Virus record (IMG/VR): IMGVR_UViG_3300048881_000780
Reading direction: 5' to 3' (one strand)
Length of the DNA stretch: 64,000 nt
DNA from: a virus
Lineage: Duplodnaviria; Caudoviricetes
Shown: positions 1 through 64,000 of the stretch, piece after piece
Layout: each line of letters opens with the position of its first letter
How positions within the stretch are numbered: position 1 is the first letter of the stretch
Notes under the pieces: model-generated
Told to the model about the DNA's origin: nothing
What the model saw: only the letters and a program-made list of their open reading frames with translations
Databases searched by the model: none
Position numbers and translations under genes: made by a program

Positions 1-330
1 TCGTATGGGTGGAAATCTGTGGTTACGAAGGAGCTTTTATGTAATTACGTATTCGTAAATGCTTTGGTCTGTATTTCGTGTTTTGTGATTCGGGTTTATT
101 TCTGTCTCGTGATTCGTGATTCGTAATTACGTTGTTTTCGTGATTCGTAATTGTTCGTCTGGGCCTTTGTTATTGATGATAGGGGAGGGGGGTTACGAAT
201 ATTGACTTCGTAATTGCGCGAAAGCGATAAACAAAAAAATAATCTTGCTTAATTAAAAAATCAAATCTCTTATTTTGTAAGTTGTTAATCACTAAATATT
301 AAAAGTGTGATTACGAATTACGTTAAAAAG
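1..330. repeat. Degenerate heptad array (TCGTGAT/TCGTAAT and inverse ATTACGA) in non-coding DNA
   Basis: Tandem tcgtgat-tcgtgat-tcgtaat at 107-127 plus roughly ten further direct/inverted copies between 1 and 325. Confidence 0.7.
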
Positions 331-422
331 TCATTTTGACCTATGTTATGGCATTGCTTGTAGTTGATAGCGCCACAGACCGTAAATTGGATCTAAATTT
401 ATAAATTATCACTTCTTTTAAA

Positions 423-430
423 TACGATAA
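423..430 (+). promoter_or_regulatory. TACGATAA promoter-like motif (first of 15 oriented intergenic copies)
   Basis: 21 nt upstream of ATG 452, followed by AGGAG RBS; same word and geometry recur across the window. Confidence 0.75.
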
Positions 431-451
431 GTATATTAATAGGAGATATGT

Positions 452-754
452 ATGAAATTAGATAATTTTACTGAAAATGAAATTGTAGATAATGTAGTTA
501 AGATATGCTCAATGTACATTGATCAATTAGACTATGACTGTGACCAGGATGGATACTTTCCCAGTTGTAAAAGTATTCACGAGATTATTGAAAAATATGT
601 AGAGAAGAATTTCTCTAATATTAGCGACAATGATTATAAAGTTATCGAGACTGTTTCAGAGTATCAACTTGAACAAAATTTTTCTTGGCCTATGCCTAAA
701 GATGAGGCCCTAGTTGAGCTAATTAGAGACTCGAGAAAGAGGCTAGCAAAATAA
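452..754 (+). CDS. Hypothetical acidic protein, 100 aa
   Basis: ORF with AGGAG RBS and TACGATAA motif. Confidence 0.75.
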   Translation: MKLDNFTENEIVDNVVKICSMYIDQLDYDCDQDGYFPSCKSIHEIIEKYVEKNFSNISDNDYKVIETVSEYQLEQNFSWPMPKDEALVELIRDSRKRLAK

Positions 755-909
755 CTATTTAATTTTAATAGAATAGATAGTATAATATAACTACCTGTTA
801 TTACTTAGTTTTTCTTCATATGAAAACCTTAGGGGTATCAATTCTAGGTGATTATATAGGTGCTTTAGTCTCTATGCGTTGGGCCCTTCATATTTCTTAT
901 AATAGATAT

Positions 910-1461
910 ATGAAAACGTTATTCAAATTAGTAACTTTAATTTTATTTTTTACATTCCTGTCTCTTTCATACGTAAAGTATCAAAAAACTAAAGAGCAAT
1001 TATCTGATTACCAGAAAAGAGTGGAGTACTCAAAGTCAAAGGAAATCAACTCGTCTAACTCTAAGTCAAAAAATGATAAAGAAGAGTTAGAAAAGAGTAG
1101 GGTAGTTAAGCAAAGTACAACTTTGCCATCACTTGTTCCACCTGGCTTTAGATCAAAGAAAACTATTCCAGATGCTAATATTAGAGATTTTAAATCAGAA
1201 GAGGAGTTCTCACTTGATGCCACTGATCTAGAGGTTTTATATCCTCTAGATACGGATGATACAGATTTTACAGTGAGTTGTTACTTTCAAAATATGCATT
1301 CAGTGAAACTGGTTAGTTGTACTACCACATCCATGAATTATGGTGAATATAGAGATGACGAAAGAGAGATCTTATTTTCATACTCTCTAAATGGAGATAC
1401 CTTTGATTCAGTTATGGTTGTCACGCCTTATTCCAAAAAGGAATCTCTGGATTCTTTTTGA
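910..1461 (+). CDS. Hypothetical membrane-anchored/exported protein (start likely 910, MKTLFKL)
   Basis: N-terminal hydrophobic helix after Met at 910; ORF track start 820 looks like an extension. Confidence 0.65.
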   Translation: MKTLFKLVTLILFFTFLSLSYVKYQKTKEQLSDYQKRVEYSKSKEINSSNSKSKNDKEELEKSRVVKQSTTLPSLVPPGFRSKKTIPDANIRDFKSEEEFSLDATDLEVLYPLDTDDTDFTVSCYFQNMHSVKLVSCTTTSMNYGEYRDDEREILFSYSLNGDTFDSVMVVTPYSKKESLDSF

Positions 1462-1469
1462 TTTACTAG

Positions 1470-1676
1470 CTATGGCTTTTTCTTATTTGAGGGAAGTGTT
1501 TCTATTGATATTTGAATATTTTTATCAAGATCTTGTACGAACTCTTTAGGCGAGAGGTCCTTATATTCTTTAAGTGAATTTAAAATTGTTAGACATACAT
1601 AGTCGTCAGCATCTTCTATCGACATTTGCTTGCGGGCCTTTAAGTATAAAAAGTGTAGTGACTCAAGTGTATCCAT
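1470..1676 (-). CDS. Small helical protein, paralogue of 16779..16985
   Basis: GGAG RBS; aligns with 16779 ORF (H.LY.K.R..M...D...I.N.L.....F..DL...I..SI). Confidence 0.7.
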   Translation of the reverse strand: MDTLESLHFLYLKARKQMSIEDADDYVCLTILNSLKEYKDLSPKEFVQDLDKNIQISIETLPSNKKKP

Positions 1677-1927
1677 AAAAACTCCTTTTACTAATTGTAC
1701 TATAGAGTTCTATTTCTCTGTAATTAAGCCGTTGTAAGTATCCATTTCAATGTACTTAGTCAGTCTTCTTATGGGTGGTTCGTAGATTCCTCGATTCAGA
1801 AAGAGTGGTAAAATGTCTTTTAACTATTGGAAATTGTTAATAATTACATAAACATGTCGTACTGCGCTATATTTTGTAGTAAAATAGATATTATAGATGT
1901 TACTGTTGTACCAAGTTGAGGTTGTAA

Positions 1928-2770
1928 ATGTTGTTTCTTAAAGTCTGTTTTTTTATTATTTCTGTTAATTTAATTCTTACTGGAGCCGTTAGCGCTCTTT
2001 TTCTAATTACGCCACTTGCAGGACTAATCAAGAATAGTTACGAAATTGTAGTGCCAATACTTTTTTCATTTTTCGCTACTTCTAATATGTTTCACTTAAA
2101 TAGGGAATCTAGAGATTATAAGAAAAATTACATTGAAGGGAGCTCCAATCAATTTAACGAGAATACTAAGAATAAGAGACTTAGAGATGTTGCAAAAATT
2201 GTAAAGAGAACTGCAAATATGTATAGAATTAAAATGCCTATATTATCGTACACAAAATGCGAAGAAGTGAACGCCTGGGCGTCAAGTCAATTATTTAAAA
2301 GAGATCTACTACACTTCTCATCTGGGGCCTTAGCTGATTTACCTTTGGATAAAATCGAAGGACTTATAGCTCATGAACTATCTCATTTACGTCATGGAGA
2401 TTCATTTAAAACACTCGTTCTCGAGGGCTTTTTTTCAAATTTAAGCTTCATGATTACAATTGCCACTTTTCCAGTGTCGATTATTATGTTTGTAGTAAAC
2501 CTTCTGAGGAATCCATTCTCTAAGAATAAATACCTTGATTTAAAGGTTATTTCATTTGATCACTTATTTGTTCAATATGTATGTTCTGTACAAAGAAAGA
2601 TGGAGTTTAGAGCAGATAAGGACGCAGTCAAGAAGGTTGGTTACGATAGGGTAGTTAGCATCTTAGAATTTTTAAAGGAAAATAATAAGTCTAATTATAC
2701 TTTAACTGAACAGGATCTAAAGATATCTACTCATCCCGACCCAAATCTTAGAATTCTAAATATTTCTTAG
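1928..2770 (+). CDS. M48 (HtpX-like) membrane zinc metalloprotease
   Basis: NAWA, AHELSH (HExxH), EFRAD and STHP motifs with TM helices. Confidence 0.9.
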   Translation: MLFLKVCFFIISVNLILTGAVSALFLITPLAGLIKNSYEIVVPILFSFFATSNMFHLNRESRDYKKNYIEGSSNQFNENTKNKRLRDVAKIVKRTANMYRIKMPILSYTKCEEVNAWASSQLFKRDLLHFSSGALADLPLDKIEGLIAHELSHLRHGDSFKTLVLEGFFSNLSFMITIATFPVSIIMFVVNLLRNPFSKNKYLDLKVISFDHLFVQYVCSVQRKMEFRADKDAVKKVGYDRVVSILEFLKENNKSNYTLTEQDLKISTHPDPNLRILNIS

Positions 2771-2778
2771 TAAAAAAG

Positions 2779-2796
2779 GCCTATCGATCGATAGGC
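2779..2796. terminator. Perfect 18-bp palindrome between convergent genes, likely bidirectional terminator
   Basis: GCCTATCGATCGATAGGC flanked by A and T runs. Confidence 0.7.
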
Positions 2797-2797
2797 T

Positions 2798-3055
2798 TTA
2801 AGCTAAAACTAATACAGCGATAATTGAATGATGAAGTTTTACATCTCGTGGACACAGCTCTAGAACTTCTTTTAGTGACTCTATTAACTTTGAAGAAATC
2901 GGCATATAGATTGATAATTCCGTCGCTGATAAATGTTCTTTAAAATAGTATGAGGCATACAGAATAGGCTTCATTTCGTTAGAAGAAAATAACTCAATAT
3001 TGTTAAAAATAAACTCGGTATCAGATTTGTGTACAGTTAAATTAAATTTTTCCAT
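2798..3055 (-). CDS. Hypothetical protein, 85 aa
   Basis: ORF with AGGAG RBS. Confidence 0.65.
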   Translation of the reverse strand: MEKFNLTVHKSDTEFIFNNIELFSSNEMKPILYASYYFKEHLSATELSIYMPISSKLIESLKEVLELCPRDVKLHHSIIAVLVLA

Positions 3056-3172
3056 AAAAACTCCTTGTCTATATTATATCAAGGGTTTTAGTGGTTTTAT
3101 TATTTAACGTAGTGTGTTTTATTTTGAATTCAGTGCTCCTGTGTACGTTATAATGTATATAGGAGGTGTCTC

Positions 3173-3481
3173 TTGTCTTTAAATAACAGAAAAGCCGTTT
3201 ATCTTCAAAATTACGGTAACTTAAACACTATAAAGAGAAAAGTACCTCAATTACAAAATAGAGGACTTGATAGATTTGAAAAAGATATTGATAAATTATT
3301 AATTATGCTTTGGTATATTACGAGAGGAAACCAAGAGAAAATGAGCTTTTGGTTAACTTATCCTTTCAGATCATACTGGGGAATTTCTCCAATCGAGTTC
3401 ATCCTGATTGATCCTCAACTACATATCGCATACGTCATTAGAGATTTAAATAAGTACGTCATAAAAGGAGTCACTCTTTGA
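3173..3481 (+). CDS. Protein with Xre/MbcA/ParS C-terminal (DUF2384-like) antitoxin domain
   Basis: FWLTYPFRSYWGISPIEFI resembles WL..P....G..P.E.L; AGGAGG RBS; TATAAT upstream. Confidence 0.55.
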   Translation: MSLNNRKAVYLQNYGNLNTIKRKVPQLQNRGLDRFEKDIDKLLIMLWYITRGNQEKMSFWLTYPFRSYWGISPIEFILIDPQLHIAYVIRDLNKYVIKGVTL

Positions 3482-4164
3482 TTATTTTATTTAAATCTAA
3501 TTATAAAATCATTAAGAGGTTACCTTTAATGAGTGCTTCAATAGCGGAGCTAGAAAAAGAGGTCTCCATGTATTCGGCAAGTGTCGACTTCTTAAGAAAG
3601 AACGGTGGACCAATAGCCAATATGATTCTATCTTCAATTCCAAAATCTTTTTTCGATGAAGCCAAATCTCTTGGTCTTCATCCTAATATTAGTATTAGAG
3701 TACACAGATTAAACCCTGGTGATTATCCAGCTTATCCAGGTTGGCATTGTGATGGACATCATAGAGAAGGGTATGACTCACAACCTAACGCTTCAAATGT
3801 AACAAATGGGAAGCATATTATTTGCACTATTTCATCTTGTGAAAATGGAGTTTCGAATCCCGAATTTATTGATAGTGATGTAGAGCTTTCGATAAATAAG
3901 AGTAGCAGTGAAAATATATGGGGTCAGGTTCACAAGCAAGTTAGTGATTTAATAAATAATGACAAAATACGAACTTCAGTTTTAAAAGATGGCCAATTAA
4001 CTCAATTTGACAATTGGACTATACATAGAGCCACGTCCACTAAGAGTAGGGGTTGGCGTCTATTCTTTAGAATAAGTATGTGGAATAAAGAAGGTCTTGG
4101 TGATGGTGGGATGATTTCAAAACAAGAGCAGATCTACAAAGTTCTAGAATCTTCAGGATGGTAA
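3478..4164 (+). CDS. Phage-type 2OG-Fe(II) dioxygenase-like protein
   Basis: PGWHCDG (HxD), distal HRA and RLFFR; overlaps upstream stop by 4 nt. Confidence 0.75.
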   Translation: MIILFKSNYKIIKRLPLMSASIAELEKEVSMYSASVDFLRKNGGPIANMILSSIPKSFFDEAKSLGLHPNISIRVHRLNPGDYPAYPGWHCDGHHREGYDSQPNASNVTNGKHIICTISSCENGVSNPEFIDSDVELSINKSSSENIWGQVHKQVSDLINNDKIRTSVLKDGQLTQFDNWTIHRATSTKSRGWRLFFRISMWNKEGLGDGGMISKQEQIYKVLESSGW

Positions 4165-4215
4165 TTAACCAATACTTTCAGTACGTTAAAAGACACATTG
4201 ATTTTATCTTTACAT

Positions 4216-4236
4216 ATGTATATAATATATATACAT
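4216..4236. promoter_or_regulatory. Inverted-repeat operator overlapping TATAAT of the nucleotidyltransferase pair
   Basis: ATGTATATA-ATA-TATATACAT containing TATAAT at 4221-4226. Confidence 0.5.
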
Positions 4237-4245
4237 GGGTTAAAA

Positions 4246-4773
4246 ATGAAAGATGTAATAATTAAATTCGACAACTTTTTAACTGAGAAGAATTTTAGCT
4301 TTGACGTTATAGTAATAGGTGGTGCAGCTCTTAATATTATGGGTGTCACAAATCGTGTAACTAGGGATGTTGATTGTATCGACCCTGAATTATCAGTTAA
4401 AATAAAAGAACTCTCTTATATATTTGCAACAGAAAATTACAACTTAGGACTTGATCCAAATAATTGGTTTAATAATGGCCCTATCTCGATATTAAATGAT
4501 TTAGATAAAGGATGGGAGTCTAGAGTAGTTTTAATATTTGAAGGGAGTTCTTTGAATATATCTACTCTAGGTAGAATTGATTTACTGAAAACCAAGTTAT
4601 TTGCATATTGTGATAGAGATATTGATTATGATGATTGCGTAAAATTAAATCCAACTATTCAGGAATTAAATGAATGTCAAAAATGGGTAAAAGATCGAGA
4701 CGCAAATGATCTATGGCCCAGTCACGTTGATAACTGTTTTAAGCTTATAGCCAAGGGGTTAGGGTATGAGTAA
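4246..4773 (+). CDS. Pol-beta-superfamily nucleotidyltransferase (DUF6036-like), putative TA/Abi component
   Basis: VIGGAAL...RVTRDVDC (GG...DxD); LKTKLFA..DRDIDYDD; start likely ATG 4246. Confidence 0.8.
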   Translation: MKDVIIKFDNFLTEKNFSFDVIVIGGAALNIMGVTNRVTRDVDCIDPELSVKIKELSYIFATENYNLGLDPNNWFNNGPISILNDLDKGWESRVVLIFEGSSLNISTLGRIDLLKTKLFAYCDRDIDYDDCVKLNPTIQELNECQKWVKDRDANDLWPSHVDNCFKLIAKGLGYE

Positions 4774-5410
4774 GTTCAATCTATACGAAGATTTATCTAA
4801 AATAGGATTCAGAGTCAATGCTAATTCAAATAAGTCTGAAGATGTTGATATTGAAACAACTTTATTAAAAGCTATTGGTGAGTTTGACAATGACTCAAGA
4901 ATGATTAGCTTAGTTTTTTCTTGGTTAACCGTTCACCATAAACAACTTCTAGCAGATAAGTTATTTAGAAATTTTAAATCAATTGAAAATAAAGAGAAAT
5001 ATAGATGGTTTCCAGCGGTTTGCTCTTTTTTGGTTCACCTTAAAGATTTCAGATTTAGTAAAGGTGTATCTAAAGCTAAAAAACCTATTTACATTGGAGA
5101 TAGAAATAATTCCTTATCTATTAAACGTAAGGGTAATTATGAATTCCTAGAAGGGTTAAATTTCTTTATTCCTATTGGAAATGTTCGAATAAGAGAAAAA
5201 GATATTCTTAATTCTAAAGACTTATCCACCTTAAATTTACAATATAGAAATAGATTAATATTTGGCCCCAACTGGAGATCTGACATTATAACCAGCTTCC
5301 AACAAGGATATAAGAATGCTAACCAGATATCTGTTCATTTGGGTTTAAATAGATCAAGAGTGGGAGAGGTGTTAAAAAGCTATAAATTGATTGAAGAATA
5401 TATAGTATAA
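4766..5410 (+). CDS. Partner of the nucleotidyltransferase with C-terminal HTH-like segment
   Basis: Overlaps upstream gene; C-terminal NANQISVHLGLNRSRVGEVL. Confidence 0.6.
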   Translation: MSKFNLYEDLSKIGFRVNANSNKSEDVDIETTLLKAIGEFDNDSRMISLVFSWLTVHHKQLLADKLFRNFKSIENKEKYRWFPAVCSFLVHLKDFRFSKGVSKAKKPIYIGDRNNSLSIKRKGNYEFLEGLNFFIPIGNVRIREKDILNSKDLSTLNLQYRNRLIFGPNWRSDIITSFQQGYKNANQISVHLGLNRSRVGEVLKSYKLIEEYIV

Positions 5411-5439
5411 AACTGTCGTAGCATAAAACTACGACAGTT
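5411..5439. terminator. 11-bp stem hairpin between convergent genes
   Basis: AACTGTCGTAG-cataaaa-CTACGACAGTT. Confidence 0.7.
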
Positions 5440-5444
5440 CTAAA

Positions 5445-6458
5445 TTATTTAATTTCTCTAGGTCCTTCTACAGTGATTGAAGCTATCAGAAAACTTCCAT
5501 ACGAAGTGAGGTGTCTCGTTCCGATCGAACTAACTTCACTATTAGCGACAAATTGAAAAACGATTGTTCCAGAGTCGAGCATACTTCCTGAACCAAGTTC
5601 TTGATTAACATCAAATTCTACTCTAGTAGTTAAGACTCCATCGTGAGCCATAACTTTTAGCTCTCCTAATGGCCCAGCATTTTTTACAAACGGTACAGTA
5701 ACCGTATATGTTTCACCTGGAACAGTTGGAAACCCTTCTGAAATAGTGAAGGGAACTTGTCCTGATATTGTATATGAAACTTGCATACCGTCTATGCTAT
5801 GAAAGGCGTCACCATTTGGTCCAACCTTGCTAAATTGTCCCATACTTGAATCGAACCCTTCAGCAAAAACAGTATCGTGAACTAAATTTCTAATGTATGC
5901 AATTCTTTGAGATCTCTCAATTGAAAATGATCCAATAACACTGCTATTAACTTTTACTTCTACTTGACCGCTTTGATTTTGACCAATTAGAGCATGTTGT
6001 CCAATAACGACAAGAGGAGATGAATCTATACTCGCTTCTACATTTGAAGTATTACCATTAATTGGAAGCTTTACCCAACTTGAAATTCCATCAGCTAAGT
6101 CAAGACTTAGATCACCACCAGCTAGACTTGCACTTTGACCAGCAAAAGAAAAAGCGAATACCTTTCCATTAAACTTTTCATACATAATTAAAGATCTATT
6201 AGGAGGAGAAATAATATCTACAACGTGATCATCACCAACAATAGAGAAATTTAAATAAGTGGATAATCTACTTGAAGATAATGCCGTTTCTCCTAATTCT
6301 TCTTTTGTTCCTATTATAAAGCTACCAGAGTCAGGTAGTTGAACTTCATATACAACTGGGACTTCATAATTTGCAACAGTATTGTCTTGGTTTAAATTCG
6401 AACCAGGCTTTGAACACCCAATTAAAATCAACATTAAAAATAACGAAAGAATTTTCAT
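5445..6458 (-). CDS. Lipoprotein: shared N-terminal module plus beta-sandwich/CBM-like C-terminus
   Basis: Lipobox LIGC after start 6458 (AGGAG RBS); N-terminal ~180 aa strongly similar to 7785..9200. Confidence 0.8.
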   Translation of the reverse strand: MKILSLFLMLILIGCSKPGSNLNQDNTVANYEVPVVYEVQLPDSGSFIIGTKEELGETALSSSRLSTYLNFSIVGDDHVVDIISPPNRSLIMYEKFNGKVFAFSFAGQSASLAGGDLSLDLADGISSWVKLPINGNTSNVEASIDSSPLVVIGQHALIGQNQSGQVEVKVNSSVIGSFSIERSQRIAYIRNLVHDTVFAEGFDSSMGQFSKVGPNGDAFHSIDGMQVSYTISGQVPFTISEGFPTVPGETYTVTVPFVKNAGPLGELKVMAHDGVLTTRVEFDVNQELGSGSMLDSGTIVFQFVANSEVSSIGTRHLTSYGSFLIASITVEGPREIK

Positions 6459-6545
6459 ACATATAACTCCTATATAGTTATTTGTATTATAATTTTTTTC
6501 CAAATAATATTAACGAGACAATGTTTCCTGCCTAAGTGTATGAAT

Positions 6546-6833
6546 TTACTTATTTTTCTTTAGTGATAATAACTTCCCTCTAAGTATCTTTTTACGTTCT
6601 TCTTTGTCGTAAGTGTAGATATATACTGACAACTTAACAGGACCATAATCAACGTTATCAGTGGTTGGGTATATATGTGCAAAAATGGATTTTGCATTTT
6701 TGATATTTTTTTTGTTTATTACAGACATAATTAATTCAAATGCTTTATTTGCATCACAATCCATTTCAATTGGAAGACTAAATATGTATGTTTCATTTTG
6801 ATATGATATAGATAAATCCGTAGGTGGATTCAT
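6546..6833 (-). CDS. Hypothetical protein, 95 aa
   Basis: ORF only. Confidence 0.5.
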   Translation of the reverse strand: MNPPTDLSISYQNETYIFSLPIEMDCDANKAFELIMSVINKKNIKNAKSIFAHIYPTTDNVDYGPVKLSVYIYTYDKEERKKILRGKLLSLKKNK

Positions 6834-6909
6834 ATACCTAGTGATCTTGAAATCCTTTTTTTCTTCAGATAACTTGTTTGATAGATATTTTGAAATTCAT
6901 AATCTATTT

Positions 6910-7194
6910 TCAAAAAACACCTTCTTGATAATTTTCAAAAATTAACTCTATCTCTCCAGGGTCATTTTTTATTAGTATCGGAAACTTTAAATCTTCATCT
7001 CTTTTATTATTTAGATCTTCTGCAACGAAACCTTCAACGAGGTATAATCTATGTTGGTGTTTCTTATATTCCTCTAGTGAATTTATAATCATTTTGTGCT
7101 TAAAGACAGATTTTCTAATTACTAGTCGATTCTTAACTAAATAACCAATTAACTGATTATTTTCAGTATCAATCTCGTAGAATATTTGGGCCAT
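6910..7194 (-). CDS. Hypothetical protein, 94 aa
   Basis: ORF with AGGAG RBS. Confidence 0.65.
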   Translation of the reverse strand: MAQIFYEIDTENNQLIGYLVKNRLVIRKSVFKHKMIINSLEEYKKHQHRLYLVEGFVAEDLNNKRDEDLKFPILIKNDPGEIELIFENYQEGVF

Positions 7195-7237
7195 AGAAAC
7201 TCCTTTATTTAATTATAAATCAAAACCTAGTGGTTTC

Positions 7238-7510
7238 TTACTTTTCTAATTGCATAGTTTTTAAATGGTGGATAATATCTCTGGTTGCACCTGGCTCTTC
7301 GATGGCATACTCTTTTAAGGATAGTCCCAAAAATTCATCACTTGGCACATGAATGAATTCATTTAATTCTCTATTGCTAAGGTTAAAAGTAAGTAGAATA
7401 TTATAGATTTTAATTAGATCTCTTTTAAGATTAATGCTTCTATTTACAACTCTAGTTTCTTTGCTTGTTAGTTTATAAACTATCGATAAGTCTATCATTT
7501 CTGTACTCAC
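7238..7510 (-). CDS. Hypothetical protein, possible degenerate Xre/MbcA C-terminal-like domain
   Basis: FIHVPSDEFLGLSLKEYAI resembles the motif in 3173..3481. Confidence 0.5.
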   Translation of the reverse strand: MSTEMIDLSIVYKLTSKETRVVNRSINLKRDLIKIYNILLTFNLSNRELNEFIHVPSDEFLGLSLKEYAIEEPGATRDIIHHLKTMQLEK

Positions 7511-7569
7511 TAATTAGATTTATATCTATTATAAATTTTTACGATAATAGATATAGACAAGGAGTTACG

Positions 7570-7764
7570 ATGAACAAGAAACAAAAAGAAGAATTAATAA
7601 ATGTAATAGCAGAGGTTTATCCTGAGGCAATTCAATCGATGGCCAAAACGATTTCAATAATTACTCTTACTATTTATGAAGAAGATGATGCCATTGGGGA
7701 TTTGAATACTATTTCGAGTGAAATATTAGAGATGATCAAGAAAAAGGTTGATAAGTCCTTTTAA
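7570..7764 (+). CDS. Small helical hypothetical protein (start 7570)
   Basis: AGGAG RBS and TACGATAA at 7540-7547. Confidence 0.7.
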   Translation: MNKKQKEELINVIAEVYPEAIQSMAKTISIITLTIYEEDDAIGDLNTISSEILEMIKKKVDKSF

Positions 7765-7784
7765 TTAAATCATCTCTATTAGAA

Positions 7785-9200
7785 TTACTCAATCTCTCTG
7801 ATTGAAATATTATCGTAGAATCTATCTTGAGCAAATCCAGTAAAGTTAACACTCATTACTAAGTTGTGGCTTGTCGACTCAGCAACAAACACTCCAGATT
7901 TACCAGATGCGCTTATATAAATAAGAGGAGTTCCTGTGATACAATCCGTCTCATCTGTAATACAAGCTAAAACTCCGCCTACAGAATCAAGAACATCAAA
8001 TTCAACATAGTATGATTTATTAACTTCTAATCCAGTAATTGTTTGATGAATCCTACCATAGTTAGATGTAGCAGGATTTGATAACATTAAAACTCCAGAT
8101 GAAACAGAAGGTGTTCCCGTTCCAACTGAATTATCTTGCCATCCAACGAGGTTGTTAGAAAAATCTCCGTTGCTAACTAGGTTTGGCCCCACTAACTGCG
8201 AGCTCATATCTTTAATCGACACATTATCATAGAATAGAGTAGTTGCCCCATTAGTAGCACTTAGTGGCCCTAGTGATAATCTAATCGTACTAAGATCACC
8301 AGTATTAAATATTGCCTTATGAAAACCTCTCGCAGAATCAGCGATTCCACCGATGTATTCCATTTTTACATTCTCATAATTTATATCAGAGATAGCAACA
8401 TAGTGATCTACTACAAGAGTAGAATCAAAACTAAAAGTAATTACATAATCAGTATTTGGCTCTACTGTCATATCTTGATAAGTTCTAGCAAAGTCAGCGT
8501 TACTTACTATTGGTAGTTCAATTCTACCGTTATTAAATATGGCCATTGAAGGTCCTACAGAACTATCAATCCATCCATTTAAATCTTCTTCGAATCCACC
8601 GTTAATTACTAATTCACCAATAACCTCTTCACCTATAACAGCACTGCTCTCAGAGCGACCAACACTAAAAGAGCCGATTATATTACTATCTGCTTTAATT
8701 TCAATTTCTCCGACTTGAGAAGGGGACATAAATACATATCCACTGTTAACAACTAGGGGAGACTGATTAACACTTGCTTCTAGAACTCCATAGTTACCAC
8801 TAACTGGAATTCTTACCCAAGAAGAAATACCCATTGGAAGGTCGATATATGTTTGACCGCTCTCTAGAGATGCACTTTGACCAGCAAAAGAAAAAGCATA
8901 TACTTTACCATTTAATCTTTCATAAATTATTAGAGCTCTACTTGGTGAGTTTGATATCTCTGCAAAGTGATCATCTCCTGAAATTGAAAAATTTAAATAT
9001 GGTGATAACCTTACTGAACTAATTATATTTTCACCAAGATCTTCTTTTGATCCAATTGAAATACTTCCTGACTCAGGAATGACAACTTCATGAATTAACT
9101 TAGTTTGAACTTCATTGTAATTATCTAGTTCTTTTAAATCTGATCCAGGCTTGGAACAACCAACTAGTAATAGAATTAACAATAATGACAAAAATTTCAT
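7785..9200 (-). CDS. Lipoprotein: shared N-terminal module plus two CBM4/9-like domains
   Basis: Lipobox LVGC; two repeats starting LVINGGFE / LVSNGDFS and ending FYDNVSI / FYDNISI. Confidence 0.85.
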   Translation of the reverse strand: MKFLSLLLILLLVGCSKPGSDLKELDNYNEVQTKLIHEVVIPESGSISIGSKEDLGENIISSVRLSPYLNFSISGDDHFAEISNSPSRALIIYERLNGKVYAFSFAGQSASLESGQTYIDLPMGISSWVRIPVSGNYGVLEASVNQSPLVVNSGYVFMSPSQVGEIEIKADSNIIGSFSVGRSESSAVIGEEVIGELVINGGFEEDLNGWIDSSVGPSMAIFNNGRIELPIVSNADFARTYQDMTVEPNTDYVITFSFDSTLVVDHYVAISDINYENVKMEYIGGIADSARGFHKAIFNTGDLSTIRLSLGPLSATNGATTLFYDNVSIKDMSSQLVGPNLVSNGDFSNNLVGWQDNSVGTGTPSVSSGVLMLSNPATSNYGRIHQTITGLEVNKSYYVEFDVLDSVGGVLACITDETDCITGTPLIYISASGKSGVFVAESTSHNLVMSVNFTGFAQDRFYDNISIREIE

Positions 9201-9271
9201 AATAACTCCTATGATAGTTATAGTTATTATAGTTTTTTTATCAATAATATTAACAAGTTAGTGTTACTAGT

Positions 9272-10438
9272 TTAAGTACTTAATATTACGCTACTTTCTT
9301 TTTGATTAGCTTCAGTCTTTTTTACGAAATATAAAATAATTATCATAATGAAAAGTCCAAAAATAGACAAGCCAAGTAAAACATTCATTAATTCAAAATA
9401 ACTATTCAAAACTCCAATGATACAGGTACAAATCCCCACCGTTACTCCTGTGACAAGATGAAAGAAAGATTGACCTGTCGCGGAGTACTTTGAATCTATC
9501 TTCTTCGTGAAATCCTCGAAGTAAAAGTACACGAAGGATCTTGGAATTATTGCAATAAACAAAAGTAGATAGGCGTAATCAGAAGCGAAATAGCAGGCGA
9601 TTCCAATTACACAATGAGAGAGTGCGCTTAGATACCTGGGATATGGTAACACTTTTAGAAAAAAGGACACTTTCTTAATGCATAAAGAAAGTAATATATT
9701 GTATACACCAAAAATAATTGCAAATTTAGATAGAGGAATATCAGAGTTCTCTAACAGAGGTTGTAAAAAGGTAAATAATGTTAAAAAAGATCCTGAAGAA
9801 ATACTTCCTTCCAATAGCAATCCTAGAATATACCTATCTTTAAATAAGTGCTTTATAGTTCTTGTAATACCGAGACGTTCCTTCTTTTCTAAATATGTTG
9901 TGCATTTATTATTTATAGAAAATCCCAAGATTAGTACACTCAATGAGATAAGTAACTGCGTAAAAATAATAAAATCAAAACCGAAAAAAGTAAGGGCCGA
10001 TGCTAGAAATGCCGAAGCGAATACCCCAACTCTTTTGTAAAAAAATAAACCCGAAATCAATCCTTCGTCACTTTGTATTTTATTTATTATCGCAACATCG
10101 CTTCCTGATAAAAATGCAAAGCTTAAAGCTGAAAGGATTTGATATATTATAAATGACCAAAATGATATTGATATAAATAGACAAAATGAAGCAGCTGCGA
10201 ATAACACTCCAGAGAATATTATCGCGTTCCTGGAACCCCAGTGATCAGAAAAATACCCACTAGGCACTTCAGCTATTAATGAAGTGAATCTAAATACAGC
10301 TGTAAAATAAAAAAGATCAGCCGTTGTAAGTCCATTATGAAGAAGTAAAGGTAATAGTATTGCTTCTATTAAAACGAAGCCCCTGAAGAATGATATCGCG
10401 TATATTTTCTTTACTTCTCTATGTATTTTGCCTTTCAT
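9272..10438 (-). CDS. MFS transporter
   Basis: ~12 TM segments; EVPSGYFSDHWGSR (MFS motif A) and LSGSDVA. Confidence 0.88.
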   Translation of the reverse strand: MKGKIHREVKKIYAISFFRGFVLIEAILLPLLLHNGLTTADLFYFTAVFRFTSLIAEVPSGYFSDHWGSRNAIIFSGVLFAAASFCLFISISFWSFIIYQILSALSFAFLSGSDVAIINKIQSDEGLISGLFFYKRVGVFASAFLASALTFFGFDFIIFTQLLISLSVLILGFSINNKCTTYLEKKERLGITRTIKHLFKDRYILGLLLEGSISSGSFLTLFTFLQPLLENSDIPLSKFAIIFGVYNILLSLCIKKVSFFLKVLPYPRYLSALSHCVIGIACYFASDYAYLLLFIAIIPRSFVYFYFEDFTKKIDSKYSATGQSFFHLVTGVTVGICTCIIGVLNSYFELMNVLLGLSIFGLFIMIIILYFVKKTEANQKESSVILST

Positions 10439-10568
10439 GAAGTTATTATAAGAAAGAGAAGGTGATTTATTATTACCTTAAATTAATACATAATAACGTC
10501 TTTATTTTGAATAACTAGATACCTTAGTGTTATCTATTTAATTATTTTTATATTGGTGATTATTAACT

Positions 10569-10868
10569 CTATCTATATGGTAAGTATTCTCGTATATCAC
10601 TAGAGTCAGAGAGATCTTCATTGATCATAATTTCATCACCAACTTTAATCCCTAAATCTTTTAATTTCTGTATAAACATAGGTGCATCACAATCTTCTTC
10701 CAAAAATACGCATCCACCTCTTTGTTTTGAGCTTTTGGATATTTCACTGTGAATACCAAGCACATCAAGAACACATTTATCAACTTTCAGCCATCCATGT
10801 CCACCAGTGTAGAAAGTTAGTCCTTGTGGGTGAAGTTCATTTATTAAATCTAGTACTCTCTGTTTCAT
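10569..10868 (-). CDS. Mobile-element-type hypothetical protein (GHGWL...LEEDCD)
   Basis: GGHGWLKV and VFLEEDCDA motifs; TACGATAA at 10888-10895 (-). Confidence 0.7.
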   Translation of the reverse strand: MKQRVLDLINELHPQGLTFYTGGHGWLKVDKCVLDVLGIHSEISKSSKQRGGCVFLEEDCDAPMFIQKLKDLGIKVGDEIMINEDLSDSSDIREYLPYR

Positions 10869-11018
10869 TACTATCTCCTTTAAAGACTTATCGTAATTTA
10901 CGAGAAAGTGGCACTAGACAGATTCTCAATCTTTAGTAAGTTACCCAAGTTACTGTCATTAATGACCATTCTCGAAACTGACATTCCTTTGTGCTAATAT
11001 AAATTTAGAGAGGCTAAT

Positions 11019-11231
11019 ATGAAATCTGAGCTAGAGCTAGTTTTTGAATTATTAAAGGAATCGACAAAGAGAGCAGAAAGAAAAGAGGCTTTCGAATTCT
11101 TAAGTGATAATATACGTCATGCTTTCATGAAACACCCTGATAATGCTGGTGTGTTTGCTAGTTTTCTTAAGAAAGAACTCATTGATTGTCGAGAGGTGTT
11201 AAAGTCAGATCCATACTTAAATAAGAAATAG
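11019..11231 (+). CDS. Small helical hypothetical protein
   Basis: GAGG RBS; similar size and pattern to 1470/16779 family. Confidence 0.65.
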   Translation: MKSELELVFELLKESTKRAERKEAFEFLSDNIRHAFMKHPDNAGVFASFLKKELIDCREVLKSDPYLNKK

Positions 11232-11322
11232 TCCTATCTTTAAATATCATTTGCATTTTAAGACCCTAGATCGTTAGAGGATGGCACTTTATTTTCTTTA
11301 TAATATTGTAAAGGGAGTTATT

Positions 11323-11505
11323 ATGAAAATGTATATTATTAAGTATTATTCAAAAAGTTCGCAAACTTACCATTGGCTTGAAAATATCCACCAAAGTGAA
11401 TTAGATAATAAAATAATGAGTCTTCATACGGGGCTAAATATCCTACTTACTGATATTGTTGTATATGAGGCAAAAGCTGTTAAGTTAAAGATTAAAGCAA
11501 CTTAA
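11323..11505 (+). CDS. Small hypothetical protein (start likely 11323)
   Basis: GGGAG RBS before MKMYII. Confidence 0.55.
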   Translation: MKMYIIKYYSKSSQTYHWLENIHQSELDNKIMSLHTGLNILLTDIVVYEAKAVKLKIKAT

Positions 11506-11509
11506 TGGA

Positions 11510-11824
11510 TTATCTAATATTAAATTTACTGCGAATCTCTTTTACAGATAGACCTTGATTAGTGAGCTTTTTACAGCTTTTACAAATAGCAGAGAGACCA
11601 TCTTTTCGTCGACTCTCTTTTGCAAAATTCTTATTAGATTTTAATAGCGACTTCTTACATGTGGAACAATTCTTATATTCTGAGCCAATAGGAGTGTCTC
11701 GTTCTAGCAACACATAACCTAGGTGAATATTGGTTAGTCCACTTTTTTTAATAAGTTCCAAGAGTCTAGCCTTATCTTCTGGATTTTTAATTATAAAATC
11801 ATATCTTTCAATCTTGTAGCTCAT
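11510..11824 (-). CDS. Zinc-finger protein (CxxC...F...DG...CKxC), no nuclease domain
   Basis: CSTC...NFAKESRRKDGLSAICKSC. Confidence 0.7.
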   Translation of the reverse strand: MSYKIERYDFIIKNPEDKARLLELIKKSGLTNIHLGYVLLERDTPIGSEYKNCSTCKKSLLKSNKNFAKESRRKDGLSAICKSCKKLTNQGLSVKEIRSKFNIR

Positions 11825-12006
11825 AGATTAAGTACTACCTCAATAGTCGAAAGTACTCAATAAACTTTAACTCAGTTATCATATTTACCTTGTAATTTAT
11901 CGATAAAATCTGAATATGCAATCCTTTGAAATTATTCACTTAAACTTTAGGGTTATATCATTTGCAGATCTAGTGATAAAATCTATTATCACATGGAGAA
12001 ACCATT

Positions 12007-13290
12007 ATGTATCTGACTCATAATAAAATAGAACTAGTTAGTAAATTTGAAGAAGGAAATACATCTCAAATAAATAACTTTTTAAATAGCTATAACTTAA
12101 CGGAACTGGAGAGACTGGAAAAGTATTTCAATCAAAATTTAAAAAAGTTTTTAACGAAGAGAGTATATCCAGAAGATGGTGAAAATTTTGATGCTATAAT
12201 GCCATTTAATTTATTAAGATATTTAACTCTTAAGGAGTTAATATCAAATAAAAGAGATAATAAAGATTTTAAGCTTGAGACATTTTTAATAGAATTTTAT
12301 GACAGCTTGGAAAATAAGAATATTATTCCTGATCACTTCGAAATCCCGAGAGTGATTACTTCTATATTCAATTCAAACAAGTGGGGGAAATCCGAAGATC
12401 CCTTTAAGTCCTGGAAGAAAGATAATAGAAAAATATTATATGACCTAATAATTAGACCATGGGAAAAGGATCTAATTAACTCAGAGATTGAAAATCTAGG
12501 ACGAAGATTACAAAGAAGACTTAAGTATGGTGAATATCAAGTAAAACCTGTATCAACATGGGGTTCACAAAATAATAGCTTTAATGATCACTGTTGGGTG
12601 GCCCTTATACCAATAGGACAAACACTAAAGAATTCTGTTCATTTAGGAATCAGGATTTATAAAGATAAATATATTTGTATGATTAGAGTTGGTGATGACA
12701 GATTAAAGAAAAATAAGAATATACCAACTCGAATACATACTTATTCATCAGATAACTTCGATGATATTATAGAACATTTAGTTAAGATAGAAAAACATTG
12801 TATCTATTTGAATGACAAAACCAACAAAGATAACCTTCAAAATGAAATCGAAGATACTATAACTCCAGTAGACATTACATCTAATTTTAGAGAAATGAAT
12901 TTTAAAAATAACTCTAAAAAAGATAGTCGATCTCTTCAAAATAAAAAGACATCATATGAAATTATGATTGAATCATATTTAAAATATAAAACTCTATACT
13001 TAATAAAGATAAAAGGAGTTAGCTTTGGAAATTCAAATAAGTCACTATATAAAGTAGGTGTCACAAATAGCACAAGAGTAGAGAAGAGATTTTCTGAAAT
13101 AGCATCAGGCTTCGGAATGAAGTCCCATATAAGCATAATTCCATTATTAGTATATACAAACAAGGGAGACTCTGAAGAAATGATTAAAGAGTGGCTCATT
13201 GATTCCAAAGAATTTGAGTATTGTAATGAATATTTTTATTCAGATATAAACACTGAATCCCTGGTACAGAAAATCAAAGAAATTATCTGA
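12007..13290 (+). CDS. GIY-YIG (T5orf172/MUG113-like) nuclease with N-terminal putative DNA-recognition domain
   Basis: LYLIK...LYKVGVTN..RVEKRFSEI...E...NEYFY at C-terminus. Confidence 0.7.
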   Translation: MYLTHNKIELVSKFEEGNTSQINNFLNSYNLTELERLEKYFNQNLKKFLTKRVYPEDGENFDAIMPFNLLRYLTLKELISNKRDNKDFKLETFLIEFYDSLENKNIIPDHFEIPRVITSIFNSNKWGKSEDPFKSWKKDNRKILYDLIIRPWEKDLINSEIENLGRRLQRRLKYGEYQVKPVSTWGSQNNSFNDHCWVALIPIGQTLKNSVHLGIRIYKDKYICMIRVGDDRLKKNKNIPTRIHTYSSDNFDDIIEHLVKIEKHCIYLNDKTNKDNLQNEIEDTITPVDITSNFREMNFKNNSKKDSRSLQNKKTSYEIMIESYLKYKTLYLIKIKGVSFGNSNKSLYKVGVTNSTRVEKRFSEIASGFGMKSHISIIPLLVYTNKGDSEEMIKEWLIDSKEFEYCNEYFYSDINTESLVQKIKEII

Positions 13291-13378
13291 TTTGTTAAAA
13301 GCGATTTATCCTGTCGATCCAAATAATTCTCCCTGAATAAATAGTAAGTAGTTGTTATTACGATAAGGTTATAGAAAT

Positions 13379-13408
13379 CTTGTAGAATACTACAAGGTGC
13401 GTTATAAT
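13379..13408 (+). promoter_or_regulatory. sigma70-type promoter with palindromic operator over -35
   Basis: CTTGTAG-aata-CTACAAG (13379-13396); TTGTAG-N17-TATAAT. Confidence 0.75.
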
Positions 13409-13421
13409 GTAGGTGAGAGAT

Positions 13422-13721
13422 ATGAACGAATTAATAGAATTGGAGAAAGAAGAATTTATTGTTGTTAGGAGTAGGTTAGTTAAGAGAATTGAAATTCTGG
13501 ATAGAGCAAAGTTAAATGTTAACATGTCAAATGATAGAATTATAAATATTTTCTTAAATTATTACTCATATAAAGACATAGAACCAGTATACGAAGACAA
13601 TGATCACGGATACTTTGAAGATTCCCTCTCTGTTAATCTATTTGAGTATGAAATAAACTTTATATTCAGTTACAGGTCTTCAACTATCTCAATAGAAAAA
13701 ATAAGTCTAATTAAGGATTAG
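13422..13721 (+). CDS. Putative toxin-like partner of XRE antitoxin (copy 1)
   Basis: ~100 aa upstream of HTH gene; paralogue of 17407..17703. Confidence 0.6.
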   Translation: MNELIELEKEEFIVVRSRLVKRIEILDRAKLNVNMSNDRIINIFLNYYSYKDIEPVYEDNDHGYFEDSLSVNLFEYEINFIFSYRSSTISIEKISLIKD

Positions 13722-13723
13722 CT

Positions 13724-14050
13724 ATGGATAAGAAAGGAAGAGAATTTTTAAAGAGAGCAAAAGATTTTGTAAATAAAAACGGAAGCATTAGATCGCAGTC
13801 GGGGATGCATTTAAACACTCTAAATGGAAGAATTAAAACATCTATTATATCCCAGTTGATTACCTATAAGAGAGAGAACGAATTAACTAACGTGGCCCTA
13901 TCTAAAAAACTCGAAATATCGGAGTCTCAAGTTTCTAAAATATTAGCCTATCATGTAGGAGGTATATCTCTAGACTACCTTGTAAACTGTATTGAAAAAC
14001 TAGGTTTCGACAATGATAAAAATATTTTAATTTTTAACCAAAAAGCCTGA
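13724..14050 (+). CDS. XRE-family HTH, HigA-like antitoxin (copy 1)
   Basis: LTNVALSKKLEISESQVSKILAYH...SLDYL. Confidence 0.82.
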   Translation: MDKKGREFLKRAKDFVNKNGSIRSQSGMHLNTLNGRIKTSIISQLITYKRENELTNVALSKKLEISESQVSKILAYHVGGISLDYLVNCIEKLGFDNDKNILIFNQKA

Positions 14051-14071
14051 TAGTCCTTAATATATATACAA

Positions 14072-14701
14072 TTAAGCAACTAGGTCCAATTGTCTTTCTG
14101 TATTATATATTGATATTCCATTTCTTTTGATATCAATAAGTTCTAATTCTGATCCTTCAAGTACTTGAATCTCGGCTTCATCTTCTCCAAGACTGGGGCA
14201 TAGATTTTTTAGAACACTTGTTTTTAGATCTATATTCCTTAAATGAAATTTTGCAATTATTTCAATTTCAATACCAGCATTCCCCCAGTGCGCCTCTGCC
14301 TTATCATGATCCCATGACCAAAACACTCCTAAGCCAGTGTAACCTTTAATGTAATTACCATTTTTAATTTTATCTATGAATGATGAAATAGATGGAACAG
14401 TTATAGCTCTTGATAATATGATATGGTCAGATTGAACTATAGCTTTATCCTCGAAATTATTATCAAAAGTAGATAATGCATCCTCAAACCAATTAAGACA
14501 GAACTCCTTGAATATCTCTTCGTATTCTTTGTCATATTTTTCTTTTGAAATTATATTTTGATCAAGGTCATCATTCAATTCTCTTAATTCAGTTGAATCA
14601 GAAAAATAAATATATTCCTCGATATTGTCGGCACTTTCGTACCATTCGAACCATTCTTTAAATAAGTCATTATCAGATATATTAAGTAGTTTCAGTATCA
14701 T
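14072..14701 (-). CDS. Putative R-S-E class ADP-ribosyltransferase-fold protein
   Basis: ILSRAI (R), GVFWSWD (S), EDEAEIQV (ExE); TACGATAA at 14719-14726 (-). Confidence 0.6.
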   Translation of the reverse strand: MILKLLNISDNDLFKEWFEWYESADNIEEYIYFSDSTELRELNDDLDQNIISKEKYDKEYEEIFKEFCLNWFEDALSTFDNNFEDKAIVQSDHIILSRAITVPSISSFIDKIKNGNYIKGYTGLGVFWSWDHDKAEAHWGNAGIEIEIIAKFHLRNIDLKTSVLKNLCPSLGEDEAEIQVLEGSELELIDIKRNGISIYNTERQLDLVA

Positions 14702-15129
14702 TTTTCACCTCATATTTATTATCGTAATCAATACAAGAGAAACTATGATTTTCTTAATATGGAGCCATCATTAATGTAGAGTCTTAGTCAGGTTTATGGG
14801 GTGATGTAATATTCTTTAATATAGGTGGTTTTGTAGGTAGTTTAATGTTTGGGAATAAAGGATCGCATATAGGGACTATGCGGTCTTAGTGTTATTTTGT
14901 AACGCTCTGGGTTGTCGCTAGAACTTTTTCTGGCATTTTTGGGTATATCTAGGCCTACTTAAAATTTACTCCAGTAACTATTAATAGTTCGTAGTTACTG
15001 GATAAAAAATGGTTAAATTCTCTCCGTAGTTGGCACAGTATAAATTTACAAAAATGGACTTAATACTGTTACTAGAATTTAGTAACACCTAGTAACGTTA
15101 CAACAATTAAGTAACGCTATTGTTTTACT

Positions 15130-15212
15130 AAAAACTGGGATTTATGAACTGATCGAATAATCCAAGTTTTTTTTCAAAAACTGGGATTTATGAATTGATC
15201 GAATAATCCAAG
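15130..15212 (+). repeat. Two 37-bp direct repeats (1 mismatch), period 46
   Basis: AAAAACTGGGATTTATGAAYTGATCGAATAATCCAAG at 15130-15166 and 15176-15212. Confidence 0.9.
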
Positions 15213-15273
15213 GTTTTAGAATTTCAGACATTGTTACTGATATAAATACGATAAATATCATAGGAGATATCTT

Positions 15274-15807
15274 ATGATCATTTATCACGGTTCTAATACA
15301 CCAGGTTTATCAGAGTTTAACTACGACATCTCAAGATCTTCAAACCCTGGAGCTTTAGAGAGATTTGAAGGCCCTGGATGGTACTGTGCCCTTAATAAAG
15401 AAATCTCTAGGAATTTTGGATGTTTTCTATACACACTTGAATTTAATTCTGAAAACTATTTTGATTCTACTGATAGAAAAAATATATTAAAAATGCTCAA
15501 GGAATGTGCAATTAGATCCAAAAGAGTTGATTATCTAAATGAAGTTCTAGAAAGCGGAATTATTAATGAATTAATAGATAAAACTCAAAAAGGTAAATCA
15601 TCTTCTTATAGACTCTATGAGCTCTTGAATCAGATACTTGGAAACGATGAATATTTTTGGGATGGAAGCGATGAATTCGTCGAAGAAGTTGAAAGGTATT
15701 TATCTTCAGTAGACGCTATACTGTCAAATTTTGATACATATGGAATCTGCCTTGTTGTGAAGAATGGAAAATCTCTTAAATTAGTTTCTGAAGAAAAACT
15801 TGCTTAG
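15274..15807 (+). CDS. Putative H-Y class ADP-ribosyltransferase-fold protein (ART-PolyVal-like)
   Basis: N-terminal IYHGS, then GPGWYCA...ISRNFG; TACGATAA at 15247-15254. Confidence 0.6.
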   Translation: MIIYHGSNTPGLSEFNYDISRSSNPGALERFEGPGWYCALNKEISRNFGCFLYTLEFNSENYFDSTDRKNILKMLKECAIRSKRVDYLNEVLESGIINELIDKTQKGKSSSYRLYELLNQILGNDEYFWDGSDEFVEEVERYLSSVDAILSNFDTYGICLVVKNGKSLKLVSEEKLA

Positions 15808-15829
15808 TACAGACCGTCCATTGTATTTT

Positions 15830-15906
15830 GGGAACCAAGCGGGAACCAAGCGGGAACCAAGCGGGAACCAAGCGGGAACCAAGCGGGAACCATGCGGGGA
15901 ACCAAG
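15830..15906 (+). repeat. Tandem 11-bp GC-rich repeat GGGAACCAAGC x7
   Basis: Five perfect units, one with a substitution, one partial with extra G. Confidence 0.95.
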
Positions 15907-16076
15907 AATTATACCCCTATCCTAACTAGTGTTTCCACTCTTCAAAATGTGCCACAAACAGTAGTCATGATAATTTTAAAAAGTTTTTGTATATCTCTGT
16001 ATTTATTGGCTTCTCTACCCGAGTTATCAACTATTTATTAATAATGATATGATAAGTTGTAATTGATGAGGTCAAA

Positions 16077-16266
16077 ATGGATACATTAAAAAAAGAATTT
16101 TCTTAAAATTATGTCTATCAGATTTGGTAAAGAGCAGGCTCAAGAACTACTCGATGCTGTTATCTATAATTCAAAATATCGCGGAGATGGAAGCGATAAG
16201 GTTACTAAGAAAACTCTTAAATGGTATATTGATTGTGTAAAGAGTGAACTTAATCTAAAAGGCTAA
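16077..16266 (+). pseudogene. Frameshifted small helical protein (MDTL...), break in an A7 run
   Basis: GAGG RBS + ATG 16077 stops after 9 codons; removing one A joins it to the 16111..16266 frame giving ~62 aa. Confidence 0.5.
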
Positions 16267-16284
16267 TTATATCCAACAGGTGTT

Positions 16285-16413
16285 TCACTTAAGAACTCTC
16301 TTAGTCTTTGTATTAAAATATCCAAAGATCTCGCCTGAATTTTCTATGCATCTTTCATACTCATATTCAGCTTCCATAATGGCCTTTTTAATAATATCTC
16401 TAGGTGTTTTCAT
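16285..16413 (-). CDS. Unannotated 42-aa protein (MKTPRDIIKK...)
   Basis: GGAGG RBS and TACGATAA at 16433-16440 (-). Confidence 0.55.
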   Translation of the reverse strand: MKTPRDIIKKAIMEAEYEYERCIENSGEIFGYFNTKTKRVLK

Positions 16414-16549
16414 TTAACCTCCATTTCTTTAATTATCGTAAATTAAAAACTTTCAAGACTTACCCCTCTTAGCGTTTACATATTTAATAACGTTAGCAAG
16501 CGTTTATAAAACCACTAACGCTTTTTACGATAATCTAATTGAGGTTTTT

Positions 16550-16699
16550 ATGAAAAAGTCAGTTAGAGAATTGTTAAGATTACTAATATTGGAAATTGAT
16601 CAACAAATTGAGGTGGCCAAAGAGACACACGATTTATTTCATTTAAAACAAATGAAAAGGCTACGAAGACACATAATAGAACTTATGGATTCCACGTAA
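16550..16699 (+). CDS. Unannotated 49-aa helical-hairpin protein (MKKSVRELL...)
   Basis: GAGG RBS and TACGATAA at 16526-16533. Confidence 0.65.
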   Translation: MKKSVRELLRLLILEIDQQIEVAKETHDLFHLKQMKRLRRHIIELMDST

Positions 16700-16778
16700 A
16701 GTACTCTAATTACTGACAATGGCGCCTAGATTACATGATTTCTTAGTTTCGTGATAAAATATATTTAAGGGAGTATTT

Positions 16779-16985
16779 ATGGATGTCGCTGATAAAATTC
16801 ATGAATTATACAGGAAGTCTAGACTAGAAATGAATGCTAAAGATACTAATTCATTTATTGCTTCAATAATTTCAAATTGCCTATACGATAATAAACACAA
16901 TTCCGAGCAGTTTAAAATAGATCTACTCAAAGAGATCGAGGATTCTATAAAAGTGATTGAAAAAACCTATAAGAACGGTTCTTGA
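16779..16985 (+). CDS. Small helical protein, paralogue of 1470..1676
   Basis: GGGAG RBS; sequence similarity to 1470..1676. Confidence 0.7.
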   Translation: MDVADKIHELYRKSRLEMNAKDTNSFIASIISNCLYDNKHNSEQFKIDLLKEIEDSIKVIEKTYKNGS

Positions 16986-17364
16986 TTTTGATAGGTATTT
17001 GTATTGACCAGAAAAAGAAGCAAAATCTCATTTAGAAATAACATTACAAAACTTTCTTTAAAAAGAATTTTGAATCTCACCAAGACTTTTCATTAGCCCT
17101 AAAAAAAGAGCTTTCAAGTATGATTTTTATTGTAAAAAACGATCCCAAGTTCAATGGGGACAAATCTTTATATACATATTTTCAAATGAAGCTACTAGGA
17201 ATAATAAAAATCCAAAAGACTTCAGTGATAACTTACTCCGTAAAATTTATGATTCCTATAATGCTGATGATTCAAATATCAAATGCTCAGAAAACCATAA
17301 TAGATCAAATATGAGCATTTAAACTCGCTCAAGTGTCTAAAATTACGATAATTATATAAGTAAT

Positions 17365-17394
17365 CTTGCAAGCTGTTGCAAGGTGCGTTATAAT
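17365..17394 (+). promoter_or_regulatory. sigma70-type promoter with palindromic operator over -35
   Basis: CTTGCAA-gctg-TTGCAAG (17365-17382); TTGCAA-N17-TATAAT. Confidence 0.75.
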
Positions 17395-17406
17395 TAAGGA
17401 GTTGTA

Positions 17407-17703
17407 ATGAATGATGTAATAGAACTAGAAAGAGATGATTTTGTTCTAATTAAAAATAAGCTTGTTAAGAGAATAGAGATTTCCGACGAGTCTAAAAAGA
17501 ATATCAGAATCTCAAATGACAAAATTGTTTCAATGTTTGTGAGTTACTATAATTATAAAAGCATTGAACCTATAGGAGAAATTGATTCTGTTGGTTACTT
17601 CGTTGATACTATTAATTTTCAAGAAAGATCTTATACTCTTTCTTTTATTTTTAGATACCAATCAGGAACGATTATTATAGAAGAGATATTTTTGGAGATT
17701 TAA
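17407..17703 (+). CDS. Putative toxin-like partner of XRE antitoxin (copy 2)
   Basis: Paralogue of 13422..13721 (LVKRIEI, SND, YY.YK.IEP, GYF.D). Confidence 0.6.
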   Translation: MNDVIELERDDFVLIKNKLVKRIEISDESKKNIRISNDKIVSMFVSYYNYKSIEPIGEIDSVGYFVDTINFQERSYTLSFIFRYQSGTIIIEEIFLEI

Positions 17704-17704
17704 T

Positions 17705-18040
17705 ATGTTTACAAAGGAAGAAGAGAGCCTCATCAAGAAATGTAAAGGGAAAATAAAGAAAGGAGAAGCTCTTGCCTCTCAGTCTGGAATGCATATGGAT
17801 ACTCTTAATGGCAGATTTAAAACATCTATTGTCAGTATGTTAATTGGTTATAAACATGAAAATAACTTAACAAATGTAGAGCTATCAAAGAAAATGAAGA
17901 TCTCAGAATCTCAAGTATCTAGAATATTGGCCTATCATCTAAAAAGTATATCTCTTGATTACTTAGTTGATTGCATTGATCGACTAGGAATGAATGAGAC
18001 TCACCTACTCTCTCTAAAAATCAAAAAGTCTGTCGCTTAA
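17705..18040 (+). CDS. XRE-family HTH, HigA-like antitoxin (copy 2)
   Basis: SQSGMH..TLNGR.KTSI and HTH shared with 13724..14050. Confidence 0.82.
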   Translation: MFTKEEESLIKKCKGKIKKGEALASQSGMHMDTLNGRFKTSIVSMLIGYKHENNLTNVELSKKMKISESQVSRILAYHLKSISLDYLVDCIDRLGMNETHLLSLKIKKSVA

Positions 18041-18068
18041 ATACTCAGATTGTAGAAGTCAGATGATG

Positions 18069-18437
18069 CTAGCTTTTAACCTTCCATACTCGAACAGGCT
18101 TTCTAAAATTTATTGCCTGATCTACTCCAGGTAAATTACTACCCCATGACCAAAATGGAGCTTCCTTCATTTCTGTTAGTAACACCAGCTTATTTGTCAT
18201 CTCTGATTTGTCACATCCACCGCTAGTTAGAGATATACTACGCTCTCTTAAAATATATTCTCCATTGCTGGTTTGATATTCATCTCCGTCTTCCCAAAAG
18301 TGCATAATTCTAGAAACGGAACCATCTTCCTTTATGACATACTCCCCTATCATTGGTTCACTATCCTCACACCTATCTAGATAGTTTTGATAGTGCTTAT
18401 CGATTATCTCTTGGTCGTATTTACTCATTTTTTTCAT
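18069..18437 (-). CDS. Mobile-element-type hypothetical protein (possibly DUF4121-like)
   Basis: P.IGE, TSGG, FW.WG and V.VW pattern; TACGATAA at 18459-18466 (-). Confidence 0.6.
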   Translation of the reverse strand: MKKMSKYDQEIIDKHYQNYLDRCEDSEPMIGEYVIKEDGSVSRIMHFWEDGDEYQTSNGEYILRERSISLTSGGCDKSEMTNKLVLLTEMKEAPFWSWGSNLPGVDQAINFRKPVRVWKVKS

Positions 18438-18493
18438 TAAGAATCTCCCTTGAGTTACTTATCGTAACTTTACGATAAGATAGAAAAGGAGGC

Positions 18494-19015
18494 TTGATGA
18501 GCTTTATAAAATATAATGATTTTTTTAGAAAATTTAACCTAGTAAAAGATTTATCAGATTTACCAAGAGAGCTTTCTGATAAAATAAAGTCGGAAGATAT
18601 AAGATGTGAGATCGAATATAGAGATAATTATATTTCCTTTCAGTTTAAATCAAAAAGTTTAAAACATGTCGAAGATTGGATATCTAAAAACCCTGGCAGT
18701 ATGCATATAGGATGTCTAACTATCGAAGATAGAGTATTTAGCTATCACAACCATCAGAGAACAGCCAATAGAGAGTATGCATTTATTATTCTTGGAGAGG
18801 TTGATAAATTTTTAAGCACTTGTCAGCTAGATGAAGACCTAATTGATGAAATAGATATCTTAGAAAGTGAACTTGATGTAGCTTCCACTAACAGTGAAGA
18901 AAAAGAGTTGATCAACGAGATATTATCAAAATCTCGAGACATTTTAAAATGGGAGCATAGCTCAGATGAAAATATGGGTTATGCCAGAAAATATATATCT
19001 AAATACGAAAGTTAA
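18494..19015 (+). CDS. Hypothetical protein, 173 aa
   Basis: AGGAGG RBS; TACGATAA at 18471-18478. Confidence 0.7.
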   Translation: MMSFIKYNDFFRKFNLVKDLSDLPRELSDKIKSEDIRCEIEYRDNYISFQFKSKSLKHVEDWISKNPGSMHIGCLTIEDRVFSYHNHQRTANREYAFIILGEVDKFLSTCQLDEDLIDEIDILESELDVASTNSEEKELINEILSKSRDILKWEHSSDENMGYARKYISKYES

Positions 19016-19121
19016 TTATACATACATACGCGATAGGTTCTCTTTTTTAATTCATGTATATGTATGTATATTTTAAATTTATTAGATATTTAAGCTCTCT
19101 AAATATACATTAAAAAGAAAA

Positions 19122-19703
19122 TCATACTTCTATCTTTTTATTTTCATGTATATTTGTATTGATTTTATTTTCGGCCTCTTCTCTTGATATATTTAGATTA
19201 TCCATGAGAACTTTAATTTCTTTATTCTTAATTCGCTCAACCCTTTTAAGTTTGTCACAATCTTTACAAGAGGATCTTCTGTTTTTTAATCCATGGCTAT
19301 CAATAACAAAATCATCAATATGTTTTGGTAAATTACAAACGGAGCATATTTTCTTATCTGTTTGCAAATTACTTAATGCAACTTTTCTAGCGTCACCTAT
19401 AGATAAATTTCTTTCACTTGCTATTGATTTTACTAAAGACTCTAGAGAAGAATTAATTCTCTTTTTCTTATCGCATTCTTTACAGGATGACCTTCTACCT
19501 TTCTTACCATTTTTATCGACGACAAAATCATTTAGATTTAGTATTTGCTGACAAGATGAGCACTTCTTTGCACCTAAGATCTCTTGCTTAGTTATTGAGC
19601 TTGATGATTCGTGATGAAAGATCTTATTGTTATTTATAAAAGACATTAAATCTTCGAACTCTTTATCACTTTTAAACATGAATGAAATAGTCTTATTAAT
19701 CAT
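19122..19703 (-). CDS. Double zinc-finger protein (two CxxC...F..D..G...RSSCKxC units)
   Basis: Internal duplication; related to 11510..11824. Confidence 0.75.
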   Translation of the reverse strand: MINKTISFMFKSDKEFEDLMSFINNNKIFHHESSSSITKQEILGAKKCSSCQQILNLNDFVVDKNGKKGRRSSCKECDKKKRINSSLESLVKSIASERNLSIGDARKVALSNLQTDKKICSVCNLPKHIDDFVIDSHGLKNRRSSCKDCDKLKRVERIKNKEIKVLMDNLNISREEAENKINTNIHENKKIEV

Positions 19704-19803
19704 TCGTTAGAAATAGCGTGAAACGAATATAATGGCAATTAGTACTGTAGTATTTTCAATAAATTAGTTCTAGCTTATTAAATTATAACGAGTTAAATGA
19801 CAT

Positions 19804-20526
19804 TTATTCGTCATCAAAGAAGAGTTTTTCAAACTCTTTGTAGGCCGAAATATCTCTGTGGACCCAGATTCCTTCGGAGTTTTCAGCATCCTTTTTACAG
19901 TAAATAACTTCCATATTGTACTTGTTTCCATTTAAATTATATTCACAATTCGTTATTAAAACTTTACCAGACATTGAAGTCCCTTCTTTCCACATCGTTT
20001 TTGCAGTTTCCTTTCCTACCAAATAACCACTTGGAACAACTTGTTGATCAACACCAAGTAAGTCCATTAAACTTTGAGAAAGTCTTGTCTCATCGGGATT
20101 TGAGAAGTTTAAGTCATATCTATTAAAAGAGGGATCTTTAATTATTGATTTAATAGAAGAGTTTTGAAACTCCATCTGCTCCATCATCTCAACACAGTGA
20201 AAGAAGTTGTAAATATCCGACTCTGAGTACTGATTAATTGAAAAGAATTCCTTGGCCTCACTTTTTGAAATTGAATAGATTTCATAATTTTTTAAAATAC
20301 TCTCACCTTTGCAAATTTCAGAAAGAGAGAGATTTAATACTTTGCAAATATCGGATAGTACTTTTATCTTAGGCGCAATTTCTCCGTTTTCAATTCTTTG
20401 ATAACTTCTGAGGCTAATATTGACCTGAAAGGCCACTTCCTCTTGAGTGAGTCTGTGAAATTTTCGACTTCCAGATAATCTAATCGCTATCGATTTTAAA
20501 AAACTATTTATTGCGGCCTTGTTCAT
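19804..20526 (-). CDS. XRE-family transcriptional regulator with C-terminal sensor-like domain
   Basis: LTQEEVAFQVNISLRSYQRIENG; start likely 20526. Confidence 0.82.
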   Translation of the reverse strand: MNKAAINSFLKSIAIRLSGSRKFHRLTQEEVAFQVNISLRSYQRIENGEIAPKIKVLSDICKVLNLSLSEICKGESILKNYEIYSISKSEAKEFFSINQYSESDIYNFFHCVEMMEQMEFQNSSIKSIIKDPSFNRYDLNFSNPDETRLSQSLMDLLGVDQQVVPSGYLVGKETAKTMWKEGTSMSGKVLITNCEYNLNGNKYNMEVIYCKKDAENSEGIWVHRDISAYKEFEKLFFDDE

Positions 20527-20583
20527 GTATTGTCTATATCTCAAAATATAGACTATTCTACAAGGAATAAAGATCAAACGGGC

Positions 20584-20979
20584 TTATTCATCAGGTTCTT
20601 CATCGCTGTTATCAATAACTGTAGTTGGAATATTCAATAAAATATCCGAATCGCTCTTTAAATTTTCTTCAGCCTCTTTGATTTTAAATAAGAAATGATG
20701 AAGATCTCGAATAGATCCATTTAGATGTTGTGAATACTGCTCGAACTCTCTCGTTTCTACATTTTTTAATAAATCCTCTATTGAGTAATTTAGAATATTG
20801 CAAAGTTTATTTAATGTTTTTAACTTGGGAGAAAAGCTTCCCTGCTCTAAAAGTTTTAGATTTTTAACTGAAATTCCAACTTCTTTAGAAACGTACTCTT
20901 CAGTTAAATTTAATTCCAATCTTCTCTCTTTTAACTGAGAGGAAAGTAACTCCAGAAGTTCACTATAAGACTCTTCCAT
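20584..20979 (-). CDS. XRE-family transcriptional regulator
   Basis: LTEEYVSKEVGISVKNLKLLEQG...P; AGGAGG RBS before 20979. Confidence 0.8.
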   Translation of the reverse strand: MEESYSELLELLSSQLKERRLELNLTEEYVSKEVGISVKNLKLLEQGSFSPKLKTLNKLCNILNYSIEDLLKNVETREFEQYSQHLNGSIRDLHHFLFKIKEAEENLKSDSDILLNIPTTVIDNSDEEPDE

Positions 20980-21083
20980 ATGATCCTCCTTCAATAGAGT
21001 ACCTATGTAGTAATTATCGAGGTAAACAGAGGTAGACACAAGGAATAATAAAGTTTCCACACCTAAATATTTCTAAAGTTTTG

Positions 21084-22268
21084 TTAGTATTTAATATCTT
21101 TAGTTATTGAAGTTTTGGAGTCCCTATCCGTGTCAACGTATTTTATTGTCTGATTTGATGATTGTGTATGAAAAGTGCTAGAAAGAGTTGGCATATCACA
21201 AGTTTTACTAAGCTCTGTGATTACTAACGTTCTTAGAGAGTGAGGCCTTTGGTACGTCTTATCTATCTTGTCACAAAATGCGGAGATCGCCTTTCTTAAG
21301 TAACCCGTTGTTATTCTCTTATAGTTTCCGTTCTTTGATCTTCTATGTAGCGTCTGCAAGAAGCTTTCATAGATCCTAGTCTTTCTTTGTTTTAATCCAT
21401 TACAATCCGGACACTGATGAGAATCAAAACTTTCAAACTCACATAGCTCACAAATGAATCCATTAATATAATGTCTTGCTGATAATATCTCTTCTTTACT
21501 TCTGGCCACATATCCCTTATATCTCGCTCGAGAGACTAATCTTTTTTCAAATAGTTCTAACTGATCTAAGTATTGATCGAGTGCTTCTAAGGCGCTGTCT
21601 GAAAGAGTGAAGATTCTTTCTAGGTTAGTTTTCTTTTCTTTGAACTTAAAATAGAAGTCACCTTCTTCAGAATATTTTAAATCATTAAAACTCATTCTAA
21701 CCAAGTCGATAGATCGCATACCAGTATAGGATAGAAAGAGAATTGCAAATCTTCCGAACATTTCTTTATACGTTAATATATCTAAATCTTTAAATTCAAT
21801 AATCTCTGTAATGACATCTTTATCGGCCTTAGCAGTTAAAATCCTACCAACATCTCTAATATCTTTAACTTTTTTTACAACTTTAACTGGATTGGATTTT
21901 ACGATATCTAAATCTTCAGCAATTTGATAAAACGATTTAATTATATTTATCTCAAGATTTCTCGTTGTAGGTGCCCCACTTCTTGTTTCAAAATAAAGAA
22001 GTGCCTGCTCCTTAGTAACCATATCAAATTTAACTTCATGGCATTCAAAAAAATCTAACCATCTAGAAATTGCTCGATCATAATTTCTTCTAGAGTTTTT
22101 ATTTTTAAGTCTATTAAAGATATGAACTAAGACTGTTGCTAACCTTGGTTGATTTTTTAAGAAGGAAAGTGATGACAAATCACTAAGTTCTCTTTGTGTG
22201 CTTATCTCTAATTTTTTAACAACTTGATTCATGGTAAAAAGATCCAGGTAGATAAGTTGCATCCCCAT
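21084..22268 (-). CDS. Tyrosine recombinase with inserted C4 zinc ribbon
   Basis: TGMR, KEKKT, HSLR, H...TIKY catalytic set; CELC...CPDC insert. Confidence 0.85.
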   Translation of the reverse strand: MGMQLIYLDLFTMNQVVKKLEISTQRELSDLSSLSFLKNQPRLATVLVHIFNRLKNKNSRRNYDRAISRWLDFFECHEVKFDMVTKEQALLYFETRSGAPTTRNLEINIIKSFYQIAEDLDIVKSNPVKVVKKVKDIRDVGRILTAKADKDVITEIIEFKDLDILTYKEMFGRFAILFLSYTGMRSIDLVRMSFNDLKYSEEGDFYFKFKEKKTNLERIFTLSDSALEALDQYLDQLELFEKRLVSRARYKGYVARSKEEILSARHYINGFICELCEFESFDSHQCPDCNGLKQRKTRIYESFLQTLHRRSKNGNYKRITTGYLRKAISAFCDKIDKTYQRPHSLRTLVITELSKTCDMPTLSSTFHTQSSNQTIKYVDTDRDSKTSITKDIKY

Positions 22269-22704
22269 GACTAGATAGTATCTTAACTAACTTCCATTTT
22301 AATTCGTGATTTTTGAAATCTTCTAAAGGGGAACCTGACTCGAGATAATGAAGTATTTCTAAAACAGTAAAAAGAGATGAATAAGACTCTCTAATTTCCT
22401 CTTGATCACCTTTTTTTAAAGATTGCTCATATATTGAAATACGTAATTTTATTTCTTCTAATTGTTTTATCTCAAGTTCTTTGGCCTTTTTAGCGTAATT
22501 ACTTAAATATTTAATGATTGAGCCATCCCCAGCATTTTTTCTAAAAACTCTTGGATCCAATTCTTTTTTAAAGCTTTTAAAATTACTATAGACGCTTTGC
22601 GACAATTGAGCATGAAGAGAGTATGTTTTATGTAACTTGCTGTTTTTAGGCTTTTTAATGGATTTAAGATCACTCAATAGTTCTGAAATTTGTACTTCAT
22701 TCAT
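22216..22704 (-). CDS. Hypothetical protein coupled to the recombinase
   Basis: Overlaps recombinase 5' end. Confidence 0.65.
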   Translation of the reverse strand: MNEVQISELLSDLKSIKKPKNSKLHKTYSLHAQLSQSVYSNFKSFKKELDPRVFRKNAGDGSIIKYLSNYAKKAKELEIKQLEEIKLRISIYEQSLKKGDQEEIRESYSSLFTVLEILHYLESGSPLEDFKNHELKWKLVKILSSHGDATYLPGSFYHESSC

Positions 22705-22797
22705 AAGTAATATTCTATCTCCAATTCTCTATAAGTCCAAATGCCTTTTTAAAATTTTTGTCTCCAAAAAATTATAATAATCAAAATAGGAGTAAAT

Positions 22798-25700
22798 ATG
22801 TTCACTAAAAGATTATTATCAATCATTTTAACCTCATTCCTTCTTACAGGATGTGTAAAACCCACAAATAACAATAAAGGTCCAAGCGTATTAAACGAAA
22901 TTGAAGAAACTAAATCAGAGCAATATATCTCTGTTATTGTTAATTCTAATTACAAAGTTATAGATTCAATAGCTAACTTGGGTTCCAATATCGGTTGGTC
23001 ATCTAGAGTCCTTGATATTTGTGAGATCAGAGAAAATGCTGGTAATTATGAAGTTAGATTAAAGGACGGACTCAGCTTTACGAAAGATACAATCATTTTC
23101 GCAAACGCAAACGATAAACTTGTTGGTTTTATGTTTGAAGGTGTTGAAGATGTTGGAGGCACTTTAAATGGAGTTATTGTAGATATCGCTCCAGAAATTA
23201 GTCAGATTATCAGTATTCCTATCGTTAGCGAAAGTGCTCCATCTGTTAACTTAAGATCTCCAAAAATAAAAATCATTTTAGATGGAGAAACAGTTCCTCA
23301 AACGTACACAGGCTTATCAATTACTTCAAGAGGTAGAATCAGTGTCCCAAAAGATATAGGTGGAGAAGTAATTATTGAATCAAACCGTAGAGAATACGGG
23401 AGATTTACTTTAACTAGGTTTGGACCAGGTTCTCTAGTTATGCCTGATCTTATTCCGGAATTCAATCCAACGGCCATAACATTATCAACAGATGAAGATG
23501 TAACTGAAGCATTTCAAATTCCTGAGGCATCTTTTCCAGCCGTCGGAGTACAGGAGTATGAAGTTAGAGATAATCCAACTAATGGAACACTAGCTTGTAC
23601 AAATAGAGATTGTTCTTACACTCCAAACCCTGGATTTGTGGGGGTGGATACTTTTTCAGTAAGAGCGTTTTTAGATAGATCACCTAGTGAGCCACTAGTG
23701 TACACAATGAATGTTCTAGACACTCCAGATAATCCGATCCTTGAGGATGCAAATCTTGTTGTTACTGATGAAAATACTCCTGTAGCTTTTAATTTAGCTA
23801 ATGCAACTGATCCAGATGGTGATGTAAATTTAACATACACAATTGTTTCTCCACTTGGAGCGGGAGACGGAACTCTTACATGTTCTGTAATGCCAGCTTG
23901 TAATTATACTCCAGTGAATGGATTTGTTGGCGAAGTAAGTTTCACATTAAAAGTAACTGACTCGACAGGCTTAGATTCTCAAACTAAGATTCAAAGAATT
24001 CAAGTTAACAATGTTAATGATGCTCCTGTTTTAGATGACCCTGTATTAGTTGAAACAAATCAAGCAACACCTGTTACATTTAATCTACCATCAGCAAGTG
24101 ATGCTGATGGTGATGCAATAACATATTTCAAAGAGAGTGATCCTTCTAATGGCGGAATAAGCTGTAATTTATCAGCTAATCCAAAGACTTGTACTTATTC
24201 TCCAAATATTTCATTTGTTGGTGATGACTCTTTTTCTATTTACGTTGAAGATTCAAATTCTGCTAGATCTGCATCTAAAACTATAACAATAAGAGTTCAT
24301 GACGTTAACGAGGCTCCAACAATCGCAGCTCAAAGCGTTGCCTACTCTACGAATGAAGATACTACTCTAACTGGAATGCAATTACCTCTAGGTAGTGACC
24401 CAGACGGAGATGCTGTTAGACATGTAGTTGTCACTAATCCAGCAAACGGATCAATAACTTGTTCAAATTCAGGGCTATGTAATTATACTCCATCTCTAAA
24501 CTTCAATGGTACAGACACTTTGCAAGTAAAGGTAACTGACGAATCACTTGATTCAGAAATTAGAGATATCACAATTACTGTAAACCCAATTAATGATGCT
24601 CCTGAGTTATCTATTGCGTCGGGACCTGTTACAACTCCTGAAAACACTCCAGTCACATTTACAATCCCAATGACCGCTTCTGATGTAGATAACACTCAAG
24701 GTGAATTAACATGGAATGTTTCGGCCCCAGTAAATGGATCGATTGACTGCTCAAGTGCTCCAAGTTGTACTTATACTCCAAATAACTCATTTATAGGAAG
24801 TGAATCTTTAGATATTTATGTTTCTGATTTAGAGCCACTATCTTCAATAACAAGATCTCTAACGATTGATATTACAAATGTAAATGATGCCCCAGTGCTA
24901 GAGGAAATGGCCGGAGCAGTTATAACTAACGAAGATACTTTAGTTAATTTTCAACTACCAAATGCAAGTGATGCAGATGGAGACTCTCTTACATGGTTAG
25001 CTCACACTCAACCAGCTAACGGGACTCTATCTTGTAATGCTTCTGGAAATTGTGATTATACTCCATCTCTAAATTTTAACGGAGCAGACACATTTAAAGC
25101 AAAGGTTAATGATGGTTCACTAGATTCAAATATTGTTGATGTATCCATTACTGTTAATCCAATTAATGATGCCCCTGAATTATCTGTAGCCTCAAATGCA
25201 ATCAATACTCCTGAAGATACGCCGATTACTTTTACAATTCCAATGACTGCTACAGATGTAGATAATGCTCAAGGTGAATTAATATGGAGTGTTTCGGCCC
25301 CAGCGAATGGATCGATTGACTGTTCAAGTGCTCCAAGTTGTACGTACACTCCGAATTTAAACTTTGTGGGATCAGAAAGTTTATCTATTTCAATTTCAGA
25401 TCTTGAACCACTATCTTCTTCAGTTAGAACTCTAGAGATCAACGTTTCAAACTCAAATGATGCTCCAGTTCTGGCCTCTGTTTCAGATTTATCAACTGAT
25501 GAAGATCAGTCGGTTGATTTCACATTATCTGCAACTGACGCCGATGGAGACGCAATTAGTTATCTAGTTGAGTCACAAGGTGGTAACGGTTCAGTTTCTT
25601 GTGTAGATGAAAACTGTACATATACTCCAAACCTTAACTTTAATGGATCTGACTCTTTCCAGATGAAAGCAAATGATTCAACTGTGGATTCAAATATTAT

Positions 25701-28137
25701 CACTATTAATGTTACAGTTAACCCTGTTAACGATGCTCCTACAATGGAAGTAATGGCATCTACAGTTGTAACTGACGAAGACGTTGCAGTAGGATTTCAG
25801 CTACCTAATGGAAGTGATATTGATGGCGATGCTCTAGCTTGGACAATCGTTACTCAACCAACGAACGGTTCAGTTGTTTGTAGTGTTAGAGATTGTACAT
25901 ATACTCCAGACTCAGGATTCAGTGGTTCTGATTCTCTACAAGCAGTAGTAAATGACGGGACAATCAATTCAAATATTATTGACGTTGATTTTACAGTTAA
26001 TAATGTTAACTCAGCTCCAACTCTATCAGCAGTTGCTCCACTCTACACAGATATTAATACGCCTTTAGACTTCTCACTTTCTGCAAATGATATTGATGGG
26101 GATAGCTTAAGCTACATTGTTTCTTTTGCACCATCAAATGGAGTGACAAATTGTATATCAAATAATTGTACTTATACACCTAGTAACGACTTCAATGGAA
26201 GCGATTCTTTTCAAATGAAAGTAAATGATGGTGAAGTTGATTCAAATATCATTACTATAAATGTGCAAGTTGGACCGCCTCCAGCGACAGCTTTTCAGGT
26301 AGAAGAAGAGAAATCTAGAATGTTATTAACTCTTAATAATGATAAGGTCTCTTATATAGATGAATTAAATGTTTACAATGATGTTTTTATCTCTCCTCTT
26401 GGCCTAACTAGTAATTCTAGACTTGATTCTCTTAGAAATTTATCTGGAGGTTTTTTAGCCGATGTAGGTCCAATTAAAACTAGATACGGAATGGGTCATA
26501 TGTTAAATAACTATTTATCTGAGATGTATATAGTACCATTCATTCAACCAGTTAAGATAACCGATAGAGTCGCTTCTAGACAGACTGATTCAGAATCATG
26601 TTTTTTTCTTGGGGACGATAACGATAATGCTTATCTTCAATGTAACGGAAGTGCCAGTGGCTCTTACGCTAGTCTTGATACATGTGGATTTAATTTTAGT
26701 GAAATTATTGCCACTGATAAGTTTAGTAATATGATTGCAAAGAAAGGATCACTTGACTCGTCTAGTGGAAGTGATGTTTACACTTACCATAGGTATACAT
26801 GTGACGGAACTCAACAATGGGCCCCAATACCACTTGAAATTGAAGAGCCTCTAGGGTTTATAGCTCCAGGTCACGTTTACTATGAGAAATCTCCAGGGCT
26901 TTATGGGTTAATTAGTTTAATTGACTATACTGAAAAAACTGAGTTCACTAACTTTGGTGATATTTCTAAGAAATACAACATTAGAAATAGAACTACTGAA
27001 GACGTATTTGGTGCAGATAACGCTGGTGCAATAGGAAACCACCCGTCACTATATGGAGCTCCTCATGCCGTTATGGTTCCAATGGACTCTGGAGGAGAAG
27101 ATTATAAATTCTTTTTTAGAAGTGAAGATGGATCTACATATGCTTCAGGATTTACTTATCTTAATACTCATAGAAATGACGCAATATCTGATCATGTAGC
27201 AGTAAAGGTTTACTCTAATTATGGATTCGCAATTCCATTAAATGCAGCGGGAAAGATGACTCATATTGGAACACTTCACCCGGATTTTTTATCAATTAAG
27301 ACGGATACAATTCACGATATACTTGTTCATCCTCATGACATGATGGTTATCTCAACTAGCGGTAATTTTGTTATGATCCGTACGGGAGTTGGAAGTTCGA
27401 ACTTATTTCACGCATCTAACGTGAGAAAACTTGATGTTGATTTTGATATTACGAAAGCAGTAGACTTTACGATTATCGATAATACCGAAACTGGCGGTGA
27501 AGACGTTATCCTTGTCACAGATAGTGATTTAAATAGAGCTCTATATGCTGATTCTTATGCTAGTGGAAGTATTAACCCTGTTATTCACAAGAGAGCAGAT
27601 TTTACGTTTACAGCTGACGAGGAAGTAATGACAGAGTTCACTCTACCTGCGGCGGGTAGCGACCATTATATAGTATCTCAAGGGACTCAAAATGGGACAC
27701 TCGCCTGTGTATCTGGGGTGTGTCAGTATCATGGTAATCTAGACTTTAGAGGATCTGAATTCTTCTCTATAGTACCTTCTCTTGGTGGAGAAGAGAAATT
27801 GGTAGAGCTTGCAATTTTAGATACTCCTGATGCTCCAAAGTTAGGTACGGTGTCACCTCTTAGTGCTCCAAGTAATGGTGGATACTCTTATCTAGATATT
27901 CCAATCATTTCTAATCAAAGAGCAAGTGATTTAACAGTTGAAATCCTAGTTCAGCCAGCGAACGCAAGTGTACAGTGGTGTTCAGCGAGTCATGAGTATA
28001 ATAAGGATGAGGGCCTATTGAGATGTAGAGTTCTTGTTCCAAATATAGCGCCTTCTGGACCAGATACAATTAAGGTTAGAGTTACTGACTCAAAGGGACT
28101 GTCAGTTGAGATAGATATTAACTTTGATATATACTAA
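22798..28137 (+). CDS. Large surface lipoprotein/adhesin with ~12 disulfide-containing cadherin-like (Big_9/tandem-95) repeats
   Basis: Lipobox LTGC; repeated NDAP...T.ED...D.DGD...C...C.YTP units; N-terminal module related to 5445/7785 proteins. Confidence 0.9.
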   Translation: MFTKRLLSIILTSFLLTGCVKPTNNNKGPSVLNEIEETKSEQYISVIVNSNYKVIDSIANLGSNIGWSSRVLDICEIRENAGNYEVRLKDGLSFTKDTIIFANANDKLVGFMFEGVEDVGGTLNGVIVDIAPEISQIISIPIVSESAPSVNLRSPKIKIILDGETVPQTYTGLSITSRGRISVPKDIGGEVIIESNRREYGRFTLTRFGPGSLVMPDLIPEFNPTAITLSTDEDVTEAFQIPEASFPAVGVQEYEVRDNPTNGTLACTNRDCSYTPNPGFVGVDTFSVRAFLDRSPSEPLVYTMNVLDTPDNPILEDANLVVTDENTPVAFNLANATDPDGDVNLTYTIVSPLGAGDGTLTCSVMPACNYTPVNGFVGEVSFTLKVTDSTGLDSQTKIQRIQVNNVNDAPVLDDPVLVETNQATPVTFNLPSASDADGDAITYFKESDPSNGGISCNLSANPKTCTYSPNISFVGDDSFSIYVEDSNSARSASKTITIRVHDVNEAPTIAAQSVAYSTNEDTTLTGMQLPLGSDPDGDAVRHVVVTNPANGSITCSNSGLCNYTPSLNFNGTDTLQVKVTDESLDSEIRDITITVNPINDAPELSIASGPVTTPENTPVTFTIPMTASDVDNTQGELTWNVSAPVNGSIDCSSAPSCTYTPNNSFIGSESLDIYVSDLEPLSSITRSLTIDITNVNDAPVLEEMAGAVITNEDTLVNFQLPNASDADGDSLTWLAHTQPANGTLSCNASGNCDYTPSLNFNGADTFKAKVNDGSLDSNIVDVSITVNPINDAPELSVASNAINTPEDTPITFTIPMTATDVDNAQGELIWSVSAPANGSIDCSSAPSCTYTPNLNFVGSESLSISISDLEPLSSSVRTLEINVSNSNDAPVLASVSDLSTDEDQSVDFTLSATDADGDAISYLVESQGGNGSVSCVDENCTYTPNLNFNGSDSFQMKANDSTVDSNIITINVTVNPVNDAPTMEVMASTVVTDEDVAVGFQLPNGSDIDGDALAWTIVTQPTNGSVVCSVRDCTYTPDSGFSGSDSLQAVVNDGTINSNIIDVDFTVNNVNSAPTLSAVAPLYTDINTPLDFSLSANDIDGDSLSYIVSFAPSNGVTNCISNNCTYTPSNDFNGSDSFQMKVNDGEVDSNIITINVQVGPPPATAFQVEEEKSRMLLTLNNDKVSYIDELNVYNDVFISPLGLTSNSRLDSLRNLSGGFLADVGPIKTRYGMGHMLNNYLSEMYIVPFIQPVKITDRVASRQTDSESCFFLGDDNDNAYLQCNGSASGSYASLDTCGFNFSEIIATDKFSNMIAKKGSLDSSSGSDVYTYHRYTCDGTQQWAPIPLEIEEPLGFIAPGHVYYEKSPGLYGLISLIDYTEKTEFTNFGDISKKYNIRNRTTEDVFGADNAGAIGNHPSLYGAPHAVMVPMDSGGEDYKFFFRSEDGSTYASGFTYLNTHRNDAISDHVAVKVYSNYGFAIPLNAAGKMTHIGTLHPDFLSIKTDTIHDILVHPHDMMVISTSGNFVMIRTGVGSSNLFHASNVRKLDVDFDITKAVDFTIIDNTETGGEDVILVTDSDLNRALYADSYASGSINPVIHKRADFTFTADEEVMTEFTLPAAGSDHYIVSQGTQNGTLACVSGVCQYHGNLDFRGSEFFSIVPSLGGEEKLVELAILDTPDAPKLGTVSPLSAPSNGGYSYLDIPIISNQRASDLTVEILVQPANASVQWCSASHEYNKDEGLLRCRVLVPNIAPSGPDTIKVRVTDSKGLSVEIDINFDIY

Positions 28138-28154
28138 TAATTTGAAGACTGGGG

Positions 28155-31100
28155 TTAATCCCAGTCTTCTTCATTGTCGTCATCAATATCACCGAACTCA
28201 TCTTCTTCATCTTCAGTAAATTGGTTAAAATCTAATGGAATATTTTCCTCTTTATTATTTAGATATTCTTCATGATCTACATCAAAATCATCGTCAGAAT
28301 TTTTCTTCTTCTTGTATCCCATCATTGTAGCAAGATCATCAGATGAAATCTCTTCGCTATCATTCTCTTCTTCAAATAAGCTATCAAATCCAACAGGTGA
28401 AGAATTCTTATGTTCCGCTTCAGTTATAAAATCATTAATATCTTCGTGTTCGATTATTTCAATATAGTCGATTTTATCCGCTTCATGTCTTAATTGAACA
28501 GTCATTCCACCCATTAAATAAACTACAATCTTTCTAAACTCGAACCCGTCATCAAGATGTTGTCTTCTTAAATAAACCAAATGATCTACAAACTTGGTAT
28601 CTAATTTTGAGGCCCCATCTAGATCTAGACATATAATGCCATCGCACATCTTCGTTTCAGCAGATACCCATCTAATCAAATCAACATCTTTTTGAAATGA
28701 CTTTTTTCCACTTAGATCCTTAAGGTTTCCTTTACTTCTTTCATTTTTAGCAAACTCAGTATTAAAACCTCTTAAATCTTCTAATCTCTTAACCCATGCA
28801 GGAAAATACTTTCCTCTTTTCATTGGCCTTATTTTTTCTGGAATTTCATAGATATCATCTACAAATGTTCTATTAAAATTGTAAATATCTTCTTTTATAT
28901 TTGAATCACTTAGAATTATAATCCCTTTACTGTTTGCGTACTCAATAGCATCTTTTTGAAATTTTCCAGTTGTTACAAAAATAAATCTTTCAAATTCAAT
29001 GCCACACATATCCCTATATAGATCAATGGTCTTTAGAACCTTTTTTAAGTCATCTTTGTTGCTGGCGCTAGTAGGTCTATTTTTACACTGAATTCCAACT
29101 GCTTTCTTGTTTTTTCTATCTGTCCAGTACAGTAGATCTAGACCGGAATCTCGACCACCTTTATGAACTTTAGAGCTTAATATTCCTCTAGATTTTAACT
29201 CATCGGTTGACTCGACATCCTTCCCTTGTTTTCTTAAGAATGAAGCATACCACTTCTCAAAAAGAGGGCCTTTATCTTTAGTCTTAGTTGTTTTTAACTT
29301 TTCATATTCTTTTAAATTGATTTGATCATCAACTTTTTCATCACTTTGTTGAATAGCGATAATGTCTGAAGACTTTTGTTGTGGCTCTATTAATCCCCAA
29401 AAAATTGGTTCCTTTATTTGGTCACCTTGATTTTTAATGGCCTTAAGTAGTGGCTTATTGTAATCAAGAGGTGTTAAAACTTCACACGAGTTTGCAGTCG
29501 TATCTATTAGATCTAGGGCCGACTTTACTTGGGAGTTTTTAAGAGTTTTAAACATATAGATAATTTTATGATCACTAACAAGCTTTCCTTCTGAGTCTTT
29601 ATCTATTTCAATATAACCTTCCTTAATGACTCTATCGTTAAACCTAATGTCAACTTCATCTCCATTTAAGATTGCCAGAGCATACTTTTTGCCAGTTTTT
29701 TCATTTTTAAAGAATAGACTAAATGAGTAGTACTGAGGGTTATAAGTCTTTAATACTTTATAATCCTCATGCTTAATGAATGCACTCAGAACCATATTAA
29801 AAAATTTCTTGATATCCATTTTTTGAAAATCGATACCATCAAAACCTTTCTCAATAACAACCATGGCCCTATCGTAATCAGGAGTCTTAGCCATATCAAC
29901 TTTGCTCTCAATTCGATCTAGAGTCAGATTCATATTCTCACCTAAGTAAGGTTGATAAGCTGGAATAAGAGGCGATCTAGTTACTTTACACGTTAAATGG
30001 GGGCATTCTATGAGAGCTTCACCTGTCTTTAATTTCCCAGGTTCAAAACCAGAGAAGTCTACCTGAAGAACTTCCTTCATATATTTAATATCCCTACCAG
30101 TAATTCTCATAATAATACGTGTAGATAAGTTTGTAGCTAGTCTAGATGGAAATGTGGCCGCTCTAGCTTCCTGAGATGCTAAAATAGCACTTATTCCAAC
30201 TTTACGATATTGAGACAGGAATTCATGAAGTAATTGTGCTGGAGAACCGGGAGATTTAGAATTTGAATCAAACTGAAGAAATTCTGATAATCCTGCAAAT
30301 TCGTCAATAGCAACGATTATATGAGGCAACTTTTTTCCGGTAATTCTCTTGTAGTCTTGAATATTGGCACATGTAGTTCCGGTTTCAATTGAAACTTCTC
30401 TAAAAAGTGCAATCCTCTCTCTTTGTCTCTTTTGAACATATTTTAAAACATTTTGTACTTCCACAAGAGGATGAGAGGTGTCAGATCCTATGACTTTCCT
30501 AAATGATGTATGTCCAAATTTAGAAAATTTTTGGTGAATCGGATCGAATTCTTCTGAATCTGAACCGTTCCCGCAAATAATTTCAACTTCGGAACCATAT
30601 ACCTGTGCATGAAAAAGTAGCATACTTTTAAGATATTCAGACTTTCCCGAACCAGTAGTTCCTACTATCATTAAGTGAGGTGATAAATCTGAACTCACAA
30701 AAATTTCACCAGATGCGCTTCCGATATCAATAGAGCCATCGCGAACACCTCCAAAGTACCAGTGAAACTGATTTGTCTCTTTATAAAGTTTTTGAAGTTC
30801 TTTAACCGGCCCGTTAATCCAGTTGTCAAATTCTTCAGCAACAGTTGTTTCAACACACTTTTTTACATCTTTTTTAGTATGCAAAATATATGTATCTGGA
30901 TTATCTTGAGATTGACTCGCAAATGTATACTCAAATCTCTTTTCTTTTGTAGAGTATTCAATACTGAATTGTTCCATTGCTTTTTGTAGATCATCAATTT
31001 TAATACCTAAATTTCTACAGTCTAAATGAAGATCTCCATTGCTTTTTAATTCAATTGTTGGATATTTTCTATTGTATATTTCACCAAGAACTTCGTCATA

Positions 31101-31805
31101 AAAGAGTTTAAAGTCATCACATATTTTATGAAATCTTCTCTCTCTTTGGTCTTTTAGAGTTAAAAACTCTACTTCTAATTGTCCGTTCTTATTTGGTTTA
31201 ACTACACCATATTGAGATTTTCCAATCCTTAAATCATAAAGTCCTTGAATTAGAGTAGCATTATAGTTTTTTTCATTTTTTCTAAACTGTTGCATGGCCT
31301 CTTTTCTAATATTGAAAATAATTACCTTTTTACCTTGAACTTCAAATTGCGGATAATAGTCTCTTGTTTTTTTAATTGGTTTTCCAGTTTGATCAACCTT
31401 TGGTCTCTTAAAGAACCACCAACCTTCGAGAACATATCTGTCGGTCGTTTCTGAATATACGAGGGCCACAGAATTCATTAATTCAAAATATTGATCTAGA
31501 AAAGTCTTTTCTTTACTTGGAGCAAGCTTTATTAAAATTATACCGAGTAAAATAACTGCAAAAATTACTAAAAAAATAGGTCTCTCTTGAATTAATTTTA
31601 CAACTGGGAAATCCATGAAAATAACGACGTACTTCTTTAGAAGTTTAAAAAATGGTTTCATTATTGATGGAGATAGAAAGTGCTCTAACAAATCGCTGTC
31701 TACATATTTTACAAGAATCTTTCTGAAGCTCCTGTTAAATATATAGTTATAACAGAGACTAATATATCCAATAAATAGTGCTAAATAAAACTTAAAATAA
31801 TTCAT
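28155..31805 (-). CDS. Membrane-anchored FtsK/SpoIIIE-family ATPase fused to tandem Mrr-like PD-(D/E)xK domains and an acidic tail
   Basis: N-terminal TM; GTTGSGKS, AIDEF, RKVGI..ILASQ; FE...DSGLDL...IQCK...VTTGKF. Confidence 0.85.
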   Translation of the reverse strand: MNYFKFYLALFIGYISLCYNYIFNRSFRKILVKYVDSDLLEHFLSPSIMKPFFKLLKKYVVIFMDFPVVKLIQERPIFLVIFAVILLGIILIKLAPSKEKTFLDQYFELMNSVALVYSETTDRYVLEGWWFFKRPKVDQTGKPIKKTRDYYPQFEVQGKKVIIFNIRKEAMQQFRKNEKNYNATLIQGLYDLRIGKSQYGVVKPNKNGQLEVEFLTLKDQRERRFHKICDDFKLFYDEVLGEIYNRKYPTIELKSNGDLHLDCRNLGIKIDDLQKAMEQFSIEYSTKEKRFEYTFASQSQDNPDTYILHTKKDVKKCVETTVAEEFDNWINGPVKELQKLYKETNQFHWYFGGVRDGSIDIGSASGEIFVSSDLSPHLMIVGTTGSGKSEYLKSMLLFHAQVYGSEVEIICGNGSDSEEFDPIHQKFSKFGHTSFRKVIGSDTSHPLVEVQNVLKYVQKRQRERIALFREVSIETGTTCANIQDYKRITGKKLPHIIVAIDEFAGLSEFLQFDSNSKSPGSPAQLLHEFLSQYRKVGISAILASQEARAATFPSRLATNLSTRIIMRITGRDIKYMKEVLQVDFSGFEPGKLKTGEALIECPHLTCKVTRSPLIPAYQPYLGENMNLTLDRIESKVDMAKTPDYDRAMVVIEKGFDGIDFQKMDIKKFFNMVLSAFIKHEDYKVLKTYNPQYYSFSLFFKNEKTGKKYALAILNGDEVDIRFNDRVIKEGYIEIDKDSEGKLVSDHKIIYMFKTLKNSQVKSALDLIDTTANSCEVLTPLDYNKPLLKAIKNQGDQIKEPIFWGLIEPQQKSSDIIAIQQSDEKVDDQINLKEYEKLKTTKTKDKGPLFEKWYASFLRKQGKDVESTDELKSRGILSSKVHKGGRDSGLDLLYWTDRKNKKAVGIQCKNRPTSASNKDDLKKVLKTIDLYRDMCGIEFERFIFVTTGKFQKDAIEYANSKGIIILSDSNIKEDIYNFNRTFVDDIYEIPEKIRPMKRGKYFPAWVKRLEDLRGFNTEFAKNERSKGNLKDLSGKKSFQKDVDLIRWVSAETKMCDGIICLDLDGASKLDTKFVDHLVYLRRQHLDDGFEFRKIVVYLMGGMTVQLRHEADKIDYIEIIEHEDINDFITEAEHKNSSPVGFDSLFEEENDSEEISSDDLATMMGYKKKKNSDDDFDVDHEEYLNNKEENIPLDFNQFTEDEEDEFGDIDDDNEEDWD

Positions 31806-31838
31806 TAATTCCTCAGTGCTTATAATTCTCTTATCGTA

Positions 31839-32114
31839 TTAGGACAGTTTATGTAACTGAGGTAATTCAACCTTCGTTAAGTCATAGACCTTGATGCCCT
31901 TTTCCGCTAAGGAGATTTTAAATAAATTAATCTTTCTGGAAGTAATTGGATCTAGGTTAGAAAATAGATTTGCACATTCTATTGATCTGGTTAATCCATA
32001 GGAGTACAGAAGAGAAAAAACAACTTGAGCCAACTCTTGCGTATATGAGATTTTTAGAATTAAAACTCTTTTTCCATAGTTATTAATGTTAATAATCGCA
32101 TATTTATTTTTCAT
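31839..32114 (-). CDS. Hypothetical protein, 91 aa
   Basis: ORF with AGGA RBS. Confidence 0.6.
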   Translation of the reverse strand: MKNKYAIININNYGKRVLILKISYTQELAQVVFSLLYSYGLTRSIECANLFSNLDPITSRKINLFKISLAEKGIKVYDLTKVELPQLHKLS

Positions 32115-32140
32115 ACTTTCCTTATAAGACCTTTATATTA

Positions 32141-32155
32141 TAACACGGTGTGTCA
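32141..32155. promoter_or_regulatory. TAACAC-N3-GTGTYA operator-like palindrome
   Basis: TAACAC-ggt-GTGTCA abutting minus-strand TATAAT. Confidence 0.65.
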
Positions 32156-32191
32156 CGGTACGGCCCTATAGGCGATAGGAATCTACGCAGT

Positions 32192-33535
32192 TCATAGTTT
32201 TGGGTTTTTCTTCTCCCATTTTGATAAACTAGAGCTAACCTCTTGAATTTCTTCAATTAGTTTCTCTGTTAATCGTTCTTTTGACTTGAATATCTTCTTA
32301 AATTCTTTCATTTTCTGAGTCTCGTCCTTAACTAATAGCTTCTTTTCCTTAACTTCTTTCTTTGTCATTCGGTAGATGGACATATCAGCTAAATAATCAC
32401 AATTCACAAACTTCTTTTTCTTCAGATACTCGATATATGTCTTTCTATCTTCAAGCTTGTGGGCCTTCTCAAAGTGCTTCTCTTCGATGAATCTAATGAT
32501 TTCATTACTTTTGTTAATTGCATTTATCGAAGACTCCAATAGTAGCTCATATCTTCTTTTAACTACCTTTAAGCGCTCTTTTGTGAATATTTCAATGTAC
32601 TCTCGTGGATCATTAAAGGTCCACACGGTGTTATCTTTGATTAGATTGTAAACGGGAGAAAAACTAACTCTTGTTTCAAGTAGGGACTCAATGTCAGCTA
32701 TTTTCAACTTCCTCCCCTTATGAAATACAAGCTCAATATTTACATTATTTTTCTTTGATCTATCTAGATAATCCTTAAGACTTCCCTCTTCTATGAGATC
32801 TCCCAATTTTTGGTTAATTTTCTTCGCGTCCATTCCTCTTGGTAATTCAGTTATATAGAACTTTCCTTTTACTTCACTAACTCCTAATTCAGTGTAGAAT
32901 TTGCCATCATCTTCCAAGACTTTCTTAGTATATCCTCTATACTTAGGGATAAGTTTAGATACCCTTTTTCCTTCTAAAAATTGAATCATGGCCTTACAGA
33001 TATCTTTATGATGAAACGAAGGAATATTTGTTCTATAGCCCGAAGCGATCCCCTCTGCTCCATTTAATAGAACAAGAGGTAATTTAGGGAGAAAGAATTC
33101 GGGTTCAAAGTCTTTTTCATCGTAACTAGGTATCATATTCACTTGGTTTAGATCACCTAATAGTAAAAGTTTAGCAATTTCTCCAAGTTTACATTCGATA
33201 TACCTCGCTGCCGCAGGAGTTGTCTCCATTCTCTCTCCGAAACTACCTTTTCCTTCAATTAATGGATAATTATTTGCAAATACATAATCTTGAGATAATT
33301 TTACAAGAGTAGATTCAACTGATGTATTTCCGTGAGGATGTAGAGTTAGTGTATAACCCGCGGCGGAAGCAACCTTTAACAGACCCTTTGATAAATTCTT
33401 GTATAAAATCCAAAGTGCTCTTCTTTGACCAGGTTTTAGACCATCTGTACTATATGGTATAGCTCGATCTTTAAGAGTATAAATTTGATACTCATAATAT
33501 TCTGATAAGATCACTTTCTTAGTTTCATTTGTCAT
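32192..33535 (-). CDS. Type IIA topoisomerase subunit A (GyrA/ParC-like, lacks beta-pinwheel CTD)
   Basis: RAIP..DGLKPGQRR, HPHG, AAARY, LLNGAEGIASG; only 447 aa. Confidence 0.92.
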   Translation of the reverse strand: MTNETKKVILSEYYEYQIYTLKDRAIPYSTDGLKPGQRRALWILYKNLSKGLLKVASAAGYTLTLHPHGNTSVESTLVKLSQDYVFANNYPLIEGKGSFGERMETTPAAARYIECKLGEIAKLLLLGDLNQVNMIPSYDEKDFEPEFFLPKLPLVLLNGAEGIASGYRTNIPSFHHKDICKAMIQFLEGKRVSKLIPKYRGYTKKVLEDDGKFYTELGVSEVKGKFYITELPRGMDAKKINQKLGDLIEEGSLKDYLDRSKKNNVNIELVFHKGRKLKIADIESLLETRVSFSPVYNLIKDNTVWTFNDPREYIEIFTKERLKVVKRRYELLLESSINAINKSNEIIRFIEEKHFEKAHKLEDRKTYIEYLKKKKFVNCDYLADMSIYRMTKKEVKEKKLLVKDETQKMKEFKKIFKSKERLTEKLIEEIQEVSSSLSKWEKKNPKL

Positions 33536-33572
33536 TATATTCTCTTTTGTTTAGCTTCATTTAAATATTTTC

Positions 33573-35507
33573 TCATATTGAATCAACTCCATTTCTAAAG
33601 AGTTCTTTTCGAGGGCCTGAATCTTTAGAAAAGCAAATAGATAGTACTTTTTGGATTTCACTTTCATCATCGATTAGCAATGTTTGATACTCAGTCTCTT
33701 TCATTAAGTAATCCCAGGCTTCTCTACTCATTTCACCAAGACCTTTATTCCTATTTATACGTTTAATTTTTAAACTTTTTTTACTCTTTAATTTTTCCAA
33801 TTCACTATCAGTTGAGCAAAATAATAGCCCCTTATTTGTTTCTAATTCATAGAGTGGAGCTTTTGCTAACTTAACTTGTCCATTTTTAAAAAGCTCAGGC
33901 CAAAACTTAAAAAAGAAATTAATTAGGAGTGTATTTATATGGCCCCCATCAACATCCGAATCTGCAAGAAATACTATTTCTGGAAATCTCATCTCTTCTC
34001 TATCTGAAGACTTTGATAAATCTAATCCAATTGCAGATATAATATCTTGATACTCTTGGTTTTTAATTACGTCCTTAATGTCGCACGATAAAACATTTAA
34101 AGGTTTTCCCTTAAGGGGTATCCCACCTTGAGTTTCTTGATCACGAGAACTTCTAAGTCCGGCGATCGCAGAGTCTCCCTCGCATATAAATAGTTGACAC
34201 TTACTTCTATCTTTTCTTGCATTGGCATCTAATAATTTTGCTACTTTCTTTTTTCTAGATTTTTTTGCAAGCTTTGATGCCTCTTTTAAAAAATCCTGCT
34301 GTTTTCTCTTTTTAGCTCGCTCAATAACTTGTTCTAAAAAGTCCTTGTTTCTTCTGAAAAACAAAGACATTGATTCACCCATTGCACTCTCTATGGCCTT
34401 TTCTAGAAATGAGTGTTTCACCATCTTTCTCTTAGTTTGAGATTCAAATCTGGCGTTTGGAATAACTAGATTTATGACAAATACCATTCCCATACATATA
34501 TCTAAATCAGATATATCAATCTTTTGTCTCTTGGCCTCTTTCTTTAATTTATCTTTTATCGAATTAATAAAGAACCTTCTAACCTTATCGTGATGATAAC
34601 CACCATCAAAAGTTGGTGTTGAATTTACAAATGAAATAAACTCTTCTCTTTCAGCTGACTTTTTATTAAAAAAAGTAAGTATATCTAAATCAATTAACCC
34701 CTTTACAGGTTTCTTCTTAGAGTCTTTTGTTACATATGTATGTTGATATCTTTTAACTAGGTAATTACCTTTATGACTAGGAAGTAGAGGTATTAACTCT
34801 TCTAATCCCTTTTTAGTAAAAAATACTTCTTTATTAAACGTAAATTTAAGACCTGGGTTTATATATGATAAATCGATAATTCTTTTTCTTATATAGGATT
34901 CATCAAGGAGTGCGTCCCCATATACTTCAGGAGACAACTTAAGAGTTATTTTTACACCAGATTTTCCTGAAAATTTCTTGGTTCTTTTTTCTTTTATTTT
35001 ATTTGCACCATCAACAAATACAACAGTCTTCTCTTTTTTCTTTGATTTGTGTCTAACTGTTACCTCAAATAAATCAGAAGTTAAGCATGTGGCAGATGAA
35101 CCTACTCCATTTTGCCCAAGTGTTCTAGAGAGGTAGCCATTCTCATCTGATTCATTATCACCAAACTTTGACCCTACTCGGTACTCAGAGTAAACAGGTA
35201 CTATCTTACTAACATCGAAACCAATACCGTCATCTTCAATAGTAATAGTCTCTCTATCCTCACTTAGAGTTACTTTTATATGTTTAACATTACCTCTTAA
35301 GTATTCATCAATAGAGTTGTCTATAATCTCCTCGATGGCCTTATTTTTTGCCTGGTGAAATTGAAATTCAGAAAAAACTAATTCTTTATCTTTGTAAGTA
35401 TGTGTTTTTAGACCTTCTATACTATTTGAACCAAATGTTAATTCTACCCTATTTCTAGAATGCCAACGCTGTGACTTTTTCTCGATAATAGCTTCTTTTT
35501 TTGCCAT
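33573..35507 (-). CDS. Type IIA topoisomerase subunit B (GyrB/ParE-like)
   Basis: EIIDNSIDE, DDGIG, GQNGVG, EGDSA, PLKGK, DSDVDG.HI, KGLGEM. Confidence 0.94.
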   Translation of the reverse strand: MAKKEAIIEKKSQRWHSRNRVELTFGSNSIEGLKTHTYKDKELVFSEFQFHQAKNKAIEEIIDNSIDEYLRGNVKHIKVTLSEDRETITIEDDGIGFDVSKIVPVYSEYRVGSKFGDNESDENGYLSRTLGQNGVGSSATCLTSDLFEVTVRHKSKKKEKTVVFVDGANKIKEKRTKKFSGKSGVKITLKLSPEVYGDALLDESYIRKRIIDLSYINPGLKFTFNKEVFFTKKGLEELIPLLPSHKGNYLVKRYQHTYVTKDSKKKPVKGLIDLDILTFFNKKSAEREEFISFVNSTPTFDGGYHHDKVRRFFINSIKDKLKKEAKRQKIDISDLDICMGMVFVINLVIPNARFESQTKRKMVKHSFLEKAIESAMGESMSLFFRRNKDFLEQVIERAKKRKQQDFLKEASKLAKKSRKKKVAKLLDANARKDRSKCQLFICEGDSAIAGLRSSRDQETQGGIPLKGKPLNVLSCDIKDVIKNQEYQDIISAIGLDLSKSSDREEMRFPEIVFLADSDVDGGHINTLLINFFFKFWPELFKNGQVKLAKAPLYELETNKGLLFCSTDSELEKLKSKKSLKIKRINRNKGLGEMSREAWDYLMKETEYQTLLIDDESEIQKVLSICFSKDSGPRKELFRNGVDSI

Positions 35508-35530
35508 TTTTCATAATCCTTAATATATGT

Positions 35531-35550
35531 TAACACTTTGTGTTATCGTA
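35531..35550 (-). promoter_or_regulatory. TAACAC-ttt-GTGTTA palindrome overlapping a TACGATAA motif upstream of the topoisomerase operon
   Basis: Perfect palindrome 35531-35545; TTATCGTA 35543-35550. Confidence 0.7.
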
Positions 35551-35856
35551 TATTTTAACATGTGATTCACTAATTATTTAAAATTTGGTAAGACCCAACC
35601 TAAAAACAACATGTTAAGATTGAAGAATATTGAAATTATCGTGTACACAATAATTATAGTGCTATCTAAAAAAAATATTAAAATAACGAAAATACCTAAT
35701 GAGTAAACAGTGACTTATAGTTGCAGACAATATGAAAAACCTGTAATAACAGTAATGTAACCAGTTAACCTAAACTCAACCTTTTTACTTGAGTGACGCA
35801 CTCAGTCATGCTAAAATTAATTAATTTGAACGTTATCAGTAATTTGGAAGAGGTTT

Positions 35857-37470
35857 ATGAGATTTATAGCAATACTAACATTACTACTTGTCGTATCATG
35901 TCAACCTAGCAAAAAGAAGAAGGTTGTTAAATCACCATTGGCCCCTCCAGTTAACAATGAGAACCCAAACACTCAGGGTGGGATATCAAGTCAAATTTAT
36001 GCACTAGAGGACCTGGTGAGTTTTAACAATAGCGCAACTCCAATCGAGGATTCTTACAACTCTTTTAATCTACCTCTTTCATCCTTCTCTGGAATAAATA
36101 TCGTAGGTAGAGATGTCGATAATTTAGCATTTTCAACTTACAATGAGTCAAATATCTCTAAGGCACATGCTTTAAAATATTTAATTACAAATGAAGTTGA
36201 TACAACTATTGAACACTTTCAAAATAACGAACTTACTTTAATCACTGAAACAAACGGTAGAGCTTATTACATCATTAAAGAAATTGACAATGAGATATTT
36301 ATTCATTCGGGTAAAAATAATAACAGCTCAAAGGTTTTATTGTCTGATAGTCATGTATTAGTTTACAACACTGTAGATTACACGCATGTTAACTACTATA
36401 AAGTTCCAAACACTAAAAGTGATTCTTTAAATATTTCTCTACTTACTCTTCCCTATACTTTTTCTAGATCTGGGGATTCTGTAACAGGTAACGTTCAAAT
36501 CGTTACAGATCAACACTCGGGTGGAGTGGCGATAAATTCTTCTAATGATTATTCTTTTAATTACTTTGATAAAGATACATCATCGTATATCCCACTTGAT
36601 TTTACTGGTGCCATGAAAACTGAAGTTCATAATCACCTAGTGACCAACTACGATATAATTTCGACTTATGCAGAAGGAACTACATTTATTTTAACACTAT
36701 CTCATCGCACTGATGGAGATATTATTGAATACGCCCTATATGGATACAAGAGTGGTGTTACTTGGACTTCTAAACAACTTAGACTTACAACTGAGGGTGA
36801 AGACGCTAGACCGTACGATATTATTAAATCAAACTATGGATTAGTTGAATATTTTTATGACAGCAATGAAGTAGGGAAATATCTACTAGATGATAAAATT
36901 TCTCCACAGTTTCAGTCATATATTACGACCTTTGGGAACAATTTAAACATAACAGATATTATCTTAGTTAAGAATAATCAAAATCTTTGTCTTGGTAAAT
37001 TAACAGGTGAGACTAGATGCTTTGGTCACAACAACCTATCTACTTCTCATATTAATGAAATATCACCCTTAAAGATGTTTGTGGGTGGAAGTAATTCTAT
37101 CTTTGCTCTATACGAGAATGGAAAAATTTATGCTATTGAAAAATACTCTCCAAACAGTGATGTTTTCTTAAGTGGATTTTCCACCAGTGAAGCCGAAAAA
37201 CAAATATCAGGCACAGTTAGAGAGATTGGCCTTGTAGAAGATTTAAGATCTAAGAGACTCACTCTATTTGCCATTCAAAATAACGGAGAAATCGTTATTA
37301 TCGGTAATAGAATTGGTCAAACTTTTGGATCAACTAGTTATGATAATCACAGATATCAACTAGAATACTTCTTTGTTGGATATAATTACATAGGTTTACA
37401 GGCCTCCAATGGTGATCCAAGTTTTATCACTCCTAAGGGGCAGAACTTTATCAATTCAAACGCCTTTTAA
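35857..37470 (+). CDS. Lipoprotein, beta-rich (possible propeller)
   Basis: Lipobox VVSC; GAGG RBS. Confidence 0.75.
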   Translation: MRFIAILTLLLVVSCQPSKKKKVVKSPLAPPVNNENPNTQGGISSQIYALEDLVSFNNSATPIEDSYNSFNLPLSSFSGINIVGRDVDNLAFSTYNESNISKAHALKYLITNEVDTTIEHFQNNELTLITETNGRAYYIIKEIDNEIFIHSGKNNNSSKVLLSDSHVLVYNTVDYTHVNYYKVPNTKSDSLNISLLTLPYTFSRSGDSVTGNVQIVTDQHSGGVAINSSNDYSFNYFDKDTSSYIPLDFTGAMKTEVHNHLVTNYDIISTYAEGTTFILTLSHRTDGDIIEYALYGYKSGVTWTSKQLRLTTEGEDARPYDIIKSNYGLVEYFYDSNEVGKYLLDDKISPQFQSYITTFGNNLNITDIILVKNNQNLCLGKLTGETRCFGHNNLSTSHINEISPLKMFVGGSNSIFALYENGKIYAIEKYSPNSDVFLSGFSTSEAEKQISGTVREIGLVEDLRSKRLTLFAIQNNGEIVIIGNRIGQTFGSTSYDNHRYQLEYFFVGYNYIGLQASNGDPSFITPKGQNFINSNAF

Positions 37471-37516
37471 ATAGATCTTTTTTATGATAACTCATGTCCT
37501 CAAATAAAGAGGTTCT

Positions 37517-38425
37517 ATGAGTTCAATACATTTAAAAAGACGTCTACAAAAAGAGTTCTTCAAAAGAGAATCGAAAGTAAATGATCAATTTCTTCAAGCG
37601 CTTCATTCAATATATAAAATTACGAATGAGGATATTATTGATAGAACTTCTTCAGAATGGTTAAAGTTTGACCTACCTAAGTACCAAAATAAAATTAAAG
37701 ATGATCCTAATTACTCTAAAATGGGATGGTACATAAATCAAATGGCCATGGATCAGATATTACCTGAAACTATATTTCTAGCAAAAGATATAGAAAGTAG
37801 ATCAGTTAAAAACTTTGTTGTATCTAAGAACTTATCTAAGGCCCTGTCTGAAGTTGGAACAAGAGTAAAAATTGGTAGTTTTCTTGAAATGTCTAGTCCG
37901 TACTATATTGAAATGGATGGCCTAGAAGTAAATGGCTCTAGCTTGAGATTCGCCTATATAGACACACCCTATCTTTGTGACGATAAAGTAATGATCCGAT
38001 TCTTTATATACTATATTGACGAAAACAAAGAAACATCAACAATTATGAAGCAATTTGAGGCATCTGAGGACGTATCAATTGAGGAAATTGTTAAAGTAGA
38101 ATACTATAACGAGGTAGATAAATTTTTAATTCAATCGATATTTGCTAGTTGTATCTATATTCTAGGAAATAACGAAGAGCTCAAAGAAAAAGTTAATACA
38201 TTTGCTGGTAGTAAGAAGGCCATTGAAACTCAAAAGAATAGCTTCTCAACTGAAGCATTTCATTTAATGGGAGAAGATTTTAAATATCTAAGATTATTAA
38301 AGGGCGATAAGTTCTCCGTTAAGGGGCATTTTAGATGGCAGAGATGCGGGAAAGATTTAAAAGATATTAAGTTAACTTTTGTTACTCCTCATGAAAGGGC
38401 CCTAAATTCCAATATTTTAAAATAA
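37517..38425 (+). CDS. Phage/plasmid-type hypothetical protein with VxGHxRxQ..G...PH motif
   Basis: VKGHFRWQRCG...FVTPH near C-terminus. Confidence 0.7.
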   Translation: MSSIHLKRRLQKEFFKRESKVNDQFLQALHSIYKITNEDIIDRTSSEWLKFDLPKYQNKIKDDPNYSKMGWYINQMAMDQILPETIFLAKDIESRSVKNFVVSKNLSKALSEVGTRVKIGSFLEMSSPYYIEMDGLEVNGSSLRFAYIDTPYLCDDKVMIRFFIYYIDENKETSTIMKQFEASEDVSIEEIVKVEYYNEVDKFLIQSIFASCIYILGNNEELKEKVNTFAGSKKAIETQKNSFSTEAFHLMGEDFKYLRLLKGDKFSVKGHFRWQRCGKDLKDIKLTFVTPHERALNSNILK

Positions 38426-38427
38426 AA

Positions 38428-38793
38428 CTAGGTTGGTAGAATTCTAACTTTCCCATCTGATAAGTGAGCAACTTTACACGATGTCCAGGTTTCTTTTTTC
38501 TTATTTCTTGTTGTCCAGTCTGCGACGAGATATGGATCATAGAAAATCTCTACACTCCATTTATGATTACTATTTTCAAACAAAGAAACTAACTCTCCCT
38601 CAATAAATGCGTGTACATTTTTTTGCCTCTCTCTTAGTACTCTCTCCCTTCCCTTTTTACCTACAACTAATCTGCAATTGATAAGAGTTATAGCATTAGT
38701 GTAAGCGATTACCTTACCAGTCTTTTTATTTCTTACTGAAAAACAGCCTTTATGTAAGTTTTTATATACTTGGACAATCATTTCTTCACCCAC
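38428..38793 (-). CDS. Conserved phage-type hypothetical protein (VYxNLH...KNVHAF)
   Basis: VYKNLHKGCFSV...GRERVLRERQKNVHAFIEG. Confidence 0.75.
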   Translation of the reverse strand: MGEEMIVQVYKNLHKGCFSVRNKKTGKVIAYTNAITLINCRLVVGKKGRERVLRERQKNVHAFIEGELVSLFENSNHKWSVEIFYDPYLVADWTTRNKKKETWTSCKVAHLSDGKVRILPT

Positions 38794-39533
38794 AAAACCT
38801 CTAATCTCTTTGAGTTTTGAGTATCGATTGTCTTATAAAGCTTTTTCCACCCTAGTTGATCGTAAATCTCATTATCATATCCAGATAATAGGCAATGGCC
38901 TTTAATCTTGCTTAAAACATTTACTAGTTCTTGATGATCAGTATTTGTTAATTCAAACTTGTATGATTTTTTTGATACCCTTAGATTATGTAGATATGGA
39001 GGATCAATATAGAAAGTCGTATGTGACTTATCATATCTTTGTATACAGTCCTTCCAATCAAGTCTCTCTATGATAACTCCTCTTAATCTCTCACTAAAGA
39101 ATTCTAAATATTCTAAATAATTCTTAAATCCTGTTGCGGGAGAGGAGTTTTGAGAAATCGAATTCCTAAATCCGGTGTTATTATTTATAGAATCACCAAT
39201 ACCCATAAATGATTTTATGATTGTTTTGGCCGCTCTCTCTACGGGACAAAATGAATATAATCTGGCCTCGTCGTATACCTCTCTTGAGTATGGGGTAAAT
39301 TGGAGATATCTCTTAAGTTCTTGATATCGATCTCTAACTACTTTAAAAACATTAACTATTTCACCGTCTATATCATTATAGACTTCATTTTTAACTCTAT
39401 CTTTAAATAATAGAATTGTTCCACCTCCCCCAAAAGGTTCTACATATGTCTTAGATGGAGGTAGATTAGCTAAAATCCATTTCCTTGATGTGAACTTACC
39501 GCCAAAATAATTTATAAGAGGTCTTTGCTTCAT
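38778..39533 (-). CDS. DNA adenine methyltransferase, D12/Dam class
   Basis: YFGGK, YVEPFGGGG, NDID, IDPPY. Confidence 0.93.
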   Translation of the reverse strand: MKQRPLINYFGGKFTSRKWILANLPPSKTYVEPFGGGGTILLFKDRVKNEVYNDIDGEIVNVFKVVRDRYQELKRYLQFTPYSREVYDEARLYSFCPVERAAKTIIKSFMGIGDSINNNTGFRNSISQNSSPATGFKNYLEYLEFFSERLRGVIIERLDWKDCIQRYDKSHTTFYIDPPYLHNLRVSKKSYKFELTNTDHQELVNVLSKIKGHCLLSGYDNEIYDQLGWKKLYKTIDTQNSKRLEVLWVKK

Positions 39534-39567
39534 ACATCTATTTTAATATATACATCAGTGCATATCT

Positions 39568-39582
39568 TAACACCTCGTGTCT
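39568..39582. promoter_or_regulatory. TAACAC-N3-GTGTYA-like palindrome in the MTase/SNF2 divergent promoter
   Basis: TAACAC-ctc-GTGTCT with TGnTAnnnT elements on both strands. Confidence 0.6.
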
Positions 39583-39613
39583 ATATTACTACTATGTAGT
39601 ATATAATAGTTAT

Positions 39614-41713
39614 ATGAGTATTTTAGATATTGAATTTGGGCAAAATAAGACTACGATGTACGATGTTGTAAATGCATTAAGTACTTTTAATAATTACGAT
39701 CAGGATGAAAAAAGATGGCAAGAAATGCTAGAAATCCATTTTCAAAAAATTGGTCGAACTTATGAAAGAGAAGTTCATATATCTAAAGAGAGTATTATCG
39801 ACTTTAAAATGGACCGCATAGGCATTGAACTTAAGACAAAAGGCCGAGTTAGAGATGTATATCGTCAAATAAAGAGATACCTAGAAACCGATGAGATTGA
39901 TGAGATCGTATTACTTACAACAAAGAATTTTTCACTACCATCAAAAATAAATGGAAAAACTGTAAGAGTTATCAATAAAAGTTTCAATATCCTTAAAAAT
40001 CAAAAAAGTAAGAATAGAAATATAGAGAGAGACCCTGGTACTTATGGCACAATCGTTTACTCAAGTGAAATTAATTCTTGGAAACTAGATGTTGACGCAA
40101 ATGTCTCCATGAGACTTAAGAGAATTTTAGATTTCTTACCTAAGACATCGAGACCGCCATTTATTATTAAGAATACACCGGAAAGGTGCGCTGACTTAAA
40201 TTGGGTTATGACTAGATATCCTCTTACTATATCTAAAAAGGATCATAAGTTTCTAAACAAAAAAGAAAGTGAGTTTAAAGAGTTTATTTCTTCTTGTGAT
40301 GAAATACTTATGAATAAATCATACTCTATTGATGTTGATCTAACTGATACATATAAATTAAGAAGCTATCAATCTCAATATGTTGGATTAGCTGGAAAAG
40401 TTAAAAGAATCTTTAATGCCGATGACACTGGTCTTGGAAAGACTTTAGAGTGTCTTGCTCATATCGTAGACGTTGGCAAATTTCCAGTAGTCATATGTTC
40501 ACAAACAACTAATCAGATACAATGGTTTGAAGAAGCTTCAAAGGCAACTAATTTAAAAATTGCTTTTTTATCAAAGGGTAAACTTAAAGAATCTGACTTA
40601 GATGCAGATATCTATATAACTAGGTACTCACTACTTGCTAAACATATGGACTACTTTCTCGCTAAAGATATCGACTCTATTCACTTTGACGAAATTCAGG
40701 AACTTAGAAATTCTGGTAGTGATAAATACAATGCGGCCTATACATTATCTCAATTTTGTAACGGAGTAACTGGTTACTCAGCAACCCCGATCTACAATAG
40801 AGGTAGTGATGTTTTTAATATTTATACTATTATTGATAAATCAATTCTAGGGAGTTGGTCTGAATTTTCAAGAGATTGGTGTATTAACACATTTCAAGAC
40901 GATAAAGGTGATATTAAAGATCCTGTTGCACTAAGGTCATACCTTATTGAGATAAATAAAATGATCAGAAGAACAAGAGAAGATGTTCAATTAGAACTTC
41001 CACCTCTAGATATTACACCATACCTAATTGAGCACGATAAAAAAGAAATCGATCGATTTGAATCTCTACTAAAAGATCTAGCTATTAAAACTCTTGAAAG
41101 TAAGGATGAATTCGAAAGAGGTCGCTTATCTAACCAGTTAGATATGAAAGCTCGTGAGATGACTGGTATTTCAAAAGCCCGCACGGCGGCGGCTTTCATT
41201 AGGGATTTAATTGACCAAGGTAGACGGCCTGTTGTTGTTGGTTGGCACCGAGAAGTATGGAATATACTGAGTGAGGAGTTATCTGATAAAAACCTTGTTT
41301 TCATAACTGGAAATGAAAATCCAAAACAAAAAGATCTAAATAAGAAGAAGTTTATAAATGATGAAGCTGACGCTCTTTGTGTTTCAATCAGAAGTTGCGT
41401 TGGTATTGATGGTCTTCAGGAAGCCTCTAGCGATATTGTATTCATTGAATTTGATTGGTCGCCAGCTGTCCATAAACAAGTAATAGAGAGACTTTGGCGA
41501 TTTAAACAGCGTAATACTACAAGTGTTTACTACTTAATAGCTGAAGCTGGTACAGATCCAGCTATGATTGAAAAACATGGTGTCAAGAAACAACAATTAG
41601 AAGGCTTTGTAAATGGTGAACAATTGGATGAAAATGCATTTGGTGGATCAAAGAGCAATAGACCTTCTGGAATTGAATTTGCTAACTCTATTTTAAAAGG
41701 GAAGAAGAAATAG
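39614..41713 (+). CDS. SNF2-family helicase/translocase with N-terminal PD-(D/E)xK nuclease-like domain
   Basis: REV...IDF...IGIELK; ADDTGLGKT, DEIQ, SATP, GIDGLQ, DWSP.VHKQ..ERLWR. Confidence 0.87.
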   Translation: MSILDIEFGQNKTTMYDVVNALSTFNNYDQDEKRWQEMLEIHFQKIGRTYEREVHISKESIIDFKMDRIGIELKTKGRVRDVYRQIKRYLETDEIDEIVLLTTKNFSLPSKINGKTVRVINKSFNILKNQKSKNRNIERDPGTYGTIVYSSEINSWKLDVDANVSMRLKRILDFLPKTSRPPFIIKNTPERCADLNWVMTRYPLTISKKDHKFLNKKESEFKEFISSCDEILMNKSYSIDVDLTDTYKLRSYQSQYVGLAGKVKRIFNADDTGLGKTLECLAHIVDVGKFPVVICSQTTNQIQWFEEASKATNLKIAFLSKGKLKESDLDADIYITRYSLLAKHMDYFLAKDIDSIHFDEIQELRNSGSDKYNAAYTLSQFCNGVTGYSATPIYNRGSDVFNIYTIIDKSILGSWSEFSRDWCINTFQDDKGDIKDPVALRSYLIEINKMIRRTREDVQLELPPLDITPYLIEHDKKEIDRFESLLKDLAIKTLESKDEFERGRLSNQLDMKAREMTGISKARTAAAFIRDLIDQGRRPVVVGWHREVWNILSEELSDKNLVFITGNENPKQKDLNKKKFINDEADALCVSIRSCVGIDGLQEASSDIVFIEFDWSPAVHKQVIERLWRFKQRNTTSVYYLIAEAGTDPAMIEKHGVKKQQLEGFVNGEQLDENAFGGSKSNRPSGIEFANSILKGKKK

Positions 41714-41715
41714 AA

Positions 41716-41773
41716 AACGTACGTCATATTTAACGTACGTCATATTTAACGTACGTTAGAAATAACGTACGTT
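41716..41773. repeat. Four copies of palindromic AACGTACGT(T/C), 16-bp period
   Basis: Copies at 41716, 41732, 41748 and 41764 between convergent genes. Confidence 0.92.
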
Positions 41774-41785
41774 AAGTGACTTAAA

Positions 41786-43024
41786 TTAGATTGATTCTAG
41801 ACGAATATTATCAATTAGAGCACCGGAAGTATTATTATCCTCAATGGCCCTAAATTCCACCTTCATTAGATCACCAGTTCCAAGCAATTCATACTCAAAT
41901 GTTTGCCATTGTTTCTCTTGAGAACTTATGTAGTCCATAACTTCTCCATCAATAACAACTTCCATATCAGAACTCTCTGTTCCTGTCCTAGAGAAGTAAT
42001 CTAGTGATAATCTATATTTTTCTACTGAACTTGTCTCAATCATTTGAAAGATAGAAACGTCACTATCTGTAAAATGACTATTCTTATGAGCGTCCAGTTC
42101 AATTTTCACATTTCCAGAACTTGGAGCAATTCCACCAGTATTTCCGTATTGAACCTCTACTCCAGAGTTTGAATATTCAAGATTAATATCAAATCCATAT
42201 AAAGAATCAGTCACATACCAACCACTCTCTCTTTCTAGCTCCATTTCAAAATCACCATTAAGAACTAGGTTTTTCTGATAATTTGGATTAGAAACCTCTT
42301 CTCTTAAAAGAGATGAAGTATTGAAGTGTTTTCTTTTTGCCTGAGGAATAGTAATTGTCATATCTCCAGATCTTACGAGTAATTGTCCGGCCATTCTCAA
42401 AGAACCATCAGTCGAGTCCTCAGTTGGACATGAATATCCCGCTCTTTTTTGATCATTTGTAAGTTCTTCACAGCTAACAATTGATCTACATACTTGATCT
42501 TGAGAATTCGCTCTTTCACAAATTGGAGACTTTTCATAAGAAAGTAGTAACTCTCTATACTTTTCCATAACTCTAAAATACTTCTCTTGAAGCGATTCAA
42601 TTTTTTCATTATTTTGAGTATCAAACTCTGTTCTAATTCCAAGCTCCACATTTAAAGAACGCTCAATTTTAGAGAGTCTATACTCGAGTATCTCAAGTCT
42701 AACATCAGAAATTCTCTCAGATTGCTCCTCTTTCTTTGTGTTTAACAATAAAAGAAGAATTTTTCTTTCTAGAATATATCTGTCTTGTTCTACCAAGTTC
42801 TTAATTCTCTTTTCGATTCGTCTATATCTAGGAGAATCAGACAGTTCACTAAGCTTTTGCTGAAGAACGACAACTCTTGCTCTATTAGAATCCTGTTTTC
42901 TTTCAAATTTGTGTAACTTACCTTCTTGTTTTGGCTCAAGCTTCGTTCCAAATACATGATTATTACATGCTCCTAATGTAGGAAGAACTAATGCTAAAAG
43001 TACGAATGATTTGATTTTTTTCAC
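41786..43024 (-). CDS. Lipoprotein: coiled-coil stalk plus C-terminal CBM/DUF642-like domain
   Basis: Lipobox LGAC; charged heptads; NLVLNGDFE...GALIDNIRL. Confidence 0.78.
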   Translation of the reverse strand: MKKIKSFVLLALVLPTLGACNNHVFGTKLEPKQEGKLHKFERKQDSNRARVVVLQQKLSELSDSPRYRRIEKRIKNLVEQDRYILERKILLLLLNTKKEEQSERISDVRLEILEYRLSKIERSLNVELGIRTEFDTQNNEKIESLQEKYFRVMEKYRELLLSYEKSPICERANSQDQVCRSIVSCEELTNDQKRAGYSCPTEDSTDGSLRMAGQLLVRSGDMTITIPQAKRKHFNTSSLLREEVSNPNYQKNLVLNGDFEMELERESGWYVTDSLYGFDINLEYSNSGVEVQYGNTGGIAPSSGNVKIELDAHKNSHFTDSDVSIFQMIETSSVEKYRLSLDYFSRTGTESSDMEVVIDGEVMDYISSQEKQWQTFEYELLGTGDLMKVEFRAIEDNNTSGALIDNIRLESI

Positions 43025-43082
43025 AATAACCTCGTTATTATAATTTCTAATATATTCATTATATTAATAATTAAGTGATAAT

Positions 43083-43355
43083 TTATTTCTTTAAGAAATC
43101 AATCAGACCAAGGTATCCCGTTTTGCTATCTCCGATATCAATCTTAACAACTTCATTATCCACAACCTCAAGTAGTGCAGGAATTGTCCACTTATTTTCT
43201 TTAAACATTTTAAAATCTATACTAACTTCTTTTAGATCTAGATTGCGTTGCTCTACCTCAAACTTATCGCCATCTACATGCTCTTTAAATATTGGTGCAA
43301 ATATTTGACATGACTTACACCAAGATGCCGTAAAATAAATTAGTTTTCTTTTCAT
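43083..43355 (-). CDS. Thioredoxin-like protein
   Basis: FTASWCKSC and TIPAL. Confidence 0.85.
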   Translation of the reverse strand: MKRKLIYFTASWCKSCQIFAPIFKEHVDGDKFEVEQRNLDLKEVSIDFKMFKENKWTIPALLEVVDNEVVKIDIGDSKTGYLGLIDFLKK

Positions 43356-43366
43356 ATAGTCTCCAG

Positions 43367-46300
43367 TTAAAAAACACCCTCGGTTAGTTCGACAAACTCT
43401 AGATACAGAGAGCTTTCACCATCTGAAAGAAACGGTGTTCCCTGATATCCGGGCTCCTCTTTTGGGGTAACCATTAAAAAATGCTCATTATCATCATTTA
43501 TAAATTCTCTTGGATCAATACTTGAAACATCACCATCTTTAAATTCCAAAAGATATTCCATAGGTCTATCTTTCATAAGAAATAGCGACGACTCATTAGA
43601 CTCACTCATTAATATCCATTGATCTTCAATGAAATTATATGCATAAAGCTGAACCCCATATACATTACTAAGCCCTGCAACTGTTGAGGCCTTTGCGATA
43701 GCATTAACTTTAATATTTAATTTTCGTGCGAATTCTTTTGCGTGATCACGAAGTGACATCTTAACCATTAATGCCGACTTGTGACCTGGTAGAGAGTCGA
43801 AAACGCTAACTTTTCCAGGTGTTCTATCTCGATCCCCTCTACTATAAAATAAATATCTATTAGTCACTTCGTTGTAGACGATCTCATCTCCAACAAATTG
43901 ATCACCAAATATATCAAAGGAGCTCACTTCAAAGCTAATCCCAGAAAGTAGATCTAATTGAAATACTTTATCATCTGAAAAGTAATGAGTTTTTCTAGTG
44001 GCACTATCAAATATAACTTTCCCGTTATAAAGATTGTCGCTAATTACTTTAGTTTTTTCAGCTATAGTATCTAAATTATCCTCTTCCCCATCATCAATTA
44101 CAAATGCATCAATAATCGCTGACACTACTGATGTAGAGACACTAGGAAGGCCACAACCTTTACACACTCTAAACCACTGAACTTCTCTATCTTCTTCAGT
44201 TGGTTCAAACGACCAAATCTCATCTAAGTATTCCCACTCTCCAGTTTGAGAGTTTACGGCAAATCCTCCAATAATATAGACCTTTTCATAGATTGAACTA
44301 TAGTGAACTATTGGTGAAAACCTAGCTTGAGGCATTCCAAAATTTGGATCGGCGACAACTCCTTTTTCAATAAAAACGATAGGAACTGATTCTGGACCAA
44401 TTGGTGCTCTAGCTAAAGTTACCTTTGAACTACTTTGCATTTGAGATCCAACAGACTTAAGTCCTCCATAAATAAATATTCCCAGTGGAGTTTCTTCACT
44501 AATACCTGGAAACAATGCCCCCTCAGGAAATGGGACTTGAGAATTTGTAAATTTTTCAAATGAAAGAGAGTCTAGGTTATTCTTCAGTAAAGATGGATAT
44601 TTATAAGTTCCAAATTTATTATTAATTCTAAGTGAAGAGTCATCAAAGTCATGAGATAGACCACCATAGATATAGTAAATATCACTATCTTTTAGATATA
44701 GAGTATTAGCATACATTATATTATTGGTTCCAAATGCTCTCGAGTCAGTGGTAGCGAAATCCAACCATCCCGCGAGATCATTTCCATTAGATCTAAATAC
44801 ATTTAACTCTCCACCATAAAATAAGCTATAACTTCTATCTGAACCACCCCTATCTATCAGTCCTCGGGCCGAGTTATGAACTTCCATCGTACATGGCCCC
44901 CATACGAAAAAATCAACCACTGAGGCAATGCAATTTGATGACATAAATGGAAAGTTATAATTAACTTCAAAGATTTTTTTTGAATAATTCGTTTGAGATA
45001 TAAATTGTCCACTGTTTTTCTCAATTGCAGTTGTAGGCCCCTGGTAAGGAAACCAATTTGCAGAAAAAGGAGGAACTTCTAATGAAGGAGAAAAGATAGA
45101 GTTAACATTCGTCTTATAAAGGTTTAATCGATTATTAGAATCTTTAAATCTATAAGTCTCTCTTCCTACTGATTGAATCTGCTTAGATACTGATTTGGAG
45201 TTGAGTGTACCTGTAATAGTGATAGGACCTTTAATTCCTATTCCCCTAACAACAAATGTGGCCAAAGAGTCTGACCCTGTAGTTACAGTAAAGACAGATC
45301 TCCCCTCTGATATACCACCATGTGCTACTGCATTGTACAGAGAGACATCGATTGGTGTTCCGGCCCCAACAGGATTTCCTTGCGGATCCTTTGCTGGGCC
45401 AATTACTACACTTGTTGTTGAAGGATATTCTAAATCTCCAAACTCATAGTAAATTGAGGGTTCAGATGTGTTTATCTCAAAGTCTCCGGATGGCGCTGAA
45501 GGAACTAATGTTATGCTATTTTGTCCATTTGCTCCATATCCAAGAAGATGACCCTCCCCACTATATAGTGGATTTGATTTCATTCTAAATCTAACTTCAC
45601 CAGTAGATAATGAAGCTGTATACTTAATAAATGCCTCTCCATTAACCGTATAGGCCTTTTCTACTGAAGATCTATCGTTAAAGGTACCACTTCCTTCAAA
45701 TATTTCAAATTCGACCTCAGTTCCGTCATCTACAACATCCCCGTTTACATTTAACAGAGGTCTTGTTCTAAGTACTACTGAATTCGCTCCATTGGCCCTT
45801 AGTATATTATTGTAAGGAAATAGAGATATCTCTCCCACTGCTGGGCCAGAAGTATAAGGAATAGTTATTGCTCCAAGTGCTAAACTAGAAGAAACAGTAA
45901 AACTTGCTTCACCTGTTGTTGATCCACTTTTAAACTTAATTAATGCCACTCCATTTTGTGTTAAAACTGTTTGATCAACCACTTCCAGTATTGAGTTAGT
46001 TGTAGAAATTTGCGCTAAGGTTCCATCACTTACTGCATTTCCAAATTCATCTGTAACAATGGCCTCACATTCTTGCAGTAGTGGGTCATCAACATTTAAT
46101 TTAATAGGACAGTTTCTAAAAGAAATTATTCCCGATGGGTCACCCGGATAAACATCGGCATTGTATGTAATACTACTTCTTACACTATCATTAACCTTCA
46201 TTTCTAATTTATCTGAAACTAGCCCTGAATAAATTTCTCTGAATTTAATTTCAATCTGACATTGCTCACCTGGTCTTAATCCAAGTTCTGGGCAATTTGT

Positions 46301-46837
46301 ATAACTAGTTGTAAAACGAGTTGTATCTACTGGAAATGGAGTCTGAATAAGTTCTGTTCCAGTGTTTTCAATTAAAAAAGTCTTAGTTATTCTTTCTCCA
46401 GCTCTAGCTTCACCAATGGCCCAAGAGTTCGGAAAAATAGAAAACCTTCCTCCACCAATTGCCTCTCCGGTAACAATTAGAGATTCTCCATAGAAATTTA
46501 AAGTAATCGACTTATTACCTTCCGTTGTTGGTGTAAAATGAAATACATATGTACAAATAGTCTGAGGAGGTATGGAGCTAAATGAACACCCATTTGTTGC
46601 AGATTTAAAAACTAACTCATTACTACTCATCGATATTTGAGGACTAAGTGAGTTACTTGATGAATTTCCAACCTTTACACTAATCTCAGATGATAGACCA
46701 ATCTTTACTTTTCCGGCCTTTAGAACGCTGGAAATAACTCCTTCAACCTGTGGTACAGATGTATCAGCCTCTTTACTTTTCTTATTCTGACAAGATACTA
46801 AAGCAAATAAAAGTACTAGAAATAATAGATGTTTCAT
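43367..46837 (-). CDS. Large lipoprotein with Ig-like (ASH and invasin Big_1-type) domains and a Kelch-like C-terminal region
   Basis: Lipobox LVSC; D..GN.V.DGT repeats; YIYGG / FIYGG / YIIGG. Confidence 0.8.
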   Translation of the reverse strand: MKHLLFLVLLFALVSCQNKKSKEADTSVPQVEGVISSVLKAGKVKIGLSSEISVKVGNSSSNSLSPQISMSSNELVFKSATNGCSFSSIPPQTICTYVFHFTPTTEGNKSITLNFYGESLIVTGEAIGGGRFSIFPNSWAIGEARAGERITKTFLIENTGTELIQTPFPVDTTRFTTSYTNCPELGLRPGEQCQIEIKFREIYSGLVSDKLEMKVNDSVRSSITYNADVYPGDPSGIISFRNCPIKLNVDDPLLQECEAIVTDEFGNAVSDGTLAQISTTNSILEVVDQTVLTQNGVALIKFKSGSTTGEASFTVSSSLALGAITIPYTSGPAVGEISLFPYNNILRANGANSVVLRTRPLLNVNGDVVDDGTEVEFEIFEGSGTFNDRSSVEKAYTVNGEAFIKYTASLSTGEVRFRMKSNPLYSGEGHLLGYGANGQNSITLVPSAPSGDFEINTSEPSIYYEFGDLEYPSTTSVVIGPAKDPQGNPVGAGTPIDVSLYNAVAHGGISEGRSVFTVTTGSDSLATFVVRGIGIKGPITITGTLNSKSVSKQIQSVGRETYRFKDSNNRLNLYKTNVNSIFSPSLEVPPFSANWFPYQGPTTAIEKNSGQFISQTNYSKKIFEVNYNFPFMSSNCIASVVDFFVWGPCTMEVHNSARGLIDRGGSDRSYSLFYGGELNVFRSNGNDLAGWLDFATTDSRAFGTNNIMYANTLYLKDSDIYYIYGGLSHDFDDSSLRINNKFGTYKYPSLLKNNLDSLSFEKFTNSQVPFPEGALFPGISEETPLGIFIYGGLKSVGSQMQSSSKVTLARAPIGPESVPIVFIEKGVVADPNFGMPQARFSPIVHYSSIYEKVYIIGGFAVNSQTGEWEYLDEIWSFEPTEEDREVQWFRVCKGCGLPSVSTSVVSAIIDAFVIDDGEEDNLDTIAEKTKVISDNLYNGKVIFDSATRKTHYFSDDKVFQLDLLSGISFEVSSFDIFGDQFVGDEIVYNEVTNRYLFYSRGDRDRTPGKVSVFDSLPGHKSALMVKMSLRDHAKEFARKLNIKVNAIAKASTVAGLSNVYGVQLYAYNFIEDQWILMSESNESSLFLMKDRPMEYLLEFKDGDVSSIDPREFINDDNEHFLMVTPKEEPGYQGTPFLSDGESSLYLEFVELTEGVF

Positions 46838-47021
46838 ATAGAATTCTCCATATGTCTATTTTAAGAAAATAGAAGTCATACTAAAAAGAAATTGGAAGTG
46901 AATGATAACTTCCGTTTTTTTCCGGAACCCCTAGTAACAAAGATAACCCACTAAAATTACTAGGGTTTTATTTTGTGTATTAATCTCCATAAGTTTGTTG
47001 AGGTTAGTACACAATTCTTAA

Positions 47022-47594
47022 TTAGGCGACGTCATCAAAATCTGTTCTCATTTTTAGATTTTTACAATTTTCATGAACCTCTCTTAAATTAATCATAAAT
47101 TCCTGATCTGAAAATTCTTCTAGTTTCTTTTTTAATGAGTTGTAAATTAATTCTGCACTTTGAAGCTTCTTTTGATCAAACTCTGAACCTGAATTTTCTT
47201 CGGACATACAGCTAATCATTGACTGTAAATTATCCTCCATTTCCATTAAATGTGAAATAAGTCCAACATATCTCTTTGCATAAGAATAATCGAAATCATA
47301 TGCGTTCATTTTGTATAAATGAGGCATATTTAAGAGAACTTCTTCATTTAAAACTAGGTTCTTTCTAAATTCATCCTTCATCTTAAATAGAATCTCAAAT
47401 AATCTAACGTCATCCTCGTTTTCTTCTATTGGAATATCGAATCCATAAAACTCTAATTCGTCATTCAATTGCTTTATTAATTGTCTGGCCTTTTGCACGA
47501 TAATTGCCGGAACTAATTGGTAATAGGATTTACCTTCATCTGCAATAAGCTTTGATATTAACTGTCTATGTAGTGATAGTATCGTCTCTGTCAT
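47022..47594 (-). CDS. Hypothetical helical protein, 190 aa
   Basis: GGGGG RBS; TACGATAA at 47627-47634 (-). Confidence 0.7.
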   Translation of the reverse strand: MTETILSLHRQLISKLIADEGKSYYQLVPAIIVQKARQLIKQLNDELEFYGFDIPIEENEDDVRLFEILFKMKDEFRKNLVLNEEVLLNMPHLYKMNAYDFDYSYAKRYVGLISHLMEMEDNLQSMISCMSEENSGSEFDQKKLQSAELIYNSLKKKLEEFSDQEFMINLREVHENCKNLKMRTDFDDVA

Positions 47595-47652
47595 TTAAAT
47601 CCCCCAATGAATGACTATCACTACACTTATCGTAAATAATTAAACTAATTAG

Positions 47653-48216
47653 TTAATTCTTACCAGTTGAGCCAAAACCACCACTTCCTCGTTCAGTTTT
47701 ACTTAATTCTTTAACTTCTTTGATTTTTAACTGTGTTGCTGGTGATATTACACCTTGGGCCAGTCTATCGCCTTTTTTTACTTCATAAGCATTTTCACTA
47801 GTATTAAAGAATGCTAAGTAGATGACACCACGATAGTCAGAATCTACACATCCAATACCATTGGCAAGCATCAGTGGAGTTTTAGAAATTGAACTTCTTG
47901 ATTGTACTCTTAATTCAAATCCAAGTGGAACCTCGGCCATGACACCAGTAGAGATAAGCCTTCTTCCTCCTGCTGGAATTGAGACATCCTCATTACAGAT
48001 AAAATCAAATCCCGCCGCGCCAACTGTCTTATATGATGGAATTTTGGCATCTTTATTTTCCTTGGAAAATTTAATCTCCAATAGACCCATTTTGAATTTT
48101 ATATGATTCATAACTAGCTTTAAATTATTAGTATCTTTATTTTCGTCAAAGAATTTACTAACTTTTAGCTGGATTTTTTCAACTTGTACTTTTAAGAATG
48201 CGATAAATTTATTCAT
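47653..48216 (-). CDS. dut: Trimeric dUTPase with ~44-aa N-terminal extension
   Basis: AAGFD, SRSS, GCVDSDYRG, GDRLAQ, RGSGGFGSTG. Confidence 0.95.
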   Translation of the reverse strand: MNKFIAFLKVQVEKIQLKVSKFFDENKDTNNLKLVMNHIKFKMGLLEIKFSKENKDAKIPSYKTVGAAGFDFICNEDVSIPAGGRRLISTGVMAEVPLGFELRVQSRSSISKTPLMLANGIGCVDSDYRGVIYLAFFNTSENAYEVKKGDRLAQGVISPATQLKIKEVKELSKTERGSGGFGSTGKN

Positions 48217-48266
48217 AATAACTCCCTAGTTACTATATTTATCGTATTCTTAATCGATCTGGGGAA

Positions 48267-51200
48267 CTAGGCCACTAACTTATCAAATGACCCAGATACT
48301 TTAGATAACTCTGGAAATAAACTTCTGATTGAACCCTTAGGAGATGTCGACACTTCCATATTAAATGCAAAATTGATAGAAATAGTACCCCTAAAAAGTA
48401 CTGGCGTATAATTCTTCATTGTCTTCTCGATAGGTCCTTCCTCTTCATTGGTGAAGATATATTTATCCGCAGACCAAATATTTAACTTAATAACAGACTC
48501 TTCGTTTACTAAGTTATACTTAAGACACTTAGATCTCTTTATACCGCTTCCATACTCAAATCCTCTATCTCTTTTGTCGTCTGGAATAAAGGCAGTGGCA
48601 GAGATGACATGTTGATCTTTTAAAAATTGCTGATCACTCTCGGTAAAAACAATATCGGACATATTATGTTTTTCAAGTAAGTTCTCTTCTTTAGCGTTGA
48701 TAATTTCTTTAAAATTATCTTTAATCTCCTCAACGTTAATATTTAAAGCTTTTTTATATTTTTCTAAAAATGACATTCTATTGTCTTTATTAATTCTTAA
48801 TCTAGTAATCAAAGAAGATACAAATGCTAAATTCTCTCTGTTTTTTCCCTGAATTGCTAGTAATGCATCTCTTCCTGTTCGACCACCATCTAGAATAAGT
48901 AAGAATAAATATAGATTTAAGAAACTTTCACTTGGTACAGTAATTTCTTGATGAGAATTAATATCATCCAACTCTGGCAACTTAGAACCTAAAATAGTGG
49001 AGAGTTCAGATCTTAATTTACTGTCAATTACATGTGCTAAATTTAAGTTAACTTTCTTATCAAAGAACCATCCCTTAGGTCTTCTAAAATTCATTAAAGA
49101 TAGTGTTTTAAGAATCTCATTTGATAAATCCCTATCAATTAAACTAAAGAAGAATCCTGCTTTATCTTCGATGATTCCCTTCTTAATATCTCTGAAATTT
49201 AAAATGTTGGTGAGATTTTTAAATACCTCATTTAACATAGAACAGGCCTCAATTTTTCCAATTGATTCCTCTGAGAACATAGTTAATATAGTATTTACAC
49301 TTCCTAAGGTCTTGTCATACTTTTCAACGATAGGATTGGTCATTTTCAGTATCTCGTCTGGTCCCCATACTCTCGCTCCTGAGAACTCTCTATTGACGCA
49401 AGATCTAATTATTGGAGACAGGTGATCATTAAAATTAAAACTAGAGAACCCAAGGGCCTCTACTTCTCGTAAAACGATATTCATATCGTTAAGTATTTCA
49501 ATGTCCTTTAATTTCTCTTCATACTCGCCCATCTCTTTTTTTGTAAGATGATTTTTTACAACTTTTGTAGGTATTCCACCCTTTTTATCTTTTAATAACT
49601 CTATTTCTAGAGGTTGAAGATTTAAAAGATTCTCATCTTTTAGAATCTGATAGTGGGCCCTATTAAAATCCTCTACCGATAGTGACGCTTTTAATTTTTT
49701 TCTTACAGAATCGCTTACCTTTCTATAATAGTAATTTCCAAAGTACTCACATAACTTCTTTTTTCTAAACTCTGATTTTGAAAAATTAGAAGATTCATTT
49801 ATTTCTTTTAAGAAAAAATCTATTTCTTTTTTATCTAATGCTATCTCATTTTCAAGTTTTTCGATAATATACAAAGATTCCTCTTCTTCGCTATACTTGC
49901 TCTTTCTAATAATAGATATTAACTCTAGCGATAAATCCTCATCAATATTATTTTCCTTTATCATCGCTAGCTTATCTTCTCCAATAGAATTTTCAAGATA
50001 GAACATATCATCAAATCCACCAGCAAAAATCAACTTCTCCATAGATCCACTACCGACAATACCATAGACTTTGTTTTTACACGCAAAATCTCTAAACGAA
50101 TTATAAGGTCTGTTTTCAATAATCTTAGAGCTCTCTTTTTTTCCAACTCCTTTAAGAGAATAGAGTGGCATATAGATAAGATCATCTTTAATCTCATATC
50201 TATAAGTTGAGGTCATAACTGAAGGTGGTCTAATTAGATGTCCCCACTTTCTTTGATAAATTTTAAAATTGGCCTTATCTTTTTCACCATTTTTATTAGA
50301 AGATCTAGTAAAGATGGCCGCAACGTACTCAATTTCATAGTGATATCTTGTCCATGCGCTTACATAACTTAGACACGCATATGCAAATGCGTGAGATTTA
50401 TTGAATCCATAACCAGCAAAGGCATACATGAGATCAAAGAGCTCTTGGGCCTTATTTTTGTTAATTCCTCTAGATACTGCGCCAGCAATAAATTTTTCAC
50501 CATATTGAGCAAGTAAGTTTACATCCTTTTTTCCCATGGCCTTTCTAAGTTTATCTGACTCAAATGGAGTAAAACCACCAATATTAACTGCGATTTTCAT
50601 AACCTGTTCTTGGTAACAAATAATTCCAAGAGTTTCTTTTAACTCTTCTTCAATTTCAGGAATTAAGTATGTAACCGCTTCTACGCCATTCTTTCTTCTA
50701 ATAAAAGTATTATCCATACCCATGGACATAGGACCTGGCCTATTAATGGATGTTATTGTTGATAAATCAAATACCAGGTAATCAAGATTACTCAATCGCT
50801 TTAACATATTTACATTAATTGGCGTATTAAATTGAAAATTTGAGATCGTATCACCTTTTAAATAGGTCTCCCAAATAGGTCGGTTTTCCTCTTTATTTGC
50901 GCCATTAACAATCTCTTCCATTTTAAGGAAGAGATTTACATTATGGCGCTCTAGAATCATTAAAAAAGCATCTCTTAACTCTTCTAATGTTGAAAGGCCT
51001 AATAGATCATTCTTAGTTAGGCCGTAATATTCAGCATCGTTTTTATCTAACATTGTTACATAGATACCCATATCCTTATCAAACCAACAAGGACAGTGAT
51101 CAATCAAAGACACTCCAGGTACTACAGCGGCGGCGTGCTTTCCATAAGCATTAATAATACCTAGTACTTCTTCAACTTTATCTTGAATAGAGACGATTTC

Positions 51201-53738
51201 TCCGTTTTTCATTTTAAAGCTTTTATTCTTACTAAAGAATTGTCTAAATTCACTACTTGTCTCAAGTGCCACTCTAAATAGATGTAACTCACCTTCTGCC
51301 ATATCAAATTCACTAAAACCTCTTTCAACTTGACTATAAGGCTTTGTAACAGAGTTTGCTTCAGAGTCACTAAAACCTAAAACTCTTAGAACCATTTTAA
51401 TAGCAGATTTTACTTTTAGAGATAGCTCTGTTCCAATGGCCAAAACTTGCTCTTTACCGTAGTATTTAAGATTGAATCTAACTAGTAAATCCCTATTAGA
51501 TGAATCGAAATCAATATCAGGAAGTGAAGGAGCTGTCCCCTCTAGTCCTGACAAACTTAAAAGATCTTTATCCGAATCCTTCATTATAATTGAAACTATC
51601 ATAGAGTTTGAATCATTAGATTTAATATCTTCAGACTTAATTAGTGTCGCCCAATGTGGATTACAATATAAGTAAAATAATTCTTCCTCTAAGCGTTCTT
51701 TAAATTCTGGTTTTTCCAAATATTTTGAAACTTGATCATATATCCATTTATAATTTTCATAATGATAGAATTCAGTATCTTCAACGGCGCTTTTACCATT
51801 TACCTTAAAGTATGAAACACCAATTCTAGCTTTTGAGATAAATCTTTCAAAGATTAAACCACTTTCAAGAGGATTAACGGAGGTAATTCCAAAAGAGTAA
51901 CTAAATAAAGATCCGGCAGCTGACCCTCGACCAGGTCCAGGTAGTTCAAAACATGACTCTAGAAGAAATACATATTCCTCAAATTGCATATAATAATCGA
52001 CAAGTCTAACCTTTCCATTTAATTGAAGCGTATCAAACTCATAAAAGAACTGATCTCTATGGTCTTTTCTTTTTATATCTAATCTACCATATGTAAGTGC
52101 AACCATTAAAGCTGTTAGAGTCTTTGAATTTGGTTTAACGTATGGTAGATCCCCGTCAATATCTCTTAGAATCTTAGTTAAGTAATATTCTTTATTAAAA
52201 AATTCTGCTCTTAACCAATCTATATCTTTTTTTGCCTGTTCTATCTTTAATAGCAATGCACTGGTTTTATTTTCATCAATAAAGTCTGAGATATCAAATT
52301 CAACACCATGAACTGTTTTTTGTTTATTAAGATGTGCTTCTTTAATATCTAAATTTAAGATAAAATAATCTTCATCTTGAAATGAGTCTTGATTACCTGG
52401 AATAGGGAAATTTTTAGAAAATTCTTTTACTTTTTCTATATTAAGAACAAGAGGATTATTTATATAGTGGTTTGCATAATTGATTTCCAGTAATTTAATG
52501 GATCTATCAATTTTAAACCTTTCTACCTTATTCAAGACATTCATAGTGTTGCTACACCACTTCTTAAACATTTCATCAGTGTAAATAGATTTATCTGAAT
52601 CATTCTCTCGGTATAGACGACACATTTTATGGTACATCTCTTCTACGGAGTGTAAGTAGTATGCTTCAGGAAAGTGAAATCCTGCGCTATTTGAAGAATC
52701 CGAAATCATCATCATTTTTTGCTTTTCGTAGTCTTCCTCTCTTGGCATATGAGAATCTTGAGTAACGTAAATATTATCGAGAATATTAAATTTCTTTGAT
52801 AGCTCTATTAGTCGGTTGTTAACATTTTTTTGAGGATTACTCTCTCCTCTGACGTGAGATTTTGTAAACTTATTCCAGTCCCAAGAAAGATCAGAAAATT
52901 GAAGTTCAATATAGAAATCATCACCCAGCTCATCAATAAATCTCTTTAGAAGATCTTCTTCATCTCCAACACCTCTATGAATACTTCTAGCTAGTGGACC
53001 ACCAAAGCAAGCACTTCCGGCCATAACTCCATCTTTAAGTTCAAAAAGCCTAGACATTCTAACTCTAGGACGTAAATAGAAATTACCTGGTAAATGGGCC
53101 TCACTAACCATACGATTAATATTTTGATGGCCTTTTTCATTCTTGGCCATCACAACAAGGTGAGTATATTTATTTGTCTGACAACTAGTACTCTTTTTAG
53201 CAACCTCTAAAGTTAGATCTATGATTTTAGCAATTACTTCATCATCTCGTTCAGAGTCTTCTAACTTAAGTAAGGTTTCCCCAATTTTTTTAGAGTCTTT
53301 TTCAACTTTACTATTTCCAGTAAAATCGACCGTAGCACTAGATACGATAGAATCGAAAATAGATTCATAAAGAGGATTGCTTTTCATTTGATTTAAATAC
53401 GTAAATATTTCTTCAATTTTATTTTGTTGCGCTAAGTTCTCAAGTATTACTTGAGCTCTATCGTCTGCCATGTAAATTTCAGAACCCATAACAACAGGAA
53501 AATCATTGACACCATACTCCAAAAAGGCCTTCTTAATCGCTTTATCACCCTTTTCATTAAATTCTAATTGCTTTAGTTTATAGGCCGCAGCGTAGTGACC
53601 ATGATCAGTTAAACATGCTCCTTTATGGCCTACTTCTAGACACCTTAGAAAATACTGTTTAGGCGTACCTATTCCGTCTAATTTAGAGTAATGAGAGTGT
53701 GCGTGTAAATTTATAAATGGAATATCTTTAAAGTTCAT
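48267..53738 (-). CDS. dnaE: DNA polymerase III alpha subunit (C family, DnaE type) with large insertions
   Basis: HAHSHYS..DG, TDHG, GRGSAAGS, FERF, PDIDFD, KNDLLGL, RPGP, YQEQVM, FNKSHA. Confidence 0.95.
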   Translation of the reverse strand: MNFKDIPFINLHAHSHYSKLDGIGTPKQYFLRCLEVGHKGACLTDHGHYAAAYKLKQLEFNEKGDKAIKKAFLEYGVNDFPVVMGSEIYMADDRAQVILENLAQQNKIEEIFTYLNQMKSNPLYESIFDSIVSSATVDFTGNSKVEKDSKKIGETLLKLEDSERDDEVIAKIIDLTLEVAKKSTSCQTNKYTHLVVMAKNEKGHQNINRMVSEAHLPGNFYLRPRVRMSRLFELKDGVMAGSACFGGPLARSIHRGVGDEEDLLKRFIDELGDDFYIELQFSDLSWDWNKFTKSHVRGESNPQKNVNNRLIELSKKFNILDNIYVTQDSHMPREEDYEKQKMMMISDSSNSAGFHFPEAYYLHSVEEMYHKMCRLYRENDSDKSIYTDEMFKKWCSNTMNVLNKVERFKIDRSIKLLEINYANHYINNPLVLNIEKVKEFSKNFPIPGNQDSFQDEDYFILNLDIKEAHLNKQKTVHGVEFDISDFIDENKTSALLLKIEQAKKDIDWLRAEFFNKEYYLTKILRDIDGDLPYVKPNSKTLTALMVALTYGRLDIKRKDHRDQFFYEFDTLQLNGKVRLVDYYMQFEEYVFLLESCFELPGPGRGSAAGSLFSYSFGITSVNPLESGLIFERFISKARIGVSYFKVNGKSAVEDTEFYHYENYKWIYDQVSKYLEKPEFKERLEEELFYLYCNPHWATLIKSEDIKSNDSNSMIVSIIMKDSDKDLLSLSGLEGTAPSLPDIDFDSSNRDLLVRFNLKYYGKEQVLAIGTELSLKVKSAIKMVLRVLGFSDSEANSVTKPYSQVERGFSEFDMAEGELHLFRVALETSSEFRQFFSKNKSFKMKNGEIVSIQDKVEEVLGIINAYGKHAAAVVPGVSLIDHCPCWFDKDMGIYVTMLDKNDAEYYGLTKNDLLGLSTLEELRDAFLMILERHNVNLFLKMEEIVNGANKEENRPIWETYLKGDTISNFQFNTPINVNMLKRLSNLDYLVFDLSTITSINRPGPMSMGMDNTFIRRKNGVEAVTYLIPEIEEELKETLGIICYQEQVMKIAVNIGGFTPFESDKLRKAMGKKDVNLLAQYGEKFIAGAVSRGINKNKAQELFDLMYAFAGYGFNKSHAFAYACLSYVSAWTRYHYEIEYVAAIFTRSSNKNGEKDKANFKIYQRKWGHLIRPPSVMTSTYRYEIKDDLIYMPLYSLKGVGKKESSKIIENRPYNSFRDFACKNKVYGIVGSGSMEKLIFAGGFDDMFYLENSIGEDKLAMIKENNIDEDLSLELISIIRKSKYSEEEESLYIIEKLENEIALDKKEIDFFLKEINESSNFSKSEFRKKKLCEYFGNYYYRKVSDSVRKKLKASLSVEDFNRAHYQILKDENLLNLQPLEIELLKDKKGGIPTKVVKNHLTKKEMGEYEEKLKDIEILNDMNIVLREVEALGFSSFNFNDHLSPIIRSCVNREFSGARVWGPDEILKMTNPIVEKYDKTLGSVNTILTMFSEESIGKIEACSMLNEVFKNLTNILNFRDIKKGIIEDKAGFFFSLIDRDLSNEILKTLSLMNFRRPKGWFFDKKVNLNLAHVIDSKLRSELSTILGSKLPELDDINSHQEITVPSESFLNLYLFLLILDGGRTGRDALLAIQGKNRENLAFVSSLITRLRINKDNRMSFLEKYKKALNINVEEIKDNFKEIINAKEENLLEKHNMSDIVFTESDQQFLKDQHVISATAFIPDDKRDRGFEYGSGIKRSKCLKYNLVNEESVIKLNIWSADKYIFTNEEEGPIEKTMKNYTPVLFRGTISINFAFNMEVSTSPKGSIRSLFPELSKVSGSFDKLVA

Positions 53739-53739
53739 A

Positions 53740-54147
53740 TTACTTATTATCGTTAAATTCGTTAATTGCTAATGCCGTGGCCTCTAAGCATGAAAAATGA
53801 AGACTATCTCTTTTTGATGTGAAATATTCATTATTAGGAAGTTCATTTTTCCACTCTTTTGTATAATATAGTTGGCATTCATTAGTTTCAGGTTGGAATC
53901 TATTTAGTTTTACATCATGTTTTATATTTAGAAATTCCCAGACAGGCAGGAACGAATCAATCGACTTTCCATAAGGAAGCTCTTCAAAATCAAGGAAACC
54001 ATCTCTATTAAAATTCATTGATTCCTCTAGTACTTTTAAGTCTTTAGAAGGATGCTTACTTCTATCAACCCAGCGAACTCTCCCTAGAATCTCAATAGGT
54101 TCATAATTCATATACATGGCAATGACTTTAATATATTCTTTTTTCAC
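53740..54147 (-). CDS. Phage-type hypothetical protein upstream of dnaE
   Basis: AGGAG RBS; 1-nt gap to dnaE. Confidence 0.7.
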   Translation of the reverse strand: MKKEYIKVIAMYMNYEPIEILGRVRWVDRSKHPSKDLKVLEESMNFNRDGFLDFEELPYGKSIDSFLPVWEFLNIKHDVKLNRFQPETNECQLYYTKEWKNELPNNEYFTSKRDSLHFSCLEATALAINEFNDNK

Positions 54148-54168
54148 TTAGTCTCCTTTTTACTATTA

Positions 54169-54300
54169 TAACACTGCTTGTTAACTATATAAAGTTGCAA
54201 AGTATGACTAATATTCAAAAAACACACAAAAACAAATAAGTACTTAATATTACGAAGCACACCTCACGCCATCGGCTTTATTTGTTAACACAACTTGTTA
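54169..54300. promoter_or_regulatory. Divergent replication-gene promoter region with two TAACAC-N3-TTGTTA sites
   Basis: 54169-54183 (toward dnaE) and 54286-54300 (toward helicase), each overlapping a TGnTAnnnT element. Confidence 0.65.
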
Positions 54301-54355
54301 AAGTGTCGATAACTACGATATAATTTAACACAACACACTAAACAAAAAGAGAATT

Positions 54356-56443
54356 ATGTCCCAAATTAGATCAAAAGCCCTAGCTCCTGAGTTTCAAAAG
54401 GAAATTATTTCCCTTATTGTCAGCTCAAATAACTTCTCAAATGGTTTTTTTAGTTTAATTAAGGGTGTATCTAATAACGAAATGATTAAGAATCTGAGAA
54501 TTTTCTCAGACCCTACAATTCATGAAATTTATAAACAATTCAGTGAATGCAAGAAAGAGAAAGATTATCACCCTAGTAGAGGTGAATTTATTCAATTTAT
54601 TCACGACAATTTTCATAACGAAAATAGAGATACCTTAGTTCAAAGAATTAACTCTCTATATGAAATGAAGGTTGAGTCAACAAAAGAACACGAGCAAACA
54701 GTACTTAATCTCGTTATTATGGCCAAGGTACTAAACCATTTAAATCATATTCCAGATTTAACTGAATCAAAGAATGCTCAAGAAGATATCCTGAAAATTA
54801 GTGATGATATCGTATCTTTTGCTGAAGATATTAAGAATACAAGTTTTACAAAAGCTAATGTGATTGATGTAACAGACCCATTTTCTCTAATAAAAGAGTA
54901 TGCTGTTACAGCAGGACAAAAAATTCAGCTTGGGCACCCAGATCTTGATGATGCACTTAACGGAGGAATTGGCCGTCAAGAAGTAACAGTTCTTATCTCT
55001 CGAGTTAATGGTGGTAAATCAATACTACTGGTAAATATATGTGCAAATGCACTAAGACAATATCCTGATGAAAATATTGCCTTTGTTGTTATGGAGGGGA
55101 AGAAACTCCAGACACCAATTAGATTAATGAGTAATCTAACAGATATTCCCTATGAGATTCTATCAAATGCTAAAAAAACCATAGATGAAAGCTCTTCAAA
55201 ATCTGACCTAGCAAGGTATTTCAAACAATACTACGGATTCTTTAAGAGTCGCTTCTCACTAGAGAAATTCTTCGAGGCCCATGACCCAAAAGATTTTAAT
55301 AACGACGAATCTTTTTCCAATTGGTGTATGGATAAACTTGATAAGTACGAAAAAGAGTTTGGTCACAGGATATCAATGATTGACTGTACTCAGGACTCAA
55401 GTCTTGAATCTATTCTTCTTAGTATAGAACAAGAATCCAAGAGACTTGGTGGGTTTTCTATCACCTCTATTGATTATGGACAGCTAATTAAAGTAGCAAA
55501 TTTAAAGTTTGCGACTACAGATTTAGAGCTTAAACACATATTTAGAGAATTAGAGAAATTATCTTCTAGAATTTACACATCTTGTATTGTACCAATGCAA
55601 GCAAAAACTGAAGCGATGAGAAAGCTTGAAGATCAAATCGAAAAAGGAACAAGATTTCCATATTACGATATTGCAAGTTGTGCAGACTCTAAAAAGCCAG
55701 CAGATTCTTCTGCAACAGTTCTTGCTTGGACTAGAACAAATGAAGAAAATAAAATGGGAAGAGGTAGAGTAACTGTTGTAAAATCTAGAGAGTCTCGAAC
55801 TGATTTTCAAATCGGATTTATTCCAAGATGGGATATCTGTAAAATTATGACCGATGATATCTATTTCAAAGGTTTTGGTGACGAGAATCAACTACAACAA
55901 TACAAGAATGATCAAGAAGCAACTAGTGATTTCTTTGCATCAAAAAAAGATAACGTAACTCCTTCTACACAAGAGGATGATTCACCTAAAGAAATTATAG
56001 CTAGTGAGTTTATAGAAGCTTCAAACATACTATCAGAACTCTTTTCTCAGTGGGATTATGAGAAAACTACTGAAATTCGTGATCAACTAATTCACCTTTT
56101 ACAAAAAGAAGAAGAGACTATTAAAGAGAGAGTTAAACTCAAATCATTAGATGTTTCTGATGAAAATTTTGATCTATGTGAAGAAAAGATTGAACTGAAT
56201 ATGCAAGAAATTAGTAATATAAGAGAAGAGTTACCTGATATTACTTATAAGCTTGGAAGTAATGATGAAAAAAATGGACCACTAGAGCTGACTCTAAGTT
56301 CAAATGGGCTATTTAAAATCGCATACAAGAAAGCTAAAAAGGCATTAGAGTTCATTTCAGAACAAACCACAGAAAAAGAAATTCTTGAGCTCTTTTGTGA
56401 AATTAACGAAATTGTTTTAAAAATCGAGGCCCTCGATGACTAA
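54356..56443 (+). CDS. SF4 replicative helicase (DnaB / T4 gp41-like) with C-terminal extension
   Basis: SRVNGGKS (Walker A), MEG, IDYGQL, PMQ, KSR. Confidence 0.88.
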   Translation: MSQIRSKALAPEFQKEIISLIVSSNNFSNGFFSLIKGVSNNEMIKNLRIFSDPTIHEIYKQFSECKKEKDYHPSRGEFIQFIHDNFHNENRDTLVQRINSLYEMKVESTKEHEQTVLNLVIMAKVLNHLNHIPDLTESKNAQEDILKISDDIVSFAEDIKNTSFTKANVIDVTDPFSLIKEYAVTAGQKIQLGHPDLDDALNGGIGRQEVTVLISRVNGGKSILLVNICANALRQYPDENIAFVVMEGKKLQTPIRLMSNLTDIPYEILSNAKKTIDESSSKSDLARYFKQYYGFFKSRFSLEKFFEAHDPKDFNNDESFSNWCMDKLDKYEKEFGHRISMIDCTQDSSLESILLSIEQESKRLGGFSITSIDYGQLIKVANLKFATTDLELKHIFRELEKLSSRIYTSCIVPMQAKTEAMRKLEDQIEKGTRFPYYDIASCADSKKPADSSATVLAWTRTNEENKMGRGRVTVVKSRESRTDFQIGFIPRWDICKIMTDDIYFKGFGDENQLQQYKNDQEATSDFFASKKDNVTPSTQEDDSPKEIIASEFIEASNILSELFSQWDYEKTTEIRDQLIHLLQKEEETIKERVKLKSLDVSDENFDLCEEKIELNMQEISNIREELPDITYKLGSNDEKNGPLELTLSSNGLFKIAYKKAKKALEFISEQTTEKEILELFCEINEIVLKIEALDD

Positions 56444-58031
56444 AACATACGTTATGAAAATTAAAGTCAAAGATTATCTCGAGAGAAATGATATCGATCC
56501 CTCTCGAGAGAATGCCAAAGGATTTATTCAGACTGATTGTCCTGCATGTGATGGAAAGAAAAAAGTTCACATACTAGTTAGTCCCGATAAGTATTCCGAT
56601 GAGTTGCCATATGGATTTAGTAAGTGTCAAAAAGGATGCTTTATTGGTGGCTTTGAGAAATTCGTTTCCATAGTAGAAGGAATAGAACCCGAAGAGGCCT
56701 GGAAGAAAATATTCACGGTTAAAAATTCAAAAAGTAAGAAGAAATCTCCATATACCCTATCTACTGATAATGAGCAGAAAGTCAGAAAAAAAAGAGAAAT
56801 ACCACCCGTTCTACCTATTGAGATTCCTCACTTAGCAACAAAATTAACAAACGATTCTCCAAGTTTTCAACACAAATTAGCAAGGGCCTTTTTAGTTGGA
56901 AAAAGAGGTGTTAATAGTAGCGATCTCGATAAACTTGAAATCTATGTCATTCCATATGACGCGAAAAGTACTCAAAAAATGATAGCTAATAAGCACAATA
57001 TTGAACTAGCGTCATTACTAGATTTTTATAAAAAAACGAAGACTGAACTTAATCACCTAAAAATATTTAGCGCTGGAGATATAACTGTTAAAAACTCTAA
57101 GGACGTTGATCAATACTTTAAAGTCGATGGAATCTCACTAGCAATTAGAGACTTATATAATCACTACCTTCATCTAAATAGGGCCATTATGACTATCAAG
57201 TACAAGAGGAAGATAGTTGGATTTGTATCTAGAGCAGTAACCGATAAATTTATTGGACCAAAGGTATTAAACTCCTCTGGGCCATTACAAAGCTATTACT
57301 TTTGGAATTATCACAATTTAGTTAAATCCGGCGTAGAAGAGCTTGTTCTATGTGAAGGTATTTTAGATGCCTACCACTGTGGAATTGATAGATCTATGGC
57401 CATTCTTGGTCTAAGCCTAGGAACAGAGGAGAGAACTCTTCTTATTAGTAAATTACTTAAACCAAAGAAGGTTATAGTTTACTTTGACCCTGGCGCAGAA
57501 GATAAGGCATTGGTTTACGCTGAAAATCTATCTAAAGAAGGACTTAACGTAGAAATTACCTTCTTAGATCACTTATGCCACTGGGATTTAGACAGAGAAA
57601 AACAATTTAAAGATTTTCTAGAGATCACTGGTTCTATATCCAAGAAATCAAAAAAGGATACTAATAACTTAAAAGAGATCCCATATGATGATTATATGAG
57701 ACTAAAATGTATTCTATCTTTTTTTAAAAAAGCAAATGACCACGATTTATCAACGGCCAAATCTAAAATTTTAAAAATTCCACAATATAAAGAAATATTT
57801 CCAGAAATTGAAGAGAGCTCTAAAAAACTATATCTACACTTTAAAAGAAACCTAAGTGATGTAGTTGATTTTATCTCCCCTATTTGTGATCTCTCATATA
57901 TCGATGCTGGAGATTTATCTAAAGAAGAAAATACTAAAATAACCAATAACTCCTCTGCGCTTGGAAACCTAGTTGATCTAAAGATTAAGAAGTTAAAAAA
58001 GAGAAGAATTAAATTTGGAGAAAGAAAATGA
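56436..58031 (+). CDS. DNA primase (Zn ribbon plus TOPRIM)
   Basis: CPAC...CQKGC; CEGILDA; YFDPG; DAGDL; coupled to helicase. Confidence 0.85.
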   Translation: MTKTYVMKIKVKDYLERNDIDPSRENAKGFIQTDCPACDGKKKVHILVSPDKYSDELPYGFSKCQKGCFIGGFEKFVSIVEGIEPEEAWKKIFTVKNSKSKKKSPYTLSTDNEQKVRKKREIPPVLPIEIPHLATKLTNDSPSFQHKLARAFLVGKRGVNSSDLDKLEIYVIPYDAKSTQKMIANKHNIELASLLDFYKKTKTELNHLKIFSAGDITVKNSKDVDQYFKVDGISLAIRDLYNHYLHLNRAIMTIKYKRKIVGFVSRAVTDKFIGPKVLNSSGPLQSYYFWNYHNLVKSGVEELVLCEGILDAYHCGIDRSMAILGLSLGTEERTLLISKLLKPKKVIVYFDPGAEDKALVYAENLSKEGLNVEITFLDHLCHWDLDREKQFKDFLEITGSISKKSKKDTNNLKEIPYDDYMRLKCILSFFKKANDHDLSTAKSKILKIPQYKEIFPEIEESSKKLYLHFKRNLSDVVDFISPICDLSYIDAGDLSKEENTKITNNSSALGNLVDLKIKKLKKRRIKFGERK

Positions 58032-58354
58032 GCAAAAAGACATTAAAAAACGATGAATTATATAAGACAAATTTAACTAGTCATATCGTTAAGCATAAAG
58101 ATCTAAGGGTTGATCTATGTGAACATTCCTTTTCTCAAAAAAAAGCAAAGAGAGGAAAGATATTTCTCTCCCTTAATTTAGCTCTAGTTACTGAAAAATC
58201 CAGAATTTCTCTAGAAAAGATTAGATCATTTATTCTTACAGAAATAGGGCTGGTCTCTCTAAGTGATCTAGAAGAAATGTTAACAGAAAAGCAGTTTTTA
58301 AACTTAAATAAGAAATTAGCAAAGAAGTACGAATTAGACGTTAAGAAGGACTAA
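58028..58354 (+). CDS. Hypothetical basic protein in helicase-primase operon
   Basis: ATGA overlap with primase. Confidence 0.65.
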   Translation: MSKKTLKNDELYKTNLTSHIVKHKDLRVDLCEHSFSQKKAKRGKIFLSLNLALVTEKSRISLEKIRSFILTEIGLVSLSDLEEMLTEKQFLNLNKKLAKKYELDVKKD

Positions 58355-58357
58355 GTA

Positions 58358-58621
58358 ATGACAAAAGATAAAGAAGAGTGCGTCGCTGGGTGCAATGTAT
58401 TTAACGGTGGAGAAATAAGACACCACGAGAATTGCCCATTCTATCCAGAAAGTCTAACGGAGATGTACGAGAGAAAAGATAGAGATAACGAAACTCTAAT
58501 AAAGGGTATCTCCTATTTGGAGAGTATTAGTAATGACCCCATTCACCCTGATCTTCTCGGGGCGTTTTTGCGAGACTTACTCGACCAAGTTGGAATTAAA
58601 AAGAGGTCAAATAAAAAGTGA
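58358..58621 (+). CDS. Small protein with Cys/His motif
   Basis: CVAGC...HHENC..YPES. Confidence 0.65.
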   Translation: MTKDKEECVAGCNVFNGGEIRHHENCPFYPESLTEMYERKDRDNETLIKGISYLESISNDPIHPDLLGAFLRDLLDQVGIKKRSNKK

Positions 58622-59049
58622 AAGAATTTATTTTAAAAAATATCAGTTTCTTAATAGGGCTAATTATAGGAGCAGTCATTGGTGTCACAGGGATTGCAAC
58701 TTGTGTATATATTAAAACCTCACAAATGCATTCTACTATCTACATGAAAAAAAGAATCAGCTCTAAGAAAACTCCTTTAAAACTAAAGAGAGTATTATGT
58801 AACGCCCTTATGGTTGATACAGGACTTATTAATTCACAATGTATTATGAATTTTGGATTAAGCTATTTAAGCACTTACCCTGAAACTATTCTACCTTATA
58901 TCACTAGAAAGAATACTCTCAAGAAATTTATTTCAATACCATATCTAAAGAGTGTTCAATTCCTACATAAAGAAAGGTTGATCACCACTGAAGATATAAA
59001 TAATTCTGAATCACTTTCTTATATATTAAACTCACAGGAGATTATATGA
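58618..59049 (+). CDS. Single-TM membrane protein, family A copy 1
   Basis: Paralogue of 60619..61053. Confidence 0.72.
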   Translation: MKEFILKNISFLIGLIIGAVIGVTGIATCVYIKTSQMHSTIYMKKRISSKKTPLKLKRVLCNALMVDTGLINSQCIMNFGLSYLSTYPETILPYITRKNTLKKFISIPYLKSVQFLHKERLITTEDINNSESLSYILNSQEII

Positions 59050-59625
59050 ATTCATTTATGAACGATCTGGCCACTAAATTAGTATTTGAAAATGCAGGAT
59101 CTTTTGTTGACCCTGAAATAATATTAGGAGTATATACATTTATAGTCGTTGGAAGCTTATTTGGTATATATGTCCTTAGAGTAAAAGTACAAGGAGTCAA
59201 AAATGGAGAGAGCATATCCCCTCAACCTAGGGATCGTTTTATTTTCTTCTCTTTTATTATAGCTTATTCACTAATTGGAATAATTGGAATAATTGATCTT
59301 TTTACTCTTAGATATCCACCTGAAAAGGTACTATGCTTTAATGTTAATTACAGAAATAATCCAAAAACTAGAATTGGTTATTTAAATGACACCCGACGCT
59401 TTGTTAACTTAAGTGATTTACCATCAGGTAATATATCATTCTTTGAACCCAATTCATTCACTCTAAAAGATTATCAAGCTTGTAATAATGAAGAGCTAGA
59501 TTTCATTAAAGAAGTCGATTCAGCAAGAATCAAAGTCTATCAAGACTCAAATTCTATTAAACATTAATTAATAAACTCACAGGAGATTATATGAATTCAT
59601 TTATGAACGATCTGGCCACTAAATT
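59027..59625 (+). repeat. 54-bp perfect direct repeat covering RBS and first codons of two adjacent paralogues
   Basis: TAAACTCACAGGAG...GGCCACTAAATT at 59027-59080 and 59572-59625. Confidence 0.92.
59046..59567 (+). CDS. Two-TM membrane protein, family B copy 1
   Basis: 2 TM + LCF...RIGYL...Y.xC. Confidence 0.75.
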   Translation: MNSFMNDLATKLVFENAGSFVDPEIILGVYTFIVVGSLFGIYVLRVKVQGVKNGESISPQPRDRFIFFSFIIAYSLIGIIGIIDLFTLRYPPEKVLCFNVNYRNNPKTRIGYLNDTRRFVNLSDLPSGNISFFEPNSFTLKDYQACNNEELDFIKEVDSARIKVYQDSNSIKH

Positions 59626-60127
59626 TGTATTTAATAATACCCCAGGTTTAAGAGACTCTCCGGAAGCAGTCTTAGGGGTGTTCATTTTTTTAATAATCAT
59701 GAGTTTAATGGGTCTCTATACGTTAAGACAATTAGAAGTTAAAGGCCACATTGAAAAATCGTCAAATAACAAAGTTCACTATACTTTCTTTATTGTTGGC
59801 CTAATTTTTTCAAGTCTTGGACTGTTAAGAAACTTAACTCTTGAGTCACCACCAAATAAACTACTTTGTTTTGAGGTCGATTATCAAAAACAAGGTGGGT
59901 ACATAGATTTAAAAAAAAATCAACATACAACAACTAAAACCAACTCAAAGACTAGAGTTGGATATTTAAAGAATATTAGAACTTTTATAGACTTAAACGA
60001 TCTATCTGTAATTAATGTAAATACACCATCTCACATTAAATACCAAGAGTGCACTAATCGTGATCGTAAATTGATTAAAGATGTTATTTCTTCAATTACA
60101 AACTTTAAAAATCTAACTAAGGATTAA
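59591..60127 (+). CDS. Two-TM membrane protein, family B copy 2
   Basis: Same N-terminus MNSFMNDLATK; LCF...RVGYL...YQEC. Confidence 0.75.
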   Translation: MNSFMNDLATKFVFNNTPGLRDSPEAVLGVFIFLIIMSLMGLYTLRQLEVKGHIEKSSNNKVHYTFFIVGLIFSSLGLLRNLTLESPPNKLLCFEVDYQKQGGYIDLKKNQHTTTKTNSKTRVGYLKNIRTFIDLNDLSVINVNTPSHIKYQECTNRDRKLIKDVISSITNFKNLTKD

Positions 60128-60129
60128 AA

Positions 60130-60609
60130 ATGGATTTCTTATACAAAGTAAGCCTTGAAACACTTCTAGAACAATTGGGGTATCATCAAAACATCACTAT
60201 TGTTTTCTATTCACTACCCCTATTTATTATTGTCTGGTTAATGTTAAGACAGGCGGAGAATAAAGAAATAAAAATATCTCATATGTTTGTATTTTTTGTT
60301 TCAGCAATGTTTATGATATTTTTTAACACTCAGATTTTTAATCCCGAATTGGAATGTGTTGGCAGTAAAACATTAGAATTTAAAAGGGAATATGGAGAAA
60401 TTAAAGCATTTACATCTAGATATATTGTTCTTTCAAATTCTAAGAGCGGATTAAAACTTATAAACCCTAAAACTAATCAAATAAAATTCAAGAGTAACTC
60501 GGATCAATTTGCTAGCTGTACAGACAAAGAGAGAGAAATACTTGAAAGAATCAAGACTTTTAAAGCTGGAAAAGTTACAGAAATTTCTACAACAAAAGAA
60601 TTTAAGTAA
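60130..60609 (+). CDS. Two-TM membrane protein, family B copy 3 (divergent)
   Basis: 2 TM + LEC...LIN...FASCTDKE. Confidence 0.68.
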   Translation: MDFLYKVSLETLLEQLGYHQNITIVFYSLPLFIIVWLMLRQAENKEIKISHMFVFFVSAMFMIFFNTQIFNPELECVGSKTLEFKREYGEIKAFTSRYIVLSNSKSGLKLINPKTNQIKFKSNSDQFASCTDKEREILERIKTFKAGKVTEISTTKEFK

Positions 60610-60618
60610 AAGGATTTT

Positions 60619-61053
60619 ATGAAAGAAGAAAACAAAAACTTATTCAATGAGTTGCAATTTTTTTTATTAGGTAACGCAATTGTGCTAATTATCATTTTCT
60701 CATTATTTAGTATCGGGAATGCAATCGTTACATATAAAAGGCCATCTACAACCTATATAAATAAAAGAGTTACTGATTCAAAAGTTCCCACAAAAGTAAA
60801 GTGGATACTATGTGAAGCTTTCCTTTTTGATACTAAAGCTCTTAATATTCAATGCATTAAGAGATTCGGGTTAAATCATCTTAAAAATTTTCCCGTCGCC
60901 CATTTCTACATAGGTTTTAATTATCTACATCCATTCTCTAAAGAAGTTAATCTTCTTTATGAGCAAGGATTAATTAGGCAAGAAGATCTTGAAAACTCAA
61001 CGACTCTTAGCTACTTCATCAATAGAAGGGATATTGTATTATGGAAGAATTAA
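60619..61053 (+). CDS. Single-TM membrane protein, family A copy 2
   Basis: LC.A...DT...N.QCI..FGL and LI..ED..NS..LSY shared with 58618..59049. Confidence 0.72.
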   Translation: MKEENKNLFNELQFFLLGNAIVLIIIFSLFSIGNAIVTYKRPSTTYINKRVTDSKVPTKVKWILCEAFLFDTKALNIQCIKRFGLNHLKNFPVAHFYIGFNYLHPFSKEVNLLYEQGLIRQEDLENSTTLSYFINRRDIVLWKN

Positions 61054-61541
61054 TGAAACTACTCTTTGTTGAGAATGTATTTAGAGATTTATTATTTAAT
61101 AATTTTATATCTATTGCTGGGAAAATAGAGCTTGTAGTAATAAGCATATTAGGCCTTCAGTTTATTTTCATCCTATCGTTTTTATTTAACGATATCCAAA
61201 TGTTACGATTAAAAACAGTAAGTACTACTAAGAAAATATTTATTCTTTCTTCCTTTATTGCTCTATCTCTAATGCTCTATGCCCCATTGTGGGTACTAAG
61301 TAGCGCTCCAAAGGGATATCTTTGTTTTCAAAGTGTTGAAGATAATTCTAGAGGTGAAATAATTCGCTATGGTAATATCCCTTCAGAGAGACATATAATC
61401 AATCTTAATAATTTAAACGAAGTAAAACTATTTAACTTCCCTAAAAATATGATCAAGTACTCAAAGTGTACAAGTGATGAGGAGCTAACACTCTCAAGAA
61501 TTGAGATGATGAATAATAATGCCAAAATTTTAAATAATTGA
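61041..61541 (+). CDS. Two-TM membrane protein, family B copy 4
   Basis: 2 TM + P..YLCF...RYG...INLNNL...YSKC. Confidence 0.72.
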   Translation: MEELMKLLFVENVFRDLLFNNFISIAGKIELVVISILGLQFIFILSFLFNDIQMLRLKTVSTTKKIFILSSFIALSLMLYAPLWVLSSAPKGYLCFQSVEDNSRGEIIRYGNIPSERHIINLNNLNEVKLFNFPKNMIKYSKCTSDEELTLSRIEMMNNNAKILNN

Positions 61542-61555
61542 TCACTAACGAAGTG

Positions 61556-64000
61556 TTACCTTTTAAGTAGCACTTCGACTGCTCCATCTTGACCAGGGTT
61601 ACCTACAGAGTTTAAAATAACACCCACGCCACTTCCTCCAGCTGAAGATCCTCCAAGACCTTGACCATTTAACCGAATATTCCCATCTGCACCAAATCCA
61701 CCACCTGGCCCAGCTCCCTTTGAGCCTCTAACTAGAACACTACCTAATACAGGATCTAAATAGGCCATAGAGCCTCCGCCTCCTCCTGAGGAAATTGCTA
61801 CTATATTATCATCAACTACAATAGCACTTGCACCACCACCTGATGGAGCTCTATATTCGTAATTGTCATAATTCAATTCATCTGATAACTCAGTCTTATT
61901 TCTAATTGTTGGTTTCGTTGGATTTTCATATCCCCAAAACCTATCTAGAAAGTCATAACAAAAGCCTAAACATTTAAGAGAAGGAGATCCTCCGACTCCT
62001 ACATAAAACTTTACATGTTTTCCTACAATACCATTAACCTCTACACTAAGAGTCTCACCACTTCCCCCATCTGATTGATGAAGAGCATCGGAATAACCAC
62101 CACCTCCGGCACCTGAAATTAACGCGGTAGCGCCAGCAGTAAAGTGAGACGGGATATCAATTGAGTAAACTGAATCCCGTGGAGAAAAGATTAATCTAGC
62201 GTTATTACCTTCAGATGTACAAGTAACTCCCGAAGGAAGAGAGATACCAGCGCAAGAGTCTGCTATAGAGATCATTTGTCCACTCTTATTTAGCCAATAA
62301 CTCTCTGTAGTAAGCCTATTAAAGTAATACCTAGGGGCCGCAATAAACTTATTTCCACCTCCCAAGTTCTCTAATAAGCAATCTAGATCATCCAAACAAG
62401 ACGTCTCAAAAACAAACAATGAATTATTATACTCTTCAACAATATAACTTCCGCTATTATTGTAAAATAACTTATTTTCTGTTTTCTCTCCATCAAACTT
62501 GATGTCTCTCCAAAAAGACTGATCTTGAGAGTGTACAATATATCCGTAATTTCCTTCACCAGCTAAGTAACTATTCATTTCAGGAAAATCTAAAAGATTA
62601 ATAGAATAACTAAATTCATAATTTGAGCTATCTATATTTGACCACTCAAATAAGAATGTATCTAATTGTCTTTTAATTTTAACTTTAACCTCTTTACCAC
62701 TCCATCCATCTCCACCTAGAGCATTTTCACTACATGGTAATTCAAATTTTTGAAACAATGGTATCTTGGTATTACCATCAAAATAGTAAATAAAAGTATT
62801 TGGAACATCACAAGATTGTGTTCTTTCAAATGATAAATACCTATTTAGACCACCAGATCGTTTAAAAGTTGCAATAACTCCCACAAAGTCATCATCGGAT
62901 CCATTACTACTTAAAGTTACTTCGTGAATATAATTTTGCTCTATAGTTGATGAAATAAAACCAATTGGATTAGTAGAATGTACCGAAGAACTAATATCCG
63001 ATCCAACATAACTCCAACTAGTAGCATCTCCTACAACAGTATCCTTTGTGTAAAGAGGAGAATTAAGTTCAAACCTATACCAGGTATTAAATATATCTGC
63101 GACACTAGGTGGACTATATGTAGACTTAGCGTTATTAAAAAGTAGTAAATTATTAAAAACTAGAGCGTTTTTTTGATCCAGTGAACCTATATTAAAACTT
63201 GCTATAGAATCAACAAAATTTCCGATAGAATCACTTACTCTATACTTTATATAAGCCGGGTCTCCCGCGTAACTAAGTGATTTAAACTGCAATCCATCAG
63301 GTCTCGCTGTTACCTCTCCACCTACTACTTCTAAAATTTCAGAAAAACTTAAAGGTGATGGATTAGTAAGAAGAGAAGAGTCGTTTTCAAGCATTTTTGC
63401 AAAAGATAGAAAGTATTCATGACCCTGTTTTAAATCTATAATATCTTCATTGGCCTCAATCGCTGGCGTAATATTAATTGGTATAGTGTGATATAAAGAT
63501 GCTCCTTTATCATCCTCTGCTCTAACTAACAATTCACCTCTTCTTGTATTGCCAGGTGTTGCTCCATATCTAACTCTAGATGCTCCAAGATCGATTAAAT
63601 TTCCTTCTTTTTGAGAAATTGGAGTTATCTGAGGTGGTAGAACACCATCTGGGTCAGAGACAAAATCTAGAAGATTTACATCTATTGAATTTGACGCCAT
63701 AACTTCAATTGAGCTATCCACAAAGAATGGTAAATGATTGTTAACTGTAATATCTATAGTTGCCAATTCAATGGATTCTGCTCCCAGTGGGTCAATGGCC
63801 TTCAAAGTAAATGAATCAGTCCCATTAAACTTTCCAGTTGGAGTGTATACGTATGAATTATTATTAGAAATTTGCACATTTCCAAACTGTGGCTCATCTA
63901 CGATCTCAATGGCCACCTGAGATATCAAATCATCACTATCAAGCTTCTTAATATCTTTTTCAACGGCTACTGTCCCGATTGTTGAAACCGAATCAGATAG
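61556..64000 (-). CDS. C-terminal part of a large adhesin: cadherin/Ig-like repeats, lectin-like domain, glycine-rich tip (5' end beyond window)
   Basis: Frame open to the window edge; YTP..F.GTDSF, DDDFVG, GAGGGG/GGGASA motifs. Confidence 0.82.
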   Translation of the reverse strand, partial: LSDSVSTIGTVAVEKDIKKLDSDDLISQVAIEIVDEPQFGNVQISNNNSYVYTPTGKFNGTDSFTLKAIDPLGAESIELATIDITVNNHLPFFVDSSIEVMASNSIDVNLLDFVSDPDGVLPPQITPISQKEGNLIDLGASRVRYGATPGNTRRGELLVRAEDDKGASLYHTIPINITPAIEANEDIIDLKQGHEYFLSFAKMLENDSSLLTNPSPLSFSEILEVVGGEVTARPDGLQFKSLSYAGDPAYIKYRVSDSIGNFVDSIASFNIGSLDQKNALVFNNLLLFNNAKSTYSPPSVADIFNTWYRFELNSPLYTKDTVVGDATSWSYVGSDISSSVHSTNPIGFISSTIEQNYIHEVTLSSNGSDDDFVGVIATFKRSGGLNRYLSFERTQSCDVPNTFIYYFDGNTKIPLFQKFELPCSENALGGDGWSGKEVKVKIKRQLDTFLFEWSNIDSSNYEFSYSINLLDFPEMNSYLAGEGNYGYIVHSQDQSFWRDIKFDGEKTENKLFYNNSGSYIVEEYNNSLFVFETSCLDDLDCLLENLGGGNKFIAAPRYYFNRLTTESYWLNKSGQMISIADSCAGISLPSGVTCTSEGNNARLIFSPRDSVYSIDIPSHFTAGATALISGAGGGGYSDALHQSDGGSGETLSVEVNGIVGKHVKFYVGVGGSPSLKCLGFCYDFLDRFWGYENPTKPTIRNKTELSDELNYDNYEYRAPSGGGASAIVVDDNIVAISSGGGGGSMAYLDPVLGSVLVRGSKGAGPGGGFGADGNIRLNGQGLGGSSAGGSGVGVILNSVGNPGQDGAVEVLLKR

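What the first reader, a model, noticed from the sequence alone, without database searches (positions are those of the whole stretch)
1..64000. Large self-replicating element with a chimeric bacterial/phage replisome and an adhesin cargo
Seen: DnaE, an SF4 helicase whose Walker A (SRVNGGKS) resembles T4 gp41, a Zn-ribbon/TOPRIM primase, a CTD-less type IIA topoisomerase, dUTPase and a Dam-class MTase, mixed with at least seven large lipoproteins/adhesins, an MFS transporter and TA-like pairs. There are no ribosomal, metabolic or virion genes in 64 kb. Established: chromosomal dnaE/dnaB/dnaG are shorter and lie among housekeeping genes. Inference: an undescribed megaplasmid, chromid or plasmid-like jumbo phage. 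Disulfide-stapled cadherin repeats and ASH/invasin/Kelch lipoproteins point to a predatory Bdellovibrionota (Bacteriovoracaceae-like) host, so the element could change prey or surface recognition.
Basis: partly seen in the sequence, partly recalled or inferred. Interest (0 to 1): 0.85.

Follow-up and report, generated by a model that had tools for sequence, protein, structure and literature searches.

The report
Giant plasmid-like element with own replisome
This 64-kb stretch is part of a 361-kb plasmid-like DNA element from an uncultured, probably Gram-negative bacterium; it carries its own DNA-copying enzymes and belongs to a rare family of giant conjugation-type elements that I did not find in the plasmid, phage and viral-contig collections or in the papers I searched.

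Summary
The window encodes an 1823-aa DnaE, a 695-aa DnaB-family helicase (Walker A SRVNGGKS), a DnaG-type primase, a T4-style split topoisomerase II with no CTD, dUTPase, a Dam methylase, an FtsK/TraB-like ATPase fused to an Mrr nuclease, an integrase and seven lipobox proteins. It has no tRNA, rRNA, ribosomal or virion genes.

The contig is 361,129 bp. The long DnaE forms its own clade, separate from cellular DnaE. Relatives share the DnaE / helicase-primase block on contigs of 92-213 kb. One relative is a closed 197,862-bp circle binned in an Oligoflexia MAG, which has canonical dnaE, dnaB, dnaN, dnaX and gyrA on other contigs. That circle has ParA, a VirB4-family ATPase and a VirB10-like operon. 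It has no detectable terminase, capsid, portal, sheath, tRNA, clamp or clamp loader.

Best reading: a giant conjugative-type megaplasmid lineage that encodes much of its own replication fork. A huge phage or a chromosome is unlikely.

The gp41 likeness is not supported. The Bdellovibrionota host is only weakly supported. One of the "cargo" adhesins is a core gene of the family.

Other first-stage notes reached the same reading on overlapping windows of this same contig, not on other DNA.

The parts
107..152 (.). Array of about 6 heptads, TCGTGAT (candidate centromere or iteron-like site)
   Evidence: Tandem Repeats Finder, period 7, 6.1 copies. The function is inferred only.
1928..2770 (+). 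M48-family peptidase (accessory gene)
   Evidence: Pfam Peptidase_M48, E 1e-12
4198..4773 (+). DUF6036 nucleotidyltransferase; two homologues in the circular relative C104
   Evidence: Pfam E 6e-14; blastp to C104
5445..9200 (-). Two paralogous lipoproteins (5445-6503 and 7785-9200) with small ORFs between them
   Evidence: Lipoboxes LIGC and LVGC; 72% nucleotide identity between 6122-6514 and 8864-9254; weak CBM_4_9 and Ig-like hits
9272..10438 (-). MFS transporter, almost an orphan
   Evidence: Pfam MFS_1; only 5 weak homologues among 5.8 billion proteins
13413..14050 (+). Small ORF + HTH_37 (HigA-like) pair, candidate toxin-antitoxin pair 1
   Evidence: Pfam HTH_37, E 3e-9; the toxin partner matches no family
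17407..18040 (+). Paralogous small ORF + HTH_37 pair, candidate toxin-antitoxin pair 2
   Evidence: Pfam HTH_37, E 1e-8; N-termini resemble pair 1
19122..22268 (-). His-Me finger endonuclease, two HTH_3 regulators and a tyrosine integrase (small mobile or resolution module)
   Evidence: Pfam His_Me_b4a2, HTH_3 and Phage_integrase
22798..28137 (+). 1779-aa lipoprotein with at least 9 Big_9/cadherin-like repeats
   Evidence: Pfam Big_9, E 6e-126; lipobox LTGC
28155..31805 (-). 1216-aa membrane-anchored FtsK/TraB-like ATPase fused to an Mrr_cat nuclease. Candidate DNA translocase or coupling protein. Conserved in C104.
   Evidence: Pfam FtsK_SpoIIIE and Mrr_cat; phrog_1358; Walker A GTTGSGKS and a TM segment near residues 67-100; the C104 homologue hits plasmid TraB at E 3e-6; blastp E 7e-48
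32141..32155 (.). Palindromic operator-like site (1 mismatch), upstream of the 91-aa gene and the FtsK-Mrr gene
   Evidence: the DNA search: 4 sites against 0.12 expected
32192..33535 (-). Type IIA topoisomerase A subunit, 447 aa, no C-terminal domain (T4 gp52-like architecture)
   Evidence: Pfam DNA_topoisoIV, E 1e-84, covers residues 24-430; phrog_551, E 2e-105
33573..35507 (-). Type IIA topoisomerase B subunit (ATPase + TOPRIM), 644 aa
   Evidence: Pfam; phrog_543, E 1e-134; about 30% identity to both T4-like gp39 and bacterial GyrB/ParE
35531..35545 (.). Exact palindromic operator TAACAC-N3-GTGTTA, 24 bp upstream of the topoisomerase operon
   Evidence: exact copies also lie upstream of the ClpA-like and RecA genes downstream of the window
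35857..37470 (+). 537-aa lipoprotein matching no family
   Evidence: Lipobox VVSC; no Pfam, PHROG or NCBIfam hit
38428..39533 (-). D12-class (Dam) N6-adenine methyltransferase, followed by a mycobacteriophage L5 gp82-like protein
   Evidence: Pfam MethyltransfD12, E 3e-20; Phage_L5_gp82, E 8e-30
39614..41713 (+). SNF2-family helicase, 699 aa
   Evidence: Pfam SNF2-rel_dom; phrog_62; only generic DpdE/ZorD-like hits in PADLOC
41786..43024 (-). 412-aa lipoprotein with a choice-of-anchor C domain
   Evidence: NCBIfam TIGR04362, E 2e-6; lipobox LGAC
43367..46837 (-). 1156-aa ASH / choice-of-anchor D lipoprotein. A core gene of the element family. Preceded by a 90-aa thioredoxin-like gene at 43083-43355.
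   Evidence: Pfam Cep192_D4 and ASH; NCBIfam; 25% identity over 1169 aa to the C104 1125-aa protein, E 2e-91
47653..48216 (-). dUTPase
   Evidence: Pfam E 1e-26; 42% identity to the C104 copy
48267..53738 (-). Long-form DnaE, 1823 aa (C-family replicative polymerase)
   Evidence: Pfam; phrog_405, E 1e-186; a clade of about 1800-aa proteins with 99-100 support, apart from cellular DnaE
53740..54147 (-). 135-aa gene directly upstream of dnaE on the same strand (its stop is one base before the dnaE start); matches no family
54169..54300 (.). Divergent promoter region with two operator-like palindromes (54169-54183 and 54286-54300)
54356..56443 (+). Long DnaB-family SF4 helicase, 695 aa
   Evidence: Pfam DnaB_C; profile hits DnaB structures 4a1f and 4zc0; 60 clusters at E<1e-30 among 1.84 billion representatives
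56436..58031 (+). DnaG-type primase (Zn ribbon + TOPRIM), 531 aa; its start overlaps the end of the helicase gene by 8 bases
58618..61541 (+). Six consecutive small (143-178 aa) proteins, each with an N-terminal hydrophobic (TM-like) segment; two begin with the same sequence
   Evidence: no family match
61556..64000 (-). C-terminal 814 aa of a 1516-aa cadherin/Big_9 lipoprotein that runs off the window
   Evidence: Pfam; full gene and lipobox LGAC seen in Logan contig L022

Best explanation
The window is a section of a giant (at least 361 kb) extrachromosomal, plasmid-like replicon. It belongs to a rare, deep-branching family of elements of about 90-360 kb.

The family is defined by a conserved divergent block. 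On one side is a gene for an about 1800-aa DnaE. On the other side are a 650-700-aa DnaB-type helicase and a DnaG-type primase. Other shared genes are dUTPase, a RecA + helicase pair, a membrane FtsK/TraB-like ATPase fused to an Mrr nuclease, a large ASH-type surface lipoprotein and a VirB8/9/10-like envelope operon.

Proposed working (inferred). A plasmid-type initiator and partition system maintains the circle; ParA is shown in the relative, while rep/iterons are only noted by another first-stage reader upstream of this window. Fork progression uses the element's own helicase, primase and polymerase. This element also has a T4-style topoisomerase II that would unlink the large daughter circles. 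dUTPase and Dam methylation condition its DNA. The replication and repair genes are co-regulated through a shared palindromic operator, TAACAC-N3-GTGTTA. The sliding clamp, clamp loader and ligase are presumably borrowed from the host. Spread is by a divergent type IV secretion (conjugation-like) apparatus, not by virions.

My odds: plasmid-like extrachromosomal element rather than phage or chromosome, about 0.75. Conjugative T4SS, about 0.6. Host a Gram-negative bacterium of the Oligoflexia/Bdellovibrionota type, about 0.4.
For: - Size: the window's proteins lie on a 361,129-bp contig.
- No cellular core genes: no tRNA or Rfam hit in the window. No tRNA in about 36 kb downstream or in the whole relative.
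- DnaE: the long forms make one clade (SH-like support 99-100), apart from 58 cellular DnaEs, including the canonical DnaE of the relative's own MAG.
- Synteny: DnaE <-> helicase-primase recurs on contigs of 213 kb, 198 kb, 92 kb and up to 192 kb from several samples.
- Closed relative: G001:C104 has an exact 119-bp terminal overlap, and its DnaE reads through the junction to 1774 aa. That makes a closed circle of 197,862 bp.
- Host genes elsewhere in the same MAG: canonical dnaE on C86, dnaB on C44, and dnaN, dnaX and gyrA on C97.
- Genes shared between C104 and this element: DnaE, helicase, primase, dUTPase, FtsK-Mrr, the ASH lipoprotein, RecA + helicase and the VirB9/10-like genes.
- Plasmid and T4SS content of C104: ParA-like protein (phrog_164, E 1e-44) and a VirB4-family ATPase (TIGR00929 E 3e-21; TraC E 3e-18).
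- T4SS-like operon in this element, 28-36 kb past the window: gene topologies in the order VirB8-, VirB9-, VirB10- then VirB7-like. The 782-aa protein matches TrbI across the whole profile (E 1.4e-4), and its C104 homologue also matches (E 4e-3).
- No virion genes: Terminase_6N, TerL_ATPase, Terminase_6C, Phage_capsid, Phage_portal and sheath are all absent from C104. The listed top 25 of 53 and of 61 matched PHROG families for C104 are almost all DNA metabolism or mobility, with no virion function.
- No close relative in IMG/VR, in PLSDB or among isolated phages.
- Operator: 4 sites in the window against 0.12 expected, at the topoisomerase and DnaE/helicase promoters. Exact copies lie upstream of the ClpA-like and RecA genes.
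Against: - I could not read the rest of this contig. Its circularity, its VirB4, its relaxase and its rep/par module rest on the distant relative (25-40% protein identity) or on untested first-stage notes.
- The VirB10 match is below Pfam's cut-off. No MOBP/Q relaxase lies on C104.
- About half of the ORFs match no family, so novel virion genes cannot be excluded outright.
- The PHROG census of C104 covered only ORFs of 180 aa or more and showed only the 25 best families per half.
- The replication gene set resembles that of huge phages. The best topoisomerase hit is a 636-kb uncultured phage.
- Host linkage rests on metagenomic binning. C104's tetranucleotide usage correlates with the MAG's other contigs at only 0.63-0.72, against 0.91-0.94 among five of the six sampled chromosome pieces.
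Confidence: 0.65

Rival explanations
1. It is a huge (jumbo) phage or a phage-plasmid. Its structural genes are too divergent to recognise, or lie in the roughly 260 kb of the contig that I could not read.
For: The DNA-metabolism set is typical of huge phages: DnaE, DnaB-like helicase, primase, a T4-style split topoisomerase II (phrog_543 and phrog_551), dUTPase, Dam, an L5 gp82-like protein, His-Me/HNH endonucleases, and RNR and thymidylate synthase in the relative. The best topoisomerase hit is a 636-kb uncultured phage. The FtsK-like ATPase weakly hits a terminase PHROG (E 7e-8).
Against: The closed 198-kb relative has no terminase, capsid, portal or sheath by six Pfam models, and none appears in the PHROG lists shown. 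It has ParA, VirB4 and VirB10-like genes instead. No tRNA was found. No family member is in IMG/VR's 2.9 million viral contigs. The terminase hit is a generic P-loop match inside an FtsK domain.
Confidence: 0.12
2. It is an integrated element (a giant ICE or genomic island), or a chromid or secondary chromosome of an uncultured low-GC bacterium, not a free plasmid.
For: A tyrosine integrase lies at 21084-22268, and there are integrases and transposases on C104. The ends of this contig were not seen. Jumbo elements with both integrated and free forms are described in archaea (PMC13444090 abstract).
Against: The relative closes on itself at 198 kb, with a gene running across the junction. No housekeeping, tRNA or rRNA genes were found in about 100 kb of this element or in C104. 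The Logan assembly of a second data set (SRR35531919) gives the same gene order without chromosomal flanks over about 190 kb.
Confidence: 0.12
3. It is the main or only chromosome of a tiny-genome symbiont, and these are its sole replication genes.
For: The size (361 kb) and GC content (32.6%) are within the range of extremely reduced symbiont genomes (my own knowledge).
Against: No tRNA, rRNA or ribosomal protein gene in 64 kb + 36 kb, whereas reduced genomes are dense in these. The content is large adhesins, methylases, integrase, TA-like pairs and T4SS-like genes. The DnaE is not nested among cellular DnaE. The relative co-occurs with a full canonical set.
Confidence: 0.03

Closest known systems
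'Hodor' conjugative megaplasmids of gut Bacillota (bioRxiv 2026, PMC12934698)
   Same: Elements of more than 300 kb recovered from metagenomes. They have a divergent T4SS (VirB4 conserved, other parts hard to recognise), no canonical relaxase, and were long overlooked.
   Different: Hodors have 45-47% GC, Bacillota hosts and a Rep_3 replicon, and the passages I read describe no DnaE/DnaB/DnaG/topoisomerase II set on them. This family has 33-41% GC, lipobox-rich Gram-negative-style proteins, a VirB9/10-like outer-membrane part and its own fork enzymes.
'Inocle' giant extrachromosomal elements of oral Streptococcus (Nat Commun 2025, PMC12340149)
   Same: Circular elements that are about 32% GC in three of the four groups. 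They carry DNA polymerase III alpha, gyrase, a RecD-like helicase, a sigma factor and cell-surface genes.
   Different: The Inocle marker InoC (Replic_Relax, PF13814) is absent from the window's ORFs and from C104. Inocle DnaE is homologous to the host Streptococcus gene, whereas this DnaE clade stands apart from the cellular DnaEs sampled. The window's DnaE cluster has one member and was found in only one Logan run.
Huge/jumbo phages that encode DnaE-type polymerase and topoisomerase II (for example uncultured phage LR756504, 636 kb; T4-like gp39/gp60/gp52)
   Same: A split type IIA topoisomerase with a short A subunit lacking the CTD. Also DnaE, a DnaB-like helicase, primase, dUTPase, methylases and homing-type endonucleases.
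   Different: No terminase, capsid, portal, tail or tRNA genes. ParA, VirB4 and VirB10-like genes are present. Identity to phage proteins is only 27-31%.
Known plasmids carrying a dnaE copy (Clostridium botulinum, Acinetobacter and Leptospira plasmids in PLSDB)
   Same: A plasmid-borne C-family polymerase gene.
   Different: Those DnaEs are 28-34% identical over less than 55% of the query and of ordinary length. The window's helicase has no tblastn match in any of 72,556 PLSDB plasmids.
Streptomyces TraB and FtsK-type conjugative DNA translocases
   Same: A membrane-anchored FtsK-fold ATPase with Walker A GTTGSGKS. The C104 homologue hits NCBIfam plasmid_TraB at E 3e-6.
   Different: Scores are far below the family cut-offs. 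Here the ATPase is fused to an Mrr-type nuclease domain and co-occurs with VirB4/VirB10-like genes, which TraB systems lack (the last point is my own knowledge).

Membership tests
Conjugative (T4SS-bearing) megaplasmid | Autonomous circular replicon separate from the chromosome | tested here: inconclusive
   Met for relative C104 (119-bp terminal overlap, with a gene spanning the junction). The ends of this 361-kb contig could not be read.
Conjugative (T4SS-bearing) megaplasmid | Partition and initiator module (ParA/B, Rep, iterons) | tested here: inconclusive
   A ParA-like protein is on C104 (phrog_164, E 1e-44). A heptad array lies at window 107-152. The rep/iterons/parA upstream of the window are known only from first-stage note e1-5758065, which I did not test.
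Conjugative (T4SS-bearing) megaplasmid | VirB4-family ATPase | tested here: inconclusive
   Present on C104 (998 aa; TIGR00929 E 3e-21, TraC E 3e-18, CD1110-type E 2e-12). For this element it is only claimed by note e1-5762668, in a region I could not reach.
Conjugative (T4SS-bearing) megaplasmid | Envelope-spanning core (VirB7/8/9/10-like) | tested here: inconclusive
   The operon 28-36 kb past the window has matching topologies. A 782-aa protein matches TrbI over the full profile, but at 22 bits against a cut-off of 35. Its C104 homologue also matches. No PDB sequence hits.
Conjugative (T4SS-bearing) megaplasmid | Relaxase and coupling protein | tested here: inconclusive
   No PF03432 relaxase on C104; other MOB classes were not tested. 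The FtsK/TraB-like ATPase at 28155-31805 is a candidate coupling protein or translocase. C104's VirB4-family protein also gives a weak TraG-D_C hit.
Tailed huge/jumbo phage | Large terminase, portal, major capsid protein and tail genes | tested here: not met
   None in the window. None on the closed relative by PF03237, PF03354, PF17289, PF05065, PF04860 and PF04984, nor in the PHROG lists shown. No family member in IMG/VR.
Chromosome or chromid | rRNA, tRNA, ribosomal-protein or other core housekeeping genes | tested here: not met
   No tRNA or Rfam hit in the window. No tRNA in C104 or in 36 kb downstream. No such Pfam families.
Inocle | InoC marker with a Replic_Relax (PF13814) domain; Streptococcus host | tested here: not met
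   No PF13814 in the window's ORFs or on C104.
C-family replicative polymerase (DnaE) | PHP domain, palm with catalytic aspartates, fingers and HhH | tested here: met
   All four Pfam domains score above their cut-offs. PDIDFD and HxH are present in the window's protein, and their key residues are invariant in the clade.
C-family replicative polymerase (DnaE) | OB fold and a beta-clamp-binding motif of the QL[SD]LF type | tested here: not met
   No PF01336 hit, unlike most cellular DnaEs. A motif scan found none in the window's DnaE. The AF2 model of residues 1246-1823 is too poor to judge (pLDDT 51).
DnaB-family SF4 helicase | RecA-like C-terminal domain with Walker A and B | tested here: met
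   DnaB_C 38 bits against a cut-off of 27. Profile hits DnaB structures. Motifs SRVNGGKS and IDYGQL.
DnaG-type primase | Zn ribbon + RNA-polymerase/TOPRIM domain | tested here: met
   Profile to PDB 4e2k at E 3e-11 and 5guj at E 1.5e-9. Conserved CxxC...CxxxC and EGxxDA.
T4-type (CTD-less, split) type IIA topoisomerase | GyrB-like ATPase + TOPRIM subunit, plus a short GyrA-like subunit without the beta-pinwheel CTD | tested here: met
   Subunits of 644 aa and 447 aa. Pfam and PHROG. Full-length alignment to the gp39+60 proteins of T4-like phages at about 30% identity.

The most novel reading that the evidence does not exclude
This is a previously undescribed class of giant conjugative elements, in Oligoflexia-like Gram-negative bacteria, that replicate with their own fork machinery. 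That machinery is built around an about 1800-aa DnaE with no recognisable clamp-binding motif or OB fold, and no clamp or clamp loader is encoded on the element. If so, the elements are an evolutionary bridge between conjugative plasmids and huge phages. They might also hold a bacterial C-family polymerase that is processive without the beta clamp.
Probability: 0.3. Interest if true: 0.8.

Novelty: new variant of a known kind. Interest (0 to 1): 0.62.

Why it matters
Plasmids normally borrow the host replisome. Large sets of self-encoded fork enzymes are regarded as a hallmark of big phages. Here is a family of 200-360-kb circles with plasmid-type partition, VirB4/VirB10-type transfer genes and no virion genes. 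It also carries its own long DnaE, DnaB-like helicase and DnaG-like primase, and in this member a topoisomerase II. That blurs the line between plasmids and huge phages.

It gives a concrete system in which to ask how very large extrachromosomal DNAs free themselves from host replication control. The family is missing from PLSDB, IMG/VR and the isolate-phage records, so it also illustrates what current mobile-element catalogues miss. The long DnaE, with about 400 extra residues before the palm and about 580 after the HhH domain, is a clear biochemical target.

Tried and rejected
- Full contig: two exact-pattern scans of metagenome contigs found nothing, although a downstream protein is labelled as JGI-sourced.
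- Left flank and a further step downstream: three exact-protein look-ups failed. The rep/par module and the region beyond about 100 kb stay unverified.
- Host signal from accessory genes: the MFS transporter has almost no homologues. The ClpA-like ATPase is only 34-41% identical to anything. Neither helps.
- Host linkage through shared IS copies: the C104 transposase (phrog_506) is single-copy in its MAG, and C104 has no internal repeats.
- Phylum scan: the long DnaE was found in 1 of 401 genomes, the known MAG.
- gp41 likeness: the helicase profile finds only DnaB-type structures, so I dropped it.
- AF2 model of the DnaE C-terminal 578 residues: mean pLDDT 51. It was too poor for a fold search, so none was run. 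It suggests a long helical region and a terminal beta-rich domain, nothing more.
- ESM Atlas look-up of the ASH lipoprotein: no usable hit.
- PDB profile searches with the VirB9- and VirB10-like pairs: no hit.
- PF03135 did not detect the C104 VirB4, and PF12846 gave nothing on C104. NCBIfam did detect it.
- PADLOC: no known defence system in ten candidates. The TA-like pairs remain unconfirmed.
- Megablast of 20 kb against PLSDB: no match.
- Literature searches for Bdellovibrionota or Oligoflexia megaplasmids: nothing relevant. Silvanigrellaceae plasmids of up to 140 kb are reported, but no related plasmid showed up in PLSDB.

Full report
**What is in the window.** The 64 kb (32.6% GC) is densely coding under code 11.
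- An 1823-aa DnaE at 48267-53738(-), with PHP, pol3_alpha, finger and HHH_6 domains.
- Transcribed divergently from it, a 695-aa DnaB-family helicase at 54356-56443 and an overlapping 531-aa gene at 56436-58031.
- A split type IIA topoisomerase: a 644-aa B subunit and a 447-aa A subunit without a C-terminal domain. These belong to phage topoisomerase II PHROGs at E 1e-134 and 2e-105.
- dUTPase, a D12/Dam methylase, an L5 gp82-like protein, an SNF2 helicase, an MFS transporter, an M48 peptidase, a DUF6036 nucleotidyltransferase, two HTH_37 genes each preceded by a small ORF, a His-Me endonuclease and a tyrosine integrase.

The 531-aa gene has no Pfam hit. A profile built from it and two relatives matches the DnaG RNA-polymerase/TOPRIM domain (E 3e-11), and a Zn ribbon and the EGxxDA motif are conserved. 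The helicase Walker A is exactly SRVNGGKS. Seven proteins carry lipoboxes. Two of them are cadherin/Big_9 giants of 1779 and 1516 aa. There is no tRNA, no Rfam family, and no ribosomal, metabolic or virion family. The 1216-aa ORF at 28155-31805 is a membrane-anchored FtsK-type ATPase (GTTGSGKS) fused to an Mrr nuclease domain.

**Size and independent assembly.** The window's proteins are recorded on a contig of 361,129 bp. The same DNA, with identical proteins and gene order, was assembled independently by Logan from run SRR35531919, as contigs of 43 kb and 145 kb. By walking along the second contig I read about 36 kb beyond the window. It holds the rest of the 1516-aa adhesin, a ClpA-like ATPase, a helicase + RecA pair, MutS, an RNase T-type exonuclease, a GDSL lipase, and a twelve-gene operon of exported and membrane proteins.

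**A family, not a one-off.** A search of 5.8 billion proteins found six other DnaEs of about 1800 aa, 31-37% identical to the query by best local alignment (three over 98-99% of it, three over 68-69%). Ordinary DnaEs align over less than 35% of the query. In a tree with 58 cellular and 3 viral-contig DnaEs the long forms make one clade (support 99-100). The canonical DnaE of the MAG that holds one of them falls among the cellular sequences. A helicase profile read against 1.84 billion representative proteins finds about 24 clusters at E<1e-80 and 60 at E<1e-30, nearly all 600-700 aa long. Most are metagenomic singletons without names. Wherever context is available, the block "long DnaE <-> helicase-primase" recurs: a 213-kb Logan contig, a 198-kb NCBI contig, and a member seen on 19 contigs of up to 192 kb. 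In the last member a helicase-RecA pair lies nearby.

**The closed relative.** Contig JAAEST010000104.1 of GCA_024229115.1, labelled an 'Oligoflexia bacterium' MAG, begins and ends with the same 119 bases. When the overlap is removed, its DnaE reads through the junction to 1774 aa. It is therefore a closed circle of 197,862 bp.

It shares these genes with this element: DnaE, helicase, primase, dUTPase, the FtsK-Mrr fusion, the 1156-aa ASH lipoprotein (25% identity over 1169 aa), RecA + helicase, two conserved gene pairs, and four genes of the exported-protein operon in the same order.

The same MAG has canonical dnaE (C86), dnaB (C44), and dnaN, dnaX and gyrA (C97) on other contigs.

The circle has no tRNA. 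It has no beta clamp or clamp loader. It has no match to six Pfam models for terminase, capsid, portal and sheath. A PHROG scan of its 119 largest ORFs lists the best-matched families, and these are almost all DNA metabolism or mobility, with no virion function: methylases, thymidylate synthase, RNR, RecJ, exonucleases, RuvC, UvsX/RecA, DnaB, primase, HNH endonucleases, integrases, transposases and a ParA-like protein. Only the best 25 families per half were shown, so weak structural hits cannot be ruled out.

**Transfer machinery.** A 998-aa protein on the circle is a VirB4-family ATPase (TIGR00929 E 3e-21; TraC E 3e-18; CD1110-type E 2e-12). Pfam's VirB4 model had missed it. In this element, the operon 28-36 kb beyond the window encodes, in order:
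- a bitopic 239-aa protein;
- a signal-peptide 315-aa protein;
- a 782-aa protein with an N-terminal TM segment, whose C-terminus matches TrbI/VirB10 across the whole profile (E 1.4e-4, below the cut-off);
- several exported small proteins;
- a 69-aa lipoprotein.

The relative's homologue of the 782-aa protein also matches TrbI. This is the VirB8-B9-B10...B7 pattern, but only the VirB10 link has sequence support. I could not reach the VirB4 cassette that another first-stage note places 72 kb past the window. No MOBP/Q relaxase is on the circle. The FtsK/TraB-like ATPase in the window is my candidate for the DNA translocase or coupling protein; that is an inference.

**Phage-like or bacterial parts?** The helicase profile hits bacterial DnaB structures and SPP1 G40P, and no gp41 entry. 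Its Walker B (IDYGQL) resembles the DnaB Walker B as I recall it. The primase is DnaG-type. The topoisomerase B subunit is about 30% identical to both the gp39 of T4-like phages and bacterial GyrB/ParE, and its best hit is a 636-kb uncultured phage. Its two-subunit, CTD-less architecture is the T4 one. All four enzymes are deep branches, so 'chimeric' is a fair description of architecture only, not of recent origin. The closed relative lacks the topoisomerase, so it is an addition in this member.

**The unusual DnaE.** Compared with ordinary DnaE, it has about 400 extra residues before the second half of the palm and about 580 after the HhH domain. There is no OB-fold hit and no QL[SD]LF-type clamp motif. 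The catalytic PDIDFD and the PHP metal ligands are present in the window's protein, and their key residues are invariant in the clade. No Pfam intein (Hint) match appeared, and the extra length is conserved across the clade. The AF2 model of the C-terminal part was too poor to use.

**Regulation.** TAACAC-N3-GTGTTA occurs four times with at most 1 mismatch, against 0.12 expected. One site is 24 bp upstream of the topoisomerase operon. Two are in the DnaE/helicase divergent region. One is upstream of the FtsK-Mrr operon. Exact copies precede the ClpA-like and RecA genes. None is present in the relative. This confirms the regulon proposed in other first-stage notes.

**Host.** The evidence is thin.
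- One relative is binned in an Oligoflexia MAG.
- GC is similar: 33-34% for the elements against 34-38% for that MAG.
- GC-normalised tetranucleotide correlation with the MAG's contigs is 0.70-0.85 for the window and 0.63-0.72 for the circle, against 0.91-0.94 among five of the six sampled chromosome pieces. I had no low-GC negative control.
- Lipoboxes and a VirB9/10-like outer-membrane part fit a Gram-negative cell.
- 400 other genomes sampled from the same phylum lack the long DnaE.

**Comparison with the literature.** Giant metagenomic extrachromosomal elements are now known: Hodor megaplasmids of gut Bacillota, Inocles of oral streptococci, and Borgs and jumbo ECEs of Methanoperedens. None matches. 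The Inocle marker domain is absent. Hodors differ in GC content, host and replicon. The family is also absent from PLSDB, IMG/VR and the isolate-phage records at the sensitivity used.

**Verdict.** The gp41 likeness, the cargo view of all the adhesins and the predatory-host story are not established. I rate it a new variant of a known kind, namely a giant conjugative-type plasmid that encodes its own fork enzymes. Interest is moderately high.

Noticed in passing
window 32141-32155, 35531-35545, 39568-39582, 54169-54183, 54286-54300; L022:9944-9958; L024:3816-3830: The palindrome TAACAC-N3-GTGTTA sits in the promoter regions of the topoisomerase, DnaE/helicase, FtsK-Mrr, ClpA-like and RecA genes. 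There are 4 sites with at most 1 mismatch against 0.12 expected. A further 2-mismatch match lies between the Dam and SNF2 genes, but at that stringency the count (6 against 2.6 expected) is not significant. The palindrome is absent from the circular relative. It suggests a regulon specific to this element, with an unidentified repressor.
   Followed up: partly
window 58618-61541 (+): Six consecutive genes encode 143-178-aa proteins, each with an N-terminal hydrophobic (TM-like) segment. Two begin with the same MNSFMNDLATK. None matches any family. They lie directly downstream of the primase operon.
   Followed up: no
window 15130-15217 and 15830-15906: A 46-bp repeat (1.9 copies) and an 11-bp repeat, GGGAACCAAGC (6.9 copies, 95% identical), flank the orphan ORF 15274-15807.
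   Followed up: no
window 41716-41772: A 16-bp tandem repeat, AACGTACGTCATATTT (3.6 copies), lies between the convergent SNF2 and lipoprotein genes. It could be a binding-site array.
   Followed up: no
window 43083-43355 (-): A 90-aa thioredoxin-like gene (CxxC) lies immediately downstream of the conserved 1156-aa ASH lipoprotein gene. It may relate to the many cysteines in the surface proteins.
   Followed up: no
L025:1702-10950 (about 28-36 kb beyond the window end): A twelve-gene operon with VirB8/9/10/7-like topologies. The 300-aa gene after the VirB10-like gene, called a sigma factor in another first-stage note, matched no Pfam family at E up to 1 and no NCBIfam family at E up to 0.05.
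   Followed up: partly
L025:12204-14614, and G001:C104:131241-142139: A conserved gene pair (about 520-630 aa followed by about 270-280 aa) is present once here and twice in the circular relative, where it directly follows the ASH lipoprotein gene. This may be a surface-structure module of unknown type.
   Followed up: no
G001:C104:109588-110340, and G001:C53:343093-344316: The circular relative carries a second, more conventional DnaB-like gene (426 aa, 170 bits). A different 426-kb contig of the same MAG has a CTD-less topoisomerase A subunit (476 aa) and a relaxase, so other mobile elements may lie in that bin.
   Followed up: no
window 48267-53738; G001:C104 as a whole: The long DnaE has no recognisable clamp-binding motif or OB fold, and the closed relative encodes no beta clamp or clamp loader. 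How the polymerase achieves processivity is open.
   Followed up: partly

Follow-up and report, generated by a model that had tools for sequence, protein, structure and literature searches.

A putative -10-type word defines a probable second promoter class in an orphan 361-kb plasmid-like element

The eight-base word TACGATAA is probably the -10-type core of a second, -35-independent promoter class belonging to a 361-kb plasmid-like element, with a dedicated sigma factor as its reader, an explanation that we hold with somewhat better than even confidence. The DNA is an orphan giant plasmid-like element of an uncultivated bacterium: a megablast search against phages returned no relative of the element, its Pol III alpha shares at most 32% identity with anything in plasmid or phage collections, and its topoisomerase found only a 28% match in IMG/VR. 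The word was characterized in a 64-kb stretch of this element, referred to here as the window.

Placement of the word and its target genes

TACGATAA occurs 18 times in the window, where 2.58 copies are expected and none of 100 shuffles reaches 18; every coordinate and strand given for these copies by a first-pass annotation of the sequence proved exact (Table 1). Fifteen copies fall in intergenic DNA, which accounts for 8.9% of the window in our own gene map, and all 15 are in sense orientation to the downstream gene, as had been claimed. The gap from the end of the word to the start codon is 16-35 nt at 13 of these sites; at the remaining two, 13359 and 17344, it is the 55 nt reported earlier, provided that the ATG at 13422 is taken as the start for the former. 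When all 8-mers were compared, TACGATAA was the top-ranked upstream word (15 of 18 copies upstream of genes, P=6.5e-22). All eight of its positions are invariant, and promoter-placed variants with one mismatch are absent from the window. The number of intragenic copies, three, is consistent with chance.

Table 1. Copies of TACGATAA in the window and the genes beside them
Feature	Position	Strand	Context
TACGATAA word	423..430	+	before 452-754 (100 aa, no family); ATG 21 nt on; 8th base A
TACGATAA word	7540..7547	+	before 7570-7764 (64 aa)
TACGATAA word	10888..10895	-	before 10569-10868 (99 aa); SD begins at 8th base
TACGATAA word	13359..13366	+	upstream of HigBA-like operon 1 (13422-13721 and 13724-14050, HTH_37)
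TACGATAA word	14719..14726	-	before 14072-14701 (209 aa; ART-like lead, DRAT/DarT neighbours)
TACGATAA word	15247..15254	+	before 15274-15807 (177 aa; ART-PolyVal/AcrIF11-like lead)
TACGATAA word	16433..16440	-	before mini-gene 16285-16413 (42 aa)
TACGATAA word	16526..16533	+	before mini-gene 16550-16699 (49 aa)
TACGATAA word	17344..17351	+	upstream of HigBA-like operon 2 (17407-17703 and 17705-18040, HTH_37)
Divergent back-to-back pair TTATCGTA-ACTT-TACGATAA	18459..18478	both	59-bp intergenic region 18438-18496; before 18069-18437(-) (122 aa) and 18497-19015(+) (172 aa)
TACGATAA word	31831..31838	-	before 28155-31805 (1216 aa, FtsK/SpoIIIE and Mrr_cat)
TACGATAA word	35543-35550	-	before topoisomerase II B (33573-35507) and A (32192-33535) genes
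TACGATAA word	47627..47634	-	before 47022-47594 (190 aa, no family)
TACGATAA word	48239..48246	-	before dUTPase gene 47653-48216; adjoins end of Pol III alpha gene
Intragenic TACGATAA	2243..2250	-	antisense inside M48 peptidase gene; probably chance
Intragenic TACGATAA	7810..7817	-	near 3' end of 7785-9200(-)
Intragenic TACGATAA	16884..16891	+	in small ORF 16779-16985; no SD or start codon within next 35 nt

What had been described as a 15-gene regulon is better counted as 15 predicted promoters, which would drive at least 18 genes because three of the units are two-gene operons. Among the targets named at that time, the FtsK/Mrr fusion, topoisomerase II B/A and dUTPase are confirmed by Pfam, and the two ART-fold genes (14072-14701 and 15274-15807) stand at the level of a lead, drawn solely from ESM Atlas neighbours. 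Both HigBA-like operons retain ATTACGATAA despite diverged upstream DNA and protein identities of 45% and 56%; on the 3' side of the word each carries a palindrome (13379-13396 and 17365-17382, respectively), followed by GGTGCGTTATAAT. The shortest spacing is that of the word at 16526..16533, with 16 nt to the ATG and the SD at the 8th base. Each side of a divergent region needs a promoter of its own; between 18438 and 18496 nothing but the two words is conserved, which leaves no other conserved candidates, and in both directions the SD begins at the 8th base. The gene 7238-7498(-), divergent partner of 7570-7764(+), uses a TATAAT promoter instead of TACGATAA. Near the word at 10888..10895(-), positions 10899-10906(+) carry an inverted but imperfect copy, TACGAGAA, and a perfect operator palindrome, TAACAC-N3-GTGTTA (35531-35545), overlaps both the topoisomerase word and its predicted +1.

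Two other words were tried as members of the class and rejected: TACGTTAA, which is part of the operator TAACRY-N3-RYGTTA and of the AACGTACGTT repeat, and TATGATAA, a -10 box of the usual sigma-70-like kind. Only 2 of the 15 sites have a CCACT box, no Rfam families were found in the window, and a literature search on the bare word returned primers only. The intragenic copy at 7810..7817(-), if active, would give rise to an RNA antisense to 7570-7764(+).

Register and relation to TATAAT promoters

A second upstream class in the window, TATAAT, occupies the same slot (median 18.5 nt to the start codon, versus 21 for TACGATAA). The two classes are largely mutually exclusive, with 13 units carrying TACGATAA only, 16 carrying TATAAT only and 2 carrying both (Fisher P=0.026). 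The earlier remark that TACGATAA sites have no consistent -35 agrees with our alignment, which has no information content at those columns; the TATAAT class is likewise without a clear -35, so its absence is a general property of the element. Enrichment, orientation, slot and exclusivity with TATAAT together argue for the view, also put forward previously, that TACGATAA acts as a core-promoter element with a fixed orientation and forms a class of its own.

Distances from TACGATAA to the SD are 7 (six times), 10, 10, 11, 12, 16, 21 and 21. With none shorter than 7, the sites are too tight for a -10 box to fit on the 3' side of the word. Its register was calibrated against the SD floor and purine position of the TATAAT class, in which the floor is 6 nt and the 7th base is a purine in 12 of 13 cases, the textbook sigma-70 +1. 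The 8th base after TACGATAA is a purine in 14 of 15 sites (P=0.0005), a signal partly confounded by SD purines, and in 8 of the 9 sites with a later SD start (P=0.02). Both the floor and the purine sit one base further out than in the TATAAT class, and we therefore infer that the 3' end of the word is at -8. On this reckoning TACGATAA would span -15 to -8, with the 8th base after it as +1, in the published sigma-28 -10 register, (-15)GCCGATAA(-8), or GC-CGATAA (PMC12784957).

In the mechanism that we propose, RNA polymerase with a dedicated sigma would bind TACGATAA as T-15 A-14 C-13 G-12 A-11 T-10 A-9 A-8, flip A-11 and start transcription at the purine 8 nt past the word, giving very short leaders that begin at the SD or just ahead of it. 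The class would drive about 15 units, comprising two ART-like genes, two HigBA-like pairs, FtsK-Mrr, topoisomerase II B/A, dUTPase and small unknowns, and these would run separately from the TATAAT promoters of the element; at the topoisomerase promoter, TACGATAA would additionally be covered by an element-wide palindromic operator.

Candidate readers of the word

The reader of TACGATAA is most likely a dedicated sigma factor encoded by the element itself. A scan of 59 window proteins found no sigma domain. More specifically, and only tentatively, the reader may be an RpoD-derived sigma of the element, which would have lost both its tryptophan wedge (W433Q) and the capacity to read a -35, come by convergence to a sigma-28-like reading of CGATAA and newly acquired a TA extended -10; the sigma-recognition peptide YATQWINQK, searched as a degenerate DNA pattern, had 0 matches in viral and metagenome collections and in 238 Bacteriovoracia genomes.

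In sigma-28 promoters a conserved arginine recognizes the extended -10, a GC (or G/C-containing) pair at -15/-14. The proposal that the flagellar and attack-phase sigma-28 (FliA) of the host reads TACGATAA, tying these genes to the host FliA programme, has its basis in a core, CGATAA, that is identical to the sigma-28 -10 proper in 15 of 15 sites, as the first-pass annotation had recognized, and in an inferred register and +1 that also match, -7 being unconserved in both. In addition, the nearest relatives of the window topoisomerase are all Bacteriovoracia, an inference of host that draws on one gene only, and the candidate host phylum has FliA as a global regulator, which governs most attack-phase promoters in B. 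bacteriovorus (PMC3627812). However, B. bacteriovorus sigma-28 promoters have two boxes, TTAAG-N16-CCGATA (PMC3627812); sigma-28 (FliA/SigD/WhiG) promoters are given as TAAA or CTAAAG, N15-16 and (-15)GCCGATAA(-8), and -35 contacts are described as essential for their initial recognition (PMC12784957). Four Bacteriovoracia flagellin promoters conform to a sharp CTAAAG-N16-CGATA(A/T), with GT, GG or AG as extended -10. In contrast to sigma-28 promoters, the TACGATAA sites are without a -35 at any spacing (0/15), YTAAR at sigma-28 spacing being likewise found at 0/15 and TAAA at 3/15 versus a background of 0.08 (P=0.11), and at all 15 the GC is replaced by an invariant TA, a double change reported to be severely defective for sigma-28 (PMC12784957). 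The word is, moreover, strictly invariant at 8/8 bases, unlike sigma-28 promoters, and genes for flagella or chemotaxis are not among its targets.

The comparison with chromosomes of the candidate host lineage points the same way. In 41 Bacteriovoracaceae genomes, taken to represent that lineage, TACGATAA is not enriched, occurring at 0.78x the control word and at 0.037 copies per kb, versus 0.28 in the window, where there are 18 copies to 4 of the control word. The missing -35, the TA and the lack of chromosomal enrichment make it unlikely that the host FliA is the reader, and the earlier suggestion that the element taps the FliA or life-cycle programme of its host is not upheld.

Quite improbable, in our view, is a housekeeping sigma that reads TACGAT as its -10, the invariant CG and AA being kept for an accessory activator, appropriator or monomeric repressor. 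TACGAT placed at -12 to -7 agrees with TATAAT at -12, -11, -8 and -7, thereby keeping the key T-12, A-11 and T-7; the 5th base after TACGATAA, which would be +1, is A in 9 of 15 sites; the TATAAT promoters of the element also appear to function without a clear -35; and at 54314 TACGA-TATAAT overlaps a normal -10 box. Nonetheless, sigma-70 is barely base-specific at -10/-9, and an invariant CG in 15 of 15 sites needs another reader regardless, for which no candidate accessory factor was identified. The TACGAT register would also put the SD floor at +4, whereas that of the TATAAT class falls at +1, and its purine signal is lower (10/15, versus 14/15 in the sigma-28 register).

Least probable is that TACGATAA is not a promoter but a protein-binding operator or half-site, or else a 5'-leader RNA signal such as a translational operator or processing site. 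In its favour, 12 copies of the word in an unrelated phage contig (G239/L002) are embedded in a 24-bp palindrome that looks like a typical repressor operator, palindromes also occur at two window loci (18459/18471 and 10888/10899), and a fixed SD distance would suit an RNA element too. Against it, the window proteins include no homologue of anything in that contig, sense orientation in 15 of 15 sites is not required by a symmetric operator, placement in mRNA needs a promoter further upstream, where nothing is conserved and the 59-bp divergent region hardly has room, and TACGATAA units, given their mutual exclusivity with TATAAT, would have no recognisable promoter. A dimeric operator fails in particular, the best second half-site at 12 of 15 sites being 4-5/8, the background mode, unlike the G239 palindromes.

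Comparable systems and significance

T4 late promoters consist of TATAAATA, which gp55 recognizes together with gp33 and the sliding clamp. The analogy drawn earlier to such -10-only words fits the architecture of the TACGATAA sites, which have in common with them a single invariant 8-bp -10 word, no -35, a dedicated regulon and a mobile genome with its own replication proteins; the sequence differs, however, no gp55- or gp33-like protein was identified here, and nothing points to a link with replication. SigN of B. subtilis pBS32 is a plasmid-encoded sigma whose regulon is confined to the plasmid (PMC6751061). It offers the parallel of a large plasmid whose own genes have a private promoter class, with a consensus absent from the chromosome, and over-representation of the word on the element, not in the host lineage, is what we observed for TACGATAA (18 versus 4 for the control word; 0.78x). 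SigN promoters differ in having both -35 and -10, and SigN is established by biochemistry, in contrast to the postulated sigma of this element. The middle/late promoters of phiEco32, read by gp36, have AATGTA centred at -11.5 (PMC12276001), again a short word at the -10 position, a mobile-element sigma (putative in our case) and a temporal class apart from sigma-70 promoters; the word is a different one, and gp36, itself only distantly homologous to sigma factors, depends on the co-factor gp79, a pairing with no known counterpart here.

Judged from its sequence and placement, the TACGATAA class appears to be a real promoter class, and a variant of a known private-promoter type. With element-encoded sigma factors and private promoters, phages and a small number of plasmids keep their genes insulated and control when they are expressed, and the present case is unusually clean, with an invariant 8-mer, no -35 and an orphan 361-kb element. 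The word copies the sigma-28 -10 core, yet the two bases in which it departs are precisely those on which sigma-28 depends. An RpoD-like reader, if confirmed, would represent a natural re-engineering of -10 specificity and a compact orthogonal promoter/sigma pair; a group-1 sigma would have been rewired to a -35-independent specificity, insulating from host promoters a part of the genes of the element, anti-defence-like ADP-ribosyltransferases and toxin-antitoxin pairs among them. The map of TACGATAA sites also supplies predicted operons and start sites for a region with almost no other annotation.

Position and exclusivity of the word

The invariant 8-mer TACGATAA (hereafter the word) occurs 18 times in the 64-kb window, compared with 2.58 in dinucleotide-preserving shuffles (maximum 8) and four copies of a compositional control word. 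This enrichment is far beyond chance and the original observation is fully confirmed, the coordinates and strands assigned in the first-pass annotation being exact throughout. A rough gene map (67 genes) leaves 8.9% of the window between genes; 15 copies fall there and, as had been proposed, all 15 are oriented toward the next gene. Thirteen of them end 16-35 nt ahead of the start codon, and the two at the HigBA-like operons end 55 nt ahead of it. When all 8-mers were counted in oriented upstream regions the word ranked first (15 of 18 copies, P=6.5e-22); the three intragenic copies reported earlier were recovered, a number about as chance predicts.

A sequence logo of the 15 sites carries no information upstream except W at -1, bearing out the earlier statement that a consistent -35 is missing: a sigma-28-type -35 (YTAAR at the right spacing) occurs at 0 of 15 sites, TAAA at three (background 0.08) and TTGW at one. 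A second, inverted half-site is absent from 12 of the 15, the best match of 4-5 in 8 being the background mode; the exceptions are site 10888 and the back-to-back pair 18459/18471. Nor were one-mismatch variants of the word found at promoter positions. Two variants were considered and rejected as class members, TACGTTAA belonging to a different palindromic operator and tandem repeat, and TATGATAA being an ordinary sigma-70-like -10 box. The class is thus an all-or-none, single, oriented 8-mer.

Inspection of all upstream regions showed that many genes lacking the word have TATAAT, often TTATAAT, equally far ahead of their start codon, TTATAAT/TATAATA being the second most enriched upstream word. 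Among units whose upstream gap is 25 nt or longer, 13 carry only TACGATAA, 16 only TATAAT, two both and 17 neither; the two words are negatively associated (Fisher P=0.026) and precede the start codon by a median of 21 and 18.5 nt, respectively. This exclusivity, together with the similar distances, argues that the word fills the -10 slot of units otherwise devoid of a recognisable promoter. Divergent genes each require a promoter of their own, and in the intergenic regions of 14719/15247, 16433/16526 and 18459/18471 the word is found on either side. The third of these regions, 18438-18496, measures just 59 bp and shows no conserved elements other than its two words, which are separated by 4 bp. 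The promoter reading is well supported by where the word lies and how it is oriented, by its exclusivity with TATAAT, by the geometry and by an internal footprint. The TATAAT class is likewise without a clear -35, two-hexamer sigma-70 matches being no more frequent than in shuffles (82 vs 101). In that class the Shine-Dalgarno (SD) lies directly at the predicted +1, in five units as TATAAT-N6-A-AGGAG, and leaders on the element, the 361-kb plasmid-like replicon that contains the window, seem generally to be as short as 10-12 nt.

Register and the question of sigma-28

The first SD base follows the word at a distance of 7 (six times), 10, 10, 11, 12, 16, 21 and 21, never at less than 7. The TATAAT class has a hard SD floor at 6 and a purine as seventh base in 12 of 13 cases, which corresponds to the textbook sigma-70 start, counted from T-7 to +1. 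The element thus evidently tends to begin its mRNAs right at the SD, so that the TATAAT class can be used to calibrate the register of the word. The eighth base after the word is a purine at 14 of 15 sites (P=0.0005), at eight of nine where the SD begins later (P=0.02), and is A in all three intragenic copies too; the fifth is a purine at 10 of 15 and the seventh at 6 of 15. An SD floor and a purine each one base further out than in the TATAAT class would put the last base of the word at -8. This is the register published for sigma-28 promoters, (-15)GCCGATAA(-8), in which the flipped base is A-11 and -7 shows no conservation (PMC12784957). An alternative register, with TACGAT as the hexamer (T-12, A-11, T-7), would equally suit the residues Y430, W434 and Q437 reported to be retained in a candidate sigma; predicted starts fall 8 nt after the word in the sigma-28 register and 5 nt after it in the other. 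Reading the word as a -35 or upstream activator box is rejected, since most sites are only 16-22 nt from the start codon and a downstream -10 box would place the transcript start inside the coding sequence.

The likeness to sigma-28 noted earlier does hold for the -10 proper, CGATAA, and for the register, and it had led to the proposal that the element either taps the FliA programme of its host or encodes a sigma-like factor of its own. Attack-phase promoters of B. bacteriovorus read TTAAG-N16-CCGATA (PMC3627812), and four flagellin promoters from the flagellin loci of five Bacteriovoracia genomes read T-run-CTAAAG-N16-CGATA(A/T). Such promoters consist of two boxes, whereas the word sites have nothing at -35, where contacts are described as essential for initial sigma-28 recognition (PMC12784957). 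The sigma-28 extended -10 is GC before CGATAA, its guanines being read by a conserved arginine, and changing both is reported to be severely defective (PMC12784957); the element has TA at 15 of 15 sites, whereas the Bacteriovoracia flagellin promoters retain a G in one or both of the two positions (GT, GG, AG). A comparison with host chromosomes, made on the candidate lineage, found no enrichment in 41 Bacteriovoracaceae chromosomes: 5122 copies vs 6573 of the control (ratio 0.78, range 0.38-1.57), or 0.037 per kb vs 0.28 per kb in the window. The word therefore belongs to the element and not to the promoter vocabulary of its candidate host. With two defining features of sigma-28 promoters wanting and no excess in that lineage, dependence of the class on host FliA appears improbable.

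Possible operators at and around the word

A 20-mer of the back-to-back pair was found in one IMG/VR contig, IMGVR_UViG_3300036389_000002 (52.4 kb, 44% G+C), which holds 12 copies of the word vs one of the control. Each lies within a 24-bp palindrome, GGTTAYCGTAA-NN-TTACGATAACC (for example at 4260-4290, 11545-11580 and 11895-11925 of that contig), an arrangement that points to a typical multi-site repressor operator system. No other DNA or protein similarity was found between this contig and the window, which, with the palindromic setting, argues that the same word serves a different purpose in that phage. Because of these palindromes an operator reading was also tested for the window, and rejected on the second half-site missing from 12 of 15 sites.

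Operators may nevertheless accompany individual word promoters. Each HigBA-like operon pairs a ~99-aa protein with an HTH_37 protein encoded after it. The two operons are old paralogs, with 45% and 56% protein identity, and in the DNA upstream of them only ATTACGATAA, the arms of a palindrome with a 7-bp stem, and GGTGCGTTATAAT have escaped divergence. The layout is TACGATAA, palindrome, then GGTGCGTTATAAT, and the conserved blocks imply that these units have tandem promoters of both classes. The palindrome, which shows compensatory changes between the operons (CTTGTAG..CTACAAG vs CTTGCAA..TTGCAAG), is probably the antitoxin operator. In the second operon, initiation at the TATAAT promoter would place the 5' end of the mRNA within the SD. 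The topoisomerase promoter carries a perfect palindrome, TAACAC-N3-GTGTTA, that begins inside the word and spans the predicted start, which is where operators on core promoters usually lie.

Coordinates of features in the window
Position (strand)	Feature	Observation or possible reading
2243(-), 16884(+)	Intragenic copies of the word	
7810-7817(-)	Intragenic copy of the word	25 nt before stop of gene 7785-9200(-); if active, RNA would be antisense to mini-gene 7570-7764(+), itself under a TACGATAA promoter
2798-3172, 6910-7237, 11232-11322, 22705-22797, 53740-54355, and others	TATAAT-class regions	
5445-6545, 7785-9271	337-aa and 471-aa genes	Near-duplicate promoter regions, GTTAATATTATT..AAAAAA-TATAAT-A..ATAACTAT..ATAGGAGTTAT; suggests paralogous cassettes
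13359-13421, 17344-17406	HigBA-like upstream DNA	
14727-15246	520 bp without convincing ORF, between two divergent TACGATAA promoters	No Rfam match; could hold a small RNA gene or cis-acting site
14859-14887, 14917-14934	Terminator-like hairpins	Within 14727-15246
32192-35507	Topoisomerase B and A subunits	
35531-35545	Palindrome at topoisomerase promoter	
41714-41785	Four tandem copies of 10-bp palindrome AACGTACGTT, period ~16 bp	Fills gap between convergent SNF2 gene (39614-41713) and 412-aa gene (41786-43024); resembles an iteron array or a centromere-like partition site
48267-53738	Pol III alpha gene	Recognised domains stop near residue 1245, ~570 C-terminal residues without Pfam match; PHP match covers residues 11-280 vs a 164-position model, suggesting an insertion

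The replicon, its putative regulon and a candidate reader

The window has 32% G+C and no tRNA genes were found in it. It encodes a 1823-aa Pol III alpha, a DnaB-like helicase, an SNF2 protein, a Dam-type methylase, a tyrosine integrase, a type II topoisomerase split into a 644-aa B and a short 447-aa A subunit, a dUTPase, an FtsK/Mrr fusion, giant Ig-repeat proteins and many proteins without family; no close relative was found among deposited phages or plasmids. The topoisomerase B gene lies on a 361,129-bp contig. Its product is 53-57% identical to its chromosomal counterpart in each of the 80 Bacteriovoracia genomes retrieved, a uniform distance. This makes the element copy an outgroup to the gene of the whole clade rather than a recent capture; the identities suggest a host in or near Bdellovibrionota.

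Putative targets of the word include the FtsK/Mrr fusion, topoisomerase II B and A, the dUTPase, and seven proteins of 42-190 aa without detectable family, all in line with the first-pass annotation, along with two HigBA-like pairs; the two divergent ART-like genes, listed there as ART-fold, stand at the level of leads (DRAT/DarT and ART-PolyVal/AcrIF11 neighbours). Eleven of the 15 sites lie within the first 19 kb of the window, and the regulon seems regional and rich in conflict-type genes.

A scan of 59 window proteins revealed no sigma domain, the nearest trace being a sub-threshold region-4 match on an HTH antitoxin. At region 2.3/2.4 group 1 sigmas read FSTYATWWIRQAI, where the candidate sigma is reported to read FSTYATQWINQKI; the latter peptide had no matches in viral and metagenome collections or in 238 Bacteriovoracia genomes. 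Loss of the W433 wedge in this candidate would, if confirmed, be a feature common with sigma-28, from which the tryptophan wedge is absent (PMC12784957). On a modest balance of probability, a dedicated reader, probably a sigma encoded by the element, best explains the word. The private sigma with a private word proposed here has a precedent in T4 gp55. Further precedents are SigN of pBS32, with a regulon confined to the plasmid (PMC6751061), and gp36 of phiEco32, with AATGTA at -11.5 (PMC12276001). The finding is perhaps best viewed as a private promoter class of a mobile element, of a kind already known.

Follow-up and report, generated by a model that had tools for sequence, protein, structure and literature searches.

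The gene at positions 28155..31805 (minus strand) of the 64,000-nucleotide viral stretch analysed here (the window) encodes a 1216-residue protein (P0001), FtsK-Mrr, which, as predicted from its sequence, combines in a single chain a membrane-anchored FtsK-type pump, a working Mrr domain and one or more dead Mrr copies. FtsK-Mrr is shown below to be a syntenic backbone gene of the replication/partition modules of giant uncultivated elements. For its role, the best reading, to which we assign a probability of roughly 40%, is that this backbone gene encodes a pump-and-cut machine that handles the DNA of the element itself.

Membrane anchor and terminal regions

The open reading frame is real and is preceded by a GAGG Shine-Dalgarno sequence 7 nt before the ATG, although the start codon is uncertain because the ESM Atlas record begins at residue 49. 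Hydropathy analysis revealed a strongly hydrophobic transmembrane (TM) helix at residues 75–95 (31521..31583; all features of the gene lie on the minus strand) with a 19-mer mean Kyte-Doolittle hydropathy of 3.1, followed by the positive patch KLAPSKEK. A possible first helix of weaker hydrophobicity spans residues 5–23 (31737..31793) and is indicated by hydropathy and by the relatives, most of which have one or two N-terminal TM segments; these are clear at residues ~3–30 in P0003, P0004, P0005 and P0018–P0023. The TM helix 75–95 leads into a β-rich, cytoplasmic, family-specific N-domain (residues 96–215; 31161..31520; modelled with a pLDDT of ~88), which lies outside the region that aligns with FtsK and TcpA and is assigned to no known fold. 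At the other end, the protein terminates in an acidic tail (residues 1135–1216; 28158..28403) that is 40% Asp/Glu by composition, with 33 Asp/Glu and 5 Lys/Arg among its 82 residues and EEDWD at the end. Acidic tails recur in the family but are found in only some of its members; the sequence-only reading had proposed that the tail may act as a DNA mimic for auto-inhibition. The membrane anchor and the acidic tail that a sequence-only reading of this DNA had described are therefore both present.

An FtsK/TcpA-class motor

The motor (residues 216–640; 29886..31160) has the α + β fold of the FtsK/SpoIIIE family and matches Pfam FtsK/SpoIIIE (PF01580) with 28.2 bits, above the cutoff of 24. Its ATPase motifs are intact, as the sequence-only reading had it: Walker A, GTTGSGKS, occupies residues 382–389 (30639–30662) and Walker B, IIVAIDEF, residues 496–503 (30297–30320), and residues Gly382, Ser386, Gly387, Lys388, Asp501, Glu502 and Gln545 are invariant in 17 relatives. 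Judged by its fold only, the motor is presumably a hexameric dsDNA translocase. Pfam scans of P0001 and 16 relatives gave no match to FtsK_gamma, the winged-helix domain that reads KOPS and activates XerD, and the C-terminal place of that domain is taken by domain 1 and the Mrr modules.

Among solved structures, the best sequence match of the motor is TcpA, the coupling protein of pCW3 (6o1w, E 4e-5), which also ranked first in Foldseek. Similarly, the nearest tblastn matches on plasmids are TcpA, pELF and Streptomyces FtsK-like genes, and the N-terminal TM hairpin runs directly into the motor as it does in coupling proteins, giving the combination of TM segments and an FtsK-like nucleotide-binding domain that characterizes TcpA-type coupling proteins. 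FtsK-Mrr might therefore be a TcpA/TraB-type conjugative coupling protein for a type IV secretion system (T4SS) of the element, with its own nuclease replacing the relaxase. We consider this improbable. No T4SS families were found in the window or in the 10–30 kb surrounding the gene in relatives. The relatives also encode another, shorter FtsK-like ATPase of ~600 residues, and transfer could in fact be driven by this second protein.

An intact Mrr nuclease and a degenerate duplicate

Domain 2 (residues 838–986; 28848..29294) is a Mrr_cat PD-(D/E)xK endonuclease domain that matches Pfam Mrr_cat (PF04471) at residues 849–967 with 41.8 bits and displays the E...D...(Q/E)xK set on an α-β-β-β-α-β core. 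Its motifs LFEKW, SGLDLL and GIQCK lie where the sequence-only reading had located a catalytic Mrr domain, and the catalytic residues Glu850, Asp890, Gln906 and Lys908 are invariant in 17 relatives, so that the nuclease is catalytically intact as judged by its residues. A fold comparison placed restriction and defence nuclease folds among its best matches, including LlaBIII (Type ISP), MspJI, Shedu, Avs4, Card1/Can2 and Hna, and a shape search of the C-terminal model against the ESM Atlas returned Mrr_cat clusters only.

Domain 3 (residues 990–1134; 28404..28838) is a degenerate Mrr duplicate. It was recovered by BLASTP against domain 2 (E 8e-6), by hhalign against the family Mrr profile (probability 98%, E 2e-13, 137 columns) and by hmmsearch (i-E 8.8e-17), while its catalytic set has been lost through replacement of Glu850 by Pro (FPAW for FEKW), Gln906 by Ile and Lys908 by Leu (IICL for IQCK), with the Asp kept. 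Sequence comparison thus demonstrates that domain 3 is a true, Mrr-derived homologue of domain 2, in agreement with the earlier proposal of a dead copy. The structure model of domain 3 has a pLDDT of ~30 because the alignment holds no domain 3 relatives, and the predicted complex of domains 2 and 3 scored 0.08 against a mark of 0.32, which is evidence neither way. The layout of an active and a dead nuclease in tandem recurs in the closest relatives, and the C-terminus varies across the family, where degenerate duplicates have arisen independently. This tandem may illustrate the recruitment of pseudo-enzymes as partners or DNA readers.

Domain 1 (residues 655–805; 29391..29843) is a conserved, non-catalytic α/β domain with a possibly restriction-endonuclease-like topology, in which Phe676 is invariant and Glu680 nearly so. 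Scattered chance matches were all that came from scanning the 17 members with Pfam and from searching PDB sequences with a profile, and hhalign comparisons with domain 2, domain 3 and the A9 extension were negative. The link of domain 1 to Mrr is therefore only suggested by its fold. Of the earlier proposal that domain 1 is a degenerate Mrr fold, the conserved domain stands, its topology is suggestive and a sequence link to Mrr was not found; likewise, of the three Mrr-fold domains with the middle one alone catalytic, domains 2 and 3 hold, whereas domain 1 is fold-suggestive.

A deep family found on metagenome contigs

An architecture search, which the sequence-only reading had proposed, showed that the motor–Mrr layout is common to ~27 cluster representatives with 22–30% identity, all on metagenome contigs. 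There were 19 cluster representatives at E < 1e-30, and profile and Pfam searches detected a Mrr domain in 27 of the 40 best matches. Conserved and intact ATPase and nuclease catalytic residues were shown to span a deep family. No family members were found in phage, plasmid, species-genome or PADLOC collections. A word-indexed homologue search with the single sequence gave no matches, and the same search with the family alignment gave generic FtsK/EssC proteins only. When phages and plasmids were searched, megablast with 24 kb of the window found no match and tblastn with FtsK-Mrr matched the ATPase domain alone. When species genomes and metagenome contigs were scanned with patterns, only generic FtsK relatives (22–30% identity on the motor) emerged, and an exact-match search with the end of the window found nothing in viral or metagenome contigs. 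A description of the FtsK-Mrr fusion was not found in the literature.

Genomic neighbourhood and regulation

The modules in which the gene sits encode replication and partition functions, namely DnaB, primase, SSB, DnaE, topoisomerase II, ParAB and a Xer-like recombinase, and the loci of relatives hold DnaB, primase, SSB, a DUF3799 exonuclease, DnaE, RuvC, ParA/ParB and Xer-type recombinases. In the window, FtsK-Mrr lies downstream of two topoisomerase II genes on the same strand, as had been noted, with a promoter/operator and a 91-residue ORF in between, and a tyrosine recombinase is located 6–9 kb away. A ~1100-residue Ig-like lipoprotein (43367–46837) is syntenic with FtsK-Mrr in loci L001, L016, L098 and L099, and its divergence tracks that of FtsK-Mrr (25–26% versus 24–29% identity). 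These observations show that FtsK-Mrr belongs to the syntenic backbone of giant uncultivated elements, within their replication/partition module, with the proviso that the relatives were found through FtsK-Mrr itself, which biases its labelling as 'core'. A family of ~540-residue proteins (A7) adjoins the gene in relatives; the window encodes no homologue of it, and searches of Pfam and PDB gave no match.

The gene is also connected to regulatory motifs that occur throughout the element. A TACGATAA box (31831..31838, minus strand) lies 26 nt upstream of the start codon and is present in 18 copies in the window compared with 2.6 expected, a number reached in 0 of 100 shuffles. Further upstream, a palindromic operator (32141..32155, plus strand; TGACAC-acc-GTGTTA on the minus strand) overlaps an extended −10 element (TGTTATAAT), and the 91-residue ORF (31839..32114, minus strand), which has no family match and is not conserved in the relatives' loci, is positioned between this promoter and the FtsK-Mrr gene. 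Additional copies of the palindromic box occur at 35531 (topoisomerase), 39568, 54169 and 54286. Both motifs are found at the topoisomerase II and dUTPase genes as well, and the palindrome additionally at the DnaE and DnaB operons.

The replisome and topoisomerase II of the element are T4-like, which would suit a packaging ATPase-nuclease of a giant membrane-containing virus, in which an FtsK/A32-class motor seated on an internal membrane cuts concatemers in the manner of a terminase. A weak PHROG match to a large terminase family (phrog_2666, E 7e-8) points in the same direction, and in tectivirus-like viruses and NCLDVs it is FtsK/HerA-class ATPases that package the DNA (cited in PMC7824862). 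Nevertheless, this reading appears very improbable: capsid, portal and other virion families were not found in the window or in the relatives' loci, the ParAB and Xer genes are plasmid-like, and the motor has the FtsK α domain and matches FtsK/TcpA, with no packaging ATPase among its best 50 matches.

Defence or handling of the element's own DNA

The sequence-only reading had envisaged a single-chain pump-and-cut machine at the membrane, which either destroys incoming DNA or processes the element's own. The anchor, the motor, the intact Mrr nuclease and at least one dead Mrr copy all stand, and the role is left between these two alternatives, which are the leading hypotheses.

In a defence or entry-exclusion system, a membrane ring at the envelope would capture phage or conjugative DNA by its free end as it enters and reel it in for shredding by the Mrr nuclease, while the element's own DNA would be spared by modification, for instance through a Dam-class methyltransferase, or because the dead domains read its sequence. 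Fusions of Mrr_cat to translocases are typical of restriction and defence, the fold matches of domain 2 also speak for such a role, and a D12 methyltransferase of the Dam class is encoded 7 kb from FtsK-Mrr (38778–39533). PADLOC-DB v2 gave matches to mad8 (E 3.5e-12) and SspH (E 1.4e-7) on the ATPase, to PDC-S02 and ZorD on the Mrr domain, and to HerA, but these are at the domain level only; no full-length model matched, and partner genes of the matched systems were not seen. The variable C-terminus with its independent degenerate duplicates and sporadic acidic tails would also fit defence. However, the gene resides in replication/partition modules whose synteny is kept across relatives at 25% identity rather than in variable islands, no methyltransferase, specificity partner or known defence partner adjoins it in any relative, and the motor, with its FtsK α domain, is nearer to FtsK/TcpA than to defence HerA proteins. 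A defence role is the main rival reading, which we regard as somewhat less probable than handling of the element's own DNA.

The context favours handling of the element's own DNA: FtsK-Mrr belongs to the syntenic backbone, inside replication/partition modules, and the regulatory boxes of the element lie upstream of it. Under this own-DNA reading, an FtsK/TcpA-class translocase seated in the inner membrane would hydrolyse ATP to reel dsDNA through its ring, which probably sits directly on the membrane because no long linker follows the TM helix. The tethered Mrr nuclease would cut the DNA being handled, the non-catalytic domains would bind DNA or partner the active domain, and the likeliest substrate would be the element's own replicated DNA. 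In E. coli, chromosomes are unlinked by FtsK together with XerCD and Topo IV, and FtsK-Mrr could similarly serve unlinking and segregation together with the adjacent type II topoisomerase, the Xer-like recombinase and ParAB. Alternatively, it could make DNA ends and export the DNA, as a cut-and-pump device that works like a terminase or like a coupling protein combined with a nickase.

Several points weigh against handling of the element's own DNA. Architectures of this kind (Mrr_cat–translocase fusions and FtsK/HerA with a nuclease) mostly point to defence, and the variable, duplicating C-terminus and acidic tails look like products of evolution driven by conflict. It would be dangerous for a segregation motor to bear a nuclease that is always active, and we know of no precedent for such a motor. 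As for export, none of the relatives has a T4SS gene within 10 kb of FtsK-Mrr, and the second FtsK-like ATPase could carry out transfer. A more specific proposal, which we regard as unlikely, is a relaxase-free, terminase-like engine in which a membrane FtsK ring makes its own DNA end through Mrr, uses the dead domains as readers and drives the dsDNA of an element of >300 kb across or along the membrane. If true, it would give a new class of giant replicons a self-contained cut-and-pump route of transfer or segregation.

Comparison with known systems

Compared with FtsK/SpoIIIE, including the E. coli and P. aeruginosa FtsK motors (2ius, 6t8o), FtsK-Mrr lacks the γ winged-helix domain and the long linker after the TM helices, has an extra β-rich N-domain and a nuclease-fold C-terminus, and shares an identity of only ~17%. 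It resembles TcpA of Clostridium perfringens pCW3 in that TM segments lead directly into an FtsK-like motor and in that both are found on mobile elements, but TcpA lacks nuclease domains and belongs to the tcp transfer locus, whereas FtsK-Mrr has no transfer genes nearby. Type ISP enzymes (LlaBIII, 4xqk) and Zorya ZorD (SNF2 with Mrr) differ in that the motor of FtsK-Mrr is an FtsK-class ring rather than an SF2 helicase, and in that FtsK-Mrr is membrane-anchored and has no methyltransferase or target-recognition domain. A Type ISP identity was ruled out on the basis of the FtsK-class motor and of the failure to detect either of these domains. In HerA-NurA, HerA-DUF4297, Sir2-HerA, DndH/SspH and mad8, the nuclease or effector is separate or of another fold, and the ATPases of such HerA/FtsK–nuclease pairs are cytoplasmic and lack the FtsK α domain, unlike FtsK-Mrr. 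The large terminase of tailed phages follows the same logic, with an ATP-driven pump and an end-making endonuclease in one polypeptide; this is an analogy only, as the terminase ATPase clade and RNase H-like nuclease fold are unrelated to FtsK-Mrr and terminases have no membrane anchor.

FtsK-class motors are known as nuclease-free pumps that act in segregation, sporulation and Gram-positive and actinomycete conjugation, and Mrr nucleases are known from restriction. FtsK-Mrr is a membrane-anchored fusion of the two that is deeply conserved in the replication/partition backbone of giant uncultivated elements, for example from hydrothermal vents, and this suggests either a new way in which very large replicons process or move their own DNA or a new restriction machine built on a ring translocase at the cell envelope.

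Architecture of the FtsK-Mrr protein

The FtsK-Mrr gene (28155–31805, minus strand) encodes a protein of 1216 aa, referred to here as P0001, and has a GAGG Shine-Dalgarno sequence 7 nt 5′ of its ATG; the window has a G+C content of 32% and derives from a hydrothermal-vent metagenome. Hydropathy analysis revealed a strong TM helix at residues 75–95 and a weaker hydrophobic segment at residues 5–23, and most relatives carry one or two N-terminal TM segments. The ESM Atlas version of P0001 begins at residue 49 (window ~31661), a later start chosen by another gene caller, which would drop the weak first segment and keep the strong helix.

An AlphaFold2 model of residues 96–640, computed from a family alignment of 17 sequences, was confident (pLDDT 88) and includes an additional β-rich domain, without an assigned fold, at residues 96–215. 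The model scored ~24.7 against EssC, ~19 against HerA-type defence/repair ATPases and ~16 against TrwB, and TcpA was the sole solved structure recovered by sequence (E 4e-5). The motor is nearer to FtsK/TcpA than to HerA. Walker A (GTTGSGKS, 382–389) and Walker B (IIVAIDEF, 496–503) are complete and invariant across the family, so that both the membrane anchor and the intact FtsK ATPase motifs anticipated by the sequence-only reading were recovered.

An active Mrr nuclease, its dead duplicate and a possible third nuclease-fold domain

The same reading had claimed three Mrr-fold domains, with only the middle one catalytic, followed by a very acidic tail. Domain 2 (residues 838–986) matches Mrr_cat in Pfam with 41.8 bits, and its residues E850, D890, Q906 and K908 are unchanged in all 17 aligned relatives, implying that its nuclease chemistry is under selection; it is a bona fide Mrr_cat nuclease, as predicted. 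Domain 3 (residues 990–1134) is related to domain 2 by pairwise BLASTP (E 8e-6), to the family Mrr profile by hhalign (probability 98%, E 2e-13, 137 columns) and by hmmsearch (i-E 8.8e-17), and reads FPAW for FEKW and IICL for IQCK, retaining the Asp alone. Its structure model is poor (pLDDT ~30) because it lacks relatives. As had been proposed, domain 3 is an Mrr homologue that has lost its catalytic residues, a genuine but dead duplicate of domain 2.

The closest relatives of P0001 carry a different C-terminal extension (P0003, 1130–1336; P0004, 1030–1225; P0006, 1060–1256), which hhalign relates to the Mrr profile (probability 79%, E 1.7e-5) and which, like domain 3, is missing the catalytic motif. 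The two extension types do not align with each other, and the second is another pseudo-nuclease module that diverged independently. An active-plus-degenerate tandem therefore recurs in the clade.

Domain 1 (residues 655–805) is conserved throughout the family, with F676 invariant and E680 nearly so. It was modelled at pLDDT ~80 with the element order α-βββ-α-β-α-β, which is that of the restriction-endonuclease core, and a protein-language-model search with these residues returned only Mrr_cat/PDDEXK clusters (scores 0.87–0.89), a result that serves as a lead only. Profile comparison by hhalign linked it to none of domain 2, domain 3 and the A9 extension, and no consistent sequence match was found in Pfam or PDB. 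The fold is probably restriction-endonuclease-like. Whatever its fold, domain 1 has neither the D nor the QxK positions. The acidic tail was confirmed (33 D/E and 5 K/R in residues 1135–1216); P0012, P0016 and P0019 have comparable tails, with an aromatic residue close to the terminus, but most family members do not.

Evolution of this C-terminus through duplication and decay is one of three observations that favour a defence or exclusion machine, the others being a Dam-class methyltransferase near the gene in the window and the overwhelming assignment of Mrr-translocase fusions and FtsK/HerA-nuclease pairs to defence systems. We consider such a role possible, if on the unlikely side.

Distribution of the family

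HMMER, run exhaustively over 1.84 billion cluster representatives, returned 466 proteins at E < 1e-3, mostly generic FtsK-like, and 19 at E < 1e-30, most of them 960–1350 aa long with 24–30% identity and with alignments to P0001 that begin in the N-terminal region and extend across the Mrr domain. The family Mrr domain was present in 27 of the 40 best matches, and Pfam confirmed FtsK_SpoIIIE plus Mrr_cat in most of the members checked. All members come from metagenome assemblies; searches of 50,697 phage records, 72,556 plasmids, GTDB species genomes and PADLOC recovered none, the matches there covering the ATPase or the Mrr domain singly. G+C content varies between 33% and 56% among the relatives' contigs, and the family therefore spans diverse hosts.

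Two proteins of one relative's locus (L001:3626–4462, 278 aa; L001:4552–5439, 295 aa) match the ATPase core only (E 1e-10 to 1e-13) and are stand-alone paralogues of the motor domain. A second FtsK-like ATPase of ~580–627 aa without a nuclease occurs in relatives (L101:3664–5403, within an operon of ~ten unknown genes; L003:6715–8586; L015:3485–5368), with no copy in the window, and could be these elements' transfer or secretion ATPase.

Genomic neighbourhood

In the window, FtsK-Mrr is downstream of the genes for the large and medium subunits of a T4-type topoisomerase II, as originally noted, and its remaining neighbours include DnaE, DnaB-like, primase-like, dUTPase, Dam methyltransferase and SNF2 genes. 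At a distance of 6–9 kb, a tyrosine recombinase in which Phage_integrase is joined by a weak SAM-like N-domain (21084–22268, minus strand) and a His-Me finger endonuclease domain protein (19122–19703, minus strand) are accompanied by XRE-type regulators. Convergent with FtsK-Mrr across a 17-bp gap lies the gene for a 1779-aa protein that contains nine Big_9/cadherin-like repeats (22798–28137, plus strand); a further Big_9 protein lies at 61556–63928.

Among relatives, the neighbours are DnaB, primase, SSB, a UvsW-like helicase and a DUF3799 exonuclease (L001, L100, L101), DnaE (L014), RuvC (L015), ParA plus a Xer-type recombinase (L003, L016) and ParA-ParB (L098). No T4SS, capsid or methyltransferase families were found in these loci.

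In L016, L098 and L099 the gene directly upstream of FtsK-Mrr encodes an Ig-like lipoprotein of ~1100 aa; L001 has this gene nearby, and a homologue is present in the window (43367–46837, minus strand; 1156 aa, lipobox LVSC, Cep192/ASH/HYDIN Ig-like domains). The pairwise identities of the lipoprotein (25–26%) track those of FtsK-Mrr (24–29%), a pattern suggestive of inheritance together with the backbone. This protein could be either a conserved partner or a mere backbone neighbour. Several lipoprotein genes surround DNA-metabolism genes in the window and in relatives (for example L016:4769–6475), among them a predicted 537-aa lipoprotein with lipobox VVSC and no family match (35857–37470, plus strand). 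Six relatives' loci encode, no more than a few kb from FtsK-Mrr, a conserved Cys-rich protein of ~520–550 aa whose C-terminus is a charged coiled coil (L014:9242–10906, L016:13364–15010, L098:13534–15144, L099:3888–5498, L097:3–1070 and L101:10001–11554); it has no match in Pfam or PDB and no homologue in the window.

Shared control signals and proposed role

The gene has its own control region, in which a palindrome (TGACAC-acc-GTGTTA) at 32141 overlapping an extended −10 is followed by a 91-aa ORF and then by a TACGATAA box 26 nt 5′ of the start codon. This octamer occurs 18 times in the window (423–48246; for example 31831, 35543, 47627 and 48239) against 2.6 expected, a count reached by 0 of 100 shuffles, and most copies are sense-oriented and close 5′ of start codons, including those of FtsK-Mrr, the topo II large subunit and dUTPase. 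The octamer probably acts as a promoter or leader signal specific to this element. The palindrome TAACAC-N3-GTGTTA (0–2 mismatches) is intergenic at 32141, 35531, 39568, 54169 and 54286, lying before the FtsK-Mrr, topo II, DnaE and DnaB operons and between the methyltransferase and SNF2 genes; on number alone it is only weakly significant (6 against 2.6 expected, with 6 attained in 7 of 100 shuffles).

The molecular identity of the protein is well supported: an FtsK-class pump for dsDNA, seated in the membrane, to which an active Mrr endonuclease and one or more pseudo-nucleases are tethered. Topo II, Xer and ParAB are known FtsK partners in chromosome unlinking. Because these genes accompany FtsK-Mrr, its backbone position and synteny are maintained, its regulation is common to replication genes and its motor is nearer to FtsK/TcpA than to HerA, we tentatively propose, with a probability of about 0.4, that the protein processes the element's own DNA in unlinking, segregation or export. 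We judge a T4SS coupling protein specifically to be improbable, and a virus packaging motor very improbable indeed. The observations of the sequence-only reading are largely confirmed, and its interpretation, a single-chain machine either destroying incoming DNA or processing the element's own, holds in part: the molecular identity of the pump-nuclease fusion stands, and its two functional alternatives are both retained, defence as the less probable. FtsK-Mrr is a variation on known machine types and is conserved across an uncharacterised giant-element family.
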